A stretch of 64,000 nucleotides of DNA from positions 16,759,795 to 16,823,794 of the forward strand of contig NC_068992.1 in the NCBI RefSeq assembly GCF_001194135.2, given 5' to 3'. Shown piece after piece: positions 1-64,000 of this stretch. The position numbers and the translations under genes were made by a program. Numbering within the stretch: position 1 is the first letter of the stretch; the number at the start of each line of letters is the position of its first letter. The notes beneath the pieces are model-generated. The model did not search any database. It had not been told where the DNA came from and was given only the letters and a program-made list of their open reading frames with translations. The DNA comes from Octopus bimaculoides (taxonomy: Eukaryota).

Positions 1-129
1 TATATATATATATACATATATATGTATACATGTATATATATACATATACTTATACATATATATGTACGTATACATATACGCAGATATATATATATATACA
101 TATCTACATATATATGAATACGTATTTAC

Positions 130-173
<44 letters not shown>

Positions 174-312
174 ATTTACATATAAACATATATAAATATA
201 TATATATATACGTCTGTGCGTGTGTGTGTATTTACATATACACATATATATACATATAAACATATATAAATATATATATATATACACCCATATACGTGTG
301 TGTGTTTGTGTG
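1..312. repeat. Compound (TA)n/(TG)n microsatellite
   Basis: Direct reading. Confidence 0.95.
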
Positions 313-1136
313 TCTATGAACATATGTTCAATAAATGTATAAATGTTCACATCTTATTCTAAACAATATATAATTAATAGTTCAAGTTGATAACTATATT
401 ATGAAGGAAATCACAAGGTATTGTATTTGAAAAAAAAAATGTACTGATGGATTGCTTCAAAGGCATAACATCTTTTATTTGTAACATTGACCTCAAAGTT
501 AACGAAAAATTTAAAACTATGTTTTAGACTAGAAGTGATTTAACACTAGTTAACCAATTACGCGGTGAAGAAAGAAAATTATGATTTTATCACAATGAAA
601 TAGGATAAGCGAAGCAAAGCATCTTATCTTCGACAAAGCTAATATGTTTACAATAGTTAATTATCTTCGAAACGGTTACCTTATACTCTTCTTTGTTGTT
701 TTTGTTTCGCACCAGATCAAACCTTATCTGTAAGATCTATGTTCAAAGTGATTCTTTGAACACATCCTCTTCCTTTTTTCAAATATTTCAGTGCAAAGGG
801 GTTACTATTTCTAGCAGGTAGCTTTAACGTTCGGAGTTTCCGTATGAACTCCGCATAAAGCCAGACGTTCGGTAATAATAATTATTATTTGTATAGTTAT
901 TATTTCTAGGTGGGAAAATGTTTATAAAACTGGCTAGATATCTTGCACGTTTTATTTGCAGTAGTTTGTGTTGTGAATTCGAATGTCATGATTTCAAGCT
1001 TTACATAGGTCTATGAGTCGTTAAACTAAACGTATCAGTTGAGCTCTGCAACTTTTGTCATAAGACATCATTTATATAAAGCTAGATGTATCAATTAGGA
1101 ATGTGCCGTATCTCAAATTCTGTTTTAAATACTTAC

Positions 1137-1290
1137 GATTCTTGCTCGAAGAGGCCATGTCATACAATTGTAGTTATGTTTCATGTAATCCCTTAGAGCA
1201 ACACCTTCCACAAACTCGACCATAAGACAAGGAAGACGGGTTTCGAGACACAATCCTAAAACGCTAACAATGTTTCGATGTCTGTGCTTC
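1137..1290 (-). CDS. Internal exon of receptor-like protein kinase; kinase subdomains IV-V (R-KHRHRNIVSVLGLCLETRLPCLMVEFVEGVALRDYMKHNYNCMTWPLRARI)
   Basis: Minus-strand acceptor ttttatttttgttccag|G and donor ATC|gtaagt. 154 nt, phase 2 to 0, no stop. H-x-N-I-V-x-x-L-G-x-C and hinge VEF match the kinase consensus. Joins in frame to exon 20873-21019. Confidence 0.93.
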
Positions 1291-2003
1291 CTGGAACAAA
1301 AATAAAATATCAGATAATATGTATATGTATATATATATATATATTCCCAATAAGCATAACTATTACTAATATAGATTCACGGTCCAAAATCTAGGTGGGT
1401 TACATAATACATTATACACACCAAAGCCTTTGACTAATACTTCAATTTCTCGACCTCGAAACAAATTTTACTTTGCCATGATGTGAACTCAGAATGTAAA
1501 TTGTTGGAGAACATTCGAAATTAAATTTGAGCCAATGCGGTGACGCTTTAGTCAATCACCACCACCTTGTAAGAAATTGCGACTTCATATATGAGTGAAG
1601 ATTCTTTCATACTCTATACTACTGTATAATAAGATTCCACGTAATGTTTGCCCAGAAGAAGCAAATGGCGAACGGAATGACAATTACGAGAATATGTTTT
1701 ACGTCAATAATGCAATGAGAAAACCATATCGTTGTAGTATGGATGAAATAAAGGTATAGCTTCGAAATTCTGAGATTCCGTGACCGAGTGTGACAGTCCG
1801 ATATCATATTCGAAAGATGAGCGTAGCTAAGACATTAACCAAGATAAAAATACGAGCTTGATTATATTAATGCCTAATAATTGATCGGATATGTTACTAT
1901 ACATGACGAGGCCTAATGATGCTAAGAAGACCCAGTGATTTAAGGTGTTTCATTGCAGGGATATACCAATCACTGAACGTATTTCAGAATATCATACATC
2001 ACA

Positions 2004-2210
2004 GGCAGTGAGCTGGCCGAAATGTTAGCATGCCGGACTAAATGCTTACCGGCATTTCGTCTGTCTTTACGTTCTGATTTCAAATTCCGCCGAGATCGAC
2101 TTTGCCTTTTGGGTTCGATAAATTAAGTACCAGTTGTGTACTGGAGTCGATCTAATCGACTGACCCCGTCCCCCAAATTTCGGGCCTTATGCCTAGAGTA
2201 GAAAAGAATA
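2004..2210 (+). mobile_element. tRNA-derived SINE, family M (body gccgaggtcgactttgcctttcatcctttcggggtcgataa; Meta-domain-like)
   Basis: Head ggcagtgagctggccgaaatgttagc and B-box-like ttcaaattcc. A 14-bp direct repeat agaatatcatacat flanks it at 1986-1999 and 2205-2218. More than 15 related copies occur in the window. The Meta-domain assignment is from recall. Confidence 0.85.
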
Positions 2211-4449
2211 TCATACATTACTTCTAATTTAGATGAAACATATCTTTAACAATTAAACACCAAAAAAACTGACTAGTCTTAGTTTTTTAGTTCACTGTAT
2301 TAGATATTATTGTGTGACTTTAAAGTAATTCGGTATGAATATTTCGGCTTTTCGTCCATCAGCATCTAAAAGAGCTTCTTTGAATGGACATCAATACCGT
2401 AGAAAAAAAATCAATTTCAGTAAAACTTTTATATTAAGTAGATACTAGAAAACACTGGTTTTCGTTTGATTAGTTCCGAACCCACAAAAAATTTCTTCTA
2501 CTGTGTTTGTTTGTAAATTCTGCCGGTGAAATAATGACCCTACATGCTCATGATTTTAGTTCTATATTCCTGTTTTTATAACCAAACGTATATTTTCGTT
2601 TCGCTACATATTTCAGTGCTGTGCGTACATATAAATGAATGTATGCATGCGTGTATGTGTATTGTGCATATGTATGCGTGTAGACACAGAGTTAAGGTCA
2701 AACAGTTACAGAGATTTATGGGTTAGGTCATTCTTATTCATGCAAAACTTTGTTTGTGCTGTAGGGTATATTTATACACCAAAACATACGGAATTTCCAT
2801 ACAGTCACACACACATACATACACACTTATACATATGCGTNNNNNNNNNNNNNNNNNNNNNNNNNNNNNNNNNNNNNNNNNNNNNNNNNNNNNNNNNNNN
2901 NNNNNNNNNNNNNNNNNNNNNNNNNNNNNNNNNNNNNNNNNNNNNNNNNNNNNNNNNATATGTATACCTATATATATATATGTATATGTCTACATATATA
3001 TACTTTCGTATTACATTTTATATATATATATGTTCAAATACAAGCGTGCCCAACAAAGGCGTTTATTTATACAAGTTCACAACATTTATCAGTCAGTTCT
3101 GCCATTGCATGTATGTCCCTGCTGATGTTCTGCTTTCTTTGCTAACAATTCTATACTGTAAATCCTGTTGTCATGAATACGGTGAAACATATTTGCCACT
3201 TTTGAACTGAGCGATCAATTACTCTGACCTGACAGCATTTGTTCCGCTATTATAAATCTTTCGAGATGGCTTGATACAGTAAAATGCACCCTCTACTTTC
3301 CGATTCACTTGGAATATTTATGAGGTTAATATTTGGCATACGTGAGGAGTTCTAATAACATATATGCAGAAATATATATGTGTGTGTGCGTGTATACATA
3401 CACACACACACGCACACACACATACTTAAATATGTATATCTTCTAACTTCAAAATAATACTATATATATATATATATATNNNNNNNNNNNNNNATATATA
3501 TAGTATTATTTTGAAGTTAGAAGATATATATATTTAAGGATGAAAAAGAATTATATATTTCTGAATTCATAAAATAAAGTAAACAGAAATGTAATTCATG
3601 CTAGCGTGCGATAAATCTAGTCAACTTTTAGATGTTAAATGGCCAGCCGTTTGCTTATAAATATATATTTATGTATCTGTGTGTATTTTGTGTATTTGAT
3701 TGTGTTGAATTTAACTTTCGAACCGTTCACCAGAAAAGCGGTACCAACTTCTAAGAGTTTGCAACATTGATGTAATATGGATTGGTATTCTCGGAACATA
3801 AGCACATTGAAAAAAACAGCTTAGATTTGAATCCATGAAACATGAATAACGAAGTACATTCCTACACGTTCGCAAATATTCACATATTATGGGTACATTT
3901 ATTTGCGTATATAATATGTATTTTGCTTTGCGTAGAAAGTATTATATTTAGACGTTGTATCAATATTTAAATACGAAATTACTATAACGAACGAATATGC
4001 AGTTTTGTGTCTCTTTATGATGGCTTGGGTTAAAATACAATTGAAGTTAGTTAAACTTCAGCCGAATATTGATGTAACATTATATAATGCATACTCGAAT
4101 TAAGAAGATTCATTTTCCAGTTGTACCTTCGGTTTATGTTAAGTTGAATTATTCTGCTGAAAACTACCTTTCTTCAACCTAAGCAGAAAACAATTTCAGC
4201 TTACTTTTAAACTTAAAACTTAGCTTGTAGTGAAGAGACAGTAATACAATTTTGTCACTGACCGCAGTACGGGGTGCCTTCAAACAAATACATTTTACAG
4301 CAAATGGTTTAATAATCTGAGTGATATTTGGCCTGACGATCCAGAAGCGTAAACATCATGAGGCGGATTTAATGAATCTAGCTATGCACACGTCAGAAAG
4401 GATATTCTATAGCCTTATTCTTGTATAAACTGTTGCTATTTATCCAATA

Positions 4450-4830
4450 GTGAAGGCGCAATGTCCCACTGGTTAGCGCAGCGGACTCGCAGTCATAGGA
4501 TCGCGGTTTCGATTCCCAGACCGGGCGTTGTGAGTGTTTATTGAGCGTAAACACCTAAAGCAACACGAGGCTCCGGCAGGAGATTGTGGCAAACCCTGCT
4601 GTACTCTTTCCCCACAACTTTCTCTCACTCTTACTTCCTGTTTCTGTTGTGCTTGTAATTCAAAGGGGTCAGCCTTGTCACACTGTGCCACGCTGAATAT
4701 CCCCGAGAACTACGTTAAGTGTACACGTGTCTGTGGAGTGCTCAGCCACTTGCACGTTACTTTCACGAGCAGGCAGTTCCGTTAATCGGATCACATGGAA
4801 CTCTCGACGTCGTAAGCGACAGAGTGCCAA
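4450..4830 (+). mobile_element. tRNA-derived SINE, family D (possibly Deu/Nin-domain type)
   Basis: A box and B box (gtttcgattcc) in the head. Near-identical to copies at 17265-17629(-) and 60948-61334(+). 12-bp TSD atttatccaata at 4438-4449 and 4832-4843. Confidence 0.9.
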
Positions 4831-4957
4831 GATTTATCCAATAAATTTCTAGCCAGAAATTTGAACCTTGATCCAGATCTTGATGTTGGAATTTGAATTA
4901 GCATTCAAAGATTATGAAAAACTTTTGCGAAGTTGCAATTTTCTTTATACTCTCTAA

Positions 4958-5150
4958 AGTAGGCAGAATTGTTAGTGTGCGGGACAAAACGATTAGTGTC
5001 ATTTAATCCGGCTCCTTACATTCTGACTTCAAATCCCGCCGAGGTCAGTTTGGCTGTCGTTCCTTCAGGGTCAATGAAAGAAAGAACCCTCAAGTAATCG
5101 GATCGATGTAATCGATTTACTGTCTTCACTCAAAATTGTTGGTTTTGAAT
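4958..5150 (+). mobile_element. Degenerate family M SINE
   Basis: ggcagaattgttagtgtgc...ttcaaatcccgccgaggtca...atcgatgtaatcga aligns with other family M copies. Confidence 0.7.
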
Positions 5151-6750
5151 ACTACGACGCAGTGGCGACCCGTTCAGATATAATGTTGGGATCGTGTTAA
5201 TTTACACACCGTGGAAACTGATAACCGATACTGTGACCACGGAGACCCAAGAAAAAAATTACATTCTCTACAATTATAAAAGGTACTGAAAGATATCTGG
5301 CTCCGTAAAGTAAATTATTTTTGTTTAGCTGTTTGGCTGTAAAACCATTATAATCAAAGCATTTTAAATGGTAGGAGCGTTTAAAGGGAACCAGTGACAC
5401 CTGTGTATTAATCCTGTGCTGGACTAGTATCTCTTGCACAAGATTCTTTCTTCTGAAAGCCTTCCGTGAAAATCCGGATACGCTCCGATCTCATGAAGTT
5501 CTATGCACGAGTTATCTCTGTTTTCATTTTGAAATTGTGTTGTGCATGCCGTTGTTCGAAACCAGCATCCGCGATAGAAAAGTTTCCGTATTGTTTACAA
5601 ACGTCCCATAACTTTCATTTCCTTTAGCAATAAAATATAAATAGCAAATAAAGTGAAACGATATAATGTACCCGAACGACTATATAGTATATATATATAT
5701 ATATCCTAATATCGATCGTGTAAACACGTGGCTACGATGAGATTTACTAATGGATTTTATTTAAAGAACCATTATAAAAAGATTTTACTGATATAAAATG
5801 TAATACCATGTTATGTGATAAAAATCGCTCAATAATGATAGCGTGGAACAGAACAAAGGGTTCAATATCATATTTTTTTAAAAATAATAACAGATCGATA
5901 GCTAAAAGTTTGATAAAGAAAAGATAAAAAGATGCCTCGCTTTTATTATATAATTTCTTCAAAGACACTCTTTATTTAGACCGTTGTTTTTTGTCCAATA
6001 AAATAAGACAGCAAAGGAGATCATTCACATTTAATTTGGTGAGAAAACGATAAGCTATTTCATGGGAAAATTGATGACCACCATACTTTGAACTACAGAA
6101 ATTACTACTGTATAAAATTGCTTATATATACATACATACATACATATATATATATATNNNNNNNNNNNNNNNNNNNNNNNNNNNNNNNNNNNNNNNNNNN
6201 NNNNNNNNNNNNNNNNNNNNNNNNNNNNNNNNNNNNNNNNNNNNNNNNNNNNNNNNNNNNNNNNNNNNNNNNNNNNNNNNNNNNNNNNNNNNNNNNNNNN
6301 NNNNNNNNNNNNNNNNNNNNNNNNNNNNNNNNNNNNNNNNNNNNNNNNNNNNNNNNNNNNNNNNNNNNNNNNNNNNNNNNNNNNNNNNNNNNNNNNNNNN
6401 NNNNNNNNNNNNNNNNNNNNNNNNNNNNNNNNNNNNNNNNNNNNNNNNNNNNNNNNNNNNNNNNNNNNNNNNNNNNNNNNNNNNNNNNNNNNNNNNNNNN
6501 NNNNNNNNNNNNNNNNNNNNNNNNNNNNNNNNNNNNNNNNNNNNNNNNNNNNNNNNNNNNNNNNNNNNNNNNNNNNNNNNNNNNNNNNNNNNNNNNNNNN
6601 NNNNNNNNNNNNNNNNNNNNNNNNNNNNNNNNNNNNNNNNNNNNNNNNNNNNNNNNNNNNNNNNNNNNNNNNNNNNTATATATATATATATATATATATA
6701 CACGCACACTCATATATACAGATATCTAAATACATATATATACACACATA

Positions 6751-6788
<38 letters not shown>

Positions 6789-7477
6789 GACACAAATATG
6801 TATGAAAGCATTCGTGTGTAAATCTGTATGTTGCAAGTTGTAAGTCTATGCATACGGATAGCCAAAAGTATGCACCTACATAATCTTTTCCATAAAAGGC
6901 CATCACCTAAGGTGACATATACTGACACTTCTGCCATATACTAAACAGCCGAAATTTTATTTTTTAATTAAAATAGGGTAATTATGCAAATTATAAATCT
7001 GTTTTCGTAGATAATACAAATAGGATGAAAGATTAAAATTTATTTTGGTTCATATTCACGTTTTGTATATTTTTGAAAAGTGTTATGCTGTCATGAACGG
7101 CTCTCGTTCAGAAATGCTATATCCTTATCATCTGAGACGTTAACCACCTCCCGAGACTGTTGCGTGTTTTATGAGTTGCTAGATGCACAGCCAGTGATAT
7201 TCAATTTAACATCTATGATATGTTGTTATTGTATAATCATTAACAGACCAAATCAAACATACCTATGATGAAAGACATTCTAACGGACTCCATTTAGTCG
7301 TCTTTATGCATCCCAAACAGCATTATCTAATAAAAGACACTTCTTTAACGTGATGTGTGAAAATTAAGGAAGAAATGCGTCCCGTAGAGGCTTTGTCACT
7401 CCGTGGCAGATAGTATTTGTATCGTTAAATTCATTGCTCCTAATCATCTTTAACAAAGAGTTTTGGAAACATCTCAG

Positions 7478-7573
<96 letters not shown>
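7478..7573. repeat. (ATT)n microsatellite
   Basis: Perfect trinucleotide run. Confidence 0.97.
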
Positions 7574-7575
<2 letters not shown>

Positions 7576-7785
7576 GGCGGTGAGCTGGCAGAAGATTTAG
7601 CATGCCGGGCAAAATTCTTAGTGGTGTTTCGTCCATTTTCATGTTCTAAGTTCAAATTCTACCGAGGTCGACTTTGACTTTCATCCTTTTGCAGTCGATG
7701 ATACAAGTACCAGTTATGTACTGCGGTGTATATAGTCGACTATCTCCCTCCCCCAAAATTGCTGCCGTTGTGGCAAAATTAGAAG
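7574..7785 (+). mobile_element. Family M SINE embedded in (ATT)n
   Basis: ggcggtgagctggcagaa head, flanked by (ATT)n on both sides. Confidence 0.85.
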
Positions 7786-7794
7786 CTGCTGCTG

Positions 7795-7828
<34 letters not shown>

Positions 7829-7860
7829 CATTATTATTATTATTATTCTCGTTATTATTA

Positions 7861-8058
7861 AGGCGGCAAGCTGACAGACTGGTTAGCACGCCGGGGAAAA
7901 CTCTTAGCGGTATTTCGTTTATTTTCACGTTGTAGGTTCAATTTCGGCCGAGGTGGACTTTGACTTCCGTCCTTTTGGGGTTGATAAACATTGGGGTCGA
8001 TGTAATCAAATCATCTCCTCCCCAAATTTCAGACCTTCTTCCTATAGTAGAAAGGAAT
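7861..8058 (+). mobile_element. Family M SINE (second tandem copy)
   Basis: ggcggcaagctgacagactggttagcacgccggg head; ends agtagaaagg followed by attattatt. Confidence 0.85.
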
Positions 8059-9035
8059 ATTATTATTTTTGTTGTTGTTTATCACCAACACTAAACGTGT
8101 CACGAACACTCTGTTAGTCTTTTATTCGTTTTCATTCTCATAAGTCTATCAGTTTCGTTTTCTGTTTTGTTGTATAGTGTGTCTGAGCAAAAAATACTTT
8201 TATCTGCCCTAAGGGGCGAAATTTCGAAACGTAAATATTTCTTTTCGAAATATTGGAAAAGCATTTATATGGCATTGTATTTGTCGTGAAACGAAGAAGG
8301 GAAGTGTGGAGGTGGTTTTCATGGCGAAATTGTCTTTCGCAGTCAGTTCCACCTGACAAATATATGGACAAAGGTAGTAGCAGCAAGATCAGAAGCAACG
8401 ATAAAAACACCAACATCAACAACATTACCATTATTAACACCGACTAAAACAACACCAACCAAAGCAACATTAACAACCACAACAACAACAACGAACAATA
8501 GAAAGAGGAAAAATAACAAAATAAAAATTCTTCACACATAATACGTGCAAATTCAATCAACACCACCACCACTGCCACCATTAACAGAGATACGGTCGCT
8601 GAATACGAAAATATCCACAAATCAAGCAGTGATAGTTTCACCGCTGGGGTGCATCAAGTACGAGAAAACGGTATGCTGTCAATGAATGAATTAAAATTGC
8701 AAGAAGCATGTTAAAAAGAAACGGAAGAAGGGTTTATCTTAACACATCCGAAAACATTGTAGAGGACAACAATACTGAGAAAAACAATAATCTACAAAAC
8801 CATACGAATAACTATTTGTAAACTAGAAAAGGCGGCATAGCAAGAAATTGAATAATGTCTGAGAACAGTGTGGGACACGAAAACGTACGCTGCAAGGAGA
8901 AACGATAGGGCACTATAGTGGTGATATTTTCCGCAGAAGAGGCAAGGGATCATTTTAACTTTAAAAAATTAAAGTTTTGGTACTTATATACCTCGGCCAT
9001 CGAGAAAATTAAAATTGGAGGCATACCACCAAAAA

Positions 9036-9109
9036 TGGACATCTGTTGGCTGGTAGCAGCTGTCCTCTTGGACATCTGCTGGCTGATAGCAGCTGTCCTC
9101 TTGGACATC
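9036..9109. repeat. 33-bp tandem repeat, about 2.2 copies
   Basis: tggacatctgttggctggtagcagctgtcctct repeated with 2 mismatches, plus a partial third unit. Confidence 0.9.
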
Positions 9110-9287
9110 AAGGACAAAATAAATATTTTCCCGGTGCACAAACTACAAAAACAGATGTGACTGTGTGAAGGCATGGAGTTGTAGGCGCAGGGGGACGTTA
9201 AAAATTTCTTACATGACACTAATCTTCACTTGGCCGTTGAGGGCAGAAAGAGACGAGATATAACCTGTATGGGGACCCCACATCAAA

Positions 9288-9341
9288 CGAGAGAAGGTGA
9301 TCCCAACTTTTGCCCGAGAGAAGGTGATCCCAACTTTTGCC
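9288..9341. repeat. 27-bp perfect tandem duplication
   Basis: cgagagaaggtgatcccaacttttgcc x2. Confidence 0.92.
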
Positions 9342-9675
9342 GACACCAGATCAACAACAGCAACCGCACCAGGTGACCACTGCATCTGCAAACACAGCAG
9401 TCACACCAACAACAACAACAATTACAGCAGCATCTACAGCAATAACAGCATGAACAACAACAGTGGAAGCAATATCAGTAAGCAAAACAGGAAACACACC
9501 AGCATCAATGATTTCCACATTCCAGGCAGCACTGAACAAAAAATGATGAGTCAAAATCCCCTAAAAGAACCCTTTTATCAACCGAATTTCAGCAAAAGAC
9601 ATATCCGCCCCTTTTTCGGACCACTCAGCAATAAACGGCAAAAAAAAAAAATAAATAAATAAAATATCATACTCA

Positions 9676-9962
9676 TAGGCGCAGGAGTGGCTGTGTGGTA
9701 AGTAGCTTGCTTACCAACCACATGGTTCCAGGTTCAGTCACACTGCGTGGCACCTTCAGCAAGTGTCTTCTACTATAGCCTCGGGCCGACAAAAGCCTTG
9801 TGAGTGGATTTGGTAGATGGAAACTGAAAGAAGCCCGTCGTACATATGTATATATATATATATATATATATATNNNNNNNNNNNNNNNNNNNNNNNNNNN
9901 NNNNNNNNNNNNNNNNNNNNNNNNNNNNNNNNNNNNNNNNNNNNNNNNNNNNNNNNNNNNNN

Positions 9963-10008
<46 letters not shown>

Positions 10009-10240
10009 TGTGTTTGTGTGTTTGTGTGTCTGTGTTTGTCCCCCCACCATGGCTTGACAACCGATGCTGGTGTGTTTACGTCCCCGTAACTTAGCGGTTC
10101 GGCAAAAAGAGTCCGAAAGAATAAGTACTAGGCTTACAAAGAATAACTCTTGGAGTCGATTTTCTCGACTAAAGGCGGTGCTCCAGCATGGCTGCAGTCA
10201 AAATGACTGAGACAATAAAAAGAGTAAAAGAGTAAAGAGA
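9676..10240 (+). mobile_element. tRNA-derived SINE, family C (CORE-like domain, internal (TA)n/(TG)n)
   Basis: Head ggcgcaggagtggctgtgtggtaag; CORE-like gcaccttcagcaagtgtcttctactatagcctcggg; internal microsatellite spanning a gap; tail gagacaataaaaagagtaaaagag. Homologous to 27965-28403(-) and 45453-45833(+). Confidence 0.88.
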
Positions 10241-10820
10241 GTATAGCAGCACAAAAAAAAAACTGGCGTGTGTGTGATCCTCTTTTATTTGTGACCTGAT
10301 ATTTTTTGGATGATTTTTACGGGCAAAAAATAAATCACCTACTTGATGGTCCAACGCAAGTATATATTGTGAAGAATATTGGATGTTTGTGTTTCTTAAA
10401 CCTGTGTCTGTCACCGCTATATAAATAGACTATGTTGTTAATTTACAGAAATCGTTCTTCTGAACGATATGTAGAAATGTGCAACTAGTTTTGACGCGTC
10501 TCGTCTTTCAAAGAGTGTTTATCCAAAGGTTTTTCAACAAAATGAATGAGTATCTAACAGCTACTTATGGAAAACAAACTAGGACTAACAGGCACCAATA
10601 CTACTCAGTCGAGAATCATTGCATTCAGTAAAAAATACGTATTAAATAACTAAAGCACTGGAACAGATTATGTGCGTGAATATATTGACATTAGGCGCCT
10701 TAAAGACATCCTTCAGATCAGTGAATCGATTATTACTTCCATTTCCTGAGAACACGTTCATTGTTCTTACTATATTATCAGCCAGCTAAATGCTCTTGTT
10801 TTTATTCTTGCTGGTGTTGC

Positions 10821-10823
<3 letters not shown>

Positions 10824-10907
<84 letters not shown>

Positions 10908-10912
10908 CATTA
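10824..10912. repeat. (ATT)n microsatellite
   Basis: Direct reading. Confidence 0.95.
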
Positions 10913-11353
10913 TTCAGTAGTTTTATTTTTATAACGTGCTTTCACTTCACTACCGAGCGCAGCTCTGTGTGTCTTGGGTATGTGCTGTGGTTTGCTGTGA
11001 TGCTCTTATGGTTACTGTATTGAAANNNNNNNNNNNNNNNNNNNNNNNNNNNNNNNNNNNNNNNNNNNNNNNNNNNNNNNNNNNNNNNNNNNNNNNNNNN
11101 NNNNNNNNNNNNNNNNNNNNNNNNNNNNNNNNNNNNNNNNNNNNNNNNNNNNNNNNNNNNNNNNNNNNNNNNNNNNNNNNNNNNNNNNNNNNNNNNNNNN
11201 NNNNNNNNNNNNNNNNNNNNNNNNNNNNNNNNNNNNNNNNNNNNNNNNNNNNNNNNNNNNNNNNNNNNNNNNNNNNNNNNNNNNNNNNNNNNNNNNNNNN
11301 NNNNNNNNNNNNNNNNNNNNNNNNNNNNNNNNNNNNNNNNNNNNNNNNNNNNN

Positions 11354-11396
<43 letters not shown>

Positions 11397-11795
11397 ATAT
11401 ATATATATATATATGTATATGTATATATATCTGTACACATATATATATGTGTGTGTGTGTGCATCAATATATGTTTGCGAGAGTGCGCGTTTGATTCAAT
11501 GTCACCCTGTTTGTGTATCTCTGTTGCCAGGGAGAGGTGAATGGATAATTTCCTCGTGGAATATCTAAATTAGAGAAGCGCAGTTCTATCATAATATTTG
11601 TCACATTATGAACCATCAGACAAGTTTCAGATGCAAAAAAAAACAAAAAAAAACCACCAAAAATAATTACTTTCTGTTTTGTGATGAACGAGAAAAACAA
11701 TTTATTTTTATTAAAACATTACGATCACGTAACTATAGTAATCACACGTTGAACCTTACATAATGTATGTTTTATAATACTGCAACAACAACCGC

Positions 11796-11796
<1 letters not shown>

Positions 11797-11878
<82 letters not shown>
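11797..11878. repeat. (AAT)n microsatellite
   Basis: Direct reading. Confidence 0.95.
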
Positions 11879-11881
<3 letters not shown>

Positions 11882-12726
11882 TAACAACAACAATGATTTT
11901 CTCACAGACAGAAAATCATATGTCTGTCTCTGTTATTCTCTCTTTGTCTCTTTCTCTAGTCAGAGCACGATGCCTCCAGAGAATACCCAGGTTATTCTGG
12001 TGCGCAATATATACCGTTATTATTTCATCTTCTTTTCCATGCAATAAATGTACGAAATTAAATTGGTTACAGCCAATGATGTTATGCAGTAATTTTTTTT
12101 TTGTTTTTTAATACTTACTGCGGAGTTGATCGTTGCTCTTTGTTTTTGCTTTGATTTTTCTTTCTTTTTTTTTCGTTATTTTCCCCAGTACGGCTCTGAC
12201 AGGCAATCGCGTCTCCTGAATATCTAAATCTACTGAACAAACAGACCAATGCCTATTTCGTCTCTTAATGTGGTAGCGTTGTTATTTGATCAATATTTCA
12301 TTTTTTATCTTTTTACTTGCTACGATCGATGGACCAAGACCATGCTAGGTTGCCGCCTTGAATTGTTTTACTCAAACACATCGGCACCAGTACTTCATTA
12401 TTTCAAGTAACTGTTCACAACCGATGTCTTTGTGAATGGGAGGAGTACATACGATTTCATTGCTAAATTTTATGTGCAATAAATTGGTTAAGCTTCTATA
12501 TATACTTCTATAATTTTAACAAATTTTAATATAATTTCTTACAATATTTAATTGTAAAAATATAATAGGACTTCTTTTAATATCAAACAGCTATAATGGT
12601 CCAGGAGAGTAGAATAGGTATCAAAAGGGGCCAAATATATAAAAGTCTCCTATTAATTCTATGGGATTCTTATTGCCGAACCACCGTTTTAAGGAGAAGC
12701 AAGTCCGAAACATTTAAACAAACTCA

Positions 12727-13439
12727 NNNNNNNNNNNNNNNNNNNNNNNNNNNNNNNNNNNNNNNNNNNNNNNNNNNNNNNNNNNNNNNNNNNNNNNNNN
12801 NNNNNNNNNNNNNNNNNNNNNNNNNNNNNNNNNNNNNNNNNNNNNNNNNNNNNNNNNNNNNNNNNNNNNNNNNNNNNNNNNNNNNNNNNNNNNNNNNNNN
12901 NNNNNNNNNNNNNNNNNNNNNNNNNNNNNNNNNNNNNNNNNNNNNNNNNNNNNNNNNNNNNNNNNNNNNNNNNNNNNNNNNNNNNNNNNNNNNNNNNNNN
13001 NNNNNNNNNNNNNNNNNNNNNNNNNNNNNNNNNNNNNNNNNNNNNNNNNNNNNNNNNNNNNNNNNNNNNNNNNNNNNNNNNNNNNNNNNNNNNNNNNNNN
13101 NNNNNNNNNNNNNNNNNNNNNNNNNNNNNNNNNNNNNNNNNNNNNNNNNNNNNNNNNNNNNNNNNNNNNNNNNNNNNNNNNNNNNNNNNNNNNNNNNNNN
13201 NNNNNNNNNNNNNNNNNNNNNNNNNNNNNNNNNNNNNNNNNNNNNNNNNNNNNNNNNNNNNNNNNNNNNNNNNNNNNNNNNNNNNNNNNNNNNNNNNNNN
13301 NNNNNNNNNNNNNNNNNNNNNNNNNNNNNNNNNNNNNNNNNNNNNNNNNNNNNNNNNNNNNNNNNNNNNNNNNNNNNNNNNNNNNNNNNNNNNNNNNNNN
13401 NNNNNNNNNNNNNNNNNNNNNNNNNNNNNNNNNNNNNNN
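12727..13439. other. Largest assembly gap (713 N); one of 14 gaps, most of which are flanked by microsatellites
   Basis: Run of N. Unlike most other gaps, neither flank is a simple repeat. Confidence 0.95.
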
Positions 13440-14037
13440 TTATTGCAACGCTAGATATATCAACGAGGAGAAGTGGACAACTTCACGCACGCACTTCTTC
13501 AAACTTTGAAAATTACAAACTTTTGAAAATTCCACGGAATGCGTTTCCGTGTTTCTTTACCCAATCCTGGTATCCCTTGAGTCAATTGTGAATATCGTCT
13601 CAAAAATTTCCCCAGTTGTGGTTATTAGAAAAGAAGTAGCATTGCACACGTTCCTGCAAGGACTGAGAACAAACATTTCTCTGCAACCCAACTGCCCCTG
13701 CTCTTGTCCAAATACTTCAGGATAGTGGATAGTGGTTTCGTGCGGCAGTAAATTTTCTGAAAGGCCGATGAAAATTTTGTTACAGAAAGTTTCCTTGTTC
13801 TACTCTTCATTTCTTGTATATAGTTGCCATAACAAGAATAACACAGCTTCCAATGATTTGAAGAACGTTTAGAGATATTAGAAATGCACTATTTAAGCCT
13901 CGGCATTGTGTCCTACTTCTGAAGCATAAAAATTATGTATTTTCCATTTCGACACGGGTCTTTTTTACAACCAATCTTGTTCACGTCTTCACACAACGTT
14001 CTTTTGACGAAGAAACATATCAGTAGTGGCATTGTCG

Positions 14038-14140
14038 TCATCATCATTAACATCATCACCATCATTATCATCGTCGTCATCATCATCATCGTCATCGTCG
14101 TCATTATCATCGTCGTCATCATCATCATCAGCAGCATCAT
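14038..14140. repeat. Imperfect (CAT/CGT)n microsatellite
   Basis: Direct reading. Confidence 0.9.
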
Positions 14141-14864
14141 CGTTTTATTGTTATTGTCGCTGCTACTATTTTCCGATTCATTATTACAATTTCAGGCTGG
14201 CAAGGCGTACTTCATAACGCTTTTGGTTCTCGGATTTTTCTATCTGTGTCAATTTGATTTTGATTCATAGAACTCTAACATATTGTTTCAATATTTTTAA
14301 CCCAAATTATCTGAATAATTTTTCCAAACTTCGTTTGATTTTTGTGTTTATTTTTATCTGACATACAGCACAACAAGTCGAGGATAATACTCCCCGCCAG
14401 CATAAACAAAGACAGTGTGCGGAAAATATAAAATCAGAAGCTAAATGGACAGCAATATTGCAAAACAAGGTATTAACATTTTGAAAAGAAATATGTTTGT
14501 GCTATTTTAGAGCAAATGTCAGCGCTTTTGTCAAGTGGCTTAACTATTACCACAGCTACTCGGCAAAAGCAACAACAACGCATGGCTCTGAGAACACAGC
14601 TTTCCAAATATCTCGTCAGAAAATGTTTTTCTTATACACGTTCTTCACAGAGAAACAAGGGTGACAGCGTGTATCACGTTGAACTCTCTATAGCGTTGCC
14701 CGAATTGTTTGAGAGGGAAAACATGGTTCATATGACATATGTTACGTCGCGGTGTATTGGGGATGTTTTTATATGCCCCCTAATGACGAGTTAAAATGGG
14801 CTCTGGCTGATGTATGAGAAATATCACGGTCCTCTGGAAAGTCTGAGAGAGGAAAAGGAGGAAT

Positions 14865-14913
<49 letters not shown>

Positions 14914-15027
14914 ATGATGGATAGTAACTTGTTCTGAAACAGGAACGAATGATGGAGGTTACTGCATCGAAATTCAAAAGTTCAGAAATCAGTTTTTCGT
15001 CTACCGAACATTCCCTGTCTAGCCAAA

Positions 15028-15043
15028 ATTATTATTATTATTA

Positions 15044-15120
<77 letters not shown>

Positions 15121-15121
15121 T
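15028..15121. repeat. (ATT)n microsatellite (tail side of the minus-strand RLE LINE)
   Basis: Direct reading. Confidence 0.95.
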
Positions 15122-15224
15122 TACTTCTCAGAGCTCTCGATTTCATTTTCTCTGGCTACTTCCATATGAGCGGCCAAAAACCCTTTATCAGGGATCATGT
15201 GGGGGCTTATTCCACAATATTTAA

Positions 15225-15510
15225 CATCTAATTACCAGCCTCAAAATCGTCGCTGATCTCAATTAGGCGTTTTTTTTGTGAGCATGTTCTACACTCATGC
15301 AGATTCCAATTTCTGAAACGAATTTCTCAAACCAGATTCTAAATGCTCTCAATGCTCCTACAACTACTGAGATGTCGGTTACTTTCGGCATTGCCCACAT
15401 TCGTGTAATATCGTTTTTTAGCGGTTTGTACTTCTCAATATTGAACTATTCTTTATCATTTATTCCGACATCCCTAGTCATGGCGATATATATGATCATA
15501 GTTTCATTCA
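15225..15510 (-). mobile_element. 3' fragment of RLE-type (R4/Dong-like) non-LTR retrotransposon
   Basis: Minus translation IIYIAMTRDVGINDKE*FNIEKYKPLKNDITRMWAMPKVTDISVVVGALRAF...EIGICMSVEHAHKKT matches the PD-(D/E)xK RLE C-terminus. A (TAA)n tract lies downstream at 15028-15121. Confidence 0.8.
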
Positions 15511-16139
15511 TTATTGTTTTTTAACAACAACAATGTCTGGCCTCTGACATTAATCGCTAAATTACACCAGATTTTAAAATTGAAAAGATCTTACAATTAT
15601 TAATTTCGGTGCCACCCTCTGCTTTACACTTGCATCATTTAAATGCCTTAACTATGCACACACTCAGGCACATCAACATTTTCTGCAAAAATGCAGAAAT
15701 AAATGCTTATTGAATTATCGTATTGCAGAATATGTGTACGACACTATTTTTGATTGAAAAAACTTAACTAGTAGAACCTACGTCTTCCAAGTTATGCTCA
15801 GTTGAAGAATTCAATTTACTATTGTAAACGAACGAAACACTTGTCAACATTATAGTGACAGCTCATATAATATTTAGAGCAGCAATCATTTATTTATTTT
15901 TTTTTTTTGTCTACAGAGCCGTTCCCACGCAGGTGATTTTAGCAGCCATGTGTATGTGTAGCTTTGCTAAAACAACTGTGGGAAGCTTATTATACAATAC
16001 ATTGATATGGCCTTCTGACATCCACCTCTGAAGTATATTCCATGCAATTTGCGCAGTTCTCAAAGTAATGTCAGTTAAAATATGGAAAATATAGAATTAT
16101 CTCAATCACAAGATGAATATGCAGTATAAAATACATTTT

Positions 16140-16640
16140 CAGTAATAAAACCAGAGTGGATAGTTCGATATATCTCGCCAGCCTTTAAGAGGTTGAAATG
16201 AACTATATCGACTGTTAACACCTGGTATCTACATCCAACGTTAGCACCAGATATTGAGACCTTCATCTTACACTTGACTTGCAGGAAACGAATATTTACA
16301 CCACAAAGTATATATCGTAACCTATATTTTAGGTACTTTACTGAAGACCTTTTCACCTACCTTGCCAACTCTACCCCATTCTCGATTTATTTATAGTTAT
16401 CATAGAATAGTCCAAACTCCATGTTGGAAACTTGAACTTGCCACTCTAAGAATCAAGAACAATACACAGATCAAGCGAGTCACCCACATACAGAAGGAAC
16501 ACATAAGCTGAGTCATGTTTAAAAGCACTCATGACTCGCTTACCATACGTTCTAGTGAAACTAGAGTCAGCCAAAGGTGATTTCACATATTTTCTGCGTT
16601 AGACAGCCGGACTACATAAAGAAAAAAGTGTGATTAACAA
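16140..16640 (+). mobile_element. Very degenerate LINE (CR1/L2-like) ORF2 remnant
   Basis: Interrupted translations EWIVRYIS..., YFTEDLFTYLANST and IKRVTHIQKEHIS loosely follow RT and post-RT motifs. Weak. Confidence 0.3.
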
Positions 16641-17264
16641 TTTACTCTTTCAAAAGACAGGAACTGTTACACAGTATTTCATTAATCTACTGGGACACAT
16701 CAAACACTGTAAATAAGAAATGTAATAGTTTTAATTGTCTCATAAACAAATGGTGGCCTGTAAACTGCAGACACATTTTTGATAACTTTTGGACAGTTTT
16801 TGTGCGAAAGTAATAAAATAAGCGCAATTACTTATATTTATGCTCAAATATTTTGAAGACAAACGAATAAGATGAGGCAAAATTTACTATGGAATACGGT
16901 AACTTTAGATTTCTTATCTCTTTTCTATTTAGTGGAATAATATGTCATTTGTTATTTACTTTTTACTGTTATTTATGACAAAAACGTATACTGCATATGA
17001 GAAGTAACTATATTTCCAGTTAGTATTAATGAAATTTAATACGAGGTTTGCCTAGGCATACAGGAATGTATATACATGCACTTCCGATTATTATAATATT
17101 CAAAGTTTAAACATAATGAAAACCACACTATTATTCTTTAAAACATGTAAGCATCCTTTTTTATATTAACCAATTCACCTACTTATCGATTCAACTGAAA
17201 CATCAGTGACACTCCGTGAATATTATATATAGTTACTAGAGTGAAAGCGTGACGTGACGTGAGG

Positions 17265-17629
17265 TTGGCACTCTGTCGCGTACGACGACGGGGGTTCAAT
17301 TTGTTCCGATCAACGGAACAGCCTGCTCGTGAAATTAACTTGCAAGTGGCTGAGCACTCCACAGACACGTGTACCCTTAGCGTAGTTCTCGGGGATATTC
17401 AGCGTGACACAGTGTGACAAGGCTGACCCCTTTGAATTACAGGCACAACAGAAACAGGAAGTAAGAGTGAGAGAATACAGCTGGGTTCGCCACCATCCCC
17501 TGCCGGAGCCTCGTGGAGTTTTAGGTGTTTTCGCTCAAGAAACACTCACAACGTCCGGTCTGGGAATCGAAACCGTGATCCTATGACCGCGCGTCTGCTG
17601 CCCTAACCACTGGGTTATTGCGCCTCCAA
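17265..17629 (-). mobile_element. Family D SINE
   Basis: Reverse complement of the 4450-4830 copy. Flanking direct repeat actagagtga at 17235-17244 and 17630-17639. Confidence 0.9.
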
Positions 17630-18923
17630 ACTAGAGTGACAGCATGGAGATGTGAAAAGGCAGAAACGACAGTAATCATTGTCTCCCTTGGATGTTCCAG
17701 TAAGGCATAAAAGCTATCAAAACTGGCCGGGAAATTATGATAAATTTTTCGAAAAGTCCCAAATAGAGATCGCTGAAAATAAAATCATATTCATGGTTTT
17801 CTATTCCATTACAATAATAAACATTTTAGTTTTTCTGAAACTATAGTATCAAATGAGAATGTGTATAAGATATCAATGAATGATTTTGCTGGGAAATGCA
17901 AAAAAAAAAAAAGAGAAAATAAAAGTCATTTTCAAAACAGATAATATTTTTGTAGTTCAAAAATTGCGTTTTGTGACATAAAATGTCCTGTAGAATTAGC
18001 AAGAGCTAATAATCAGTAACTTCAACTGATAAATATTGTTAAACACACCTCTGCCAATGCAATTCGCATAAGCAATTCACTTTAAATGCAACGAACAACC
18101 AGCCGTGAGACTGTTCTTAGCAGATCCCCAAATAGGGTTCATGAATATACTTGTCAGGAAAAACAGAAGAGCCATATTATACAGAAACAGTTGCCTTATA
18201 TTTTAAATGTTTCTCTTACTTAATAAAAAAAAACTGTGATTTTTCCATAATATTCTATGAAAGTATAATGCAATGCATATCAACACAACTTCCAGTTTTC
18301 TTATTCATGAACAAAAAATTAGAAATGAGTTTATCATGTAAAGTTTTCTGAACGAATTGAATTTCCGATATTAAAATCTCAAGACATTGTTCAAATATTT
18401 TCGGGTTTTATTCAACGGAAACTAAGTAAAAAAAAAAAATTTCAAAATAATTTTTTTTTAAAATCTATCATTACAAATATAAANNNNNNNNNNNNNNNNN
18501 NNNNNNNNNNNNNNNNNNNNNNNNNNNNNNNNNNNNNNNNNNNNNNNNNNNNNNNNNNNNNNNNNNNNNNNNNNNNNNNNNNNNNNNNNNNNNNNNNNNN
18601 NNNNNNNNNNNNNNNNNNNNNNNNNNNNNNNNNNNNNNNNNNNNNNNNNNNNNNNNNNNNNNNNNNNNNNNNNNNNNNNNNNNNNNNNNNNNNNNNNNNN
18701 NNNNNNNNNNNNNNNNNNNNNNNNNNNNNNNNNNNNNNNNNNNNNNNNNNNNNNNNNNNNNNNNNNNNNNNNNNNNNNNNNNNNNNNNNNNNNNNNNNNN
18801 NNNNNNNNNNNNNNNNNNNNNNNNNNNNNNNNNNNNNNNNNNNNNNNNNNNNNNNNNNNNNNNNNNNNNNNNNNNNNNNNNNNNNNNNNNNNNNNNNNNN
18901 NNNNNNNNNNNNNNNNNNNNNNN

Positions 18924-18957
<34 letters not shown>

Positions 18958-20872
18958 TATATATATATGTATGTATATATCTGTATATATGTGCACGCAC
19001 TCATACAGACACAGGCATAGACACTCACATACATATAACATGTCTACACTTTAATATTGAATTTTCAAATATAAAAGAGCAATGCAATGTAAAATGGAAT
19101 GCTACCGAAATATTTTAGTAGGAAAGCTGTCGTTTTTTTTGGCATAGGGTCAAAAGTTCATTGAGACATAACTGTGAGGGAATAAAGAAGAATGACAAAA
19201 ATTACTACATTCCAATGTGACCCCTAACATATAAGAAAGTGTTTAGGAAGACTATATTATCTATCAAAGGAATATATCTCGTACGTTTACGCTTTCAAAA
19301 CTGTAATGCTTCTAGCGATACAGTAAATCCAAGTGTGGATATTGTTTAACTCTAAATTGATTGAAACGTTATCTTAGTTGTCAAACGAAGGTTATATGAA
19401 CTGGATTGAAAAGATATAAGAATTTGGAAGAAATGAATTTTTCACCGGAAATGATGGAATATCGCAGCATGAAACTGATAGTGTAGTTCATAATAAATGT
19501 AGATTATTATTTTTCGTTTTTTTCTTTTTTTTTCTTTTTTTCAAAAATTGACACACTAAGGAATGCATGGCTATGTAGTTTTGAACGAAGAGGACTATAT
19601 ATATAAAAAAAAAGTGAGTTTTGTAATATGTCGATCATCCTGAATAACGATAATCTCTAAAAGCGGCAATAAAAATTTATTTTTCAACAATTTCAATACC
19701 TTATTCAATGAAGTAGGTTCTGCGAAATACGGTATTTCACTACCAAATCTGAGATTGATACAGATAGTGTTTAATTTAAACATTTATACGCTCGATGAAG
19801 AAAACAACCAGGCTAATATAATACTTGTGGGAGTCATGGATGTGATAGAGAATCTGAATAATGGAGAAAATATGGGTGGGCTGTCGTTCTTCTGTTAAGA
19901 AGCTATGATATAAGCTATATTACAAACGCGCGTGTCGTTATTTTAGCGACAACGCGAGAAAACCAAACAATTTTGATTTGGAGATTACAACGTTTTATTC
20001 AGTGAAACGGGTGAGCTATTATAAAAATGGCCAAGCAAGTTTGTTTCACTAGCTTATGTATGTGAGAAATGCTCCAATATACCATTTACCTGAGCTTTTA
20101 GGAAGTTTATCAACTTATCAAACTTATATTACTGCGGGGATTTTGTCAGTGTATATGAAATATTGTGTGCTTCAAGAACGATGTATTTAGTTTGCCAATG
20201 TGTAAGACTAGAGTGAGGACGAGTATATATATTTGAGTGATTGAAACACATCTAAATAAGAATGTAATGAAAAGAATGCGGAACATTGGTAATTAGTGTA
20301 CATTTGTTCGGATATGGTACACATGCCCAAAATCTGGGATTGTGTACCATATACGCAATTTGTTTCTGTGAGAGGTCTGTCCGTACAAGTTGTATTTTTG
20401 CTCTCTAACAAACAACGTCGAATCTCAGAAAAGTGGCAGGCACATTATCCAGAGACGAACAACTTAACAGTCACGATCAAATTATTTTATCATTAACTAT
20501 AATATCATTGGCTTCACCTAGATTCTCAGTCGGGAACATATTGATGTCGCTATATGAGATGTTGTCAGAAGAACAGGTAGCATGGAAGATATGACTGTCT
20601 TCTTTGAGGAGAGAAAAATTTTGAATGTGAAAAACTATATGTTTGCTTGTAACAGTCCAAAATTGTTTCCATTTTCTTTAACATGATGTACGCCAATAGA
20701 TCGATGGTTGCAAACTCATATCAATCGCACATACTGTTTGTAGCACAAAGTTACCATCTGCACTGCAGTCAGTCCTATAATTGTTGCAATCCAATCAAGT
20801 CAGTTATTTTGTATAATTTTATTAAACCTTATATGGCTGCGTCTATCAAAGAATGCGATTCAAAAAACATAC

Positions 20873-21019
20873 CTGAAATAATTCACTTCTTTCTTCATCC
20901 ATTCAATTAGGGACGATGATAATTGGTTTGGGTGAATCACTAGAGTTAACCGTTTCACAGCCACAGTCCAAGAGTCCCATTGACCAACGAAGGTATCAGC
21001 AAAAATACCACCACCCAGT
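20873..21019 (-). CDS. Internal exon of receptor-like protein kinase; subdomains I-III (LGGGIFADTFVGQWDSWTVAVKRLTLVIHPNQLSSSLIEWMKKEVNYF)
   Basis: Acceptor tgtcatatgtttcag|A and donor AG|gtatgt. 147 nt, phase 2 to 2. Contains a Gly-rich loop GGGIFA, the VAVK lysine and the alphaC glutamate (KKEV). Lies inside track ORF 20860..21096(-). Confidence 0.93.
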
Positions 21020-24000
21020 CTGAAACATATGACAATCGGAATTAAACAAATTAGTTGTAAATATGTTTTCTTATGGGACGATAAGTCATTATTCATATTA
21101 TAAACATAAATTGAGTTTCTGGTTTACTTAAAACTTTGTTTATATATTCCAAATGGCGTTCTTCTCTAAGAAACCCTTCTTGACTCAGTAGAGTGGTAAA
21201 TATCTAAAGAGATGTTGGCAATTTGGATATCATTATACCCAGCACAACGCTAAAATCTAGGAGTGGGGAGAGAGAGAGAAAGAGTGAGAAAGAAACAGAG
21301 ACATAGAAGACACAAAAATCATGGTATTTGTGTAAACCTGAATTTCAATCATTGTCTTGACTGCGGGAAATAATTTGGGTTATAAATATTACTTATTGGC
21401 AATGATTGAATATAAACGACCCATAATTCAGCTGCTTCACTGATACCATACCCGCACAACATACTTCAATGCCACAGCTGAAGTAAGGGTAAATGAACGT
21501 TTAGCAGATGTTGGATTCCAATTCTGCGAGTTAGGAACCAATGTGGCAGTAAAGTGCTGGCCACTTCTGTACGTAAATTAAATATAAACACCTAATTTAA
21601 GTTTTAAATTATTACCGTGCTTAAATCGTAAACCAATTTCACATACATATATTGATGATCGTGTATGGTTTCTGAAGGAAATAATGAGTAAAGCGGTTGC
21701 CATAGAACACAATCTTCCTCATATGTCATCGCATTATCTTATTTGTGTGAAAAGCCATGAGATAAATTTCTAAAGAGCAAGCACTTCACCCATAGCAACT
21801 CTGGGAATATATAGCTCACTGTTTTCTTCGGTTGAAGCAATATATATTTAATACATTTATTGTATGATTTATTTACTGAAAGATTTGTAGACAGATATGG
21901 TCATTGTTTATTAGAATTCAAATGATTTACAGTCAATAATGGAGACTTTGTGATTACGCAGTGTAACTTAAGATAACCGTCTTTAGTGAGTCGTTTCTCT
22001 TTCCAAACTATAATGATGATATCTGTTGAAGTGCTTATTGCAAGGAAAAGATGTCATTCTACAATGCCTTCTTTATCTGACTGTGTTATCACTTCATATA
22101 ACCACATAAATAAAATTACTTGGAGGTGAATAAACGATATTATGGATTTCGCTTGAACCAGAAACCAGACACCGCTGTTCTGTAAAACGGGATTTATAGG
22201 ATATTTAAACGTTTTGCCTTCCAGCAAACAAGGAAAGTAAACTGACACTAAAAGAAATCACTTATTCTACATATTTTAACGACTTCCGTAACGAAGGACG
22301 TAATTATAAAGGTGATATTATATATGAAAGCAATATTAATACGATCACATAATATTAATACTAAAATGAACTTCTCTTCTCTGTGTTGTATAACTGAGAG
22401 CTATTTACGTCATTTCAAACGCAAGAATACGATTCACAATTAGAGAGATGCATCTCCTTCCTAAATATTAAAAGCTCAAAGTATTGAAAAGCGACAATTG
22501 AATAACGACAATGCGGTGGAGATGACGCTGACGTATACACAGTATAAATTCGCATTATAGTTCAAGCCTAGTTTGCTACAAATATATATTTCAGATTAAT
22601 TTTTTGAAATACGTATATTATATTTCGGATAACGGAAATGTATTGAAACGGGAGAGTGTATTAAAGCATATTTCATTAGTTAATCAATTGATATATATCA
22701 AGCAAATATGGATTCGGTTAAATCTTTTGGTTGCTCACATGACACTAGAGACAAGTCTTTCACTTTTAAAAGACCAGTGATGTCCAGTAAAAGCAATCTT
22801 CATTAGTTGTTACAATATGTATAGAGTTATTACAAAAACTGAATTGTCTGCTTATTGAATTAGCATGTCATTGGTTTAATATCTAAAGGACACGAGTATC
22901 CCTAACGTAATACATAAATTCAGTTTGACAAAGTGTATGGCAAAGCTCGTGCATTGAATTACAGATACAATAACCACGATGATCTGCCACAAAGTTTCAG
23001 TCTAGTCACAATGCCTGGATTTACGCGAAGCAAGAATATACTAAAATACTACAATAAGAGAACTACAGCAGGAAATCGGGATTGTAAAGCGAATATTTTA
23101 ATCATTCAGCCTAACTGCGCTTCTCTCGAAATTAATTTCTATCAGTATAAGACAGCAATATCCGACAGCCGTGGGCTGTGAAGCATATAGAATAGACTAT
23201 CCATTAAAAAAAGACGAGTAAATATTTGTGTTTGATCCGAGTTTCAAGCCAGTGAGAAAACATTTCGTATCTTTCCCGTTGCAAATTAGATTAGTACTGA
23301 TTCATAACTAGAGCCAGGACAATTATACGTAGTGGCGAGCTTTAATCCGTTACAACCGATTTTAAAGATCAAAGAGATGACTGAAACCGACACCCGTTGA
23401 ATTTAAAATTAGTAAGCTGAATGATTACTGAACTCGAAAACACGTAATACCATTCTATTACATCAGCTCTATATGACATGTTATATCATTCACTATATTG
23501 TTTCTCCATTTATAGACTTACTTTATCTTAGCGATATAAAACATCATCTAAATAGTATAGAATTAATCAGTAGGTGATCCTTCCCGAGCCAACTTTCCGA
23601 GTGAGTCATATTTTCATACAAGATGGTTTCCCAGATTCAGTGATATATATATATATANNNNNNNNNNNNNNNNNNNNNNNNNNNNNNNNNNNNNNNNNNN
23701 NNNNNNNNNNNNNNNNNNNNNNNNNNNNNNNNNNNNNNNNNNNNNNNNNNNNNNNNNNNNNNNNNNNNNNNNNNNNNNNNNNNNNNNNNNNNNNNNNNNN
23801 NNNNNNNNNNNNNNNNNNNNNNNNNNNNNNNNNNNNNNNNNNNNNNNNNNNNNNNNNNNNNNNNNNNNNNNNNNNNNNNNNNNNNNNNNNNNNNNNNNNN
23901 NNNNNNNNNNNNNNNNNNNNNNNNNNNNNNNNNNNNNNNNNNNNNNNNNNNNNNNNNNNNNNNNNNNNNNNNNNNNNNNNNNNNNNNNNNNNNNNNNNNN

Positions 24001-25653
24001 NNNNNNNNNNNNNNNNNNNNNNNNNNNNNNNNNNNNNNNNNNNNNNNNNNNNNNNNNNNNNNNNNNNNNNNNNNNNNNNNNNNNNNNNNNNNNNNNNNNN
24101 NNNNNNNNNNNNNNNNNNNNNNNNNNNNNNNNNNNNNNNNNNNNNNNATATATATACACTCAATATTTTAGATTTATATAATTTTATGTGATGTAGACTT
24201 AATAGCCGTTGTTGCTCAAATATATACCACTGACCACTCGGAGTTGTTTAACTTAACACATTTTCGCATTGAGCAAACTGTCAATGCCATAGATATGTTT
24301 TCATTTTTCGCACAATTATTTGCCCGTATCCTTCTTTTGAGAGAAAAGTGGGATAAACGCTGTATTAATGGTGCTTTTTGAAGCAGATCACGTGCCTAAA
24401 TTTTCTCGTCGCATCCATAAGGATTTAAACTGTGTTTTCCTTAATGGTATGTCAAATTTCAAGGATTTTTGATTCGAGAAACTATTGCTCTTCTTACTTC
24501 AAACCAGTCCCAGTTGCCACCAAACGATTATCTTAACTTCTATGCAAGGGAAAGTGGTATCAATACAGCGAGAACTTATCTGATTTGGCAAATACTTCGT
24601 CTTTGTTTCTTAAACGCATGCCAATGACCACACCAAGTCATTTCGCTTAACTCATTCTCTTTATGTATGTATACGCACACACACACACACACGCACGCAC
24701 GCACGCACACACACACACACACATACACACACACATACATACATACACACAAACATATATTTACATATATTGAAAACACAAAAGGGTGGTTAAAGTATAC
24801 GCGAACTCTTTTGTTCCAAATCCTATTAAGTTAAATAGGGTCTCTAAATTATATTACGCCTTTCACCAGTAAAATCAAATCATACTACATTCACAGGTTC
24901 CGTAAGTCTTTTATATTCATCTCCATAATTAGCAGCGGCCATCAATGTCACTTTACAGAAATTTGCACATACTCTTTCAGATCTATTCCTCATTAAACAT
25001 TTTTTTTTTGCTTCTACTGCTGCATTTTCCTTCCAAGTGTCTTCGTTTAACTCTTATTCTGTTCCTTTTCTTTCGCTTTCATTTCCTGTTCGTTTCCTTT
25101 TTCCTTTTTTTTTTTTTTTCATTAGAGAGAAAATCCACTCCCGTGCAGTAATATGCTTGTTGAAGAGAGACTTGGGAGTCATCCTACAGTAGTCGTAAAT
25201 GTGAGAAATGCGTGTCGATGGTGAGCTGCCTAGCATTCCACCTCGTCGATAAAATGATCTGTCATAAACACACACACACAAAGACACATATATGCACATA
25301 CACACATAAGCACACACTCCTACATATGTACCTGCCCTGCTGCTGTTAAATAAATTCATGGAACTCAATCTACCATTGCTTGACTTGGAATGACTAGTGG
25401 AGTGGTTTCAGTTTGTCTTTGACAAGCAGGTACGCTTTGAACTCAGAACACAGAGACTCGGAATATATACCGTAATGCATGTCTGCCCACGTGTCAACGA
25501 TTCTGTCACTCTCTAACTTGCAGAGCAACGTGAATGCTTTGCTCAAGGACACAAACTTGTGCTGCTCCGTCCGGGAATGAAATCCAAAATCTAGGAATCG
25601 TGTATTCAAAACTCTAAGCACTAAACCACACACACATATACACACAAACACCG

Positions 25654-25746
<93 letters not shown>

Positions 25747-25760
25747 TATGTGTGTGTCTG
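25654..25760. repeat. (TG)n microsatellite
   Basis: About 42 perfect units followed by degenerate units. Confidence 0.97.
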
Positions 25761-26144
25761 CGTGCATAACTATGTATATATACATGCATATATTTCCTCC
25801 ACAGTACCCCCAAAAGATACCATTCACGAAAAGAAGTTATATTACAACCAGAAAAAATGTAATACCTTTCAACATGCGCTGCAGAATTGATATTAAGGCA
25901 ATTAACACTCTAGTTTGCATTCGTAAAGTAGATACGATCTCTCGTCCTAACTACAAATATAATTGCATTTTTATGAACATACGGTTAAACTCTCAGACTC
26001 TACAACACCTAATCTTTCTGACGTTATACTATTCTCCAATGTCTCTAAATTGAACCCGTGAGACAACAACAATGCACAAAGTCAATATCTCAAAGTCGAA
26101 GATCTACCCTACAGATGAAATGGGTAAGGGCCTATAATATTGCT

Positions 26145-26340
26145 GTCAAATTTTTGCACATGGCCGGCAAATATTATAATAGGATTAAGTCGGTTTTGTA
26201 GACGCCAATGCTCAGAAGAAACTTATTTTATCAACCTCGAAATGAAGAAAGGCGAAGTTGACTCTGGCGGAATCTGAAGTCAGATCGTGAAATCACAAGA
26301 AATCCCGCTAAGCATTTTAGCCGGCGCTGTAACGTCTTAT
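26145..26340 (-). mobile_element. Degenerate family M SINE
   Basis: gaaaggcgaagttgactctggcggaatctgaagtcaga...ccgctaagcattttagccggcg is the reverse complement of the family M body and head. Confidence 0.7.
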
Positions 26341-26399
26341 GATATTTGTTTCAAGTCTTGGCACACGGCCAGCAATTTCGAACAAAAGGATAAGTCTGC

Positions 26400-26660
26400 T
26401 CTAATCTCTCATCACCTGTACACATCCTCCATTAAACCACCCCTCTAAAGATCTTTTCCTTGCAAGTTACTTGGTTACCCCACCAGTGTTGGTGCCAAGT
26501 TAAATGCACCCACTCCAATCTATAAAATGGTTGGCGTTAAAAAGGGCAGCCGTAAGACCTTGCGAAAACAGACAGACTTCCAACTTGCCCACTCCTGAAA
26601 AAGCATCGAACCCACGCTAGAGTGGATAACGGACGTGAAATGATGATGATGATGACGATG
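26400..26660 (+). mobile_element. Degenerate retroposon 3' portion ending in (TGA)n
   Basis: ggtgccaagttaaatgcaccc...tggttggcgttaaaaagggcagccgta...ggacgtgaaatgatgatgat looks like a SINE/LINE 3' end. Family not established. Confidence 0.45.
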
Positions 26661-26854
26661 ATATATATATATCATTAATACAACTACACTAAGCTGAAGA
26701 ATATAAGATATAGTAATATAAACGTCCTAAATTCAGTGGCGGCGTTAATGAAGATGTTACGCGTTAATTTGATGTGTTAAAGTAATCTTTACTAATGTAT
26801 ATCGAATTATACATAAATATATACAAGATTTACACAGATATAAGAGTTAGAACT

Positions 26855-26924
26855 TGTGACCGGCCCGCTCACCTTTTTCTTTGGAAATTTTTACCAGTCG
26901 AACTAAAAAATTTCCCCAACCCTG
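26855..26924 (-). mobile_element. Possible hAT (Charlie-like) terminal fragment
   Basis: Minus strand reads ctttagac|cagggttggggaaatttttt...gcgggccggtc, resembling a hAT TIR start and 8-bp target. The other end was not found. Confidence 0.3.
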
Positions 26925-27239
26925 GTCTAAAGCGACCTATAAAGATTGAAAGGGACCGATTTGAACTTTTTGTTGCCCATTTGCTTTCGTTGAAGACAAG
27001 TCTGCTAGCATGATCTTGATAATAGTAGTTGCAGAAACCCAACGGATATGTTTATCCATCGCGTTGATGTGGAATATCTTTCCATAATACAATTACATTC
27101 ATCATAAAATTTGCTAACAAGTATATGTAGACGTTATGTAGCTAAAATTGTTGTAATTACGACTTATAATTGGCTATTCAAAATATACGATGAATATTAT
27201 CCAGCCAAGTGGAATCAATAACATTGATATCTGCAGCAG

Positions 27240-27353
27240 GCAGCAATTTCTACACACACACACAGGCGCACGAACATACACGCATACACAGGCATACACT
27301 TGGTTATACAAACGTACATACACATGCATATTATATATATGCATATATATATC

Positions 27354-27403
<50 letters not shown>

Positions 27404-27774
27404 ATTATATATACACACACGTATATATATGTACATACACACACACACACGCGCGCACACACGTATATATGTATGTATACAAGCTTGGATCTGTGGTAAG
27501 ACGTTTTTTTCCTCATCTCATGGTTCAACGATGATGCGTTTACGTCCGGTAACATAGCGGTTAGGCAAAAGAAACTATAGAATACGTCCCAGCTTAAATA
27601 GAAGTGTACTGGGGTCCATTAATATATGTATGTATGTATGTATCTATGTATGTGTTTATGTATGTATATATGTATGTGAGCATAGAAGAGAATAGAGCTT
27701 GCATGTTTATATATATGAATATCACGCATCTCTGTTCACACCTAAAGGTGTATGCATATATGTATGTATGTATG

Positions 27775-27833
<59 letters not shown>

Positions 27834-27955
27834 TCACATATGCATGTGTATGTATTTATATACATATATACATATACATATATACATATATGTATACACA
27901 CACATATTTTATGCACATATTATATACATATACACATATATATATATATATATAT
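27240..27955. repeat. Compound (TA)n/(CA)n/(TATG)n region with an internally deleted family C SINE piece at 27480-27615
   Basis: Direct reading. Confidence 0.85.
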
Positions 27956-27964
27956 CGTTTACAC

Positions 27965-28403
27965 TTTTTACTCTTTTACTTGTTTCAGTCATTTGACTGC
28001 CGCCATGCTGGAGCACCACCTTTAGTCGAGCAAACCGACCCCAGGACTTATTCTTTGTAAGCCTACTACTTATTCTAGCGGTCCCTTTTTTGCCGAACCG
28101 CTAAGTTTCCGGGACGTAACCACACCAGCATCGGTTGTCAAGTGATGTTGGGGGGGAGAAACACAGACACAAACACACACACACACACATATATACATAT
28201 ACATATATACGACGGGCTTATTTCAGTTTCCCTCTATGTGTGTGTGTGTGTGTGTGTGTCTACTAAATCCACTCACAAGGCTTTGGTCGGCCCGACCCGA
28301 GGCTATAGTAGAAGACACTTGCCCAAGGTGCCACACAGTGGGACTGAACCTGGAACCATGTGGTTGGTAAGTAAGCTACTAACCACACAGCCACTCCTGT
28401 GCG
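27965..28403 (-). mobile_element. Family C SINE
   Basis: Reverse complement of 9676-10240 (ccactcacaaggctttggtcggcccg...ggctatagtagaagacacttgcccaaggtgccac). Confidence 0.88.
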
Positions 28404-28781
28404 TATATATNNNNNNNNNNNNNNNNNNNNNNNNNNNNNNNNNNNNNNNNNNNNNNNNNNNNNNNNNNNNNNNNNNNNNNNNNNNNNNNNNNNNNNNNNN
28501 NNNNNNNNNNNNNNNNNNNNNNNNNNNNNNNNNNNNNNNNNNNNNNNNNNNNNNNNNNNNNNNNNNNNNNNNNNNNNNNNNNNNNNNNNNNNNNNNNNNN
28601 NNNNNNNNNNNNNNNNNNNNNNNNNNNNNNNNNNNNNNNNNNNNNNNNNNNNNNNNNNNNNNNNNNNNNNNNNNNNNNNNNNNNNNNNNNNNNNNNNNNN
28701 NNNNNNNNNNNNNNNNNNNNNNNNNNNNNNNNNNNNNNNNNNNNNNNNNNNNNNNNNNNNNNNNNNNNNNNNNNNNNNNNN

Positions 28782-28814
<33 letters not shown>

Positions 28815-28961
28815 CTCGGTCCCTTTCTCCTGCTCCTCCTGTATCTTCCTCTCTGTTTACCCCACTCTCTTCTTTCGTGAACTCTGTCAATATATTTATA
28901 CGCGTGTCTTTGTGTATGTCTGGTTGTGTGTGAGTGTATGTACGTACGTATGTATATGTAA

Positions 28962-28995
<34 letters not shown>

Positions 28996-29374
28996 TACTT
29001 AAGTACATGATTATATATTATAGTCTATAACGTGTGTTTGTGTGTACATGCATCTAAACCTCAGTGCATACATATACGTGAATACATGTTCGTGTGTGCG
29101 AGAGAGTAAGAGAGAGAGGGGAGAGAAGGAGGGAGTAGATGAGCGTGTGAGTGAGTTAGTGATTGCGATGCGAATGATAATTTCACTTATCGATCACACT
29201 GCAATACTTATTCCGTTCGTACGGGTGGCAGTTTCTACTTCATCCTCTATTTGCCCAACACGTTTCCGACAGAGTATTTCAAACTCATCAATAATAATAA
29301 TAATAAGAAGAAGAAGAAGAATAAGAATAATAATAAGAAGAAGAAGAAGAAGAAGAAAACCAGCAACCAGAAGA

Positions 29375-29770
29375 ATGCCCTGAAACAGTACCAGATAGTG
29401 GCTCTCATGCCTTAGGATCTTAACTGATGGAAGCGTTTGCCTGTACATGGTTTATCTTGTAAAATGTGGGCAACTAAATATTTTGTTCAATACAACAGAT
29501 ATTCTTGTCAGTTTCCCGACATGTGCCTTAGTGGCTGATGATATATGCCACTCTGATAATGAGCAGAAGTAGTGGGGGATCATCATGGCCATGTGTTGAG
29601 AGGAGTTCTTTTGGAGTTGAATACTTCACCTCTGGAATCCCGACTGTTTCATTCATCATCCTTAAGCAACCTTGTTAGGGGAACTATTAAGTCGGATGGA
29701 CTACACGACTTGACGAAAACCCTAAGTGAACCCCACCTGCCAGGTCATGCGCTGTTTATCTTGATATGAG
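29375..29770 (-). mobile_element. Non-coding interspersed repeat with (TTC)n/(TTA)n tail, probably retroposon-derived
   Basis: GC-balanced block ending, on the minus strand, in the trinucleotide tract at 29290-29360. Family not assigned. Confidence 0.4.
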
Positions 29771-29774
29771 AACA

Positions 29775-30335
29775 CCATGTGACGCACCTATTGTTGTGGT
29801 GTCTGTGAAGTGTAGAACTGGCAGCACAACTGAAACCGACAAATGCAGATTGTGTGGTGAGAGAGTTGAAACGGTAAGGAGCATTGCCAGTGAATGCCCG
29901 AAATTAGCACAACGTGACAAGAACGGTCCATTAGGAGCTCTGTGCATATTACGCTCTACAAGGATCAAAAAGGTGGTACGAACAAATACTAGGAATTACT
30001 GAAAATGAAGCCTGCAAAATCCTGTGGGATGCAATGGTTCAGTGTGACCATTACATTAGACTTCAGAAACCGAACATTTTTGTAGTAAATAAATACAACA
30101 AAAATTGCATGATAATCGACATAGTATGCCCTGGTGACAACATGACAAAAGACAAAGAAGAAGAAAAAGTAAACAACTACGACGATTTCAAGTGGGAAAT
30201 ACGAAGGTTGTGGTCAATGAGGAGAGTAGACGTGGCACCGATAGTGACTGGCATGCTAACTTGTTGTCTCTTGAGGTCTCTGAGTGAGACTTGGAGCCAA
30301 CTTGTACAAATACGAAGCAAAAGTCAAACATATGA
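29775..30335 (+). mobile_element. 3' fragment of RLE-type (R4/Dong-like) non-LTR retrotransposon
   Basis: Zinc knuckle KCRLCGERVETVRSIASECPKLAQ, then ENEACKILWDAMVQCDHYIRLQKPNIFVVNKYNKNCMIIDIVCPGD...KEEEKVNNYDDFKWEIRRLW (RLE nuclease). Frameshifted; (TAA)n tail. Confidence 0.9.
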
Positions 30336-30337
30336 TG

Positions 30338-30396
<59 letters not shown>
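30338..30396. repeat. (AAT)n tract between LINE and SINE
   Basis: Direct reading. Confidence 0.95.
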
Positions 30397-30397
<1 letters not shown>

Positions 30398-30607
30398 CTT
30401 GAAATTTTGGAACAAGGCTATTAATTTGGGGAAGAAGCTCGAATGCATCGACCGCAGTTCCCTGCTGGTACTTATTTTATTGACCCTGAGAAAATGAAAG
30501 GGAATGTCGACCTCGGCGGAATTTGAACTCAGAATATAAAGACGGATCAAATGCTACTAAGCCTTTTATACACACCGTGCTAATGACTCTGGCAGCTCGC
30601 TACCACC
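30398..30607 (-). mobile_element. Family M SINE
   Basis: tgaaagggaatgtcgacctcggcggaatttgaactcaga...ctggcagctcgctacc. Confidence 0.8.
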
Positions 30608-30649
30608 GTAGCAGCAGTAGCAGTAGCAGCAGCAGGAGTACTAGCAGCG

Positions 30650-30700
<51 letters not shown>

Positions 30701-30702
30701 AT
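30608..30702. repeat. (AGC)n/(AGT)n microsatellite
   Basis: Direct reading. Confidence 0.92.
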
Positions 30703-31107
30703 GATGATCGTCGTCATCTTCCTGATAAATATATAGATCGTTAGTCAGACGTGAGTGTGTGTGTGAGTGCATGTGTAAAGCAATTTATTATTGCATATTG
30801 CTAAGTGCTTACTCTACAGAAATGCATGCCTTGCTTGTAAATACGGAGCCAATCATGAGCCAGTCGATTATTGATTTATTGAAAGAAAACATTTTCTATA
30901 ACTAATCAAAATACTTTGTTGAATGGGTTAAGAAAATTCTGTATTTTTGGGAGAAATTATTGTGATTTTGGAAAGATCTGTTAATTTCATAACTAGCGCC
31001 GGGCTATCGTTCTTTTCTGCTTTGTAGGGGGACATATTGCCTGCTTCCATTGATAGATAGACTGTTCAACTAAAGCTGGAGAGACATACGATACAGTTGT
31101 GATATCA

Positions 31108-31420
31108 GGCATGTTGTTATAGTTAAGAAGCTCGCATTGCAAGAACGTGGTTTCGTGTTCAACTTCACTGCACAGCATCTTTGGAAAGTATCTTCTGCTG
31201 TAGCCTCGGGCCGACCAATGTTTTGTGAGTGAATTTGGTAGATGGAGACTCTGTGGAAGCCTGTCGAATGTGTGTGTGTGTGTGTGCGTGTCCCTGTCTT
31301 TGTATTTGTGTACTGTTTGTCTCCTACCACCGCTCGACAACCACTATTGGTTTGCTTATGTTTGAGGAACATTAGCGGTTTGGCAACATGTACCGATAGA
31401 AAATAAGTGCTGAGATCGAT
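31108..31420 (+). mobile_element. Degenerate family C SINE
   Basis: tagcctcgggccgaccaatgttttgtgagtgaatttggtagatggagact plus an internal (TG)n. Confidence 0.75.
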
Positions 31421-31585
31421 TTTTTCTTTGTGTGCGTTATAGTATGTCTGCAGACGATTGATTGAAAGGAATAATAGAGTGATGATATAAGATAAAAGAT
31501 GTACAGTCAATATATATGTATAACACCTTTAAAATAAGAATTTTTAATAGATTAATTGTATTCACTATTAGAGACGACGAAAACA

Positions 31586-31800
31586 GCGGCGATCTGGCAG
31601 AAACGTTAGCAGGCCGGGCGAAAAGCTTTGCGGTATTTCGTCTGTCTTTACGTTCTGAGTCCAAATTCCGCCGAGGTCGACTTTACCTTTCATCCTTTCG
31701 GTGTAGATAAATTAAGTACCAGTTGCGTACTGGAGTCGATCTAATCGACTGGGACCTTTCCAAAATATGTTGTGCCTTGTTCCTAGAGTAGAAAAGATTA
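31586..31800 (+). mobile_element. Family M SINE
   Basis: gcggcgatctggcagaaacgttagcaggccgggcg...gagtagaaaagatta; ends about 40 bp from the juxtamembrane exon donor. Confidence 0.88.
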
Positions 31801-31840
31801 TAGACGAAGAACAAAAACATAGATCCATATAAACGCTTAC

Positions 31841-31973
31841 CTTTTACCCGTCTCAATCTGAGAGGCCGGGATGATACAGCAATTGATTACAGGCAACTCC
31901 CGCTTCTTTGACTGCGCTAGTTGGGGTTCGTAATCCAACTGTGCTTTTATGGATTCTCGTTTTCGTGATTTAG
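31841..31973 (-). CDS. Juxtamembrane cytoplasmic exon (KSRKRESIKAQLDYEPQLAQSKKRELPVINCCIIPASQIETGK)
   Basis: Acceptor atttttcgttacttcag|CT and donor AAAG|gtaagc. 133 nt, phase 1 to 2, exactly bridging the TM exon (ends phase 1) and the first kinase exon (starts phase 2). IPASQIETGKRLG resembles the usual pre-Gly-loop segment. Confidence 0.88.
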
Positions 31974-33332
31974 CTGAAGTAACGAAAAATTTAATCATTG
32001 AATAATGCAGAAAACTATGTTCGTCTAATTATTAATGTATTCTTCAAATTATTACATTAGTTATATGTCTGGAGGATACGATGTACTAATTTTGTTTTTA
32101 TTTTCTTGTGATTGTGGATGTTTGCTAAGCAATGGAGTTGTGCATAGAGTTGAGAGTTGCTCAGAGAAAGAACGAAGGCGCCCTGAACAAATATCACATG
32201 CTAATAAAATTTAAATTTAAGAACAATAATTACGAAGGTCACTGTGTTGCTGATGGTGTCGATGTTGTAGAGGTAATAATAATTGTATTATCGATGGTAA
32301 TGTTTGTGATCCGGTTAGTGACATATGAACGCAGGACACAGAAAATAATGACGTTTATATTTTACAAGCAGAACACACATACACACATACACACATACAG
32401 ACACACAAATACACACACGTCTTTCAAATGTATGTCATTCCAAATGAGTAAAAAATTTTATTTGCTAATTTATGGCATCAGCGTGTGCTGTGTTTTTATG
32501 AACCAAAACTATTTGTTTTACTTTTTTACACGCAGAGATCTAAGACGGGAAAACTGAAATACAATGTTTAAAATCGGCGTAGTAATTTATATTTATAATC
32601 GTCGACATTCGTAACCCATTGCCTTCTCATTTAGCTTCAACACGTTCAATGGTCATTAGTATTCATCAGATTGGATGACTTCAGCTAGGGGAGAATTGAA
32701 ACATCGAGACAGCCTAATGTAATGACTGGTGACTGACGACTGGTAATAGTGCACTCGACCTGCCTCGCAAATCGATTCAGTAAATTGCCTCATTTCTAAG
32801 TTAACTTTGAGTGTGAACCCCTACAAGATATTGAAATATGAAGATTAATGGTATAATTACACTTAATCCATTCTTTTGGGTGTTGTTTGTGTTGTTGCTC
32901 TCGTTATTATTGCATAATTTTATGGTCGTCCGTATTTTTATTATCAACATCAACGACTGTCACTTGCTAATACTTTCTGGATCTCACTCATACACTGTAT
33001 CCCTCCTCCTTCTCCTGTTTTTTTTCTCCATTGAACACAACTCCTTTCTCTCATGTACACAATTCCATCTAATTTAGCCGGCAGTTTCTGTAGAATATGG
33101 CTCTCCTTAATAAGTCAATAATGCACTTAATTAGAATAAGAATGCGAAATATTGTATAATTAACCAGATATTCATTATTGCAGCCCCTATATCCAGACAT
33201 GTACAACGGTAGTAGATGCACATCTATGCATGTATGTGAATTCACATGAATATGTGTGTGTGTATGTGTTATATGTTCGTGTGTGTGTTTGCGTCAGTGA
33301 CGTGCACACAGACGCTTGCATGAGTTCAATTA

Positions 33333-33363
<31 letters not shown>

Positions 33364-33882
33364 ATANNNNNNNNNNNNNNNNNNNNNNNNNNNNNNNNNN
33401 NNNNNNNNNNNNNNNNNNNNNNNNNNNNNNNNNNNNNNNNNNNNNNNNNNNNNNNNNNNNNNNNNNNNNNNNNNNNNNNNNNNNNNNNNNNNNNNNNNNN
33501 NNNNNNNNNNNNNNNNNNNNNNNNNNNNNNNNNNNNNNNNNNNNNNNNNNNNNNNNNNNNNNNNNNNNNNNNNNNNNNNNNNNNNNNNNNNNNNNNNNTG
33601 TGTGTGTGTATATTTGTATATGCATATGTGTGTGTGAATGAATAATTTCATGAAGATGTGCAAATATGATGTAATTAGTGAATCTCATAACGATGTTTAT
33701 AAATTTGATTATTAATCAGTGACTGTGAGGCTCTAAATTGCAGCTAAATACACCAGAGCAATAATTAATGAAGTGCCTTGCTCAAGGGCATAGCGTCTCC
33801 CTCTGTATCACAAATAAAATACCTACATGACGATCTCCAACTGAGTAAACTAAATCCTAGGCAGCGCGCCTTAACGCATAAC

Positions 33883-34198
33883 TGGCAATCCGTCGGTTAC
33901 GACGATGCGTGTCCTAGTTGATCCAATCAACGGAACAGCCTGCTCGTCAAATTAACCTGCAAATGGCTGATCACTCCACATACTATGTACCCTTAATGTA
34001 GTTCTCGAAGAGGTTCAGCGTGATACACAATGTGACAAGGCTGACCCTTTTGAAATACGAGTACTACTCATTTTTGCTAGCTGAGTTGACTAAAGCAGCG
34101 TGAAATAAAGTGCGTTGCTTAAGGACACAATAGGTCACGGGGAATTGAACTCACGACTTTACGATCGTGAGTCGAATAGCCTAACCACTAAGCCACGC
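33883..34198 (-). mobile_element. Chimeric SINE: tRNA head + CORE-like segment + family D body
   Basis: Shares aacggaacagcctgctcg...gtgacaaggctgaccctttg with family D, but has a gtgtccttaagcaacgcactttatttcacg-type segment instead of the family D linker. Confidence 0.75.
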
Positions 34199-34710
34199 TC
34201 TATCAGTTACATATGTGTATGTGAGTGTGTGTTTGTATGTGTACATGTGTTGTCTCGTTTGCTGAATGATATTTTTATTAAACGACAGATCGTAATAGAC
34301 AAGTCATAGCAAGTTATTCTTGCCTGCGTTTATCAACAAATTTTCTATGCATAGTGAATTTTCGGGAACAGCAGCGAATGAGTAAAGTTTTATTTCACGA
34401 ATATATATGCATGAGCTCATCTCATAGGGCAAGTCATATAATGTATTTTACAAGGTGACACTCACACGGGCGCACACCCACTCACCCACACATAAATATA
34501 TATATATATATATATANNNNNNNNNNNNNNNNNNNNNNNNNNNNNNNNNNNNNNNNNNNNNNNNNNNNNNNNNNNNNNNNNNNNNNNNNNNNNNNNNNNN
34601 NNNNNNNNNNNNNNNNNNNNNNNNNNNNNNNNNNNNNNNNNNNNNNNNNNNNNNNNNNNNNNNNNNNNNNNNNNNNNNNNNNNNNNNNNNNNNNNNNNNN
34701 NNNNNNNNNN

Positions 34711-34764
<54 letters not shown>

Positions 34765-36369
34765 GACTAAAACAATGATCTATAGACGAAATATAATTGT
34801 GTGTTCGTGTACGTGTATATATATGTGCATATATGTGTGTGTGTCTGTAAATGTATAAACGCATACATGCGTGTGTGTGTGCGTGTTTATGTATACATGC
34901 ATACGTATACACACATTCAGATACATCCTTTTGTCTTACAAAGATACGCAAAGCGTATGTATGGTTACATAAATATAATTAAAAATGAAAATTGTGTACA
35001 TTAAAATTAGTTACATTTCATTCGGCAATTCTGATAGAGTTTAATTAAACATATAGAAAAAAATCTATGCTTAACATTACATGCAAAACATATATAAAAA
35101 AAAAGCAGAAAACAATTTAGTCATGCAAGCTTAATCATAAACAACACTAGTGATGTCTAACTTACAGTTAGAAATAAGTACGATCTAAATTACATCCTAA
35201 TTAACCAAGATAATTCAGAAATATTATCAAACATTTTTACTTATAATTTATTTATTTATTATTTTCATCCGTTTGTATTGTCTTTTGTTTCGTTTTTATC
35301 CTTTTTTGCTAGTGTTGATTCTGATGTTCAGATTTTTTAGTTTGTTTTTATTAATATTTCCCCGCCTATTCTTTGATTTTATTCTCGTTGGATTCGTTAC
35401 TGTGAACATATCATCTGTTAAATTATCTTTGTAATTGTATTGTTATTGCGTTGTTTTATTCTTCATTAAATTCGCTTTCATTTGTTTGATTTCGTTTCCA
35501 TTATACCGTACACGAGATCAGTAATTAATTATATTATATCTATGTTATTCTACGTCTTGTATGTGTGTTGCGATGTTTTACGTGTTAAACATATGTTTTA
35601 GACGTTCTCAATTGATGTAATCGCACTAAATATGGTTGATTGGTACATTCGTTAGCGTAACAGGGAAAATACTTTGGGATGTTTGTTCCGCCATTTTAAA
35701 TTCTGACTTGAAGCCAAGTTGCGATCACATACATGCTAGACTCAATAAAATATATCATCAGTTGATATAACCGACCGATACACCTCCAAAATATCTAGCC
35801 TTATAGAAAACAATACAGACAACAGTCTACACCAGTGGTAACAATATATTATACAAATTAATCTCTTGAAATTATCTCTCAATCACCTATATATTCTTTC
35901 ATTTTTTGTTCCAGTCAGTAGATTGGGCAAGGCTTTCAATGGTTTAGCCTATTAATTCGATCCAAATTGTTGTTTTAAGTCCGTTGCTTATCCCATAATA
36001 CTATTTTGATAAGCTGCTACGTTATAGGGATATAAAAATAATTCAACTTTAGTTGTAAAGCGGTGACAGATGACCAGAAAAGCATCGCGCATACACACTT
36101 GCTGTCTCAATTTATATGTACACTGACCACATCAACAGATGAAGAAACCGGAAGCAATTTAGTTACTCTTGTATTCTCGGGGTATATATTCTACATTCAC
36201 ATTGACAGAAAAGACATTTAAGTTCACCAGGTGGCTTGTTGCAGCGGTTAAAAGAAGCAACGCTTTGTTCGAAATAGTGTCTGGTTCCCTTCTACAGCTG
36301 GACGAAAATATTTGGAAAAGGCTCTTAACCACATCTATTTATTTAAACACAAAATCTAAAGATTAAACA

Positions 36370-36760
36370 TTGTGTAACTCTTGGAAAACTTTAGGCGTGT
36401 AGGAGATTTAATCACCAAAGGCATTTCCTCCCGGAAGTACCAGATGATTTTTTGCAAGCTTTAAATCCTTGTGTTGTTTTTTCGACTCAGGAAATAAAAA
36501 TATCTAGTAGATATGATCTTCTATAAAAGTGGAGTTTCATCAAACCTCTAGACGTGCTCCAGCAACTTTTTTCCCAGTTGCTAACGAAATTTGGAGCAGC
36601 ATTTGTATAAAAAATGGAAGTTTTATTGGTCATTTTTATCGTCTTTTGTTGTGCAAAGTTCAAACCTTTGAAACCAGCCTTTAATAACAAGAAAACGTTT
36701 TTCATCTTGTCGGAGGTTGGCATCTGAAAACTGTCCTACAATATATTCAAGTCTTTTATT
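36370..36760 (-). mobile_element. Tigger/pogo-like transposase remnant
   Basis: Minus translations LLLKAGFKGL...NAAPNFVSNWEK, RFDETPLL and EKTTQGFKACK follow the pogo/Tigger DDE_1 region. Multiple stops and frameshifts. Confidence 0.65.
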
Positions 36761-39404
36761 TTTTCCATAATTTCTCTTGTGCTAATTGGTGCCAGGATTC
36801 GAGACTAATCATCGATTCATACGCCCAACAACCGTCACGTTTGAAGTATCCAATTAGATGAGTGAAAAATGGGGGACCGAGATGTAGGCTGACTAATTTG
36901 TTGGGCATTTTTCTCTATTGTTACGTATTGTTTTTACTGTAGACTTTGCAAACGTTAACGTTTAATGCGGTTGATTTCTTTCTCTCACATCAAACCTTTT
37001 TTAAGAGTCAAGCTTGATAGCCAGTGCAATCCTTTTATGGTTACTTTATGTATTACGTCCTTCAGCTCCATTTGATGTTTTCTTTCTAGACATCTTGAAC
37101 TGTAGGTAAAGCCAATAGCGAGGCTTTCAACAATATATAGCAAGATATAGCAAGAGGAAAGTACTGTTCGTGAGAGTAAAACATTTTTATATTCCTATGG
37201 ATATAAGAATGGAATGAGAAAGGTGAGGTTGGAGGAAGTACTACATTATTACAGTTAGTTGAAGGGTTACCAGGTTCATAGCCACTTCGCTATTTGCGCC
37301 TTTGGAGTTGAGCCATAAATATCTACACTTTACGAACACATGCACTGAAAAAAATATTTGATTTGCCATAAAGCATATGTAGTACCAGACGTTGCTACCA
37401 TATCGACGTTATTATTGGTCTGAAATTTTTGCCAGCCATTTAGAGGAAGGGAAAAATCGATCACACCAACTCCAGTGTTCAGCTGCTACTTATTTTAATC
37501 GACCTAGAATGGATGAAAGAAAATGTCCTTGGAAATTGGTCAACCAAAATTTCGTGGGTTTGTAGTAACTGTGGTATTGATTGTATTGGTTTTCGTGTTC
37601 CTAGTAGTGTTTGTAATGGTGAGAGTATCTTTGATGATGATTATGGTGGTCAACTTTTACGTGTTACTTGTATTACTCCTCATTGACACACACACCTATG
37701 CTTTTCCGGGGTCATTCCATTCATTTTATAAAATGACCTTACATAACAAATTATCAACTGTGATCGTTTTTAGTTTAGTTAGTGTTGCTTATATTGTTGT
37801 TGTAAGGGTTGTTCACGAATGTGTTGGAGTGTTTGGAATGATGGTCGTTGTATAGGCGTTGGTGTTGATGCTCTTTGTGTGGGTGTTGATCGCAGATATT
37901 TGTGATGATGAATGTTGATGTGTGTGTGGGCGTGTAGTGAAACATAGAAATTGATGGAGAGACAGATAGACAGACAGACAGATAGATGGATAATCATTGT
38001 AATACCACAGAATTTACACAAACGCACATATATACACGCCTGAAAAGGGCCCATTTTGCTTGGAAAGAAATGTAGCTTTCAAATTCTGGAAATTTGAATA
38101 TCAGGTATAATATATAATTTCCTGAATTGTGAAATTCCATAATCCCAAGTAGCCATAACGCTGGTGACGAGAGTATACCCAACACACACACACACACGCG
38201 CGCACAGACTAACGTACACCTACACATATAGATATATATCTACACACATATGCTTTTATATATATTGTTGCCATCATAAGAATTAATAAATATTCCAGAG
38301 AACATGGTTTTCGAAGCACGTAAATCTAAATAAAAGCATGTAAATATTTGACTGAAGAAGCCTTTCCGATACAAAATTCGATGGCTGCCTATAGAGCATG
38401 AACCTACGTCTTTAGACATGAACATAAGTTGACATCAAAATTATAAATGATAGATTAGTTAAGTTAATGTTGTCTGATCTTATATCAAGAATAATTTTAT
38501 ATTGAATGGAAACCTTTTAAGCAATTTGGTGCACAATTTTTAGATATTAATGAAGCTGTACATTATAAGACATGTTTGTTCATAAATATCTGTGTATACC
38601 TATACGTGTTTTAAGGCTTCATAATTCTAGAATCAGATATTTCTCTTGAATGTACATTCTTAGAAATCACTTATTAGAAATGTCATTTTAATTAAGGCCT
38701 CATTTACTACGACAAGCTATTCGTTAGGAGTCAAAGCTTATAGAGAAAACAGATGACATACAAGTCATAGATATGTTAAATTAATTTTTCTCAAATAGAA
38801 TGCATTATTTATTTATCGTTATCATGTTCTTTATGTCATTTCATGTTCTAAATTTATATCAAAGTTAGCTGCATGATATACTCCCAGATTAGTATGTACA
38901 GTCATCCATATTTAAGAATGTTTTACTGTATTTTGCAAAATTTAAACAGATAAGAGCCATATTATTTATATGTACTTCCAAGCATGTGAGATTAATATAA
39001 CTGGTGTTACACTGGAAACTTTTTTGTGGCCGAAAGGGCCAGTAGGAGAAATTCGAAATCTGCTGGCCCCGTCAATAGAGGGTGTGATATTTTGGTATTT
39101 CGTATTGCGAACTTTTCTTCAACGTTAACTTGCCTCAACATAAGACGAATTAATTAACATTTTATAGCTACATTAAATTATTTCCAGGAAATCATATTTA
39201 TATGTGTAATGGCCTCCATTACAGATGGGATTTTTTGTTGATTGAAATAGTACTGTAACTCACTGTATTAGATATGCTATTGTCAATTCAATTAACCTTG
39301 TGAAAACTATGCACTTATGTATTGCTTAAAGGGTGCAGATATGGGAGAAAATTTAAAGCATTGATTAGATTAATGATCGGGCCAGAGGATCTCTACACAG
39401 GTGA

Positions 39405-39860
39405 TACAAGGTGGTCCCAAAAGGTTCTACGACTAGTTATGTTTAATTAAAAAAATAATTTATTTACCTAAGTTTAATATCATCTCCTTCGAAATATTCA
39501 TCGTGCGCAGCGGTATACCGGTCCCAGCATTCCTGCCAATTTTGGAATCCAGACTGGAAGTCGATTTTTGTAAGCGAATCGAGGACCTTCTGCGATTCGC
39601 CCTGGATTTCTACAAAGGTGTTAAAACGGCAACATTTGAGCTGCGGAAGAGACAGAAACCCGCAGGTGCTAAATCTGGCGAGTAGGGCGGGTGTGGAAGC
39701 GATGCCATGTTTTCAGTGAGAAACTCACAAGTGATGAGAGCTCGGTGGCAGGATGCATTGTCGTCGTGAACAATCCAGTTTTCGCGCTCCACAGACCCGG
39801 TCGCTTTCATAAAATGTCCTCCCTCAAACACTTCAAAATGTCGCAGTTAAACTCTCGATT
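39405..39860 (-). mobile_element. Mariner transposase 3' fragment with terminal repeat
   Basis: WIVHDDNASCHRAL...PHPPYSPDLAPAGFCLF, then after a frameshift RFNTFVEIQGESQKVLDSL...WQECWDRY...EYFEGD. TIR-like tacaaggtggtcccaaaagg at 39405. Confidence 0.9.
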
Positions 39861-39974
39861 GGCAGTTTGTTCTTATCTACTCATCTTATGCGCCCTTTTA
39901 AAGCCTAGCCAGGCTCATGGGCCCGGTTTCTATGGCGTATCCCCCCCCCCTCAGCTGGACGGGACGCCAGTCCA

Positions 39975-40130
39975 ACGCAGGCTTAGCGGCATTTCGTCTG
40001 TGTTTACGATCTGTGTTCAAATTTCGCCGAGGTCGACTTTGCCTTTCAGCCTTTTGGGGTTGATAAATTAAGTATAAGTGAAACACTGGGGGCAAATTTC
40101 AGGCCTTGTGCTTTTTGTAGAAAGAATTAA
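39975..40130 (+). mobile_element. 5'-truncated family M SINE
   Basis: gcttagcggcatttcgtctg...cgccgaggtcgactttgcctttca. Confidence 0.75.
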
Positions 40131-40294
40131 GCATAAGAGACAGAGTTGAAAATGTTGTCGATGATTCTTCTGCTCCGGCTCCGTATGTCGTAAGTTCAAA
40201 TCAAGACCTGTTTAACTATGCTTTTCAACGCTCCATCATAATTAACCGCTGGACATTTTACTGTCTTGAGTCCGAGACCTCACATGGCAGGCAA

Positions 40295-40490
40295 CATGGT
40301 TTCCATGGCGTATAAGTGACCGAATTCACAGAACTCCATCCCTGAACAGGACACCAGTCTTTCGCTGAGTAGACTGAAACAACCTGAGTTGATGTTGAAG
40401 CGTTTTGCTCAAGAACACAAAGCACCGGCTTGTTCCGGAATCGAAACCATGATCTTTGAACAAACACCCTTACCACTAGGCCACACGTCT
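40295..40490 (-). mobile_element. tRNA-head/CORE-like SINE
   Basis: gttttgctcaagaacacaaagcaccgg...ggaatcgaaaccatgatc...cttaccactaggccac (reverse B box and A box). Confidence 0.7.
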
Positions 40491-41408
40491 TCAGTTTTTA
40501 ATCACTCCAGGGAAGTGGCGGGGGTCTATAAAATAGAGTACAGGTAACGTACTGAGTCCGATATCATGACCACAAAGTAGAGCATTGTGCCTATGTTAGA
40601 AATATTTATTAAGGCGTTGATGTAGAAGTAGATGGCTTTAGTGACTGATATTTACATAAAATTTTCATATCGCTCTTGGATTGTCTATTTAATTCATTGT
40701 TTCTTGTAGAGTAGGTTACTTGTTTTATACGATCTTAATCTTCGTGTTTTTGCTATGAGTCACTGATACTTTGGTGTGTTAGCAATGCTATATATCAGTG
40801 TTAGTGGCAGGATGCGAACTTACAGCGCTCTAAATTAATAGTAATAATGATTTGGCTCTCTGTGATATTTCGTCTCATAATCTATTTCAGATTATATAGT
40901 ATTTTGGTAGTCTTCTCTTGTTTCTCAAAGTAATAATCAAACTGTAATTAATTATGTGCAAATAGCGAAGAGGGGCAACGATCAGTAGACAATGAAGTCA
41001 GGCAAAATTATATTTAGTATATTAGCTTCCAACATCTACATTGCATTTCACCACTAAATTCGATAAAACGTCAAATATAAATGTATGAAAATCCAATGAA
41101 TTTAACCCCTATGGTTATTAGACGTGTTTCAGTATAAAATATCAAAATTTAAAGCAAAATCTAAACAAAAACGAATTTTCTTTTACCACGGAGTTTATCG
41201 GAGTAAAAGGAGATTAATATCAGATAGGAAGTATCTGATAATCGATTGAAATTTATTTTTTAAAATCTTTTTTGATTTCTTTGGAGTTTTCGTATTTCGT
41301 TTTCGATATCATAAATGCGAAATGTTTTTATAAACCTAAATTTGTATTTATATTTTCTCATACAATTGTAATACTAATTAAAATTTCACTAGTGTTTTCC
41401 CTCTCTTT

Positions 41409-41448
<40 letters not shown>

Positions 41449-41781
41449 GTTCGATCTTTCTGTCCACCATTGATTATTTATTGACATACTTTTCCACTCC
41501 ATATATATTATTTGTTGAAATAACTTCCCGACATTTCTTCATTCCCATTTCCATACATATCTCATCTCACCACCGTTCTCTGCTTCTCATATTTGGATTA
41601 CAAAAATATATCAGTTTTATCTTTTTGAAGATTCAAAATATCCGCCTTCTCAAAAAAAAAAAAAAGAAAAAAAAAACGAAAAAGAGAAAATTATCTAAAG
41701 AAGCTTAAATCAAAATTCAATTTGGGTTATACAAAAACTAAATGAGTAAATGAAAACGCTTATAAAATCAAATATATTTAC

Positions 41782-41949
41782 TTGGAAGTTTTTGGTAAAA
41801 ATTAATTGACGATGAACTGTGGCAGAGCCCGACAATGAGAACAATAACCATCAACAAGGCAATTCCACCTACTATTAAACCAGTCAGCAAGCCATCCTTT
41901 TCGCTGGATGCGGATACGGCCTTCTCCGTTACGTTTGTTGATATAAGGA
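41782..41949 (-). CDS. Transmembrane exon (VLISTNVTEKAVSASSEKDG-LLTGLIVGGIALLMVIVLIVGLC-HSSSSINFYQKLP)
   Basis: Acceptor tttcctttattttgcag|TC and donor CCAA|gtaaat. 168 nt, phase 1 to 1. Encodes a 23-residue hydrophobic stretch preceded by an N-V-T sequon. Lies inside track ORF 41768..42031(-). Confidence 0.88.
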
Positions 41950-42029
41950 CTGCAAAATAAAGGAAAGGACATCTTGAATACAAAAAGAAGACATATATTA
42001 ATGCTTTCGAATTTTGGCACATGTCCCGC

Positions 42030-42220
42030 AATTATGGGGGAGGGGCTATGTCGATTTAATTGACCCCAGTGTCCAACTAGTACTTATTTCATCGACTCGG
42101 AAAAGTCGAAAGGCAAAGTCAACCTTAGGGGTGTTTGAACTCAGAAAGTAGAGGCGGCTGAAATACCGCTACGCATTTTGTTCGGCATTCTCATGATTTT
42201 TCCAGCTCATTGCCTTAAGA
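42030..42220 (-). mobile_element. Family M SINE
   Basis: gaaaggcaaagtcaacctt...tttgaactcaga...taccgctacgcattttg; about 80 bp from the TM exon acceptor. Confidence 0.75.
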
Positions 42221-42738
42221 AGACATAATAATGTCATGAGTATATAATGTAGTAAGTGTTGTGATGCTGGTACAACACAGGAAATATTTTGGTTCACTCA
42301 GGAAATTTCCACAATAAGGCCCAGTCCGTATTGAATTGTGGTGTCATGTGTGTCTCAATGAATCCTTGAGCCATGCCCACGGAAGGTAAGCTTCTGCAAA
42401 GGCCTCCTGTGCTGGACAGGTCAATGGATAGGTGATAGACTATTATGAACCACTTCTGCCAAGAAATATAGATGGGTTTGCATAAGTCTGGATACCCATA
42501 CCTAGAAAAGCAAAGTTACTGAAGCATTTCATATGTTAATTGAAGAACTTGAAACATTCAGTTAACACATGAAAAATAGTCAGAAACTCGGGAATTTTGT
42601 AAGACAGAACTTGTCAACTTTATCTTTGGTTCTTTTGAGGCTTAAAATAATGTACCAGTCAAATCTTAGCTTCTAGGAATTGACCAACCTCTTCCCTTAA
42701 AATAGCTGGCCTTGCGCCAAAATTAGAAAAAATATATA

Positions 42739-43190
42739 CAGTAATCACTCGCCATTTCGCGGTTCACCTATCGCGCTCTCAGTACGTCACGGATTTTTCT
42801 GGCTAATATATGTAACTTTATATCGCGGACTCCTCTGCGACCGATAGGTATTTATATTTTATTAGATTTTAATCATTTCTGTCGTAAAATTTAATTAATA
42901 AATAAGAACCACAGTAGAGTGCTGCACTGTATAACACATTAATTAAAATATATTAAAACGAAGTAAGTAGTGTACCGTAGATGAGTAAACATAGATTGGC
43001 ATACACTGCATGGAAAATGCAACAGGGGAGGCGAGTGTGTAGTGTTGTTTTGCATTTATAATAAAATAAATATATACAAATTATAAAATAACTTTATAAA
43101 TATATACATTAATATTTCTGCTTTGCGGATTTTCACTTATCGCGGGGTTTTTTGGAACGTAAAACCCGCGTTAGAGGAGGGGTTGCTGCA
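42739..43190. mobile_element. Tigger-like non-autonomous element (MITE)
   Basis: Begins ta|cagtaatcactcgccatttcgcgg and ends cgcgttagaggaggggttgctgca|ta (degenerate TIRs, TA flanks). Subterminal ttatcgcgg motifs at both ends. Confidence 0.6.
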
Positions 43191-43194
43191 TATT

Positions 43195-43735
43195 TTAGGG
43201 CGGCGATCTAGGAGAACGGTTAGCACGCCGGTCAAGATGTTTTACAGGATTTCATGTATTTAATGTTCTGTGTTCAAATTTCACCGAAGTTTATTTTGTC
43301 TCTCATTCTTTCCGAATCGATGATATAAGTACCAACCAAGTACTGCAGTCGATGTACAGGACTTCTTCCTCTGCTCAAAAATTCTCGCTTTGTGCTAAAA
43401 TTTGAAACCATTGGAGTTGAAATTCCGCCAAGGTCGACTTTGCCTTTCACCATTCGGGGTCGATAAAAATGTACCATTTGAGTACTGCCCCGTCCCTCCC
43501 CCAAATTTCAGGCGTTGTGTCTTTAGTTGAACGGATTATTATAAGCAGGTGAACTGTTAGGATGCAGGACGAAATGCTTAGTGACATTTCGGTTGTCTTT
43601 ACTTTCTGAGTTCAAATTCCGCGAAGGTCGACTTTGCATTTCTTACTTTCGGAGTCGATGAAATAACTACCAGTTGAGTACTTGGATCGATGTAAACGCG
43701 CAACCCCCTTTCACATAATTTCAGACCATTAGACA
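43195..43735 (+). mobile_element. Cluster of three family M SINE copies (one 5'-truncated)
   Basis: The ttcaaatt(t/c)c...gtcgactttgc/gtaccag module recurs at about 43270, 43420 and 43610. Confidence 0.8.
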
Positions 43736-44539
43736 GGATTATTTCTCCACAACTTTTCATGCTTGTATAAAATAAATATCGAATTATTTATAAATGAAAT
43801 TAATTTTTGTATCATTTTAGGAAAATTTAGCTGGTATTTCTAGCAGGTTGTATGCCGGCATAGAGGTTCACTTATAGCATCGTACTCTACATAGAATAAA
43901 TAAAGTCATAAATAAGTCATATCATAATCTCATGGCTACCGTTCTAGCTTTCTATTAAAATGCAAGAACAATTGTTTCGTTTAATCCATCGCTTGATTTT
44001 ACTATTAATATATATATATATTTTACTATCTCACTATTTCTCACATTACAATTAAGTCAATTCTGAAACAAATTCAATTATGTATATTCTTATGCTGGTT
44101 TTCTTTTCTTAATCCGCATAGGATTTATAATCACAGATAATCTAACTTTTTTTTCCGCTTAATATAATTCAACAAATGAGCTTATATCCAATTATGATAT
44201 TTTATGTAATTTTCACTTTTGTTTCTGAAGACAAAACGAAGCTACAACAAAAGTAACCAATGTTTGTTTAACAATTTTCATTTGAACTGCACGCTTTGTT
44301 CCCGGCTATAGAATGGATTAAGCGGATTCAGTAAAAACAAATATACATGTGTGAGAGTGTATATGTGCATGTATGTATATATAAACACTCACACACACAC
44401 GTACATGCGCATGGGAAACTGTGTATGTATATATGTGCGTACGTGTATGTGTATATATATATTTCTGGCCTTCTATCTATTGTAGAAAATATTATTATTA
44501 TCATTATTATTTTATTTTTAAGGTACTAAGCAGAAAATA

Positions 44540-44930
44540 TCATAGCTGTGGTGCACAAAATCCTTAGCGTAACTTATTCAGGTTTTTCATGTTCTTAGTT
44601 CAAATCCTGCCGAGATTCACTTTGCATTTCTGGGTCGAGAAAACTAAATACCAGTCAGATACTGCGACCGATATATTCGATTATACCCACTTCTCCAAAA
44701 TTTAAGGCATTGAGTTTTCTGGAGAAGGTGCCAAACTGGCAGAATCGTTACCACCTTGAACAAAATTCTTAGCGACATCCCTTTGCATTCTGAGTTCAAA
44801 TTTCAGCAAGCTTGATTTTGCCGCTCATTTCTTGGGGTTTCATGAAATAAGTACCAGTACAGGTGACGATGTAATCGACTAGTCACCTACCACAGAATTT
44901 TAGGCTTTTTTACTATTGTAGAAAGAATTA
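44540..44930 (+). mobile_element. Two degenerate tandem family M SINEs
   Basis: ttcaaatcctgccgagattcactttgc at about 44600 and ctggcagaatcgtta...gagttcaaatttcagc at about 44735-44810. Confidence 0.7.
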
Positions 44931-45452
44931 CCATTATTGTTGTTGCTGCTGTGTGAAGAATTGTCGCTTCATAGTTGGGGATATTCTGATCACGATGGTA
45001 AGGGCGTGAGTTCGATTCCCGATGACAACTTATGTCTTTGAGCAAGACACTTTATTTCACGTTGCTCCATCTGTGTGCCTCCAGTAGAAATCATTATTAT
45101 TACGCTCTTCTAGGTGACATAGAATAAACATTGAATTATATACGAAAGGAATTTAAGTTCAAGATTATTCATCTTCTTCCAGACGATATAATTGAATATG
45201 TGTGTATAGAACAAATATAATCAATTGAAATTTCTGAGGGCAATTATGATCCGATGATAGGAATATGTAATAAACGAAATTGAATGTCAGATTACATAAA
45301 ATGATAAATAAGTTTTTCTCATTCCCTTGTTACATTGTTGTACACGTGCGTCAAATATACGATTTTCGCATTGACGCAAAACTGTGAATGCGATGATATT
45401 TCCAATAGAATATCCTGAATTAACAGAATTGCCTACTGAATCTATATGTATT

Positions 45453-45833
45453 GGGCGTTGACATGGCAATGTGGTAAGACGCTTGCTTCTCAGCCACATG
45501 GTTCCGGGTTCAGTCGTACTGCGTAACAACGTTGGCAGGTGTCTTCTACTATAGGATCGGGATGACCGAGGTCTTGTGAGTGGATTTGGTAGACGGCAAC
45601 TGAAAGAAGGTCATCGTATATGCGCGCGTCTGTGTTTGTCTCACTACCACTGTTTGACAACCAGTGTTGGTGTGTTTACGTCCCCGTAGCTTAGCATTGT
45701 TCGGTAAAAGATAACCATAGAATAAGCACTCGGTCTTTAAACAAGAAATGAGGTGAATTCATTCGACTAAAAGATTCTTCAGGGTGGTGCACCATGGTGG
45801 CCGCAGTCTAATGCCCGAAACAAGTAAAAGATG
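45453..45833 (+). mobile_element. Family C SINE
   Basis: atggcaatgtggtaagacgcttgcttctcagccacatggttccgggttcagtc...ggcaggtgtcttctactatagg...caagtaaaagat. Confidence 0.82.
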
Positions 45834-46099
45834 ATATCATAGAAGGGTTCATTGAGAAGTTTAGGCCCTCTATTTTAGCCTCTGTATCGAATCCAATACT
45901 CTTGAGAGTTTCTAACATACATACAATTCTAATGATGATGAGGGGTGTTAGTCGATTAAACCAACACCAGTACTTTACTCTATGAACCAGGAGAGTTTAA
46001 AAACACTGATGCTTCCGGTGAGATTTACACAGTGATTGTAAAGACCTAGAAGAATTACTAAAGGGCATTTTTAACGGACTCTCTATCAATTCTGCCAAT

Positions 46100-46290
46100 C
46101 GATTGAAGGCTGTCGATGTCTTGCAAACACTTCACACATGGAAGTGCTACCAGTCGAGAACTCCGCATCCCGGAAGCCAGCAAGTGTATGGGGTCATCAG
46201 GAGAGAAGGCGCGCTGTTTCAGGGCCTACCTCTCGACGGCATCAATGAGCACCGGCCCACCTCACTGATATGAGGCCCCGGTTGCTAGAT
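46100..46290 (-). mobile_element. Degenerate LINE (CR1/L2/Jockey-type) post-RT fragment
   Basis: GC-rich island; minus translation VLIDAVER*ALKQRAF...SGMRSSRLVAL resembles the LD-x-x-ER-x-A...RR-x-VA-x-L motif. Weak. Confidence 0.4.
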
Positions 46291-47559
46291 CAACTGGTTA
46301 TTAAAAACAAAGCTCAATATTTCTCTAGCCATCGCTCATTGTCACTTTTTAACCAAATCCAAAACACAATGTTATACGAGACGTATGATCATCGAATAGA
46401 CTATCATTTGACTGATGCTCCATCTCACTGCTTTCTAAGATCAAAACCTTGTCGAGGTCAACTTTTGTTAGCGGAGTTCAGTCTTGTACTGGGTTCGAAC
46501 TTTCGCTTTCTCACAGCATATATTCGCGGAGATCAATCCTGCACGTGGTCACCATTAGATTCCAACTGTCCACCACACACCACACATAATATGTCATGAA
46601 TTCTCGCAATCCTCATCAGGTGTTATATTGGTTACGAAAATTTACTATATTTTCTATAATACAATTATTGCTATCTAAGATTTCAGTATCTATAACTTGA
46701 GTAAAACGACATTACACTTTGTCATTCCCGGAAAGATAAAATATTTCACGATAACTACATGTAATTTACCCATCCAAACAAAATAATATTTCTTATTATC
46801 TGACGTTACAAGATGAGAATCGTACAGAAGAAGAAAGAGTTCTCACCGAGATGAGATTGTTGTTCGATTCGTATTTAAAGTTGTATGGCTACACGTATAT
46901 CCTCCTAACAAGATGAAAGGTATGAGTGAAACATCAAAGAACTACTTCTCGGTTCTTCTCTAAACGTACGGTTTTGTAGCTAAGTATGAAATCAATAATA
47001 TAATAGAGTCAACCTACCAAACTAGAAGGAATTTCTAACATGCAAAAGCATATTAATTGATTTTCAGTAGGTTCAAAGACATGCAAATTTAAAGGAGATT
47101 TGAATTCAATTAAATTCTATCTTATCGACCACAAACTTTGGGGAGGAAAATCTATATCATTCCTATTTGATCTTGAAACATAAAGAGATATTAAAACTTA
47201 GTAACTTTTTTCTCTATCACTTGCTTTACCGATTCTACTATTCCCCGCCCAGATGTTTTGTAACAAAAATGGATATTACTTAAGAAATTAGTAACGTACA
47301 TTGGACTCCCTCTTCCGATATTCAGCGCATAATACTAACTTGATCCCTTGTTAGCTATATCTCTACACGCTCTTTACTCACTGCTGCTAAGCTTGGTAAC
47401 TATATCCACGAAATTTCTCACTCATTATTTACGTTGCTTATTTTATACTAAAAAATTCATATTTTTCAATGCTACATATTTCTTCTAAGAAACATGAATT
47501 AATTCATGACAGCTGGAGTAACAGGAAATCAACGCCATTTATTTAAGAGATATAATTGA

Positions 47560-47635
47560 ATACAATAAACTTCCTCTAATCGGATACTACCAGGACAGAG
47601 AGTTAACTGAATTGCCGGTTAACTGAATTTTCTAG
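47560..47635. mobile_element. Tc1/Tigger-like terminal fragment
   Basis: tacaataaacttcctctaatcggatac resembles a TA|CAGTAAA..CCTCT..ATCCGG terminus. Confidence 0.35.
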
Positions 47636-48712
47636 ATACCTCACCCAGAATATAGTAGAAATGAGAGAAATAAGGAAGAAATAAAAGCATAATTCGAGTA
47701 ACAAATCCGGTGTATTAACGTAATAAAAATATAGGTATTCTAAGTAGAGTAAAATAAAACACTTTACTGTTCTTTGAGAACAAAAGATTTACTTTAGATA
47801 CAGCGAAAACGTTCTTTTCATGACAATCACTTAACGGAAATTAACAAAGTTCTCGTGGCTCTCATTAACGGACACGTTCCTTCCTTTTCGTTTCTGGGTG
47901 TCGTTTATTTAACAGTTTTGTTTATTTCAATACCGTGTATAAGACGATGTTATTGTACTGCAATAAATTTTCCCCACTGTTTTCTTAGTTCTTCCATATC
48001 ACACCACAAACTACTTGGAAGAACATTGCCTTAAGTAATATCATTGCCACAATAATTCATTTGACAAACAAGTCTATTATCTGACTTCATTGTTTGAATT
48101 TTCACGGAATAATTTCATATTTATCAACCGTATTGATCTTCCGGATATCACCTTCATTATATTTTATCTCATATGATACAATGACTAGTAGATATCCATT
48201 TCTGTAACATTGAGCAACCTATTTTCTGAATAATGGCTTTCAAATGTTTGAAGGCATATTATTTTCATAGCTATACTATAAGGAAAATGGCGCGTCGTGC
48301 AATAGATGCACAGTTTCTTAAACTATTATTAGATTGAACTGAAGTAAATTAGATTTACATAGAATCCTAAATGCATGGTTGTCTTGGTGTAGAAGGATTT
48401 AATCCTGAGTCAGAGTTCTTAGTATAAAGTGATCTAGTTCGAAAATATAAATATTAAGTATAGAACTACACCCAAACTGTTATTACTTAACTCTCTAAAG
48501 AACATCACATAAATTGGTAAATATATNNNNNNNNNNNNNNNNNNNNNNNNNNNNNNNNNNNNNNNNNNNNNNNNNNNNNNNNNNNNNNNNNNNNNNNNNN
48601 NNNNNNNNNNNNNNNNNNNNNNNNNNNNNNNNNNNNNNNNNNNNNNNNNNNNNNNNNNNNNNNNNNNNNNNNNNNNNNNNNNNNNNNNNNNNNNNNNNNN
48701 NNNNNNNNNNNN

Positions 48713-48748
<36 letters not shown>

Positions 48749-49505
48749 AGAAGCTCATTGTTTTTACTATATCATTTACGCTGGTTTAGAACCTATTGTA
48801 GTAGCTAGCAGGCATAGATATTTTGTTAGCCCTTTAAACCTTGGCCGTGAAAATCATCGAGGATGCAATGGCTTAGGGGGACACGATTACGCCAGTACTA
48901 GGCTGATACTCATTTCAGCTGAGTGTACTAAAGCAACATGAAATTACTTTCTTAAGAGCACAACATGCTGACTCATCTACTAATCGAAACTACACCCTCA
49001 TGATCGCGAGCCAAGATTTCTAACTGTTTGGCCACAAGCCTTTCCAGTTAAATGCAGAATGATAATATTCTGACGTCGTCGTTAAAATGATAGAACTTGA
49101 TGTTGGTTTAAGCATGATTTTAAATCAGAAAGCTAAGGGACGCAACTAATTACAGCTATAATGCTTTTTCGGAGAGATAACATCGATATAGTTTAACGTT
49201 GAAATATCACAAATTCCGGAGTAAGAAATCAATTCCTATAATTCAATGAAACTTACATTTTGAGTCACGAAAGAATATAACAGATTGTTGATATCCGTTA
49301 CGTTATAGTCAGACTCACAACCAAAAGAGACATAACACAGTATGACATTTAATCTAAAACTTTATTGATTCTGTTCTCGGCAATATACTAATATCAGCGC
49401 ACCTTCGTTTTCCTTCTATTTAGACTGAAAGTAGTGGTATATTTCGAGATTAATAATTGAATATTACTAAATCTATCATAAATATAAAAGAATCTTTCTA
49501 CGTAC

Positions 49506-49578
49506 CTTGGCGAGTGAAGTTAACAGCAGCTTTACCACATCCATTGATACAGGCACACCGGTGTCTCAGCTCGGCATA
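49506..49578 (-). CDS. Ectodomain exon (YAELRHRCACINGCGKAAVNFTRQ)
   Basis: Acceptor cttacttacaatatttag|TAT and donor CAAG|gtacgt. 73 nt; only the phase 0 to 1 frame is open. Contains CACINGC and an N-F-T sequon. Phase-compatible with both neighbouring exons. Confidence 0.82.
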
Positions 49579-49944
49579 CTAAATATTGTAAGTAAGATTC
49601 AAATGAAAATAATACATTAGAAACTATACTCACGAAATCACATATTTTATGAATTGTTCAAGATGAAAACGATTGTGCTGACTTTAGGAATGCTTTTATA
49701 GCATATACCAAGTGTTTTACACAATGAGAAATGGTAATAACAGTGAATGGAAATTACGAATGTTCTTAGAATTAACACTTTATGGACCGTTATAGTTGTC
49801 CTTTGATAGCAATAAACCGGGCAATTGCTATTTCTTCTTACAATAAAGTGAAATAAATAACGTCTATGTATTTGCTTTTCAAGATTCGTGATGTAAAGTC
49901 TCGTGCTGATACAATTATTCTTTTTTCTTCTTTTATCTTCTCTT

Positions 49945-50330
49945 CTCTAAGCACAAGGCCCGAGATTTTAGTGGAGGGCGCCATTCGATTAGATGGACCC
50001 CGGTATGCGACTGATACTTAACTTATCGACCCCGAAAGAATGAAAGGAAAAGTCGACTTCGGCGAAATTTGAACTCAGAACGTAAAGACGGACGAAATAC
50101 CTATTTCGTTATTGCCCACAAGGGGCTAAACATAGAGGGAACAAACAAGAACAGACGAACGGATTAAGTCGATTACATCGACTCCAGTGCGTAACTGGTA
50201 CTTAATTTATCGACCCCGAAAGGATGAAAGGCAAAGTCGACCTCGGCGGAATTTGAACTCATAACGTAACGGCAGACGAAATACCGCTAAGCATTTCGCC
50301 CGGCGTGCTAACGATTCTGCCAGCTCGTCT
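49945..50330 (-). mobile_element. Family M SINE dimer (complete long-tailed copy plus 5'-truncated copy)
   Basis: The body ttatcgaccccgaaag...aaagtcgac...gaatttgaactca...gacgaaatac occurs twice (50023-50100 and 50208-50285). Confidence 0.88.
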
Positions 50331-51334
50331 GAAACGGATACTGTTATATTGGTCATTTTACTTCCTTGCCAAATAAACACACGCACTATATATTCGTTCT
50401 CCACTTGTATATTACACCGACTGGAAATCTTTCGTCACACAATTGTGACCTCTTCAACAATCCTCCGTCCCACGTGGCTGCTTCTGTTCTGTTTAGACCA
50501 TTCTGTCTTTCTCTGGTGTCTATCCATAATATTTAATTTTATGATATGTATAAGATTTGCGCGCGCGCACGTGTGTGTACATATACGCACACGAAATATA
50601 GTTTGCAGTCTATTGAGCTGAATATATTGAATATTTCCCGCGGATCAACGGGGTGTCAAAACCCAATGTGAAATATGAATGACAGAATTTGAAAACGGTC
50701 AGCATTCAACAACAATAATTACAGCCACTCTTGCAAAATCATATCACAACAAATTGTATTAACATAATAGTAATAATGATGGTTCCAAATTATCGTACAG
50801 GATCAGTAATTTTAGGGTGTTGGTGTTATTTGGAAAATTATATATTCTATTATTTAAGTTCGCACGTTTGCGAAATAAAAACAAAACATTGAAGTTAAAA
50901 CCATTTTCATAATATATATTTGAAAAGATTAATACAGGTGAGCGATTAGTTATCATAAGTCGTGTTCAAGGTCTTCATGGTTTTTTACGCAAACAAAATC
51001 GTCTTATATATATATATATGAAGAACATTAATACTCATGAGAGATATTAATGTTAGTGGCCGCAAGCTAAAACCGTAAAGACAATATATATATATATATA
51101 TATATATAAAAGAATTACATATGTCTATTATATATATATATGTGCGTGTATGTGTATGCGTGAGTGCGTGTTGTTTTTCATGCATGTAGTATTTATGTAT
51201 GCATGAATGATATAATAAGTTTGTGTGTGAGTGTTTGTGCTTATGCGAGTGCCTATCTGCAGAAGGAAGAACTGAACAAGTCTTTAGAGTAGGACTCGTC
51301 AGGTGCAAGTGCTTCTAATCTTAAATCCTCTAAG

Positions 51335-51640
51335 GGATCCAAGTCATGACTTCTAGATACTCCTCTACTGCCGCAGAATTTGACCACTGTAAGTGCTACT
51401 GTCTGAACATGGATGTGTATTGTATTCCCGAGCCAAGATACCTAGAGTTCTGTAACCGCTTCCGTTAATGACGCCAGTTAACTCTAGTGTAAATTATGTC
51501 TTCATCATTAACAATATCCATTTCGAACACTTGTCATCTGCTTCTGCATTGCCTAAGATTCAAGAAATCGAGAGCCGCTTTATGAGATCAGGGGCAAATT
51601 TGCCCACTAAACGTCTTGCATTCTATTACATCCGTGAGAA
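51335..51640 (+). mobile_element. Degenerate RTE-type LINE APE endonuclease fragment
   Basis: Translations AAEFDHCKCYCLNMDVYCIPEPRY (cf. L-x-I-D-I-x-x-I-Q-E-x-R) and SALPKIQEIESRFMRSGANLPTKRLAFYY (cf. IEKIQPRMMVATFNGNP). Confidence 0.55.
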
Positions 51641-52384
51641 AAGAGAGTTGGTAACGCCAAATTTTGTGGGGTGTCGCTCTTAAAATAAAACACATCTGAT
51701 TATTTCTAAGCAGCAATATATATTCACAAAAGCTGCTCAAATTGACTACGTTTAACATTCTCTATGAAGATTGAATTTCTAACTTTACTTCGTTCTTTCA
51801 AAAACAATAAAGTGAAAATCTATTGCGACATACAATAGATTTTGACACGTTAATAGATTATTCTCCTTAATTCTAATTCATACAGGCGTTTTAGAAGAAG
51901 GATTTAGAAACACCTTTACTTAAAATTACTTTTTAGAAATCCATAGGCACCAGAAATTCTAAAGTAAGAGATAATTTGAAGAAGAAAATAATTTATTGAA
52001 CTGTAAAATGCGTTTCCATAAATTAAAAAGTTTTCGTTTTCTCACATCTGAAATAAAGAAAGGATGCTTGATTGAGAAGCTTCCCTAATGTTATTATAAT
52101 AAAATTAATTTTACCATACGGCTTCAATAAAATGCTTTTAGATAACATTTACTGTTTTGAGATAAATTAAAAAAAGGTGCAACTATGAGCTGATATTTTT
52201 CGTATAGTTTTAGCTGTTGATTCCGTAAAATATGTGCCGTGTTGCTTGTGTTATACTACTGAGAAAGAATCTACAGTTCGGGAATTGTGTGGATTGTTAA
52301 TAGTATGTGAGGTGTGATAGAGAACCTTAATAGTTTTATACTAGTATGTATGATTATACTTTGTGTTTTATAACGCTATTTAAT

Positions 52385-52525
52385 TCTGGTACAAGGCCAA
52401 CATTTTCGGAAAAAAAGGTAACTCGATTACATCAACCCCAGGTCTCAGCTGGTACTTATTTCCTCGACACCCCCAAAGGATGAAAGGCAAAGTCGGCCTC
52501 AGCAGAATTTGAACTCAGAACGCAA
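52385..52525 (-). mobile_element. Family M SINE (3' part)
   Basis: ggatgaaaggcaaagtcggcctcagcagaatttgaactcagaacg. Confidence 0.8.
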
Positions 52526-52692
52526 GTGAATATTTTCTACTAACCTCTTCAAATAACATTCCCAGTAGAAGGAGAGAAACAAGTAAGAGATGAAACATAT
52601 TAAATTTAATGTGATCATTGCAAATCCAATGGACTACGTATGTGTAAGTTGTCATTAACGAAAACGAATTAGTTACATGGTTTCATACTTAC

Positions 52693-52801
52693 AATATCTT
52701 TCTTCAGCTCATCTGTCAATATTTGAAATAATCCATCGTCCGGGTCCTTTCGGTCAGCATCGCAAACCAAAGCAACATGAACCCAAAGTTTTCGATGAGA
52801 C
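52693..52801 (-). CDS. Ectodomain exon (SHRKLWVHVALVCDADRKDPDDGLFQILTDELKKDI)
   Basis: Acceptor gtctttattatttacag|G and donor ATT|gtaagt. 109 nt; only the phase 2 to 0 frame is open. Joins in frame to 49578. The V-x-L-x-C-D ... L-x-H-x-C-A-C pattern across the junction resembles the MRH/ATG27 domain C-terminus. Confidence 0.82.
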
Positions 52802-52830
52802 CTGTAAATAATAAAGACAAAAATAGTAGG

Positions 52831-52883
<53 letters not shown>

Positions 52884-53134
52884 GCTTGTTAGCATTTTCA
52901 AATTTATAATCGGGAATATCATGCTGAAGAAGGAAATGAATTTTTTACTATTCTAATCGCGTAACGCGTATATGATTAACTAAGGCTGGTTGGTTTCGTT
53001 ATTTTTTCTTCTTTTTGCCTATGTAAGTTACGAGTATTACTATCTGTGGAGATATATTGTAGTAGAAGAAGTAGTAGTTTGACTGCTATTTCTAAATTTC
53101 GGTATGTGGTGAAGCAACTTTTGCTGATCCCTTA

Positions 53135-53270
53135 ATTATGAGTTCAAACTCCGCCGACATCGACTTTGCCTTTCATCGTTTTGGGCTCGATAAATTAAGT
53201 ACCAGTTGCGTCCTGAGGTCGATCTAATCAACTGCCCCTCTCCCCATTGTGCGTAGATTAGAAAAGAATG
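53135..53270 (+). mobile_element. Family M SINE (3' part)
   Basis: gagttcaaactccgccgacatcgactttgcctttcatcgttttgggctcgataaattaagtaccag. Confidence 0.8.
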
Positions 53271-53717
53271 CATGTATGCGTATGTGAGTGTGTGAGTGTC
53301 AATGTGTCGCGTGAGTATAAATGTGCGTATTCCACACACAACTACGGATTCATATGTTGTTGGATAATATATAGAAAAGAAATGGTTTAGATCATGAATT
53401 ATAATATTATTTCTTTACAAACATATTCAAAATCAGCTAAATTTCTACTAGAATACAAAGGCAACAAAATAACTATAATACATTTTGCACATATGCAGTG
53501 CAAACGGCTTAACCAAAAGGACATATTTGGCGTTAACAAGCTAAAATATGATGCTCTGATCAATCTTGAAAGGGGACGTGCTTGCTTTGTTCTGGTCAGT
53601 TTTCATTTAAGTATTCCAACGAATACGCCCGGAAAAATACATAAAATATTCGGTGTTACATACTTCAGCACAAATCTTTGAAACGGTATTGTTAAGCATG
53701 CTATACCACATGCGATC

Positions 53718-53723
53718 CATCTG

Positions 53724-53763
<40 letters not shown>

Positions 53764-53812
53764 GCTAGCTAGCTAGCTAGCTAGCTAGCTAGCTAGCTAT
53801 CTAGCTATCTAG

Positions 53813-53868
<56 letters not shown>

Positions 53869-53900
53869 TTATCTATCTGCCTATCTATCATCTATCTATG
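53718..53900. repeat. Compound tetranucleotide array (TCTA)n(GCTA)n(TCTG)n(TCTA)n
   Basis: Direct reading; flanked by a 15-bp direct repeat. Confidence 0.95.
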
Positions 53901-54604
53901 CGATACCACATGCAATCTTTGATGAAACTTTTAAACTTTCTGCCACTGTATTGGCTCAGTGGGATCTTCATCATTTTCCTCAATTCAGAAGGCAAAAATC
54001 AAACACTTCTCGAGTATAAATATTTATAAAACTCATCATTTAAGAAAATGTGTTTTTCGTTCCAGTGTATATGTATGTATGCGTGTGCGTTTGTGTGTGT
54101 GTGTATGTGTGTGTGTGTGTGTGCGTGCGAGCGTCTGTGTGTCTGAGTGCGTGTGTTTTTGCAAGAGTGTTATCTGTCAAAGGTTTGGCAACTTTGGAAA
54201 TTATTTTAACACCATGGATACGATCAGGAAATATGGCGTACATGCGATAACTATAATTTAACTGTTATAAAGTTTCTCGATGCTCAAGGCAATGGTAAAC
54301 GTAAGTCAGCACTAGAATAAAAATAAATAGATGGATTTATATGTATATAATTATATATAGATAGAATATGAATATACAGCTAGAAAAAATGTATATATAT
54401 ATATATATATATATATANNNNNNNNNNNNNNNNNNNNNNNNNNNNNNNNNNNNNNNNNNNNNNNNNNNNNNNNNNNNNNNNNNNNNNNNNNNNNNNNNNN
54501 NNNNNNNNNNNNNNNNNNNNNNNNNNNNNNNNNNNNNNNNNNNNNNNNNNNNNNNNNNNNNNNNNNNNNNNNNNNNNNNNNNNNNNNNNNNNNNNNNNNN
54601 NNNN

Positions 54605-54636
<32 letters not shown>

Positions 54637-54721
54637 GCATATATATATATGTACATTGGGTCATCCCATAAATATTGCGGTTTTTTTATACTTCTTTTAT
54701 AATTTAAAATTAAGATAAAGT

Positions 54722-54880
54722 TATTTTTTTAATCTAAAATATACTCTCCTTCATTTTCTACAATGCTCTTCCATCTATCTTGTAATTTCAAATGACTTTT
54801 ACAAAATTCGCCATCAACTTTCCAAGATCTTCGTAATCTCATCTGCAGACAACATGTCTAACTGAAAATCTGTTCTTCAA
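54722..54880 (-). mobile_element. Mariner transposase C-terminal remnant
   Basis: Minus translation DGEFCKSHLKLQDRWKSIVENEGEYILD* matches the mariner C-terminal K-L-x-x-R-W-x-x-x-V-E-N-x-G-x-Y pattern. Confidence 0.7.
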
Positions 54881-55299
54881 ATATATGTACACGGCTTAGC
54901 AACAAACATCTCGATATGCATGAGAGAATTCCGGAAGAAAATGATTGAACCACAACTGCACACGTCAACTCAGGTTATAAGGAACTTTTAGGACGAAATT
55001 CTATGGTTAAAGAATAATAAGAATAATAAGTTCGCAAGAAATGTTAAACAATATGTAGCGAATTCTTGATAATATGCATTTGCTAGAATATGCAAGACAG
55101 TGATCTCACGGTTTCGCTCTACTAGCTTTTGCCGGACTGTCCGAGAAAGTCTATTGTTAAATTGTTGATACACGCAAACGCACACATACGCGCGTGTCCA
55201 CACACATACACATACAAACACACACACATAGTTCAAATGTACATCAAAACAAAAGACGAAGACAGGTGTAGGAACAACAGAGAAGTATATTTGACGCTC

Positions 55300-57075
55300 G
55301 GAAAAATTGTAATGTATTTTACATTACGAGCCTATGCTGTTCGACAGAAAGGAATAAGAGGAAATAAATAGAGAGCGAAGGAAAAACAACGTGTCGGGTT
55401 GAGCGGTTCGACATAATGTTGATTGGAAAAAAGAGGTAAAATGAAAGGGAGATAATAACAGAGGTTGAACGAAAAGGGGATAATGTTGATCCCAATAGCT
55501 TGAGGTCGTCAAGCGCGTGTGTTTATGTGAGAATGATGTGTGTGAGTGTGTAAATGTGTATGTGTGAATGGGAGCGACTGAGTTTGACGTATGCGTGTGT
55601 GCGTGTGTAATGTGCGTGTGTAATGTGCGTGCGTGTGCATGTGTTTGTGTTGTGTGTAGCAATTGATGTGTGCTTTTTCACCTAATGTTTGCACATGTGT
55701 GTGTGTGTGCCTCTGTGACCAATTAGTGTGCCTGTGTATAGTCTATGTATGTGGGCAGAAGTTATCTTTGTCTATGTGTGTTGCGTGTGTATATGTATTG
55801 TCTGTATTCAGGTATTATGTGCATGTGTGAGTGTATGTAATGTTTGTGTTCTGACATTATATACATGTATATTATGTACTTGTGTGGGTGTGTGCATGAT
55901 GGTTTGTGGTGTGTGTGTGTGTGTACTGAGTTAAATAGCATGTAGCTGCTCATATAGTGGTATGTGATGACGCTATTGACGATTGTGTATGCATGACGGT
56001 GTGGTGTGGGTGTTGAGAAGTGGTCAGTGTTAATATGTGTGAAGTGGGAAGGTGTTGTGGTTGTGTGTGTGTAATGGTGTGTAAAGTGAGTGATTAGTTG
56101 GACAGAGTATATGGGTGGGTGCATAGTTGTGCCTGTAGGTGAGCGTACGAGGCGGGTGGTATGCAGGTGTGTAAGTGGAGGGGAACAGCTGAATGTGGGA
56201 GGTGAGATAGAATCCGTGTGCGATTGGTGTTAAATAAAGGGAGAAGTGTGTGAACATGTGGAGCAAAGAAATGGAGATTATTAATTCCAGTTCACGGAGA
56301 AAGTGGGACACCGGGTGGTCCCTGTGTAAGGACAGTCCGAACACAGACAGATGTTGTAGCGAATGACCAGTAGAGTGGAAATGGCGCGAGACCGGGGTGT
56401 CATTGCCGAGTCTATTTCGGTGGTGCTGCGCGAACCGGTCAGCCAAGCGGCGTCCCGTTTGACCAATGTATAGGGAAGGAGAGACAGAGCAAAAGATGCA
56501 GCAAATAACATGACTAGAAGTGTAGGTAAAGGTGTCAGAGACTGATAATGAAGGTGACGGGTGCCTGTACCGATGGTGGTGTTGCAGAGGTACGGTCAGG
56601 TGTGACAGTGAGGACGGGAGAAAGGTAAGAAGGCAGGTTGGCAAGCGGGAGTAAGGAAGAAACTGTGGATCAGGAAGTCGCACAGGTTATGGGCTCGTTT
56701 GAAGGAAGGAAGGGGTACGTAAGGTACGATGTGCGAGGTGAAGGGGTCGGACTGGAGTCACCGGAAGGCTCGGAGAATGGTGTGTCGGAGGGGTAATTTG
56801 GAGGAGTGGCAGGTAAGGAGAATATGGGAGACAGGTAAGGGTGGGAAGGATGCGAGGAGAAAGAGCACAGGCATAGTCCACAGATCGCGCCCGGGCAAGG
56901 GCAGTGTGGATGATGGTGAGGGGATATCCGCGTAGGAGCCATGAGTTGAGACTAATTCTCAAAGTCGTGGTTGTAACAGCATAGCCTGCGTAGACGGAGG
57001 AATTGGTAGGGGATGGAGAGCTTGGTGTGGATAGGGTGGGAGGAGGAGAAGTTAAGGTGGAAGTGTAAGTGGGTT
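55300..57075 (-). mobile_element. Penelope-like retroelement 3' fragment (RT linker + GIY-YIG endonuclease + TG-rich 3' region)
   Basis: FTYTSSHVICCIFCSVSPSLYIGQTGRRLADRFAQHHRNRLGNDTPVSRHFHSTGHSLQHLSV (GIY-YIG) and upstream LLRGYPLTIIHTALARARS; frameshifted. Confidence 0.88.
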
Positions 57076-57252
57076 TGTAGTGGATGGATCTATATATATA
57101 TGTATATATGACTTTGTGTACGTGTGTTGTATGTATGTATATGTTATATATGTATATATGCATGTATCTACGAATATGTTTATGTATGTGTGTATTGTGA
57201 AAGTATGACAGTAATTTATACAGTGTAGACATATTCTACGTATATGGCTCAC

Positions 57253-57357
57253 TGTTGCACGCAGAGTAATTAAATTTTTCTACATAAAATACTTCTTTCT
57301 CCACCAAATTATATTCCTGAGTCTTGGCGCCAGCTTCCACTTTCCAGAGATAAAAGA
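57253..57357 (-). CDS. Possible upstream exon (FYLWKVEAGAKTQEYNLVEKEVFYVEKFNYSACN)
   Basis: Acceptor tcggtctgttttag| and donor ACA|gtgagc. 105 nt, phase 1 to 1, open. It cannot join 52801 (phase 2) directly without another exon. Confidence 0.2.
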
Positions 57358-57958
57358 CTAAAACAGACCGATTTATTGAAAGCAATGTTGTCTAACATAT
57401 TGTAGAATATTTCATTAATATAACCATTTTAAAAATAGATTATGAACTTCGAAGTTTACTTGGAAGTAAAAATGTCACACACTTTAAGAAACCTATACTA
57501 GACACGAAGCTTACACAACTTACACATTATTTAAAACACAATTACTGCACAAAAATATAAAATGGTAACAAAAGTAATTTCTGTGTAATTATTGCCTAAG
57601 ACGAACATTTTGCAAAGTAACAATATGCTCACTACGAAAAAAATGCGTTGGGGGTCTAAAAATTCAGATAGTGTCACCCGAGTAAAATAGTTATACTAAA
57701 TAAATTAACTAGAAATAAACTGACAAACAAGAGTACGTTACTTATGGAATTTACCGCGTCACATATCTGACATCTATGGAGCAGTAGACATACACAAACA
57801 AAATACAACCCTTTCAAAGATTATACATAAAATGAATATCAATCACATACGATCGCTAATTATGTAGACAACATTTTCTATCAATATGGATACAAGCTAT
57901 TATCATCTAAGCATACAATATGCATTTCGTTTTGACTTTTGTGTACTTGGGTAAACAC

Positions 57959-58275
57959 GCGTGGCTTAGTGGTTAGGGTGTTGGTCTTTCAAGCGTAAGA
58001 TCATGAGTTCGATTCCAGGCGGTGCTTTGTGTCTCAGAGCAAGACACTTTCTTTCTTGTTGGTCCAGTACATTCAACCGGAAAATATGAGTTATACCTGT
58101 GGTTCAAAGGGCCAGCTTTGTCACATTCTGTGTCACGCTGAATCTCCCTGAGAAATATGTGAAGGATACGCGTGTCTATGGAGTGTTCGGCCACTTGCAG
58201 GTTAGCTTCACTTGCTTGCCTTCCCATTGGTCGGATCAATTCAGACACTTGTCTATGTAACAGACCGAGTGCCAG
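57959..58275 (+). mobile_element. Chimeric SINE: tRNA head + CORE-like segment + family D body
   Basis: gtggcttagtggttagggtg...gagttcgattcc...gagcaagacacttt...tcaaagggccagctttgtcacattctgtgtcacgctgaatctccctgaga. Confidence 0.8.
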
Positions 58276-58409
58276 TTTTCTACATGAACGAGATGCTGGT
58301 TGCTTGTGTAGATGTTTATGTCTACAAATGGATTACTTTTATTTCCAATGAGGTTTATTAGTTTGCACCTTTTTAGTATGGAAATGTCCTCTTGATTTTT
58401 CCTCAGTTC

Positions 58410-58735
58410 AGGATTTGTTTCATCAAAAGTATCTACAAGAGCTCAAACCATCCCCCTGCTGTAATAAGAAACCTGGTTCCAGGATTAGCAAACGACTATC
58501 TAATCTCTCGGCCAATAGACAGATATTTAATACGGCCGTCCACACTAGGACAACGCTTTGGCTAGGAACGTGTTTACTCACCCCAAAAGGATTAGGAAAC
58601 AGAAAATCATGTGGTATAATCCCCCTTTCAACATAGAAGTTTCCACCAATGTAGCTATGTTCTTCTTCTTGTTAATTAAGAAAAACCTCTCCAGAGACCA
58701 CAAGTATTACACGCTCTTCAACTACAACTCTGCAC
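58410..58735 (+). mobile_element. Penelope-like retroelement fragment (RT-endonuclease linker)
   Basis: RISKRLSNLSANRQIFNTAV and RKQKIMWYNPPFNIEVSTNVAMFFFLLIKKNLSRDHKYYTLFN match the PLE I-x-W-F-N-P-P-Y/F motif. Confidence 0.85.
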
Positions 58736-59222
58736 CAAGGTTACCGTCACCATGAGCAGAGCAGTCAATTACCAATCCCCAGCACTTACCAATCCCCAAC
58801 GTTTACCAACGCCCCACGCTTACCAATTCCCAACGCTTACCGATCCACAACGCTTCTTACACGGATATATAATCACGCGTGTGCGCGCTCACGTGCGCAT
58901 ATGCCTGCGCACACTAATATATATGCGTGCATGTATGTTTGCATGCAACGTACATATAAATCAATATGCATTTGTGTATACACGTGCATGTCCGTTCATG
59001 TATGTATATATATATATATNNNNNNNNNNNNNNNNNNNNNNNNNNNNNNNNNNNNNNNNNNNNNNNNNNNNNNNNNNNNNNNNNNNNNNNNNNNNNNNNN
59101 NNNNNNNNNNNNNNNNNNNNNNNNNNNNNNNNNNNNNNNNNNNNNNNNNNNNNNNNNNNNNNNNNNNNNNNNNNNNNNNNNNNNNNNNNNNNNNNNNNNN
59201 NNNNNNNNNNNNNNNNNNNNNN

Positions 59223-59272
<50 letters not shown>

Positions 59273-60429
59273 ACCATTTTATGCTGACCATATTTTCTCG
59301 AAGTATTCATTAGAAGAGAAATTAATAATAAAGGATATTTAATTGCCCTTCTCATAAGTATTGTTATATATAAGGCATATGCCGAATATATTTGCGATGA
59401 TACAATAGGTATATAGAATACGTTAACATATAGATGAATATTAGCATCCTCAGGGTGTTATTAAACAATGAATCTTCGCTTTGGGACATCACATAAAGAG
59501 AAGCTCCTTGAACAGATGTAAGTAGCCAGTGTTTGTCCAAATAGCAAATCTTACTTCAATCTTTCTCTCATATATATCTTCTCTCCTTCTCTATCACTTC
59601 TACATTATTTCCTTAATCCATAGAATCATCGCTATGTATTAGCATAGATGATATGTCAGTATTTTTTGCAAGGATGTCATCATCAACCTTGAACTGAGAG
59701 AGAAAGAGTGAAGGAGAGAGAAAGAGTGAAGGAGAGAGAGAGAGTGAGAAAGAAAGAGAGAGAGGATTTCAGCTGCCAAGTTCATACTGCAAGATATTGC
59801 ACTGCAAAAGTTTGCAGTCCTTGTCAGATACTAATTAAAGACTTGGCTACAGTCAAAGTGTAACGAGAAATTAATTTAAATCTTTATTGAAAGGATTAAG
59901 GCAAGATGGTATTTCCATATTTGATAGGATTTTTATACATTCGGATTATTGTTGAGTTCACAAATATCATGTTCATGGTTAATACACCAAAACAACAAAG
60001 TAATCTAATTTAAATCCACTGGAGTCCATCACATCTGTTTTTTATAGTTAGAGGGAGATTATAATGGATAGTCATCTTTCTTTTAGACATAATATAAAGG
60101 CATATTTAAAATGTAAGATTCCATAAGAAGTTTGCTTCTGCACTAAAATATTTGAAAACAAAAGAGAGAAGATCTCATCCCGGAAATCCCCTGTATTAAG
60201 GTAGTTTCTAGCTTTCATTAATTTCATTTTTAGATATAAAATTAGATTATCTGCCAGGGTAAAAACCAAACCGGAATTAGTAAAGCTTCATTTTCTCTGC
60301 ATATATACGCAAGCAGTGACATGTGTTCCAGCATTTGCAAAGATATTTTTTGTCTACGAAAATAAATAAATGTACGTACAAACCATAAGTTGTAATTCAT
60401 TACTCATAAGAAACAAAAGTGAGAGCAAT

Positions 60430-60790
60430 CAGTTCACTGTTACTTGAAGAGGAGGGAGTCAGAAACGCCATGACCGGAAAGGATGGCAGAAATTCGGAAC
60501 CAGATGTACTGAAAGGGGAAACGTAATGGAAGCTGAGGGAGATTGTTGAGATAGTCTGTCAGGAATACTTAGGACCTGGTAACGGCGACTTAAAGAGACG
60601 GAGCAATGTCAATGTCAGAGGCAAGAGAGGAAGCATAGTGCAAAAGATGCGAGATTCAATGAAGGTAAATCACCGTCTGAAAGCAGTGGGAAAAGTGAGT
60701 CATAGAACAGATCCATACAAATGACTGAGTGGTGGGATTGCAAAGAATAAAATAGGTCAGTATGACTGAATTCAAAACCAAAATGGACAC
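60430..60790 (-). mobile_element. Degenerate LINE-like fragment
   Basis: GC-balanced island with interrupted frames loosely resembling a CR1/L2-type post-RT region. Family uncertain. Confidence 0.3.
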
Positions 60791-60947
60791 TGCGGAAACG
60801 AATTAAGTCTCAAAAGAGTACGTTAAGTCTCAAATACCTTAAAGTTGCATCCCTTTATGTCTAGAGGTCTGCAAATTTAAAGCTTTCTATATTAAAATGT
60901 TGTCACAAGAGGACAATGTTATTTCCTTCTTTTATATTACATCCAAT

Positions 60948-61334
60948 GTGCAGGTGCAATGGCCCAGTGGTTAGGGCAGGGGACTCGCAGTCATAGGATC
61001 GCGGTTTCGATTCACAGATCGGGCGTTGTGAGTGTTTATTGAGCGAAAACACCTAAAGCTCCACAAGGCTCCGGCAGGGGATGGTGGCGAACCCTGCTGT
61101 ACTCTTTCACCACAACCTTCTCTCACTCTTACTTCCTGTTTCTGTTGTGCCTGTATTTCAAAGGGCCAGCCTTGTCACACTCTGTGTCACGCTGAATCTT
61201 CCCCGAGAACTACGTTAAGGGTACACGTGTCTGTGGTGTGCTCAGTCACTTGCACGTTAATCTCACGAGCAGGCTGTTCCGTTGATCGGATCAACTGGAA
61301 CCCTCGACGTCGTAAGCGAAGGAGTGCCAACAAC
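60948..61334 (+). mobile_element. Family D SINE
   Basis: Full-length copy with (CAA) tail; 12-bp TSD attacatccaat at 60936-60947 and 61335-61346. Confidence 0.9.
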
Positions 61335-62107
61335 ATTACATCCAATATCTATCAGTTTACTAATTATATGTGGAGATGAATGTAGGATGGGACTGAAACT
61401 CAGTGGACAAGTAGCTATTACTACGCATATATTTTAAATATAATACCGCCATACGTGCGTAAATTCTTGTTCCTTAAGCCTCATTCTCTCTCTTCAGTCA
61501 TTTATTTTTTGTAAAATATCTCGTCAATACTCTTTCCGCAGAGTTAATATTATTTCATATCATTTACCTTTATTTCTTTCTTCTTTACTTGTTATCTATG
61601 AATTATATCTGTATGAACATTTATATAATTAACTGCTAAATACACATAAAGAGAGAGATAGTGAATTCGGCATTAAGAACTTCCCAGTTGCATCATTTAT
61701 GCAACAGTAATTTTCCACTAAATATTGAATGTTTACTTGTTCGCTGGCTTTTATTTATTCACAAGAAATTGCTGCCGTAACTGATTATATCATGTCATAT
61801 CGTAATATGTAAACAAGCAACACAATAACTAGCTAAGACGTGACAGCGTATATCTACCAAACAAAGGTTGTCAAATTAGAATCAAATCACATTTGACCGC
61901 ATTTTCCAATGAGTAAGAACATAAACCTGCATTATAACTGGTATCTTTAATCTAAACGCAAAATACAAATTTATATGAAGGTAAGTTGGCTCTAGGTCTA
62001 TTAACTAAAGTTGTTAGCTAAGGGGCTCATGATACACTTAACGTCATCGTAAATTCGTCCATTTTCCTGTGATAAGAACTACTGCTTTACGCAATATTTG
62101 TCTGGTT

Positions 62108-62132
62108 TAATATATATATATATACGTACACG

Positions 62133-62171
<39 letters not shown>

Positions 62172-62198
62172 GCATACATATATATACATGCACACATG

Positions 62199-62244
<46 letters not shown>

Positions 62245-62365
62245 TACATATACCTGTATGTATATATACATAGGTATGCATACACATGCACACACACAGA
62301 TATATATTTATTCATTTATAATTACATACATCTTTAGGTATGTATGTATGTATGTATGTATTTAT
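62108..62365. repeat. Compound (TA)n/(CA)n/(TATG)n microsatellite
   Basis: Direct reading. Confidence 0.93.
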
Positions 62366-62843
62366 GTATTCATATATGTATTTGGTTATGGTCCTATCTT
62401 TCAAGAGACTTTAGTAATTGTTTGAAAATCTCTCAATGCAAGTCCATGCGTCAGAAATTGCTGAATAATACCACATGTGTTACTTCTCATTGCACGTTCG
62501 TAGCTGTGGATGAAACAGTACGAATGATCATGAGAACGCGCTCTGATTTGGGGACATTGTGATTTATTAGTGTTCAACGTAAATATATTCGCAGTTGGGG
62601 TTGAACATCTGTTGTATGAAGACTGAAGTAATGAAAATGTCGGGTTTGTTTAAATGGAAGGATTTTAAGAAGTGCCGAGTAGCATAATCCATTATAGTAT
62701 TGAGAGAAATCGGAAGAGAGAGAGAGAGAGAGAGAGAGTGAGAGAGTGAGAGAGCGAGAGGGGGGAAACAAATTCTGCATGCAACGTTCTAGAGTATACC
62801 CAAGATTAATTAATATGCCATTCAATCAAATAGTCTCTTTCAC

Positions 62844-62961
62844 TGGATACAATCTAGATGTCCGAAAGGACAACGACGCAAGCAGCAGGGTTCCAGATGA
62901 GGGTCAATATCCCACTGTGGACTCATACGAACTTTGTGGATTACCAGTAATTGTTTGGAAA
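62844..62961 (-). CDS. Possible upstream ectodomain exon (SKQLLVIHKVRMSPQWDIDPHLEPCCLRRCPFGHLDCI)
   Basis: Acceptor ggctacaaaatatttcag| and donor CA|gtgaaa. 118 nt, phase 1 to 2, which would splice in frame to 52801. Cys-rich, but the donor is mediocre and I recognise no firm motif. Confidence 0.3.
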
Positions 62962-63551
62962 CTGAAATATTTTGTAGCCGTAAAGAAAAATGCCAATCTT
63001 TGGGTGAGTCCGACAGTCTTATGAATACACTTATATTGAATGACTTTTGTCTTCATTTCAGAAAATAATTATTTTTGGAAAGACAATTGTGTAAATACCA
63101 GCATCCACTATTGATACTCAAAATAGAATTCAACTGGAAGAACTTTAGAACTTATTACGATTATTTTAGAACTGTGAAAATATTTTAATCAAAGTTATCG
63201 AAACGAAGACATTGTAGTAATCGATATTTCACCTAGAACGGTTCAATTTAATAAGTAGTAGCTTTTGTATTGAAAACTATTCATTTGCAAAGATCTTTTC
63301 TAGAATAACAAAATAAAACCTAAAACAAACATTTTCTCACGTGAAGCTCTTGAAAACTGAAAACAATAGACTATTCGTAGTTCGATTAGTTTTTGTTTAA
63401 CATTTATATTTATTCGAAACTGAATAACAATTGTATTCGGCTTCTGTTTTTGAAGGTAATATGAAAATCTATAATTTCAAGCTTTCTTCTATGTTTACGC
63501 CTATTTTCTATAAAATATTTTAAGGATGCATACATACGTGTATAATTATTC

Positions 63552-63589
<38 letters not shown>

Positions 63590-64000
63590 TATAATATATA
63601 TATATATATGCGCGTGTATGTATGTATACAGACATATATATATGTATATGTACCCGCGGGTGTCTGTGTCTGTGTATCTTTTTTATGTGTAAATGTATGT
63701 ATGTTGTCTATATAGCGAACAGCTTTTCTTTTAGAGAGGCTATAAGACAATACTCTAGCTTCAACATGTTTATTAAATTTTCTAGTATTTAGGTTGAGCT
63801 TTTTACATTTCATCAAGAAAGGTAATGTTCTTTAATTTATTATATCTATATTGTCTAGATTTGCAAATCCACATTATCAGGATAACATCTCCTCAGAATA
63901 CATTTAACAGATATAGAAGTGGAGGAGATGGAGGAGATACGCCTTTAACGATTCACACCAGGATGATGAGACTATTAAAGCTTACAATAGTTTATTATAC

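What the first reader, a model, noticed from the sequence alone, without database searches (positions are those of the whole stretch)
1137..52801. Spliced receptor kinase with an MRH/ATG27-like (mannose-6-phosphate-receptor-homology) ectodomain
Seen: six minus-strand exons with canonical splice sites and matching phases give a stop-free 261-codon reading of Cys ectodomain, 23-aa TM helix, basic juxtamembrane segment and kinase subdomains I-V. Established: classical animal receptor kinases are RTKs, TGF-beta receptor Ser/Thr kinases and receptor guanylyl cyclases, while MRH/P-type-lectin domains are known from CD-/CI-MPR, ATG27, OS-9/XTP3-B and glucosidase II beta, none of which carries a kinase. 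Inference: this looks like a cargo-receptor-type lectin fold fused to a signalling kinase, an architecture I do not recognise as described. It could sense glycans or lysosomal enzymes, or act as an immune receptor.
Basis: partly seen in the sequence, partly recalled or inferred. Interest (0 to 1): 0.85.

Follow-up and report, generated by a model that had tools for sequence, protein, structure and literature searches.

The report
Octopus receptor kinase with MRH-fold ectodomain
The window holds the middle of a real, expressed octopus gene for a membrane-spanning kinase whose outer domain has the fold of mannose-6-phosphate receptors. This combination occurs across molluscs, and I found it described nowhere.

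Summary
Observation confirmed. All six minus-strand exons have AG/GT borders and join into an open 261-codon frame. RNA contigs from several runs confirm all five junctions. Their internal coordinates leave no room for exons hidden in the assembly gaps, which are all intronic.

The window holds only the last third of the ectodomain, the stalk, the TM helix, the juxtamembrane segment and the kinase N-lobe. The flanking exons lie outside it.

The window piece alone gave no significant MRH signal (no Pfam or PDB hit; own MPR profile p≈0.01). A search with exon 6 found the full-length orthologue, Octopus sinensis XP_029643365.1, auto-named 'drkC', 96% identical. It also found a mollusc-wide family with the same layout.

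- A family ectodomain profile matches an MPR repeat profile (hhalign 88.9%, E 2.4e-6).
- An AlphaFold model (pLDDT 75) has only MRH proteins as its top 20 Foldseek hits (CI-MPR, XTP3-B, OS-9, Yos9).
- The kinase has all catalytic motifs and tyrosine-kinase-like catalytic and P+1 loops.

Interpretation supported. The canonical sugar-binding Gln is not conserved, so ligand and cellular location remain open. No Pfam model, curated name or paper found describes this architecture: a new variant of receptor kinase.

The parts
52693..52801 (-). Exon coding SHRKLWVHVALVCDADRKDPDDGLFQILTDELKKDI. These are the penultimate strands of the MRH-fold ectodomain, including the family's conserved 'LVCD' cysteine.
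   Evidence: AG/GT borders. RNA contigs of X1, X6, X7 and X8 lie on exactly 52693-52801 and continue into exon 2. The MRH assignment comes from the family profile and fold. The preceding exon (...VLSVSYKGLK) is not in the window.
49506..49578 (-). Exon coding the last MRH strand and terminal cysteines (YAELRHRCAC, 49549-49578), then the start of the stalk with an NFT sequon (49513-49521).
   Evidence: Junctions 52693/49578 and 49506/41949 are shown by RNA contig loose ends. Coordinates.
41782..41949 (-). Exon coding the stalk (NVT sequon, 41927-41935), the TM helix (41822-41893) and the start of the juxtamembrane segment. The segment includes the family-conserved Y-x-K-L-P motif (YQKL, 41786-41797).
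   Evidence: RNA contigs in four runs. Hydropathy and charge. Motif conserved in 11 of 12 members (Babylonia has YSTLS). Coordinates.
31841..31973 (-). Exon coding the basic juxtamembrane segment with the conserved DYEP motif (31924-31935) and the first residues of the kinase domain.
   Evidence: Junctions 41782/31973 and 31841/21019 are shown by RNA contig loose ends. Motif conservation.
20873..21019 (-). Exon coding kinase subdomains I-III: glycine loop GGGIFA (20998-21015), VAVK lysine (20953-20964) and the alpha-C glutamate in KKEV.
   Evidence: Pfam PK_Tyr_Ser-Thr. RNA contigs of X1, X7 and X10. Coordinates.
1137..1290 (-). Exon coding kinase subdomains IV-V and the hinge (KHRHRNIVSVLGLCLETRLPCLMVEFVEGVALRDYMKHNYNCMTWPLRARI). 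The C-lobe exons lie beyond the start of the window.
   Evidence: RNA contigs of X1, X7 and X8 confirm both borders. The next exon starts CLQASEGLNF and is not in the window. This exon is 100% identical to P0001 residues 327-377.
1291..52692 (-). Five introns (3.1, 7.6, 9.8, 10.8 and 19.6 kb). They are rich in microsatellites and dispersed repeats and hold 12 of the window's 14 assembly gaps.
   Evidence: Gap list. Contig record coordinates show that no exon is missing between the six. Repeats.

Best explanation
The finding is the central 52 kb of a very large Octopus gene; the O. sinensis orthologue spans about 170 kb. The gene encodes a type I single-pass receptor kinase of about 580-600 residues.

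The protein belongs to a family present in cephalopods, gastropods and bivalves. Its layout is signal peptide, one ~155-residue MRH-fold domain (the fold of mannose-6-phosphate receptors, OS-9 and Yos9), a short glycosylated stalk, a TM helix, a conserved juxtamembrane segment (Y-x-K-L-P and DYEP) and a complete protein kinase domain.

Most likely mechanism (inferred):
1. The MRH domain binds an extracellular or luminal ligand, either a glycan-bearing molecule or a protein.
2. Binding brings two receptors together.
3. The cytosolic kinases phosphorylate each other and downstream substrates, probably on tyrosine.

The tyrosine inference rests on the family's catalytic loop (HRD[L/I]RCxN) and P+1 loop (P-x-[IV]-R-W-T-A-P-E), which follow the tyrosine-kinase consensus. 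The YxxL-type motif 9-11 residues after the membrane suggests that the receptor is endocytosed or cycles through endosomes, as MPRs do.

Shown: gene structure, expression, topology elements, kinase identity, MRH fold, family distribution.
Inferred: ligand class, dimerisation, substrate specificity, cellular location.
For: - Splicing and expression.
- Kinase N-lobe: Pfam E 7e-11.
- Full-length orthologue: P0001 = XP_029643365.1 (O. sinensis) is 270/281 identical. P0082 = CAI9730957.1 (O. vulgaris) has the complete ectodomain.
- Same layout in other molluscs: Solemya, Babylonia, Lottia, Physella, Tegillarca and Aplysia; truncated members lacking the ectodomain in Plakobranchus, Potamilus and Sinanodonta.
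- Kinase domain in members: PF07714 with E about 1e-44 to 1e-55. VAVK, HRD, DFG and APE are all present.
- MRH fold, sequence profile: hhalign 88.9%, E 2.4e-6. It aligns the motifs I-N-L-x-P-L with D-L-S-x-L, WNYxFNPC with Y-x-I-N-V-C, V-C-K with A-x-C, L-x-Y-x-G with L-x-Y-x-G, and V-x-L-V-C-D with I-x-F-x-C.
- MRH fold, structure: AlphaFold2 pLDDT 74.9, pTM 0.73. The Foldseek top 20 are all MRH proteins. Even a poor second model (Solemya, pLDDT 57) ranks OS-9, CI-MPR, XTP3-B, GNPTG, Elapor1 and Yos9 first.
- Kinase relatives in PDB: B-Raf 109 bits, RIPK4 106, a reconstructed Src/Abl ancestor 106, RIPK2 102.
- Precedent: Dictyostelium VSK3, a TKL-type receptor-like kinase with measured tyrosine kinase activity that sits on late endosomes and lysosomes (PMC2064856). 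That VSK3 is the drkC gene product is from my own knowledge; the paper does not use the name.
Against: - No Pfam MRH-type model (ATG27, Man-6-P_recep, CIMR, PRKCSH) reported a hit on any member, even at E <= 1. The family profile finds no PDB sequence.
- The window's own fragment is only weakly MRH-like.
- In the profile alignment the essential Gln of the Q-R-E-Y sugar-binding set falls on a conserved Lys, the Tyr is only partly conserved, and the conserved Arg is offset by two residues. Lectin activity is therefore doubtful.
- Only one of five AlphaFold models was confident, and the alignment had 10 sequences.
- The catalytic-loop, DFG and P+1 motifs and the N-terminal two-thirds of the ectodomain are read from orthologues, not from the window.
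- Octopus gene models lack a clear signal peptide.
- No experiment on any member was found.
Confidence: 0.72

Rival explanations
1. Same protein, but the MRH domain is not a lectin. It binds a protein ligand, as CI-MPR domain 11 binds IGF2, or serves only as a dimerisation or scaffold module. The receptor would then have nothing to do with glycans or lysosomal enzymes.
For: The Gln of the Q-R-E-Y set aligns with a family-conserved Lys ('VCK'). The Tyr is present in only some members, and the disulfide pair equivalent to CD-MPR C106-C141 is absent. From established knowledge, most of the 15 CI-MPR repeats do not bind sugar.
Against: The residue mapping rests on a low-confidence profile alignment. 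A conserved Arg ('KSxR') lies close to the position of the sugar-binding Arg. All known stand-alone single-MRH proteins are glycan readers (established knowledge).
Confidence: 0.35
2. Same protein, but it works inside the cell. It would reside in TGN, endosome or lysosome membranes, like MPRs, ATG27 or Dictyostelium VSK3. There it would read luminal content and phosphorylate trafficking or fusion machinery, rather than acting as a cell-surface receptor.
For: A Y-x-K-L-P motif (YxxPhi type) is conserved 9-11 residues after the TM helix in 11 of 12 members (Babylonia has YSTLS). Known MRH-bearing membrane proteins are endomembrane cargo receptors (established knowledge). VSK3 gives a precedent for a receptor-like tyrosine kinase on late endosomes and lysosomes.
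Against: No localisation data exist. YxxPhi motifs also drive ordinary endocytosis of surface receptors. The similarity to DrkC concerns the kinase domain only; VSK3 has a TIG ectodomain.
Confidence: 0.3
3. The MRH resemblance is spurious. The ectodomain would be an unrelated, mollusc-specific cysteine-containing beta domain, and the gene simply an orphan receptor kinase.
For: No Pfam or PDB sequence hit. The window fragment is weak. Four of five AlphaFold models were poor, and the second target gave pLDDT 57.
Against: Two independent methods agree. The sequence profile gives E 2.4e-6 with the motifs in register. The fold search returns 20 MRH proteins in the top 20, from four different MRH families, and 16 of the top 17 even for the poor model. 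AlphaFold used no templates.
Confidence: 0.1
4. Artefact: a mis-assembly or chimeric transcript joins unrelated ectodomain and kinase exons, or the locus is a pseudogene.
For: The scaffold is heavily gapped, with 14 N runs in 64 kb.
Against: Single RNA contigs of 2-3.5 kb from independent studies cover all six exons without a mismatch. The same architecture is annotated independently in several mollusc genomes. The frame is open, and the kinase part is more conserved than the stalk.
Confidence: 0.02

Closest known systems
Cation-dependent and cation-independent mannose-6-phosphate receptors (P-type lectins)
   Same: MRH beta-barrel fold: the best Foldseek matches are CI-MPR domains and the profile match is E 2.4e-6. 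Like CD-MPR, it is a type I membrane protein with a single MRH domain next to the membrane. It has a tyrosine-based motif in the cytosolic part.
   Different: The cytosolic part is a complete protein kinase instead of a short sorting tail. No Pfam MRH-type model reported a hit. The Gln of the sugar-binding set is not conserved, and one of the MPR disulfides is missing.
ER quality-control MRH lectins OS-9, XTP3-B/ERLEC1 and Yos9
   Same: Fold matches at ranks 15-20 for the good model and ranks 1-2 for the second model.
   Different: Those proteins are soluble ER-luminal lectins without a TM helix or kinase. No sequence-level match was seen.
Dictyostelium receptor-like kinase DrkC / VSK3
   Same: Single-pass, RTK-like topology with a TKL-type kinase that phosphorylates tyrosine. 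NCBI names the Octopus proteins after it.
   Different: VSK3 has a TIG (Ig-like) luminal domain, not MRH. The naming reflects kinase-domain similarity only, and common ancestry of the receptors is not shown.
Plant lectin receptor kinases and wall-associated kinases (RLK/Pelle family)
   Same: The same design principle: a carbohydrate-binding-type ectodomain, one TM helix and a cytosolic kinase of the TKL/IRAK-like kind. Plant WAK-like RLKs were the next best hits to exon 6 after the mollusc family.
   Different: Different lectin folds (G-, L-, C-type, EGF/GUB_WAK) and a different kingdom. Plant RLKs have the Ser/Thr-type HRDxK catalytic loop (visible in P0042), whereas this family has HRD[L/I]RCxN.
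Animal receptor tyrosine kinases (e.g. Eph, EGFR)
   Same: Type I topology. Tyrosine-kinase-type catalytic and P+1 loop motifs. One member is auto-named 'ephrin type-A receptor 3-like'.
   Different: No ectodomain relationship. The kinase domain is no closer to TKs than to TKL kinases in the PDB search. It has an unusual Cys-rich activation segment.

Membership tests
MRH domain (mannose-6-phosphate receptor homology fold) | A flattened beta-barrel of about 150 residues that can be superposed on solved MRH domains | tested here: met
   AlphaFold2 model of the O. vulgaris orthologue's ectodomain: pLDDT 74.9, pTM 0.73, 11 strands. All 20 top Foldseek PDB hits are MRH proteins, best E 1.1e-5, TM 0.56-0.67. 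Tested on the orthologue; the window holds only the last third.
MRH domain (mannose-6-phosphate receptor homology fold) | Sequence-profile similarity to known MRH domains | tested here: inconclusive
   For: hhalign of the family profile against an MPR repeat profile gives 88.9%, E 2.4e-6, in register. Against: no Pfam MRH-clan hit at E <= 1 in ten members, no PDB hit with the family profile, and the window fragment alone gives 4.0 bits, p about 0.012.
MRH domain (mannose-6-phosphate receptor homology fold) | Conserved cysteine framework | tested here: inconclusive
   The family has C...NPC...GDxC...VCK...LVCD...CCC. The cysteines at 'NPC', 'VCK', 'LVCD' and the C-terminal C align with MPR cysteines. 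The pair equivalent to CD-MPR C106/C141 is absent.
P-type lectins proper (Man-6-P-binding MPRs) | The Gln, Arg, Glu, Tyr sugar-binding set | tested here: not met
   In the global profile alignment the Gln position holds a conserved Lys. Tyr is present in Octopus, Babylonia and P0059 but not in Solemya, Lottia or Physella. The conserved Arg is offset by two residues. The alignment has low confidence, and binding itself cannot be tested here.
ATG27 family | Match to Pfam PF09451 | tested here: not met
   No ATG27 hit in the window peptide or in ten full-length members. No solved ATG27 structure appeared among the fold matches.
Eukaryotic protein kinase, catalytically competent | Glycine loop, beta-3 Lys and alpha-C Glu (N-lobe) | tested here: met
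   GGGIFA (third Gly replaced by Ala), VAVK and KKEV are encoded in the window. Pfam PF07714 E 7e-11 over model positions 1-100.
Eukaryotic protein kinase, catalytically competent | HRD catalytic loop, DFG and APE (C-lobe) | tested here: met
   HRDIRCAN, DFG and WTAPE are present in the 96%-identical orthologue, and the motifs recur across the family; Aplysia has DFS instead of DFG. These exons lie outside the window. Activity itself cannot be tested here.
Tyrosine kinase group (receptor tyrosine kinases) | Catalytic loop HRDL(R/A)A(A/R)N and P+1 loop P(I/V)(K/R)W(T/M)APE (Hanks-Hunter criteria), plus grouping with TKs | tested here: inconclusive
   Motifs fit: HRD[L/I]RCxN and, in 10 of 12 members, P-x-[IVLPT]-R-W-T-A-P-E. 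Overall similarity is equal for TKL (B-Raf 109 bits, RIPK4 106) and TK (Src/Abl ancestor 106). No phylogeny was made.
TGF-beta type receptor Ser/Thr kinases | Three-finger-toxin-fold ectodomain and a GS region before the kinase | tested here: not met
   The ectodomain has the MRH fold. The juxtamembrane segment has no GS repeat. No Pfam Activin_recp or TGF_beta_GS hit.

The most novel reading that the evidence does not exclude
This gene represents an undescribed class of animal receptor kinases, apparently confined to molluscs. In it, a single MRH (P-type-lectin-fold) domain directly controls a tyrosine-kinase-like domain. This would link recognition of glycans or lysosomal-type glycoproteins, at the cell surface or inside endosomes, to phosphotyrosine signalling.
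Probability: 0.3. Interest if true: 0.8.

Novelty: new variant of a known kind. Interest (0 to 1): 0.62.

Why it matters
All characterised MRH domains that I know of sit in cargo receptors, ER quality-control lectins or glycan-processing enzymes. Their cytosolic output is sorting, not phosphorylation. Animal receptor kinases are usually listed as RTKs, TGF-beta-type receptors and receptor guanylyl cyclases.

A conserved mollusc family that couples an MRH domain to an apparently active, tyrosine-kinase-like domain would add a new sensor type to animal signalling. It would also parallel the plant lectin receptor kinases.

The family gives glycobiologists a testable candidate for kinase signalling driven by glycans or lysosomal enzymes. 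It gives mollusc immunologists and cell biologists a new receptor family. It is also a practical example of a domain that current Pfam models miss but that profile-profile and fold comparison recover.

Tried and rejected
I used short exon stretches and loose ends instead.
- The exons next to the six, on both sides, were searched for in the window and are absent. They lie outside the window or, less likely, in a gap.
- The search for homologous proteins gave nothing three times: with the 261-aa peptide, the ectodomain piece and the family ectodomain alignment. The index evidently does not reach these proteins, although exact look-up finds them.
The single exon 6 translation worked.
- Pfam on the window's ectodomain piece found nothing. 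PDB sequence searches with the piece and with the family profile found nothing.
- I built my own MRH profile from human CI-MPR and bovine CD-MPR; the sequences were checked against PDB. The window fragment scores 4.0 bits, reached by 24 of 2000 shuffles, while true MPR fragments score 8-50 bits in leave-one-out tests. hhalign of the fragment gives P 0.053. The window fragment alone is therefore not decisive.
- The second AlphaFold target (Solemya) gave a poor model, pLDDT 57. Its fold matches are only suggestive.
- The look-up of encoding contigs for the O. sinensis gene returned no DNA because the gene spans about 170 kb.
- tRNA and Rfam scans of the window found nothing.
- Pfam on intronic ORFs gave only a sub-threshold GIY-YIG hit.
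- The oyster kinome paper and the nematode lectin survey do not mention such an architecture.
- Rejected readings: TGF-beta-type receptor (no GS region, wrong ectodomain), pseudogene, and chimeric assembly (see rival explanations).

Full report
**1. The observation**

The six proposed minus-strand exons are 52801-52693, 49578-49506, 41949-41782, 31973-31841, 21019-20873 and 1290-1137. Each is preceded by AG and followed by GT. Joined they give 784 nt whose frame 1 is open for 261 codons. In this 35.5% G+C sequence about 7% of random codons are stops, so an open run of this length has a chance of about 6.5e-9.

The scan program's warning about assembly gaps was tested first. None of the 14 N runs touches an exon; all are intronic.

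Logan RNA contigs from several studies of 'organism A' and one run of 'organism B' lie exactly on exons 1, 3, 5 and 6. Their loose ends read into the neighbouring proposed exon at all five junctions: 52693/49578, 49506/41949, 41782/31973, 31841/21019 and 20873/1290.

In the 3471-nt contig of run X7, exon 1 occupies positions 729-837. The laid pieces are 909-1084 for exon 3, 1210-1359 for exon 5 and 1356-1512 for exon 6; each runs a few ambiguous bases past its exon. This is what the summed exon lengths predict, so no exon is hidden in a gap and the frame is continuous.

Two contigs (X1, X7) both end 1959 nt after exon 6. X8 extends 821 nt before exon 1. The mRNA is therefore at least about 3.6 kb.

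**2. What the window contains and what it does not**

The exon before exon 1 ends ...VLSVSYKGLK. The exon after exon 6 begins CLQASEGLNF. Neither is in the window.

The window thus encodes, in order:
- 46 residues of ectodomain;
- a 33-residue stalk with two N-x-T sequons;
- a 24-residue TM helix (mean hydropathy 3.1);
- a basic juxtamembrane segment;
- kinase subdomains I-V, with glycine loop GGGIFA, VAVK and the alpha-C Glu.

Pfam sees only the kinase: PF07714, E 7e-11, model positions 1-100. The best PDB relatives of the N-lobe are MLK4, B-Raf and KSR.

**3. The MRH claim tested on the window fragment alone**

This test was not decisive.
- Pfam and PDB sequence searches found nothing.
- I built an MRH profile from the 15 repeats of human CI-MPR and bovine CD-MPR. 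The sequences were verified against PDB chains.
- The 70-residue piece tested aligns at the very end of that profile, in the expected register: 'VHVALVCD' on 'vItfvCd', and the terminal Cys on the terminal Cys.
- It scores only 4.0 bits, and 24 of 2000 shuffles reach that score.
- Genuine MPR fragments of the same length score 8-50 bits in leave-one-out tests.
- hhalign of the fragment gives P 0.053.

**4. The full-length protein and its family**

A HMMER scan of 1.84 billion representative proteins with the exact translation of exon 6 returned a 579-residue protein that is 100% identical over the exon. It also returned a set of relatives.

Exact look-up identifies the top hit as XP_029643365.1, 'probable serine/threonine-protein kinase drkC [Octopus sinensis]'. 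A 590-residue O. vulgaris cluster mate is CAI9730957.1.

The window peptide plus its two loose ends matches the O. sinensis protein at 270 of 281 positions, with one 2-residue indel in the stalk. Only two of the substitutions fall in the kinase domain. The window therefore comes from another Octopus species or lineage, and the gene is under constraint. The O. sinensis gene spans about 170 kb.

Relatives with the same layout occur in:
- Solemya velum and Tegillarca granosa (bivalves);
- Babylonia areolata, Lottia gigantea, Physella acuta and Aplysia californica (gastropods).

Truncated members that lack the ectodomain occur in Potamilus streckersoni and Sinanodonta woodiana (bivalves) and Plakobranchus ocellatus (gastropod).

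Their source names are 'hypothetical protein', 'uncharacterized protein', 'Protein kinase domain-containing protein', 'ephrin type-A receptor 3-like', 'SIS8' and 'sty17'. These are automatic names based on the kinase. Members with complete N-termini start with a hydrophobic signal-peptide-like segment.

**5. The MRH claim tested on the family**

Pfam reports no MRH-type model in any of ten members, even at E <= 1. The family profile finds no PDB sequence.

Profile-profile comparison of six family ectodomains with the MPR repeat alignment gives probability 88.9% and E 2.4e-6. The hallmark motifs are in register:
- I-N-L-x-P-L on D-L-S-x-L;
- W-N-Y-x-F-N-P-C on Y-x-I-N-V-C;
- V-C-K on A-x-C;
- L-G on V-G;
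- L-x-Y-x-G on L-x-Y-x-G;
- V-x-L-V-C-D on I-x-F-x-C.

AlphaFold2 was run without templates on a 10-sequence alignment of the O. vulgaris ectodomain. It gives an all-beta model with pLDDT 74.9 and pTM 0.73, although only the best of the five models was good.

The 20 best Foldseek matches of this model in the PDB are all MRH proteins:
- CI-MPR domains: best E 1.1e-5, probability 1.00, TM 0.56-0.62 on the query and 0.67 on the single-domain entry 6z31;
- then XTP3-B, OS-9 and Yos9.

The first non-MRH match has E 0.78.

A second model, of the Solemya ectodomain, was poor (pLDDT 57). It still ranks OS-9, CI-MPR, XTP3-B, GNPTG, Elapor1 and Yos9 first.

I conclude that the ectodomain is a single, divergent MRH-fold domain. 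The window's exons 1-2 encode its last strands.

**6. Is it a lectin?**

In the global profile alignment the essential Gln of the MPR/OS-9 sugar-binding set falls on a family-conserved Lys. The Tyr is present in Octopus and some others but not in all members. A conserved Arg ('KSxR') lies two residues from the expected position. One MPR disulfide pair is missing.

The mapping has low confidence, but it warns against assuming Man-6-P or mannose binding.

**7. The kinase**

Full-length members have VAVK, HRD, DFG and APE and strong Pfam kinase scores.

The catalytic loop is HRD(L/I)RCxN. In 10 of 12 members the P+1 loop is P-x-(I/V/L/P/T)-R-W-T-A-P-E. By the Hanks-Hunter criteria (established knowledge) these are tyrosine-kinase-type motifs.

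Overall similarity is equal to TKL kinases (B-Raf 109 bits, RIPK4 106, RIPK2 102) and to a reconstructed Src/Abl ancestor (106). Group assignment therefore stays open.

The activation segment carries a conserved Cys-rich insert, QPLRExC..DCxC....SACP.

Dictyostelium VSK3, which I know to be the drkC product behind the automatic name, is a TKL-type receptor-like kinase. It has measured tyrosine kinase activity and sits on late endosomes and lysosomes, but its luminal domain is TIG (PMC2064856).

**8. Mechanism**

Shown: a spliced, expressed, conserved type I membrane protein with an MRH-fold ectodomain and a kinase with complete catalytic motifs.

Inferred: ligand binding by the MRH domain leads to dimerisation and trans-phosphorylation, probably on tyrosine.

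The conserved Y-x-K-L-P motif lies 9-11 residues after the membrane, and a DYEP motif follows it. These are candidates for endocytic or lysosomal sorting, or for phosphotyrosine docking.

Whether the receptor acts at the surface or in endosomes, and whether the ligand is a glycan, is not known. These questions form the main rival readings.

**9. Novelty**

Five literature searches found no description of an MRH-kinase receptor or of these proteins. They covered MRH plus receptor kinase, P-type lectin plus kinase, the accession numbers, and mollusc RTKs. Two relevant surveys do not mention it.

The sequences are public but uncharacterised, and the ectodomain is invisible to Pfam. I rate the finding a new variant of a known kind: a single-pass receptor kinase with a new ectodomain class.

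Limits of this rating: I could not query InterPro architectures, the library lacks most subscription papers, and the family's distribution outside molluscs was not tested.

**10. Surroundings**

Apart from this gene, the window holds no tRNA, no Rfam match and no other convincing coding gene.

The introns are full of microsatellites, dispersed short repeats and degraded mobile-element ORFs.

Noticed in passing
outside the window (C-lobe exons); seen in P0001 residues ~430-470 and all family members: The kinase activation segment carries a family-conserved cysteine-rich insert between DFG and APE (QPLRExC..DCxC....SACPxxxRWTAPE, usually four to five Cys). This is unusual for protein kinases and could be a metal-binding or redox-sensitive element.
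   Followed up: partly
window 41786-41797 (YQKL) and 31924-31935 (DYEP), minus strand: Two short juxtamembrane motifs are conserved across molluscs. Y-x-K-L-P lies 9-11 residues after the TM helix and is of the YxxPhi sorting type. DYEP follows it. Either may be a sorting signal or a phosphotyrosine site.
   Followed up: partly
window 56033-56686, minus strand (intron upstream of exon 1): A 218-codon open frame contains YIGQTGRRLADRFAQH and gives a sub-threshold GIY-YIG Pfam hit (E 0.0085, 16.8 bits against a cut-off of 22.6). It is possibly a degraded Penelope-like element endonuclease.
   Followed up: partly
window 4450-4851, 60948-61351 and 58145-58296; also 17404-17586: Copies of a dispersed repeat, 86-91% identical between the two ends of the window. 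It has an ORF fragment ...CDKADPFELQAQQKQEVRVRE... on either strand. It looks like an interspersed element family and has no Pfam match.
   Followed up: partly
window 9688-9845, 31113-31270, 45464-45621 and 28142-28400: A second short dispersed repeat family (65-80% identical), whose translations share ...GTMWLVSKLLTTQPL.... It is SINE-like and sits inside introns.
   Followed up: no
window 39610-39831, minus strand: An ORF fragment ...HDDNASCHRALITCEFLTENMASLPHPPYSPDLAPAGFCLF looks by eye like the C-terminal part of a mariner/Tc1-type transposase. Pfam gave no hit at E <= 0.01.
   Followed up: partly
all 14 N runs, e.g. 6158-6676, 18484-18923, 23658-24147: Many assembly gaps are flanked by (TA)n, (CA)n or (TATG)n-type microsatellites, and no exon is lost in them.
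   Followed up: partly
window 41894-41949 (stalk, exon 3): Relative to O. sinensis and O. vulgaris, the window's protein has a 2-residue insertion (SA) and several substitutions in the stalk and juxtamembrane region, but almost none in the kinase. RNA contigs of organism A match the window without a single difference, so these are real species differences.
   Followed up: yes
P0001 (O. sinensis) and P0082 (O. vulgaris) N-termini: The two public Octopus gene models disagree at the N-terminus and at the C-terminus, and neither begins with a clear signal peptide. RNA contigs extend at least 821 nt upstream of exon 1, so the true 5' end is probably mis-annotated in both.
   Followed up: no
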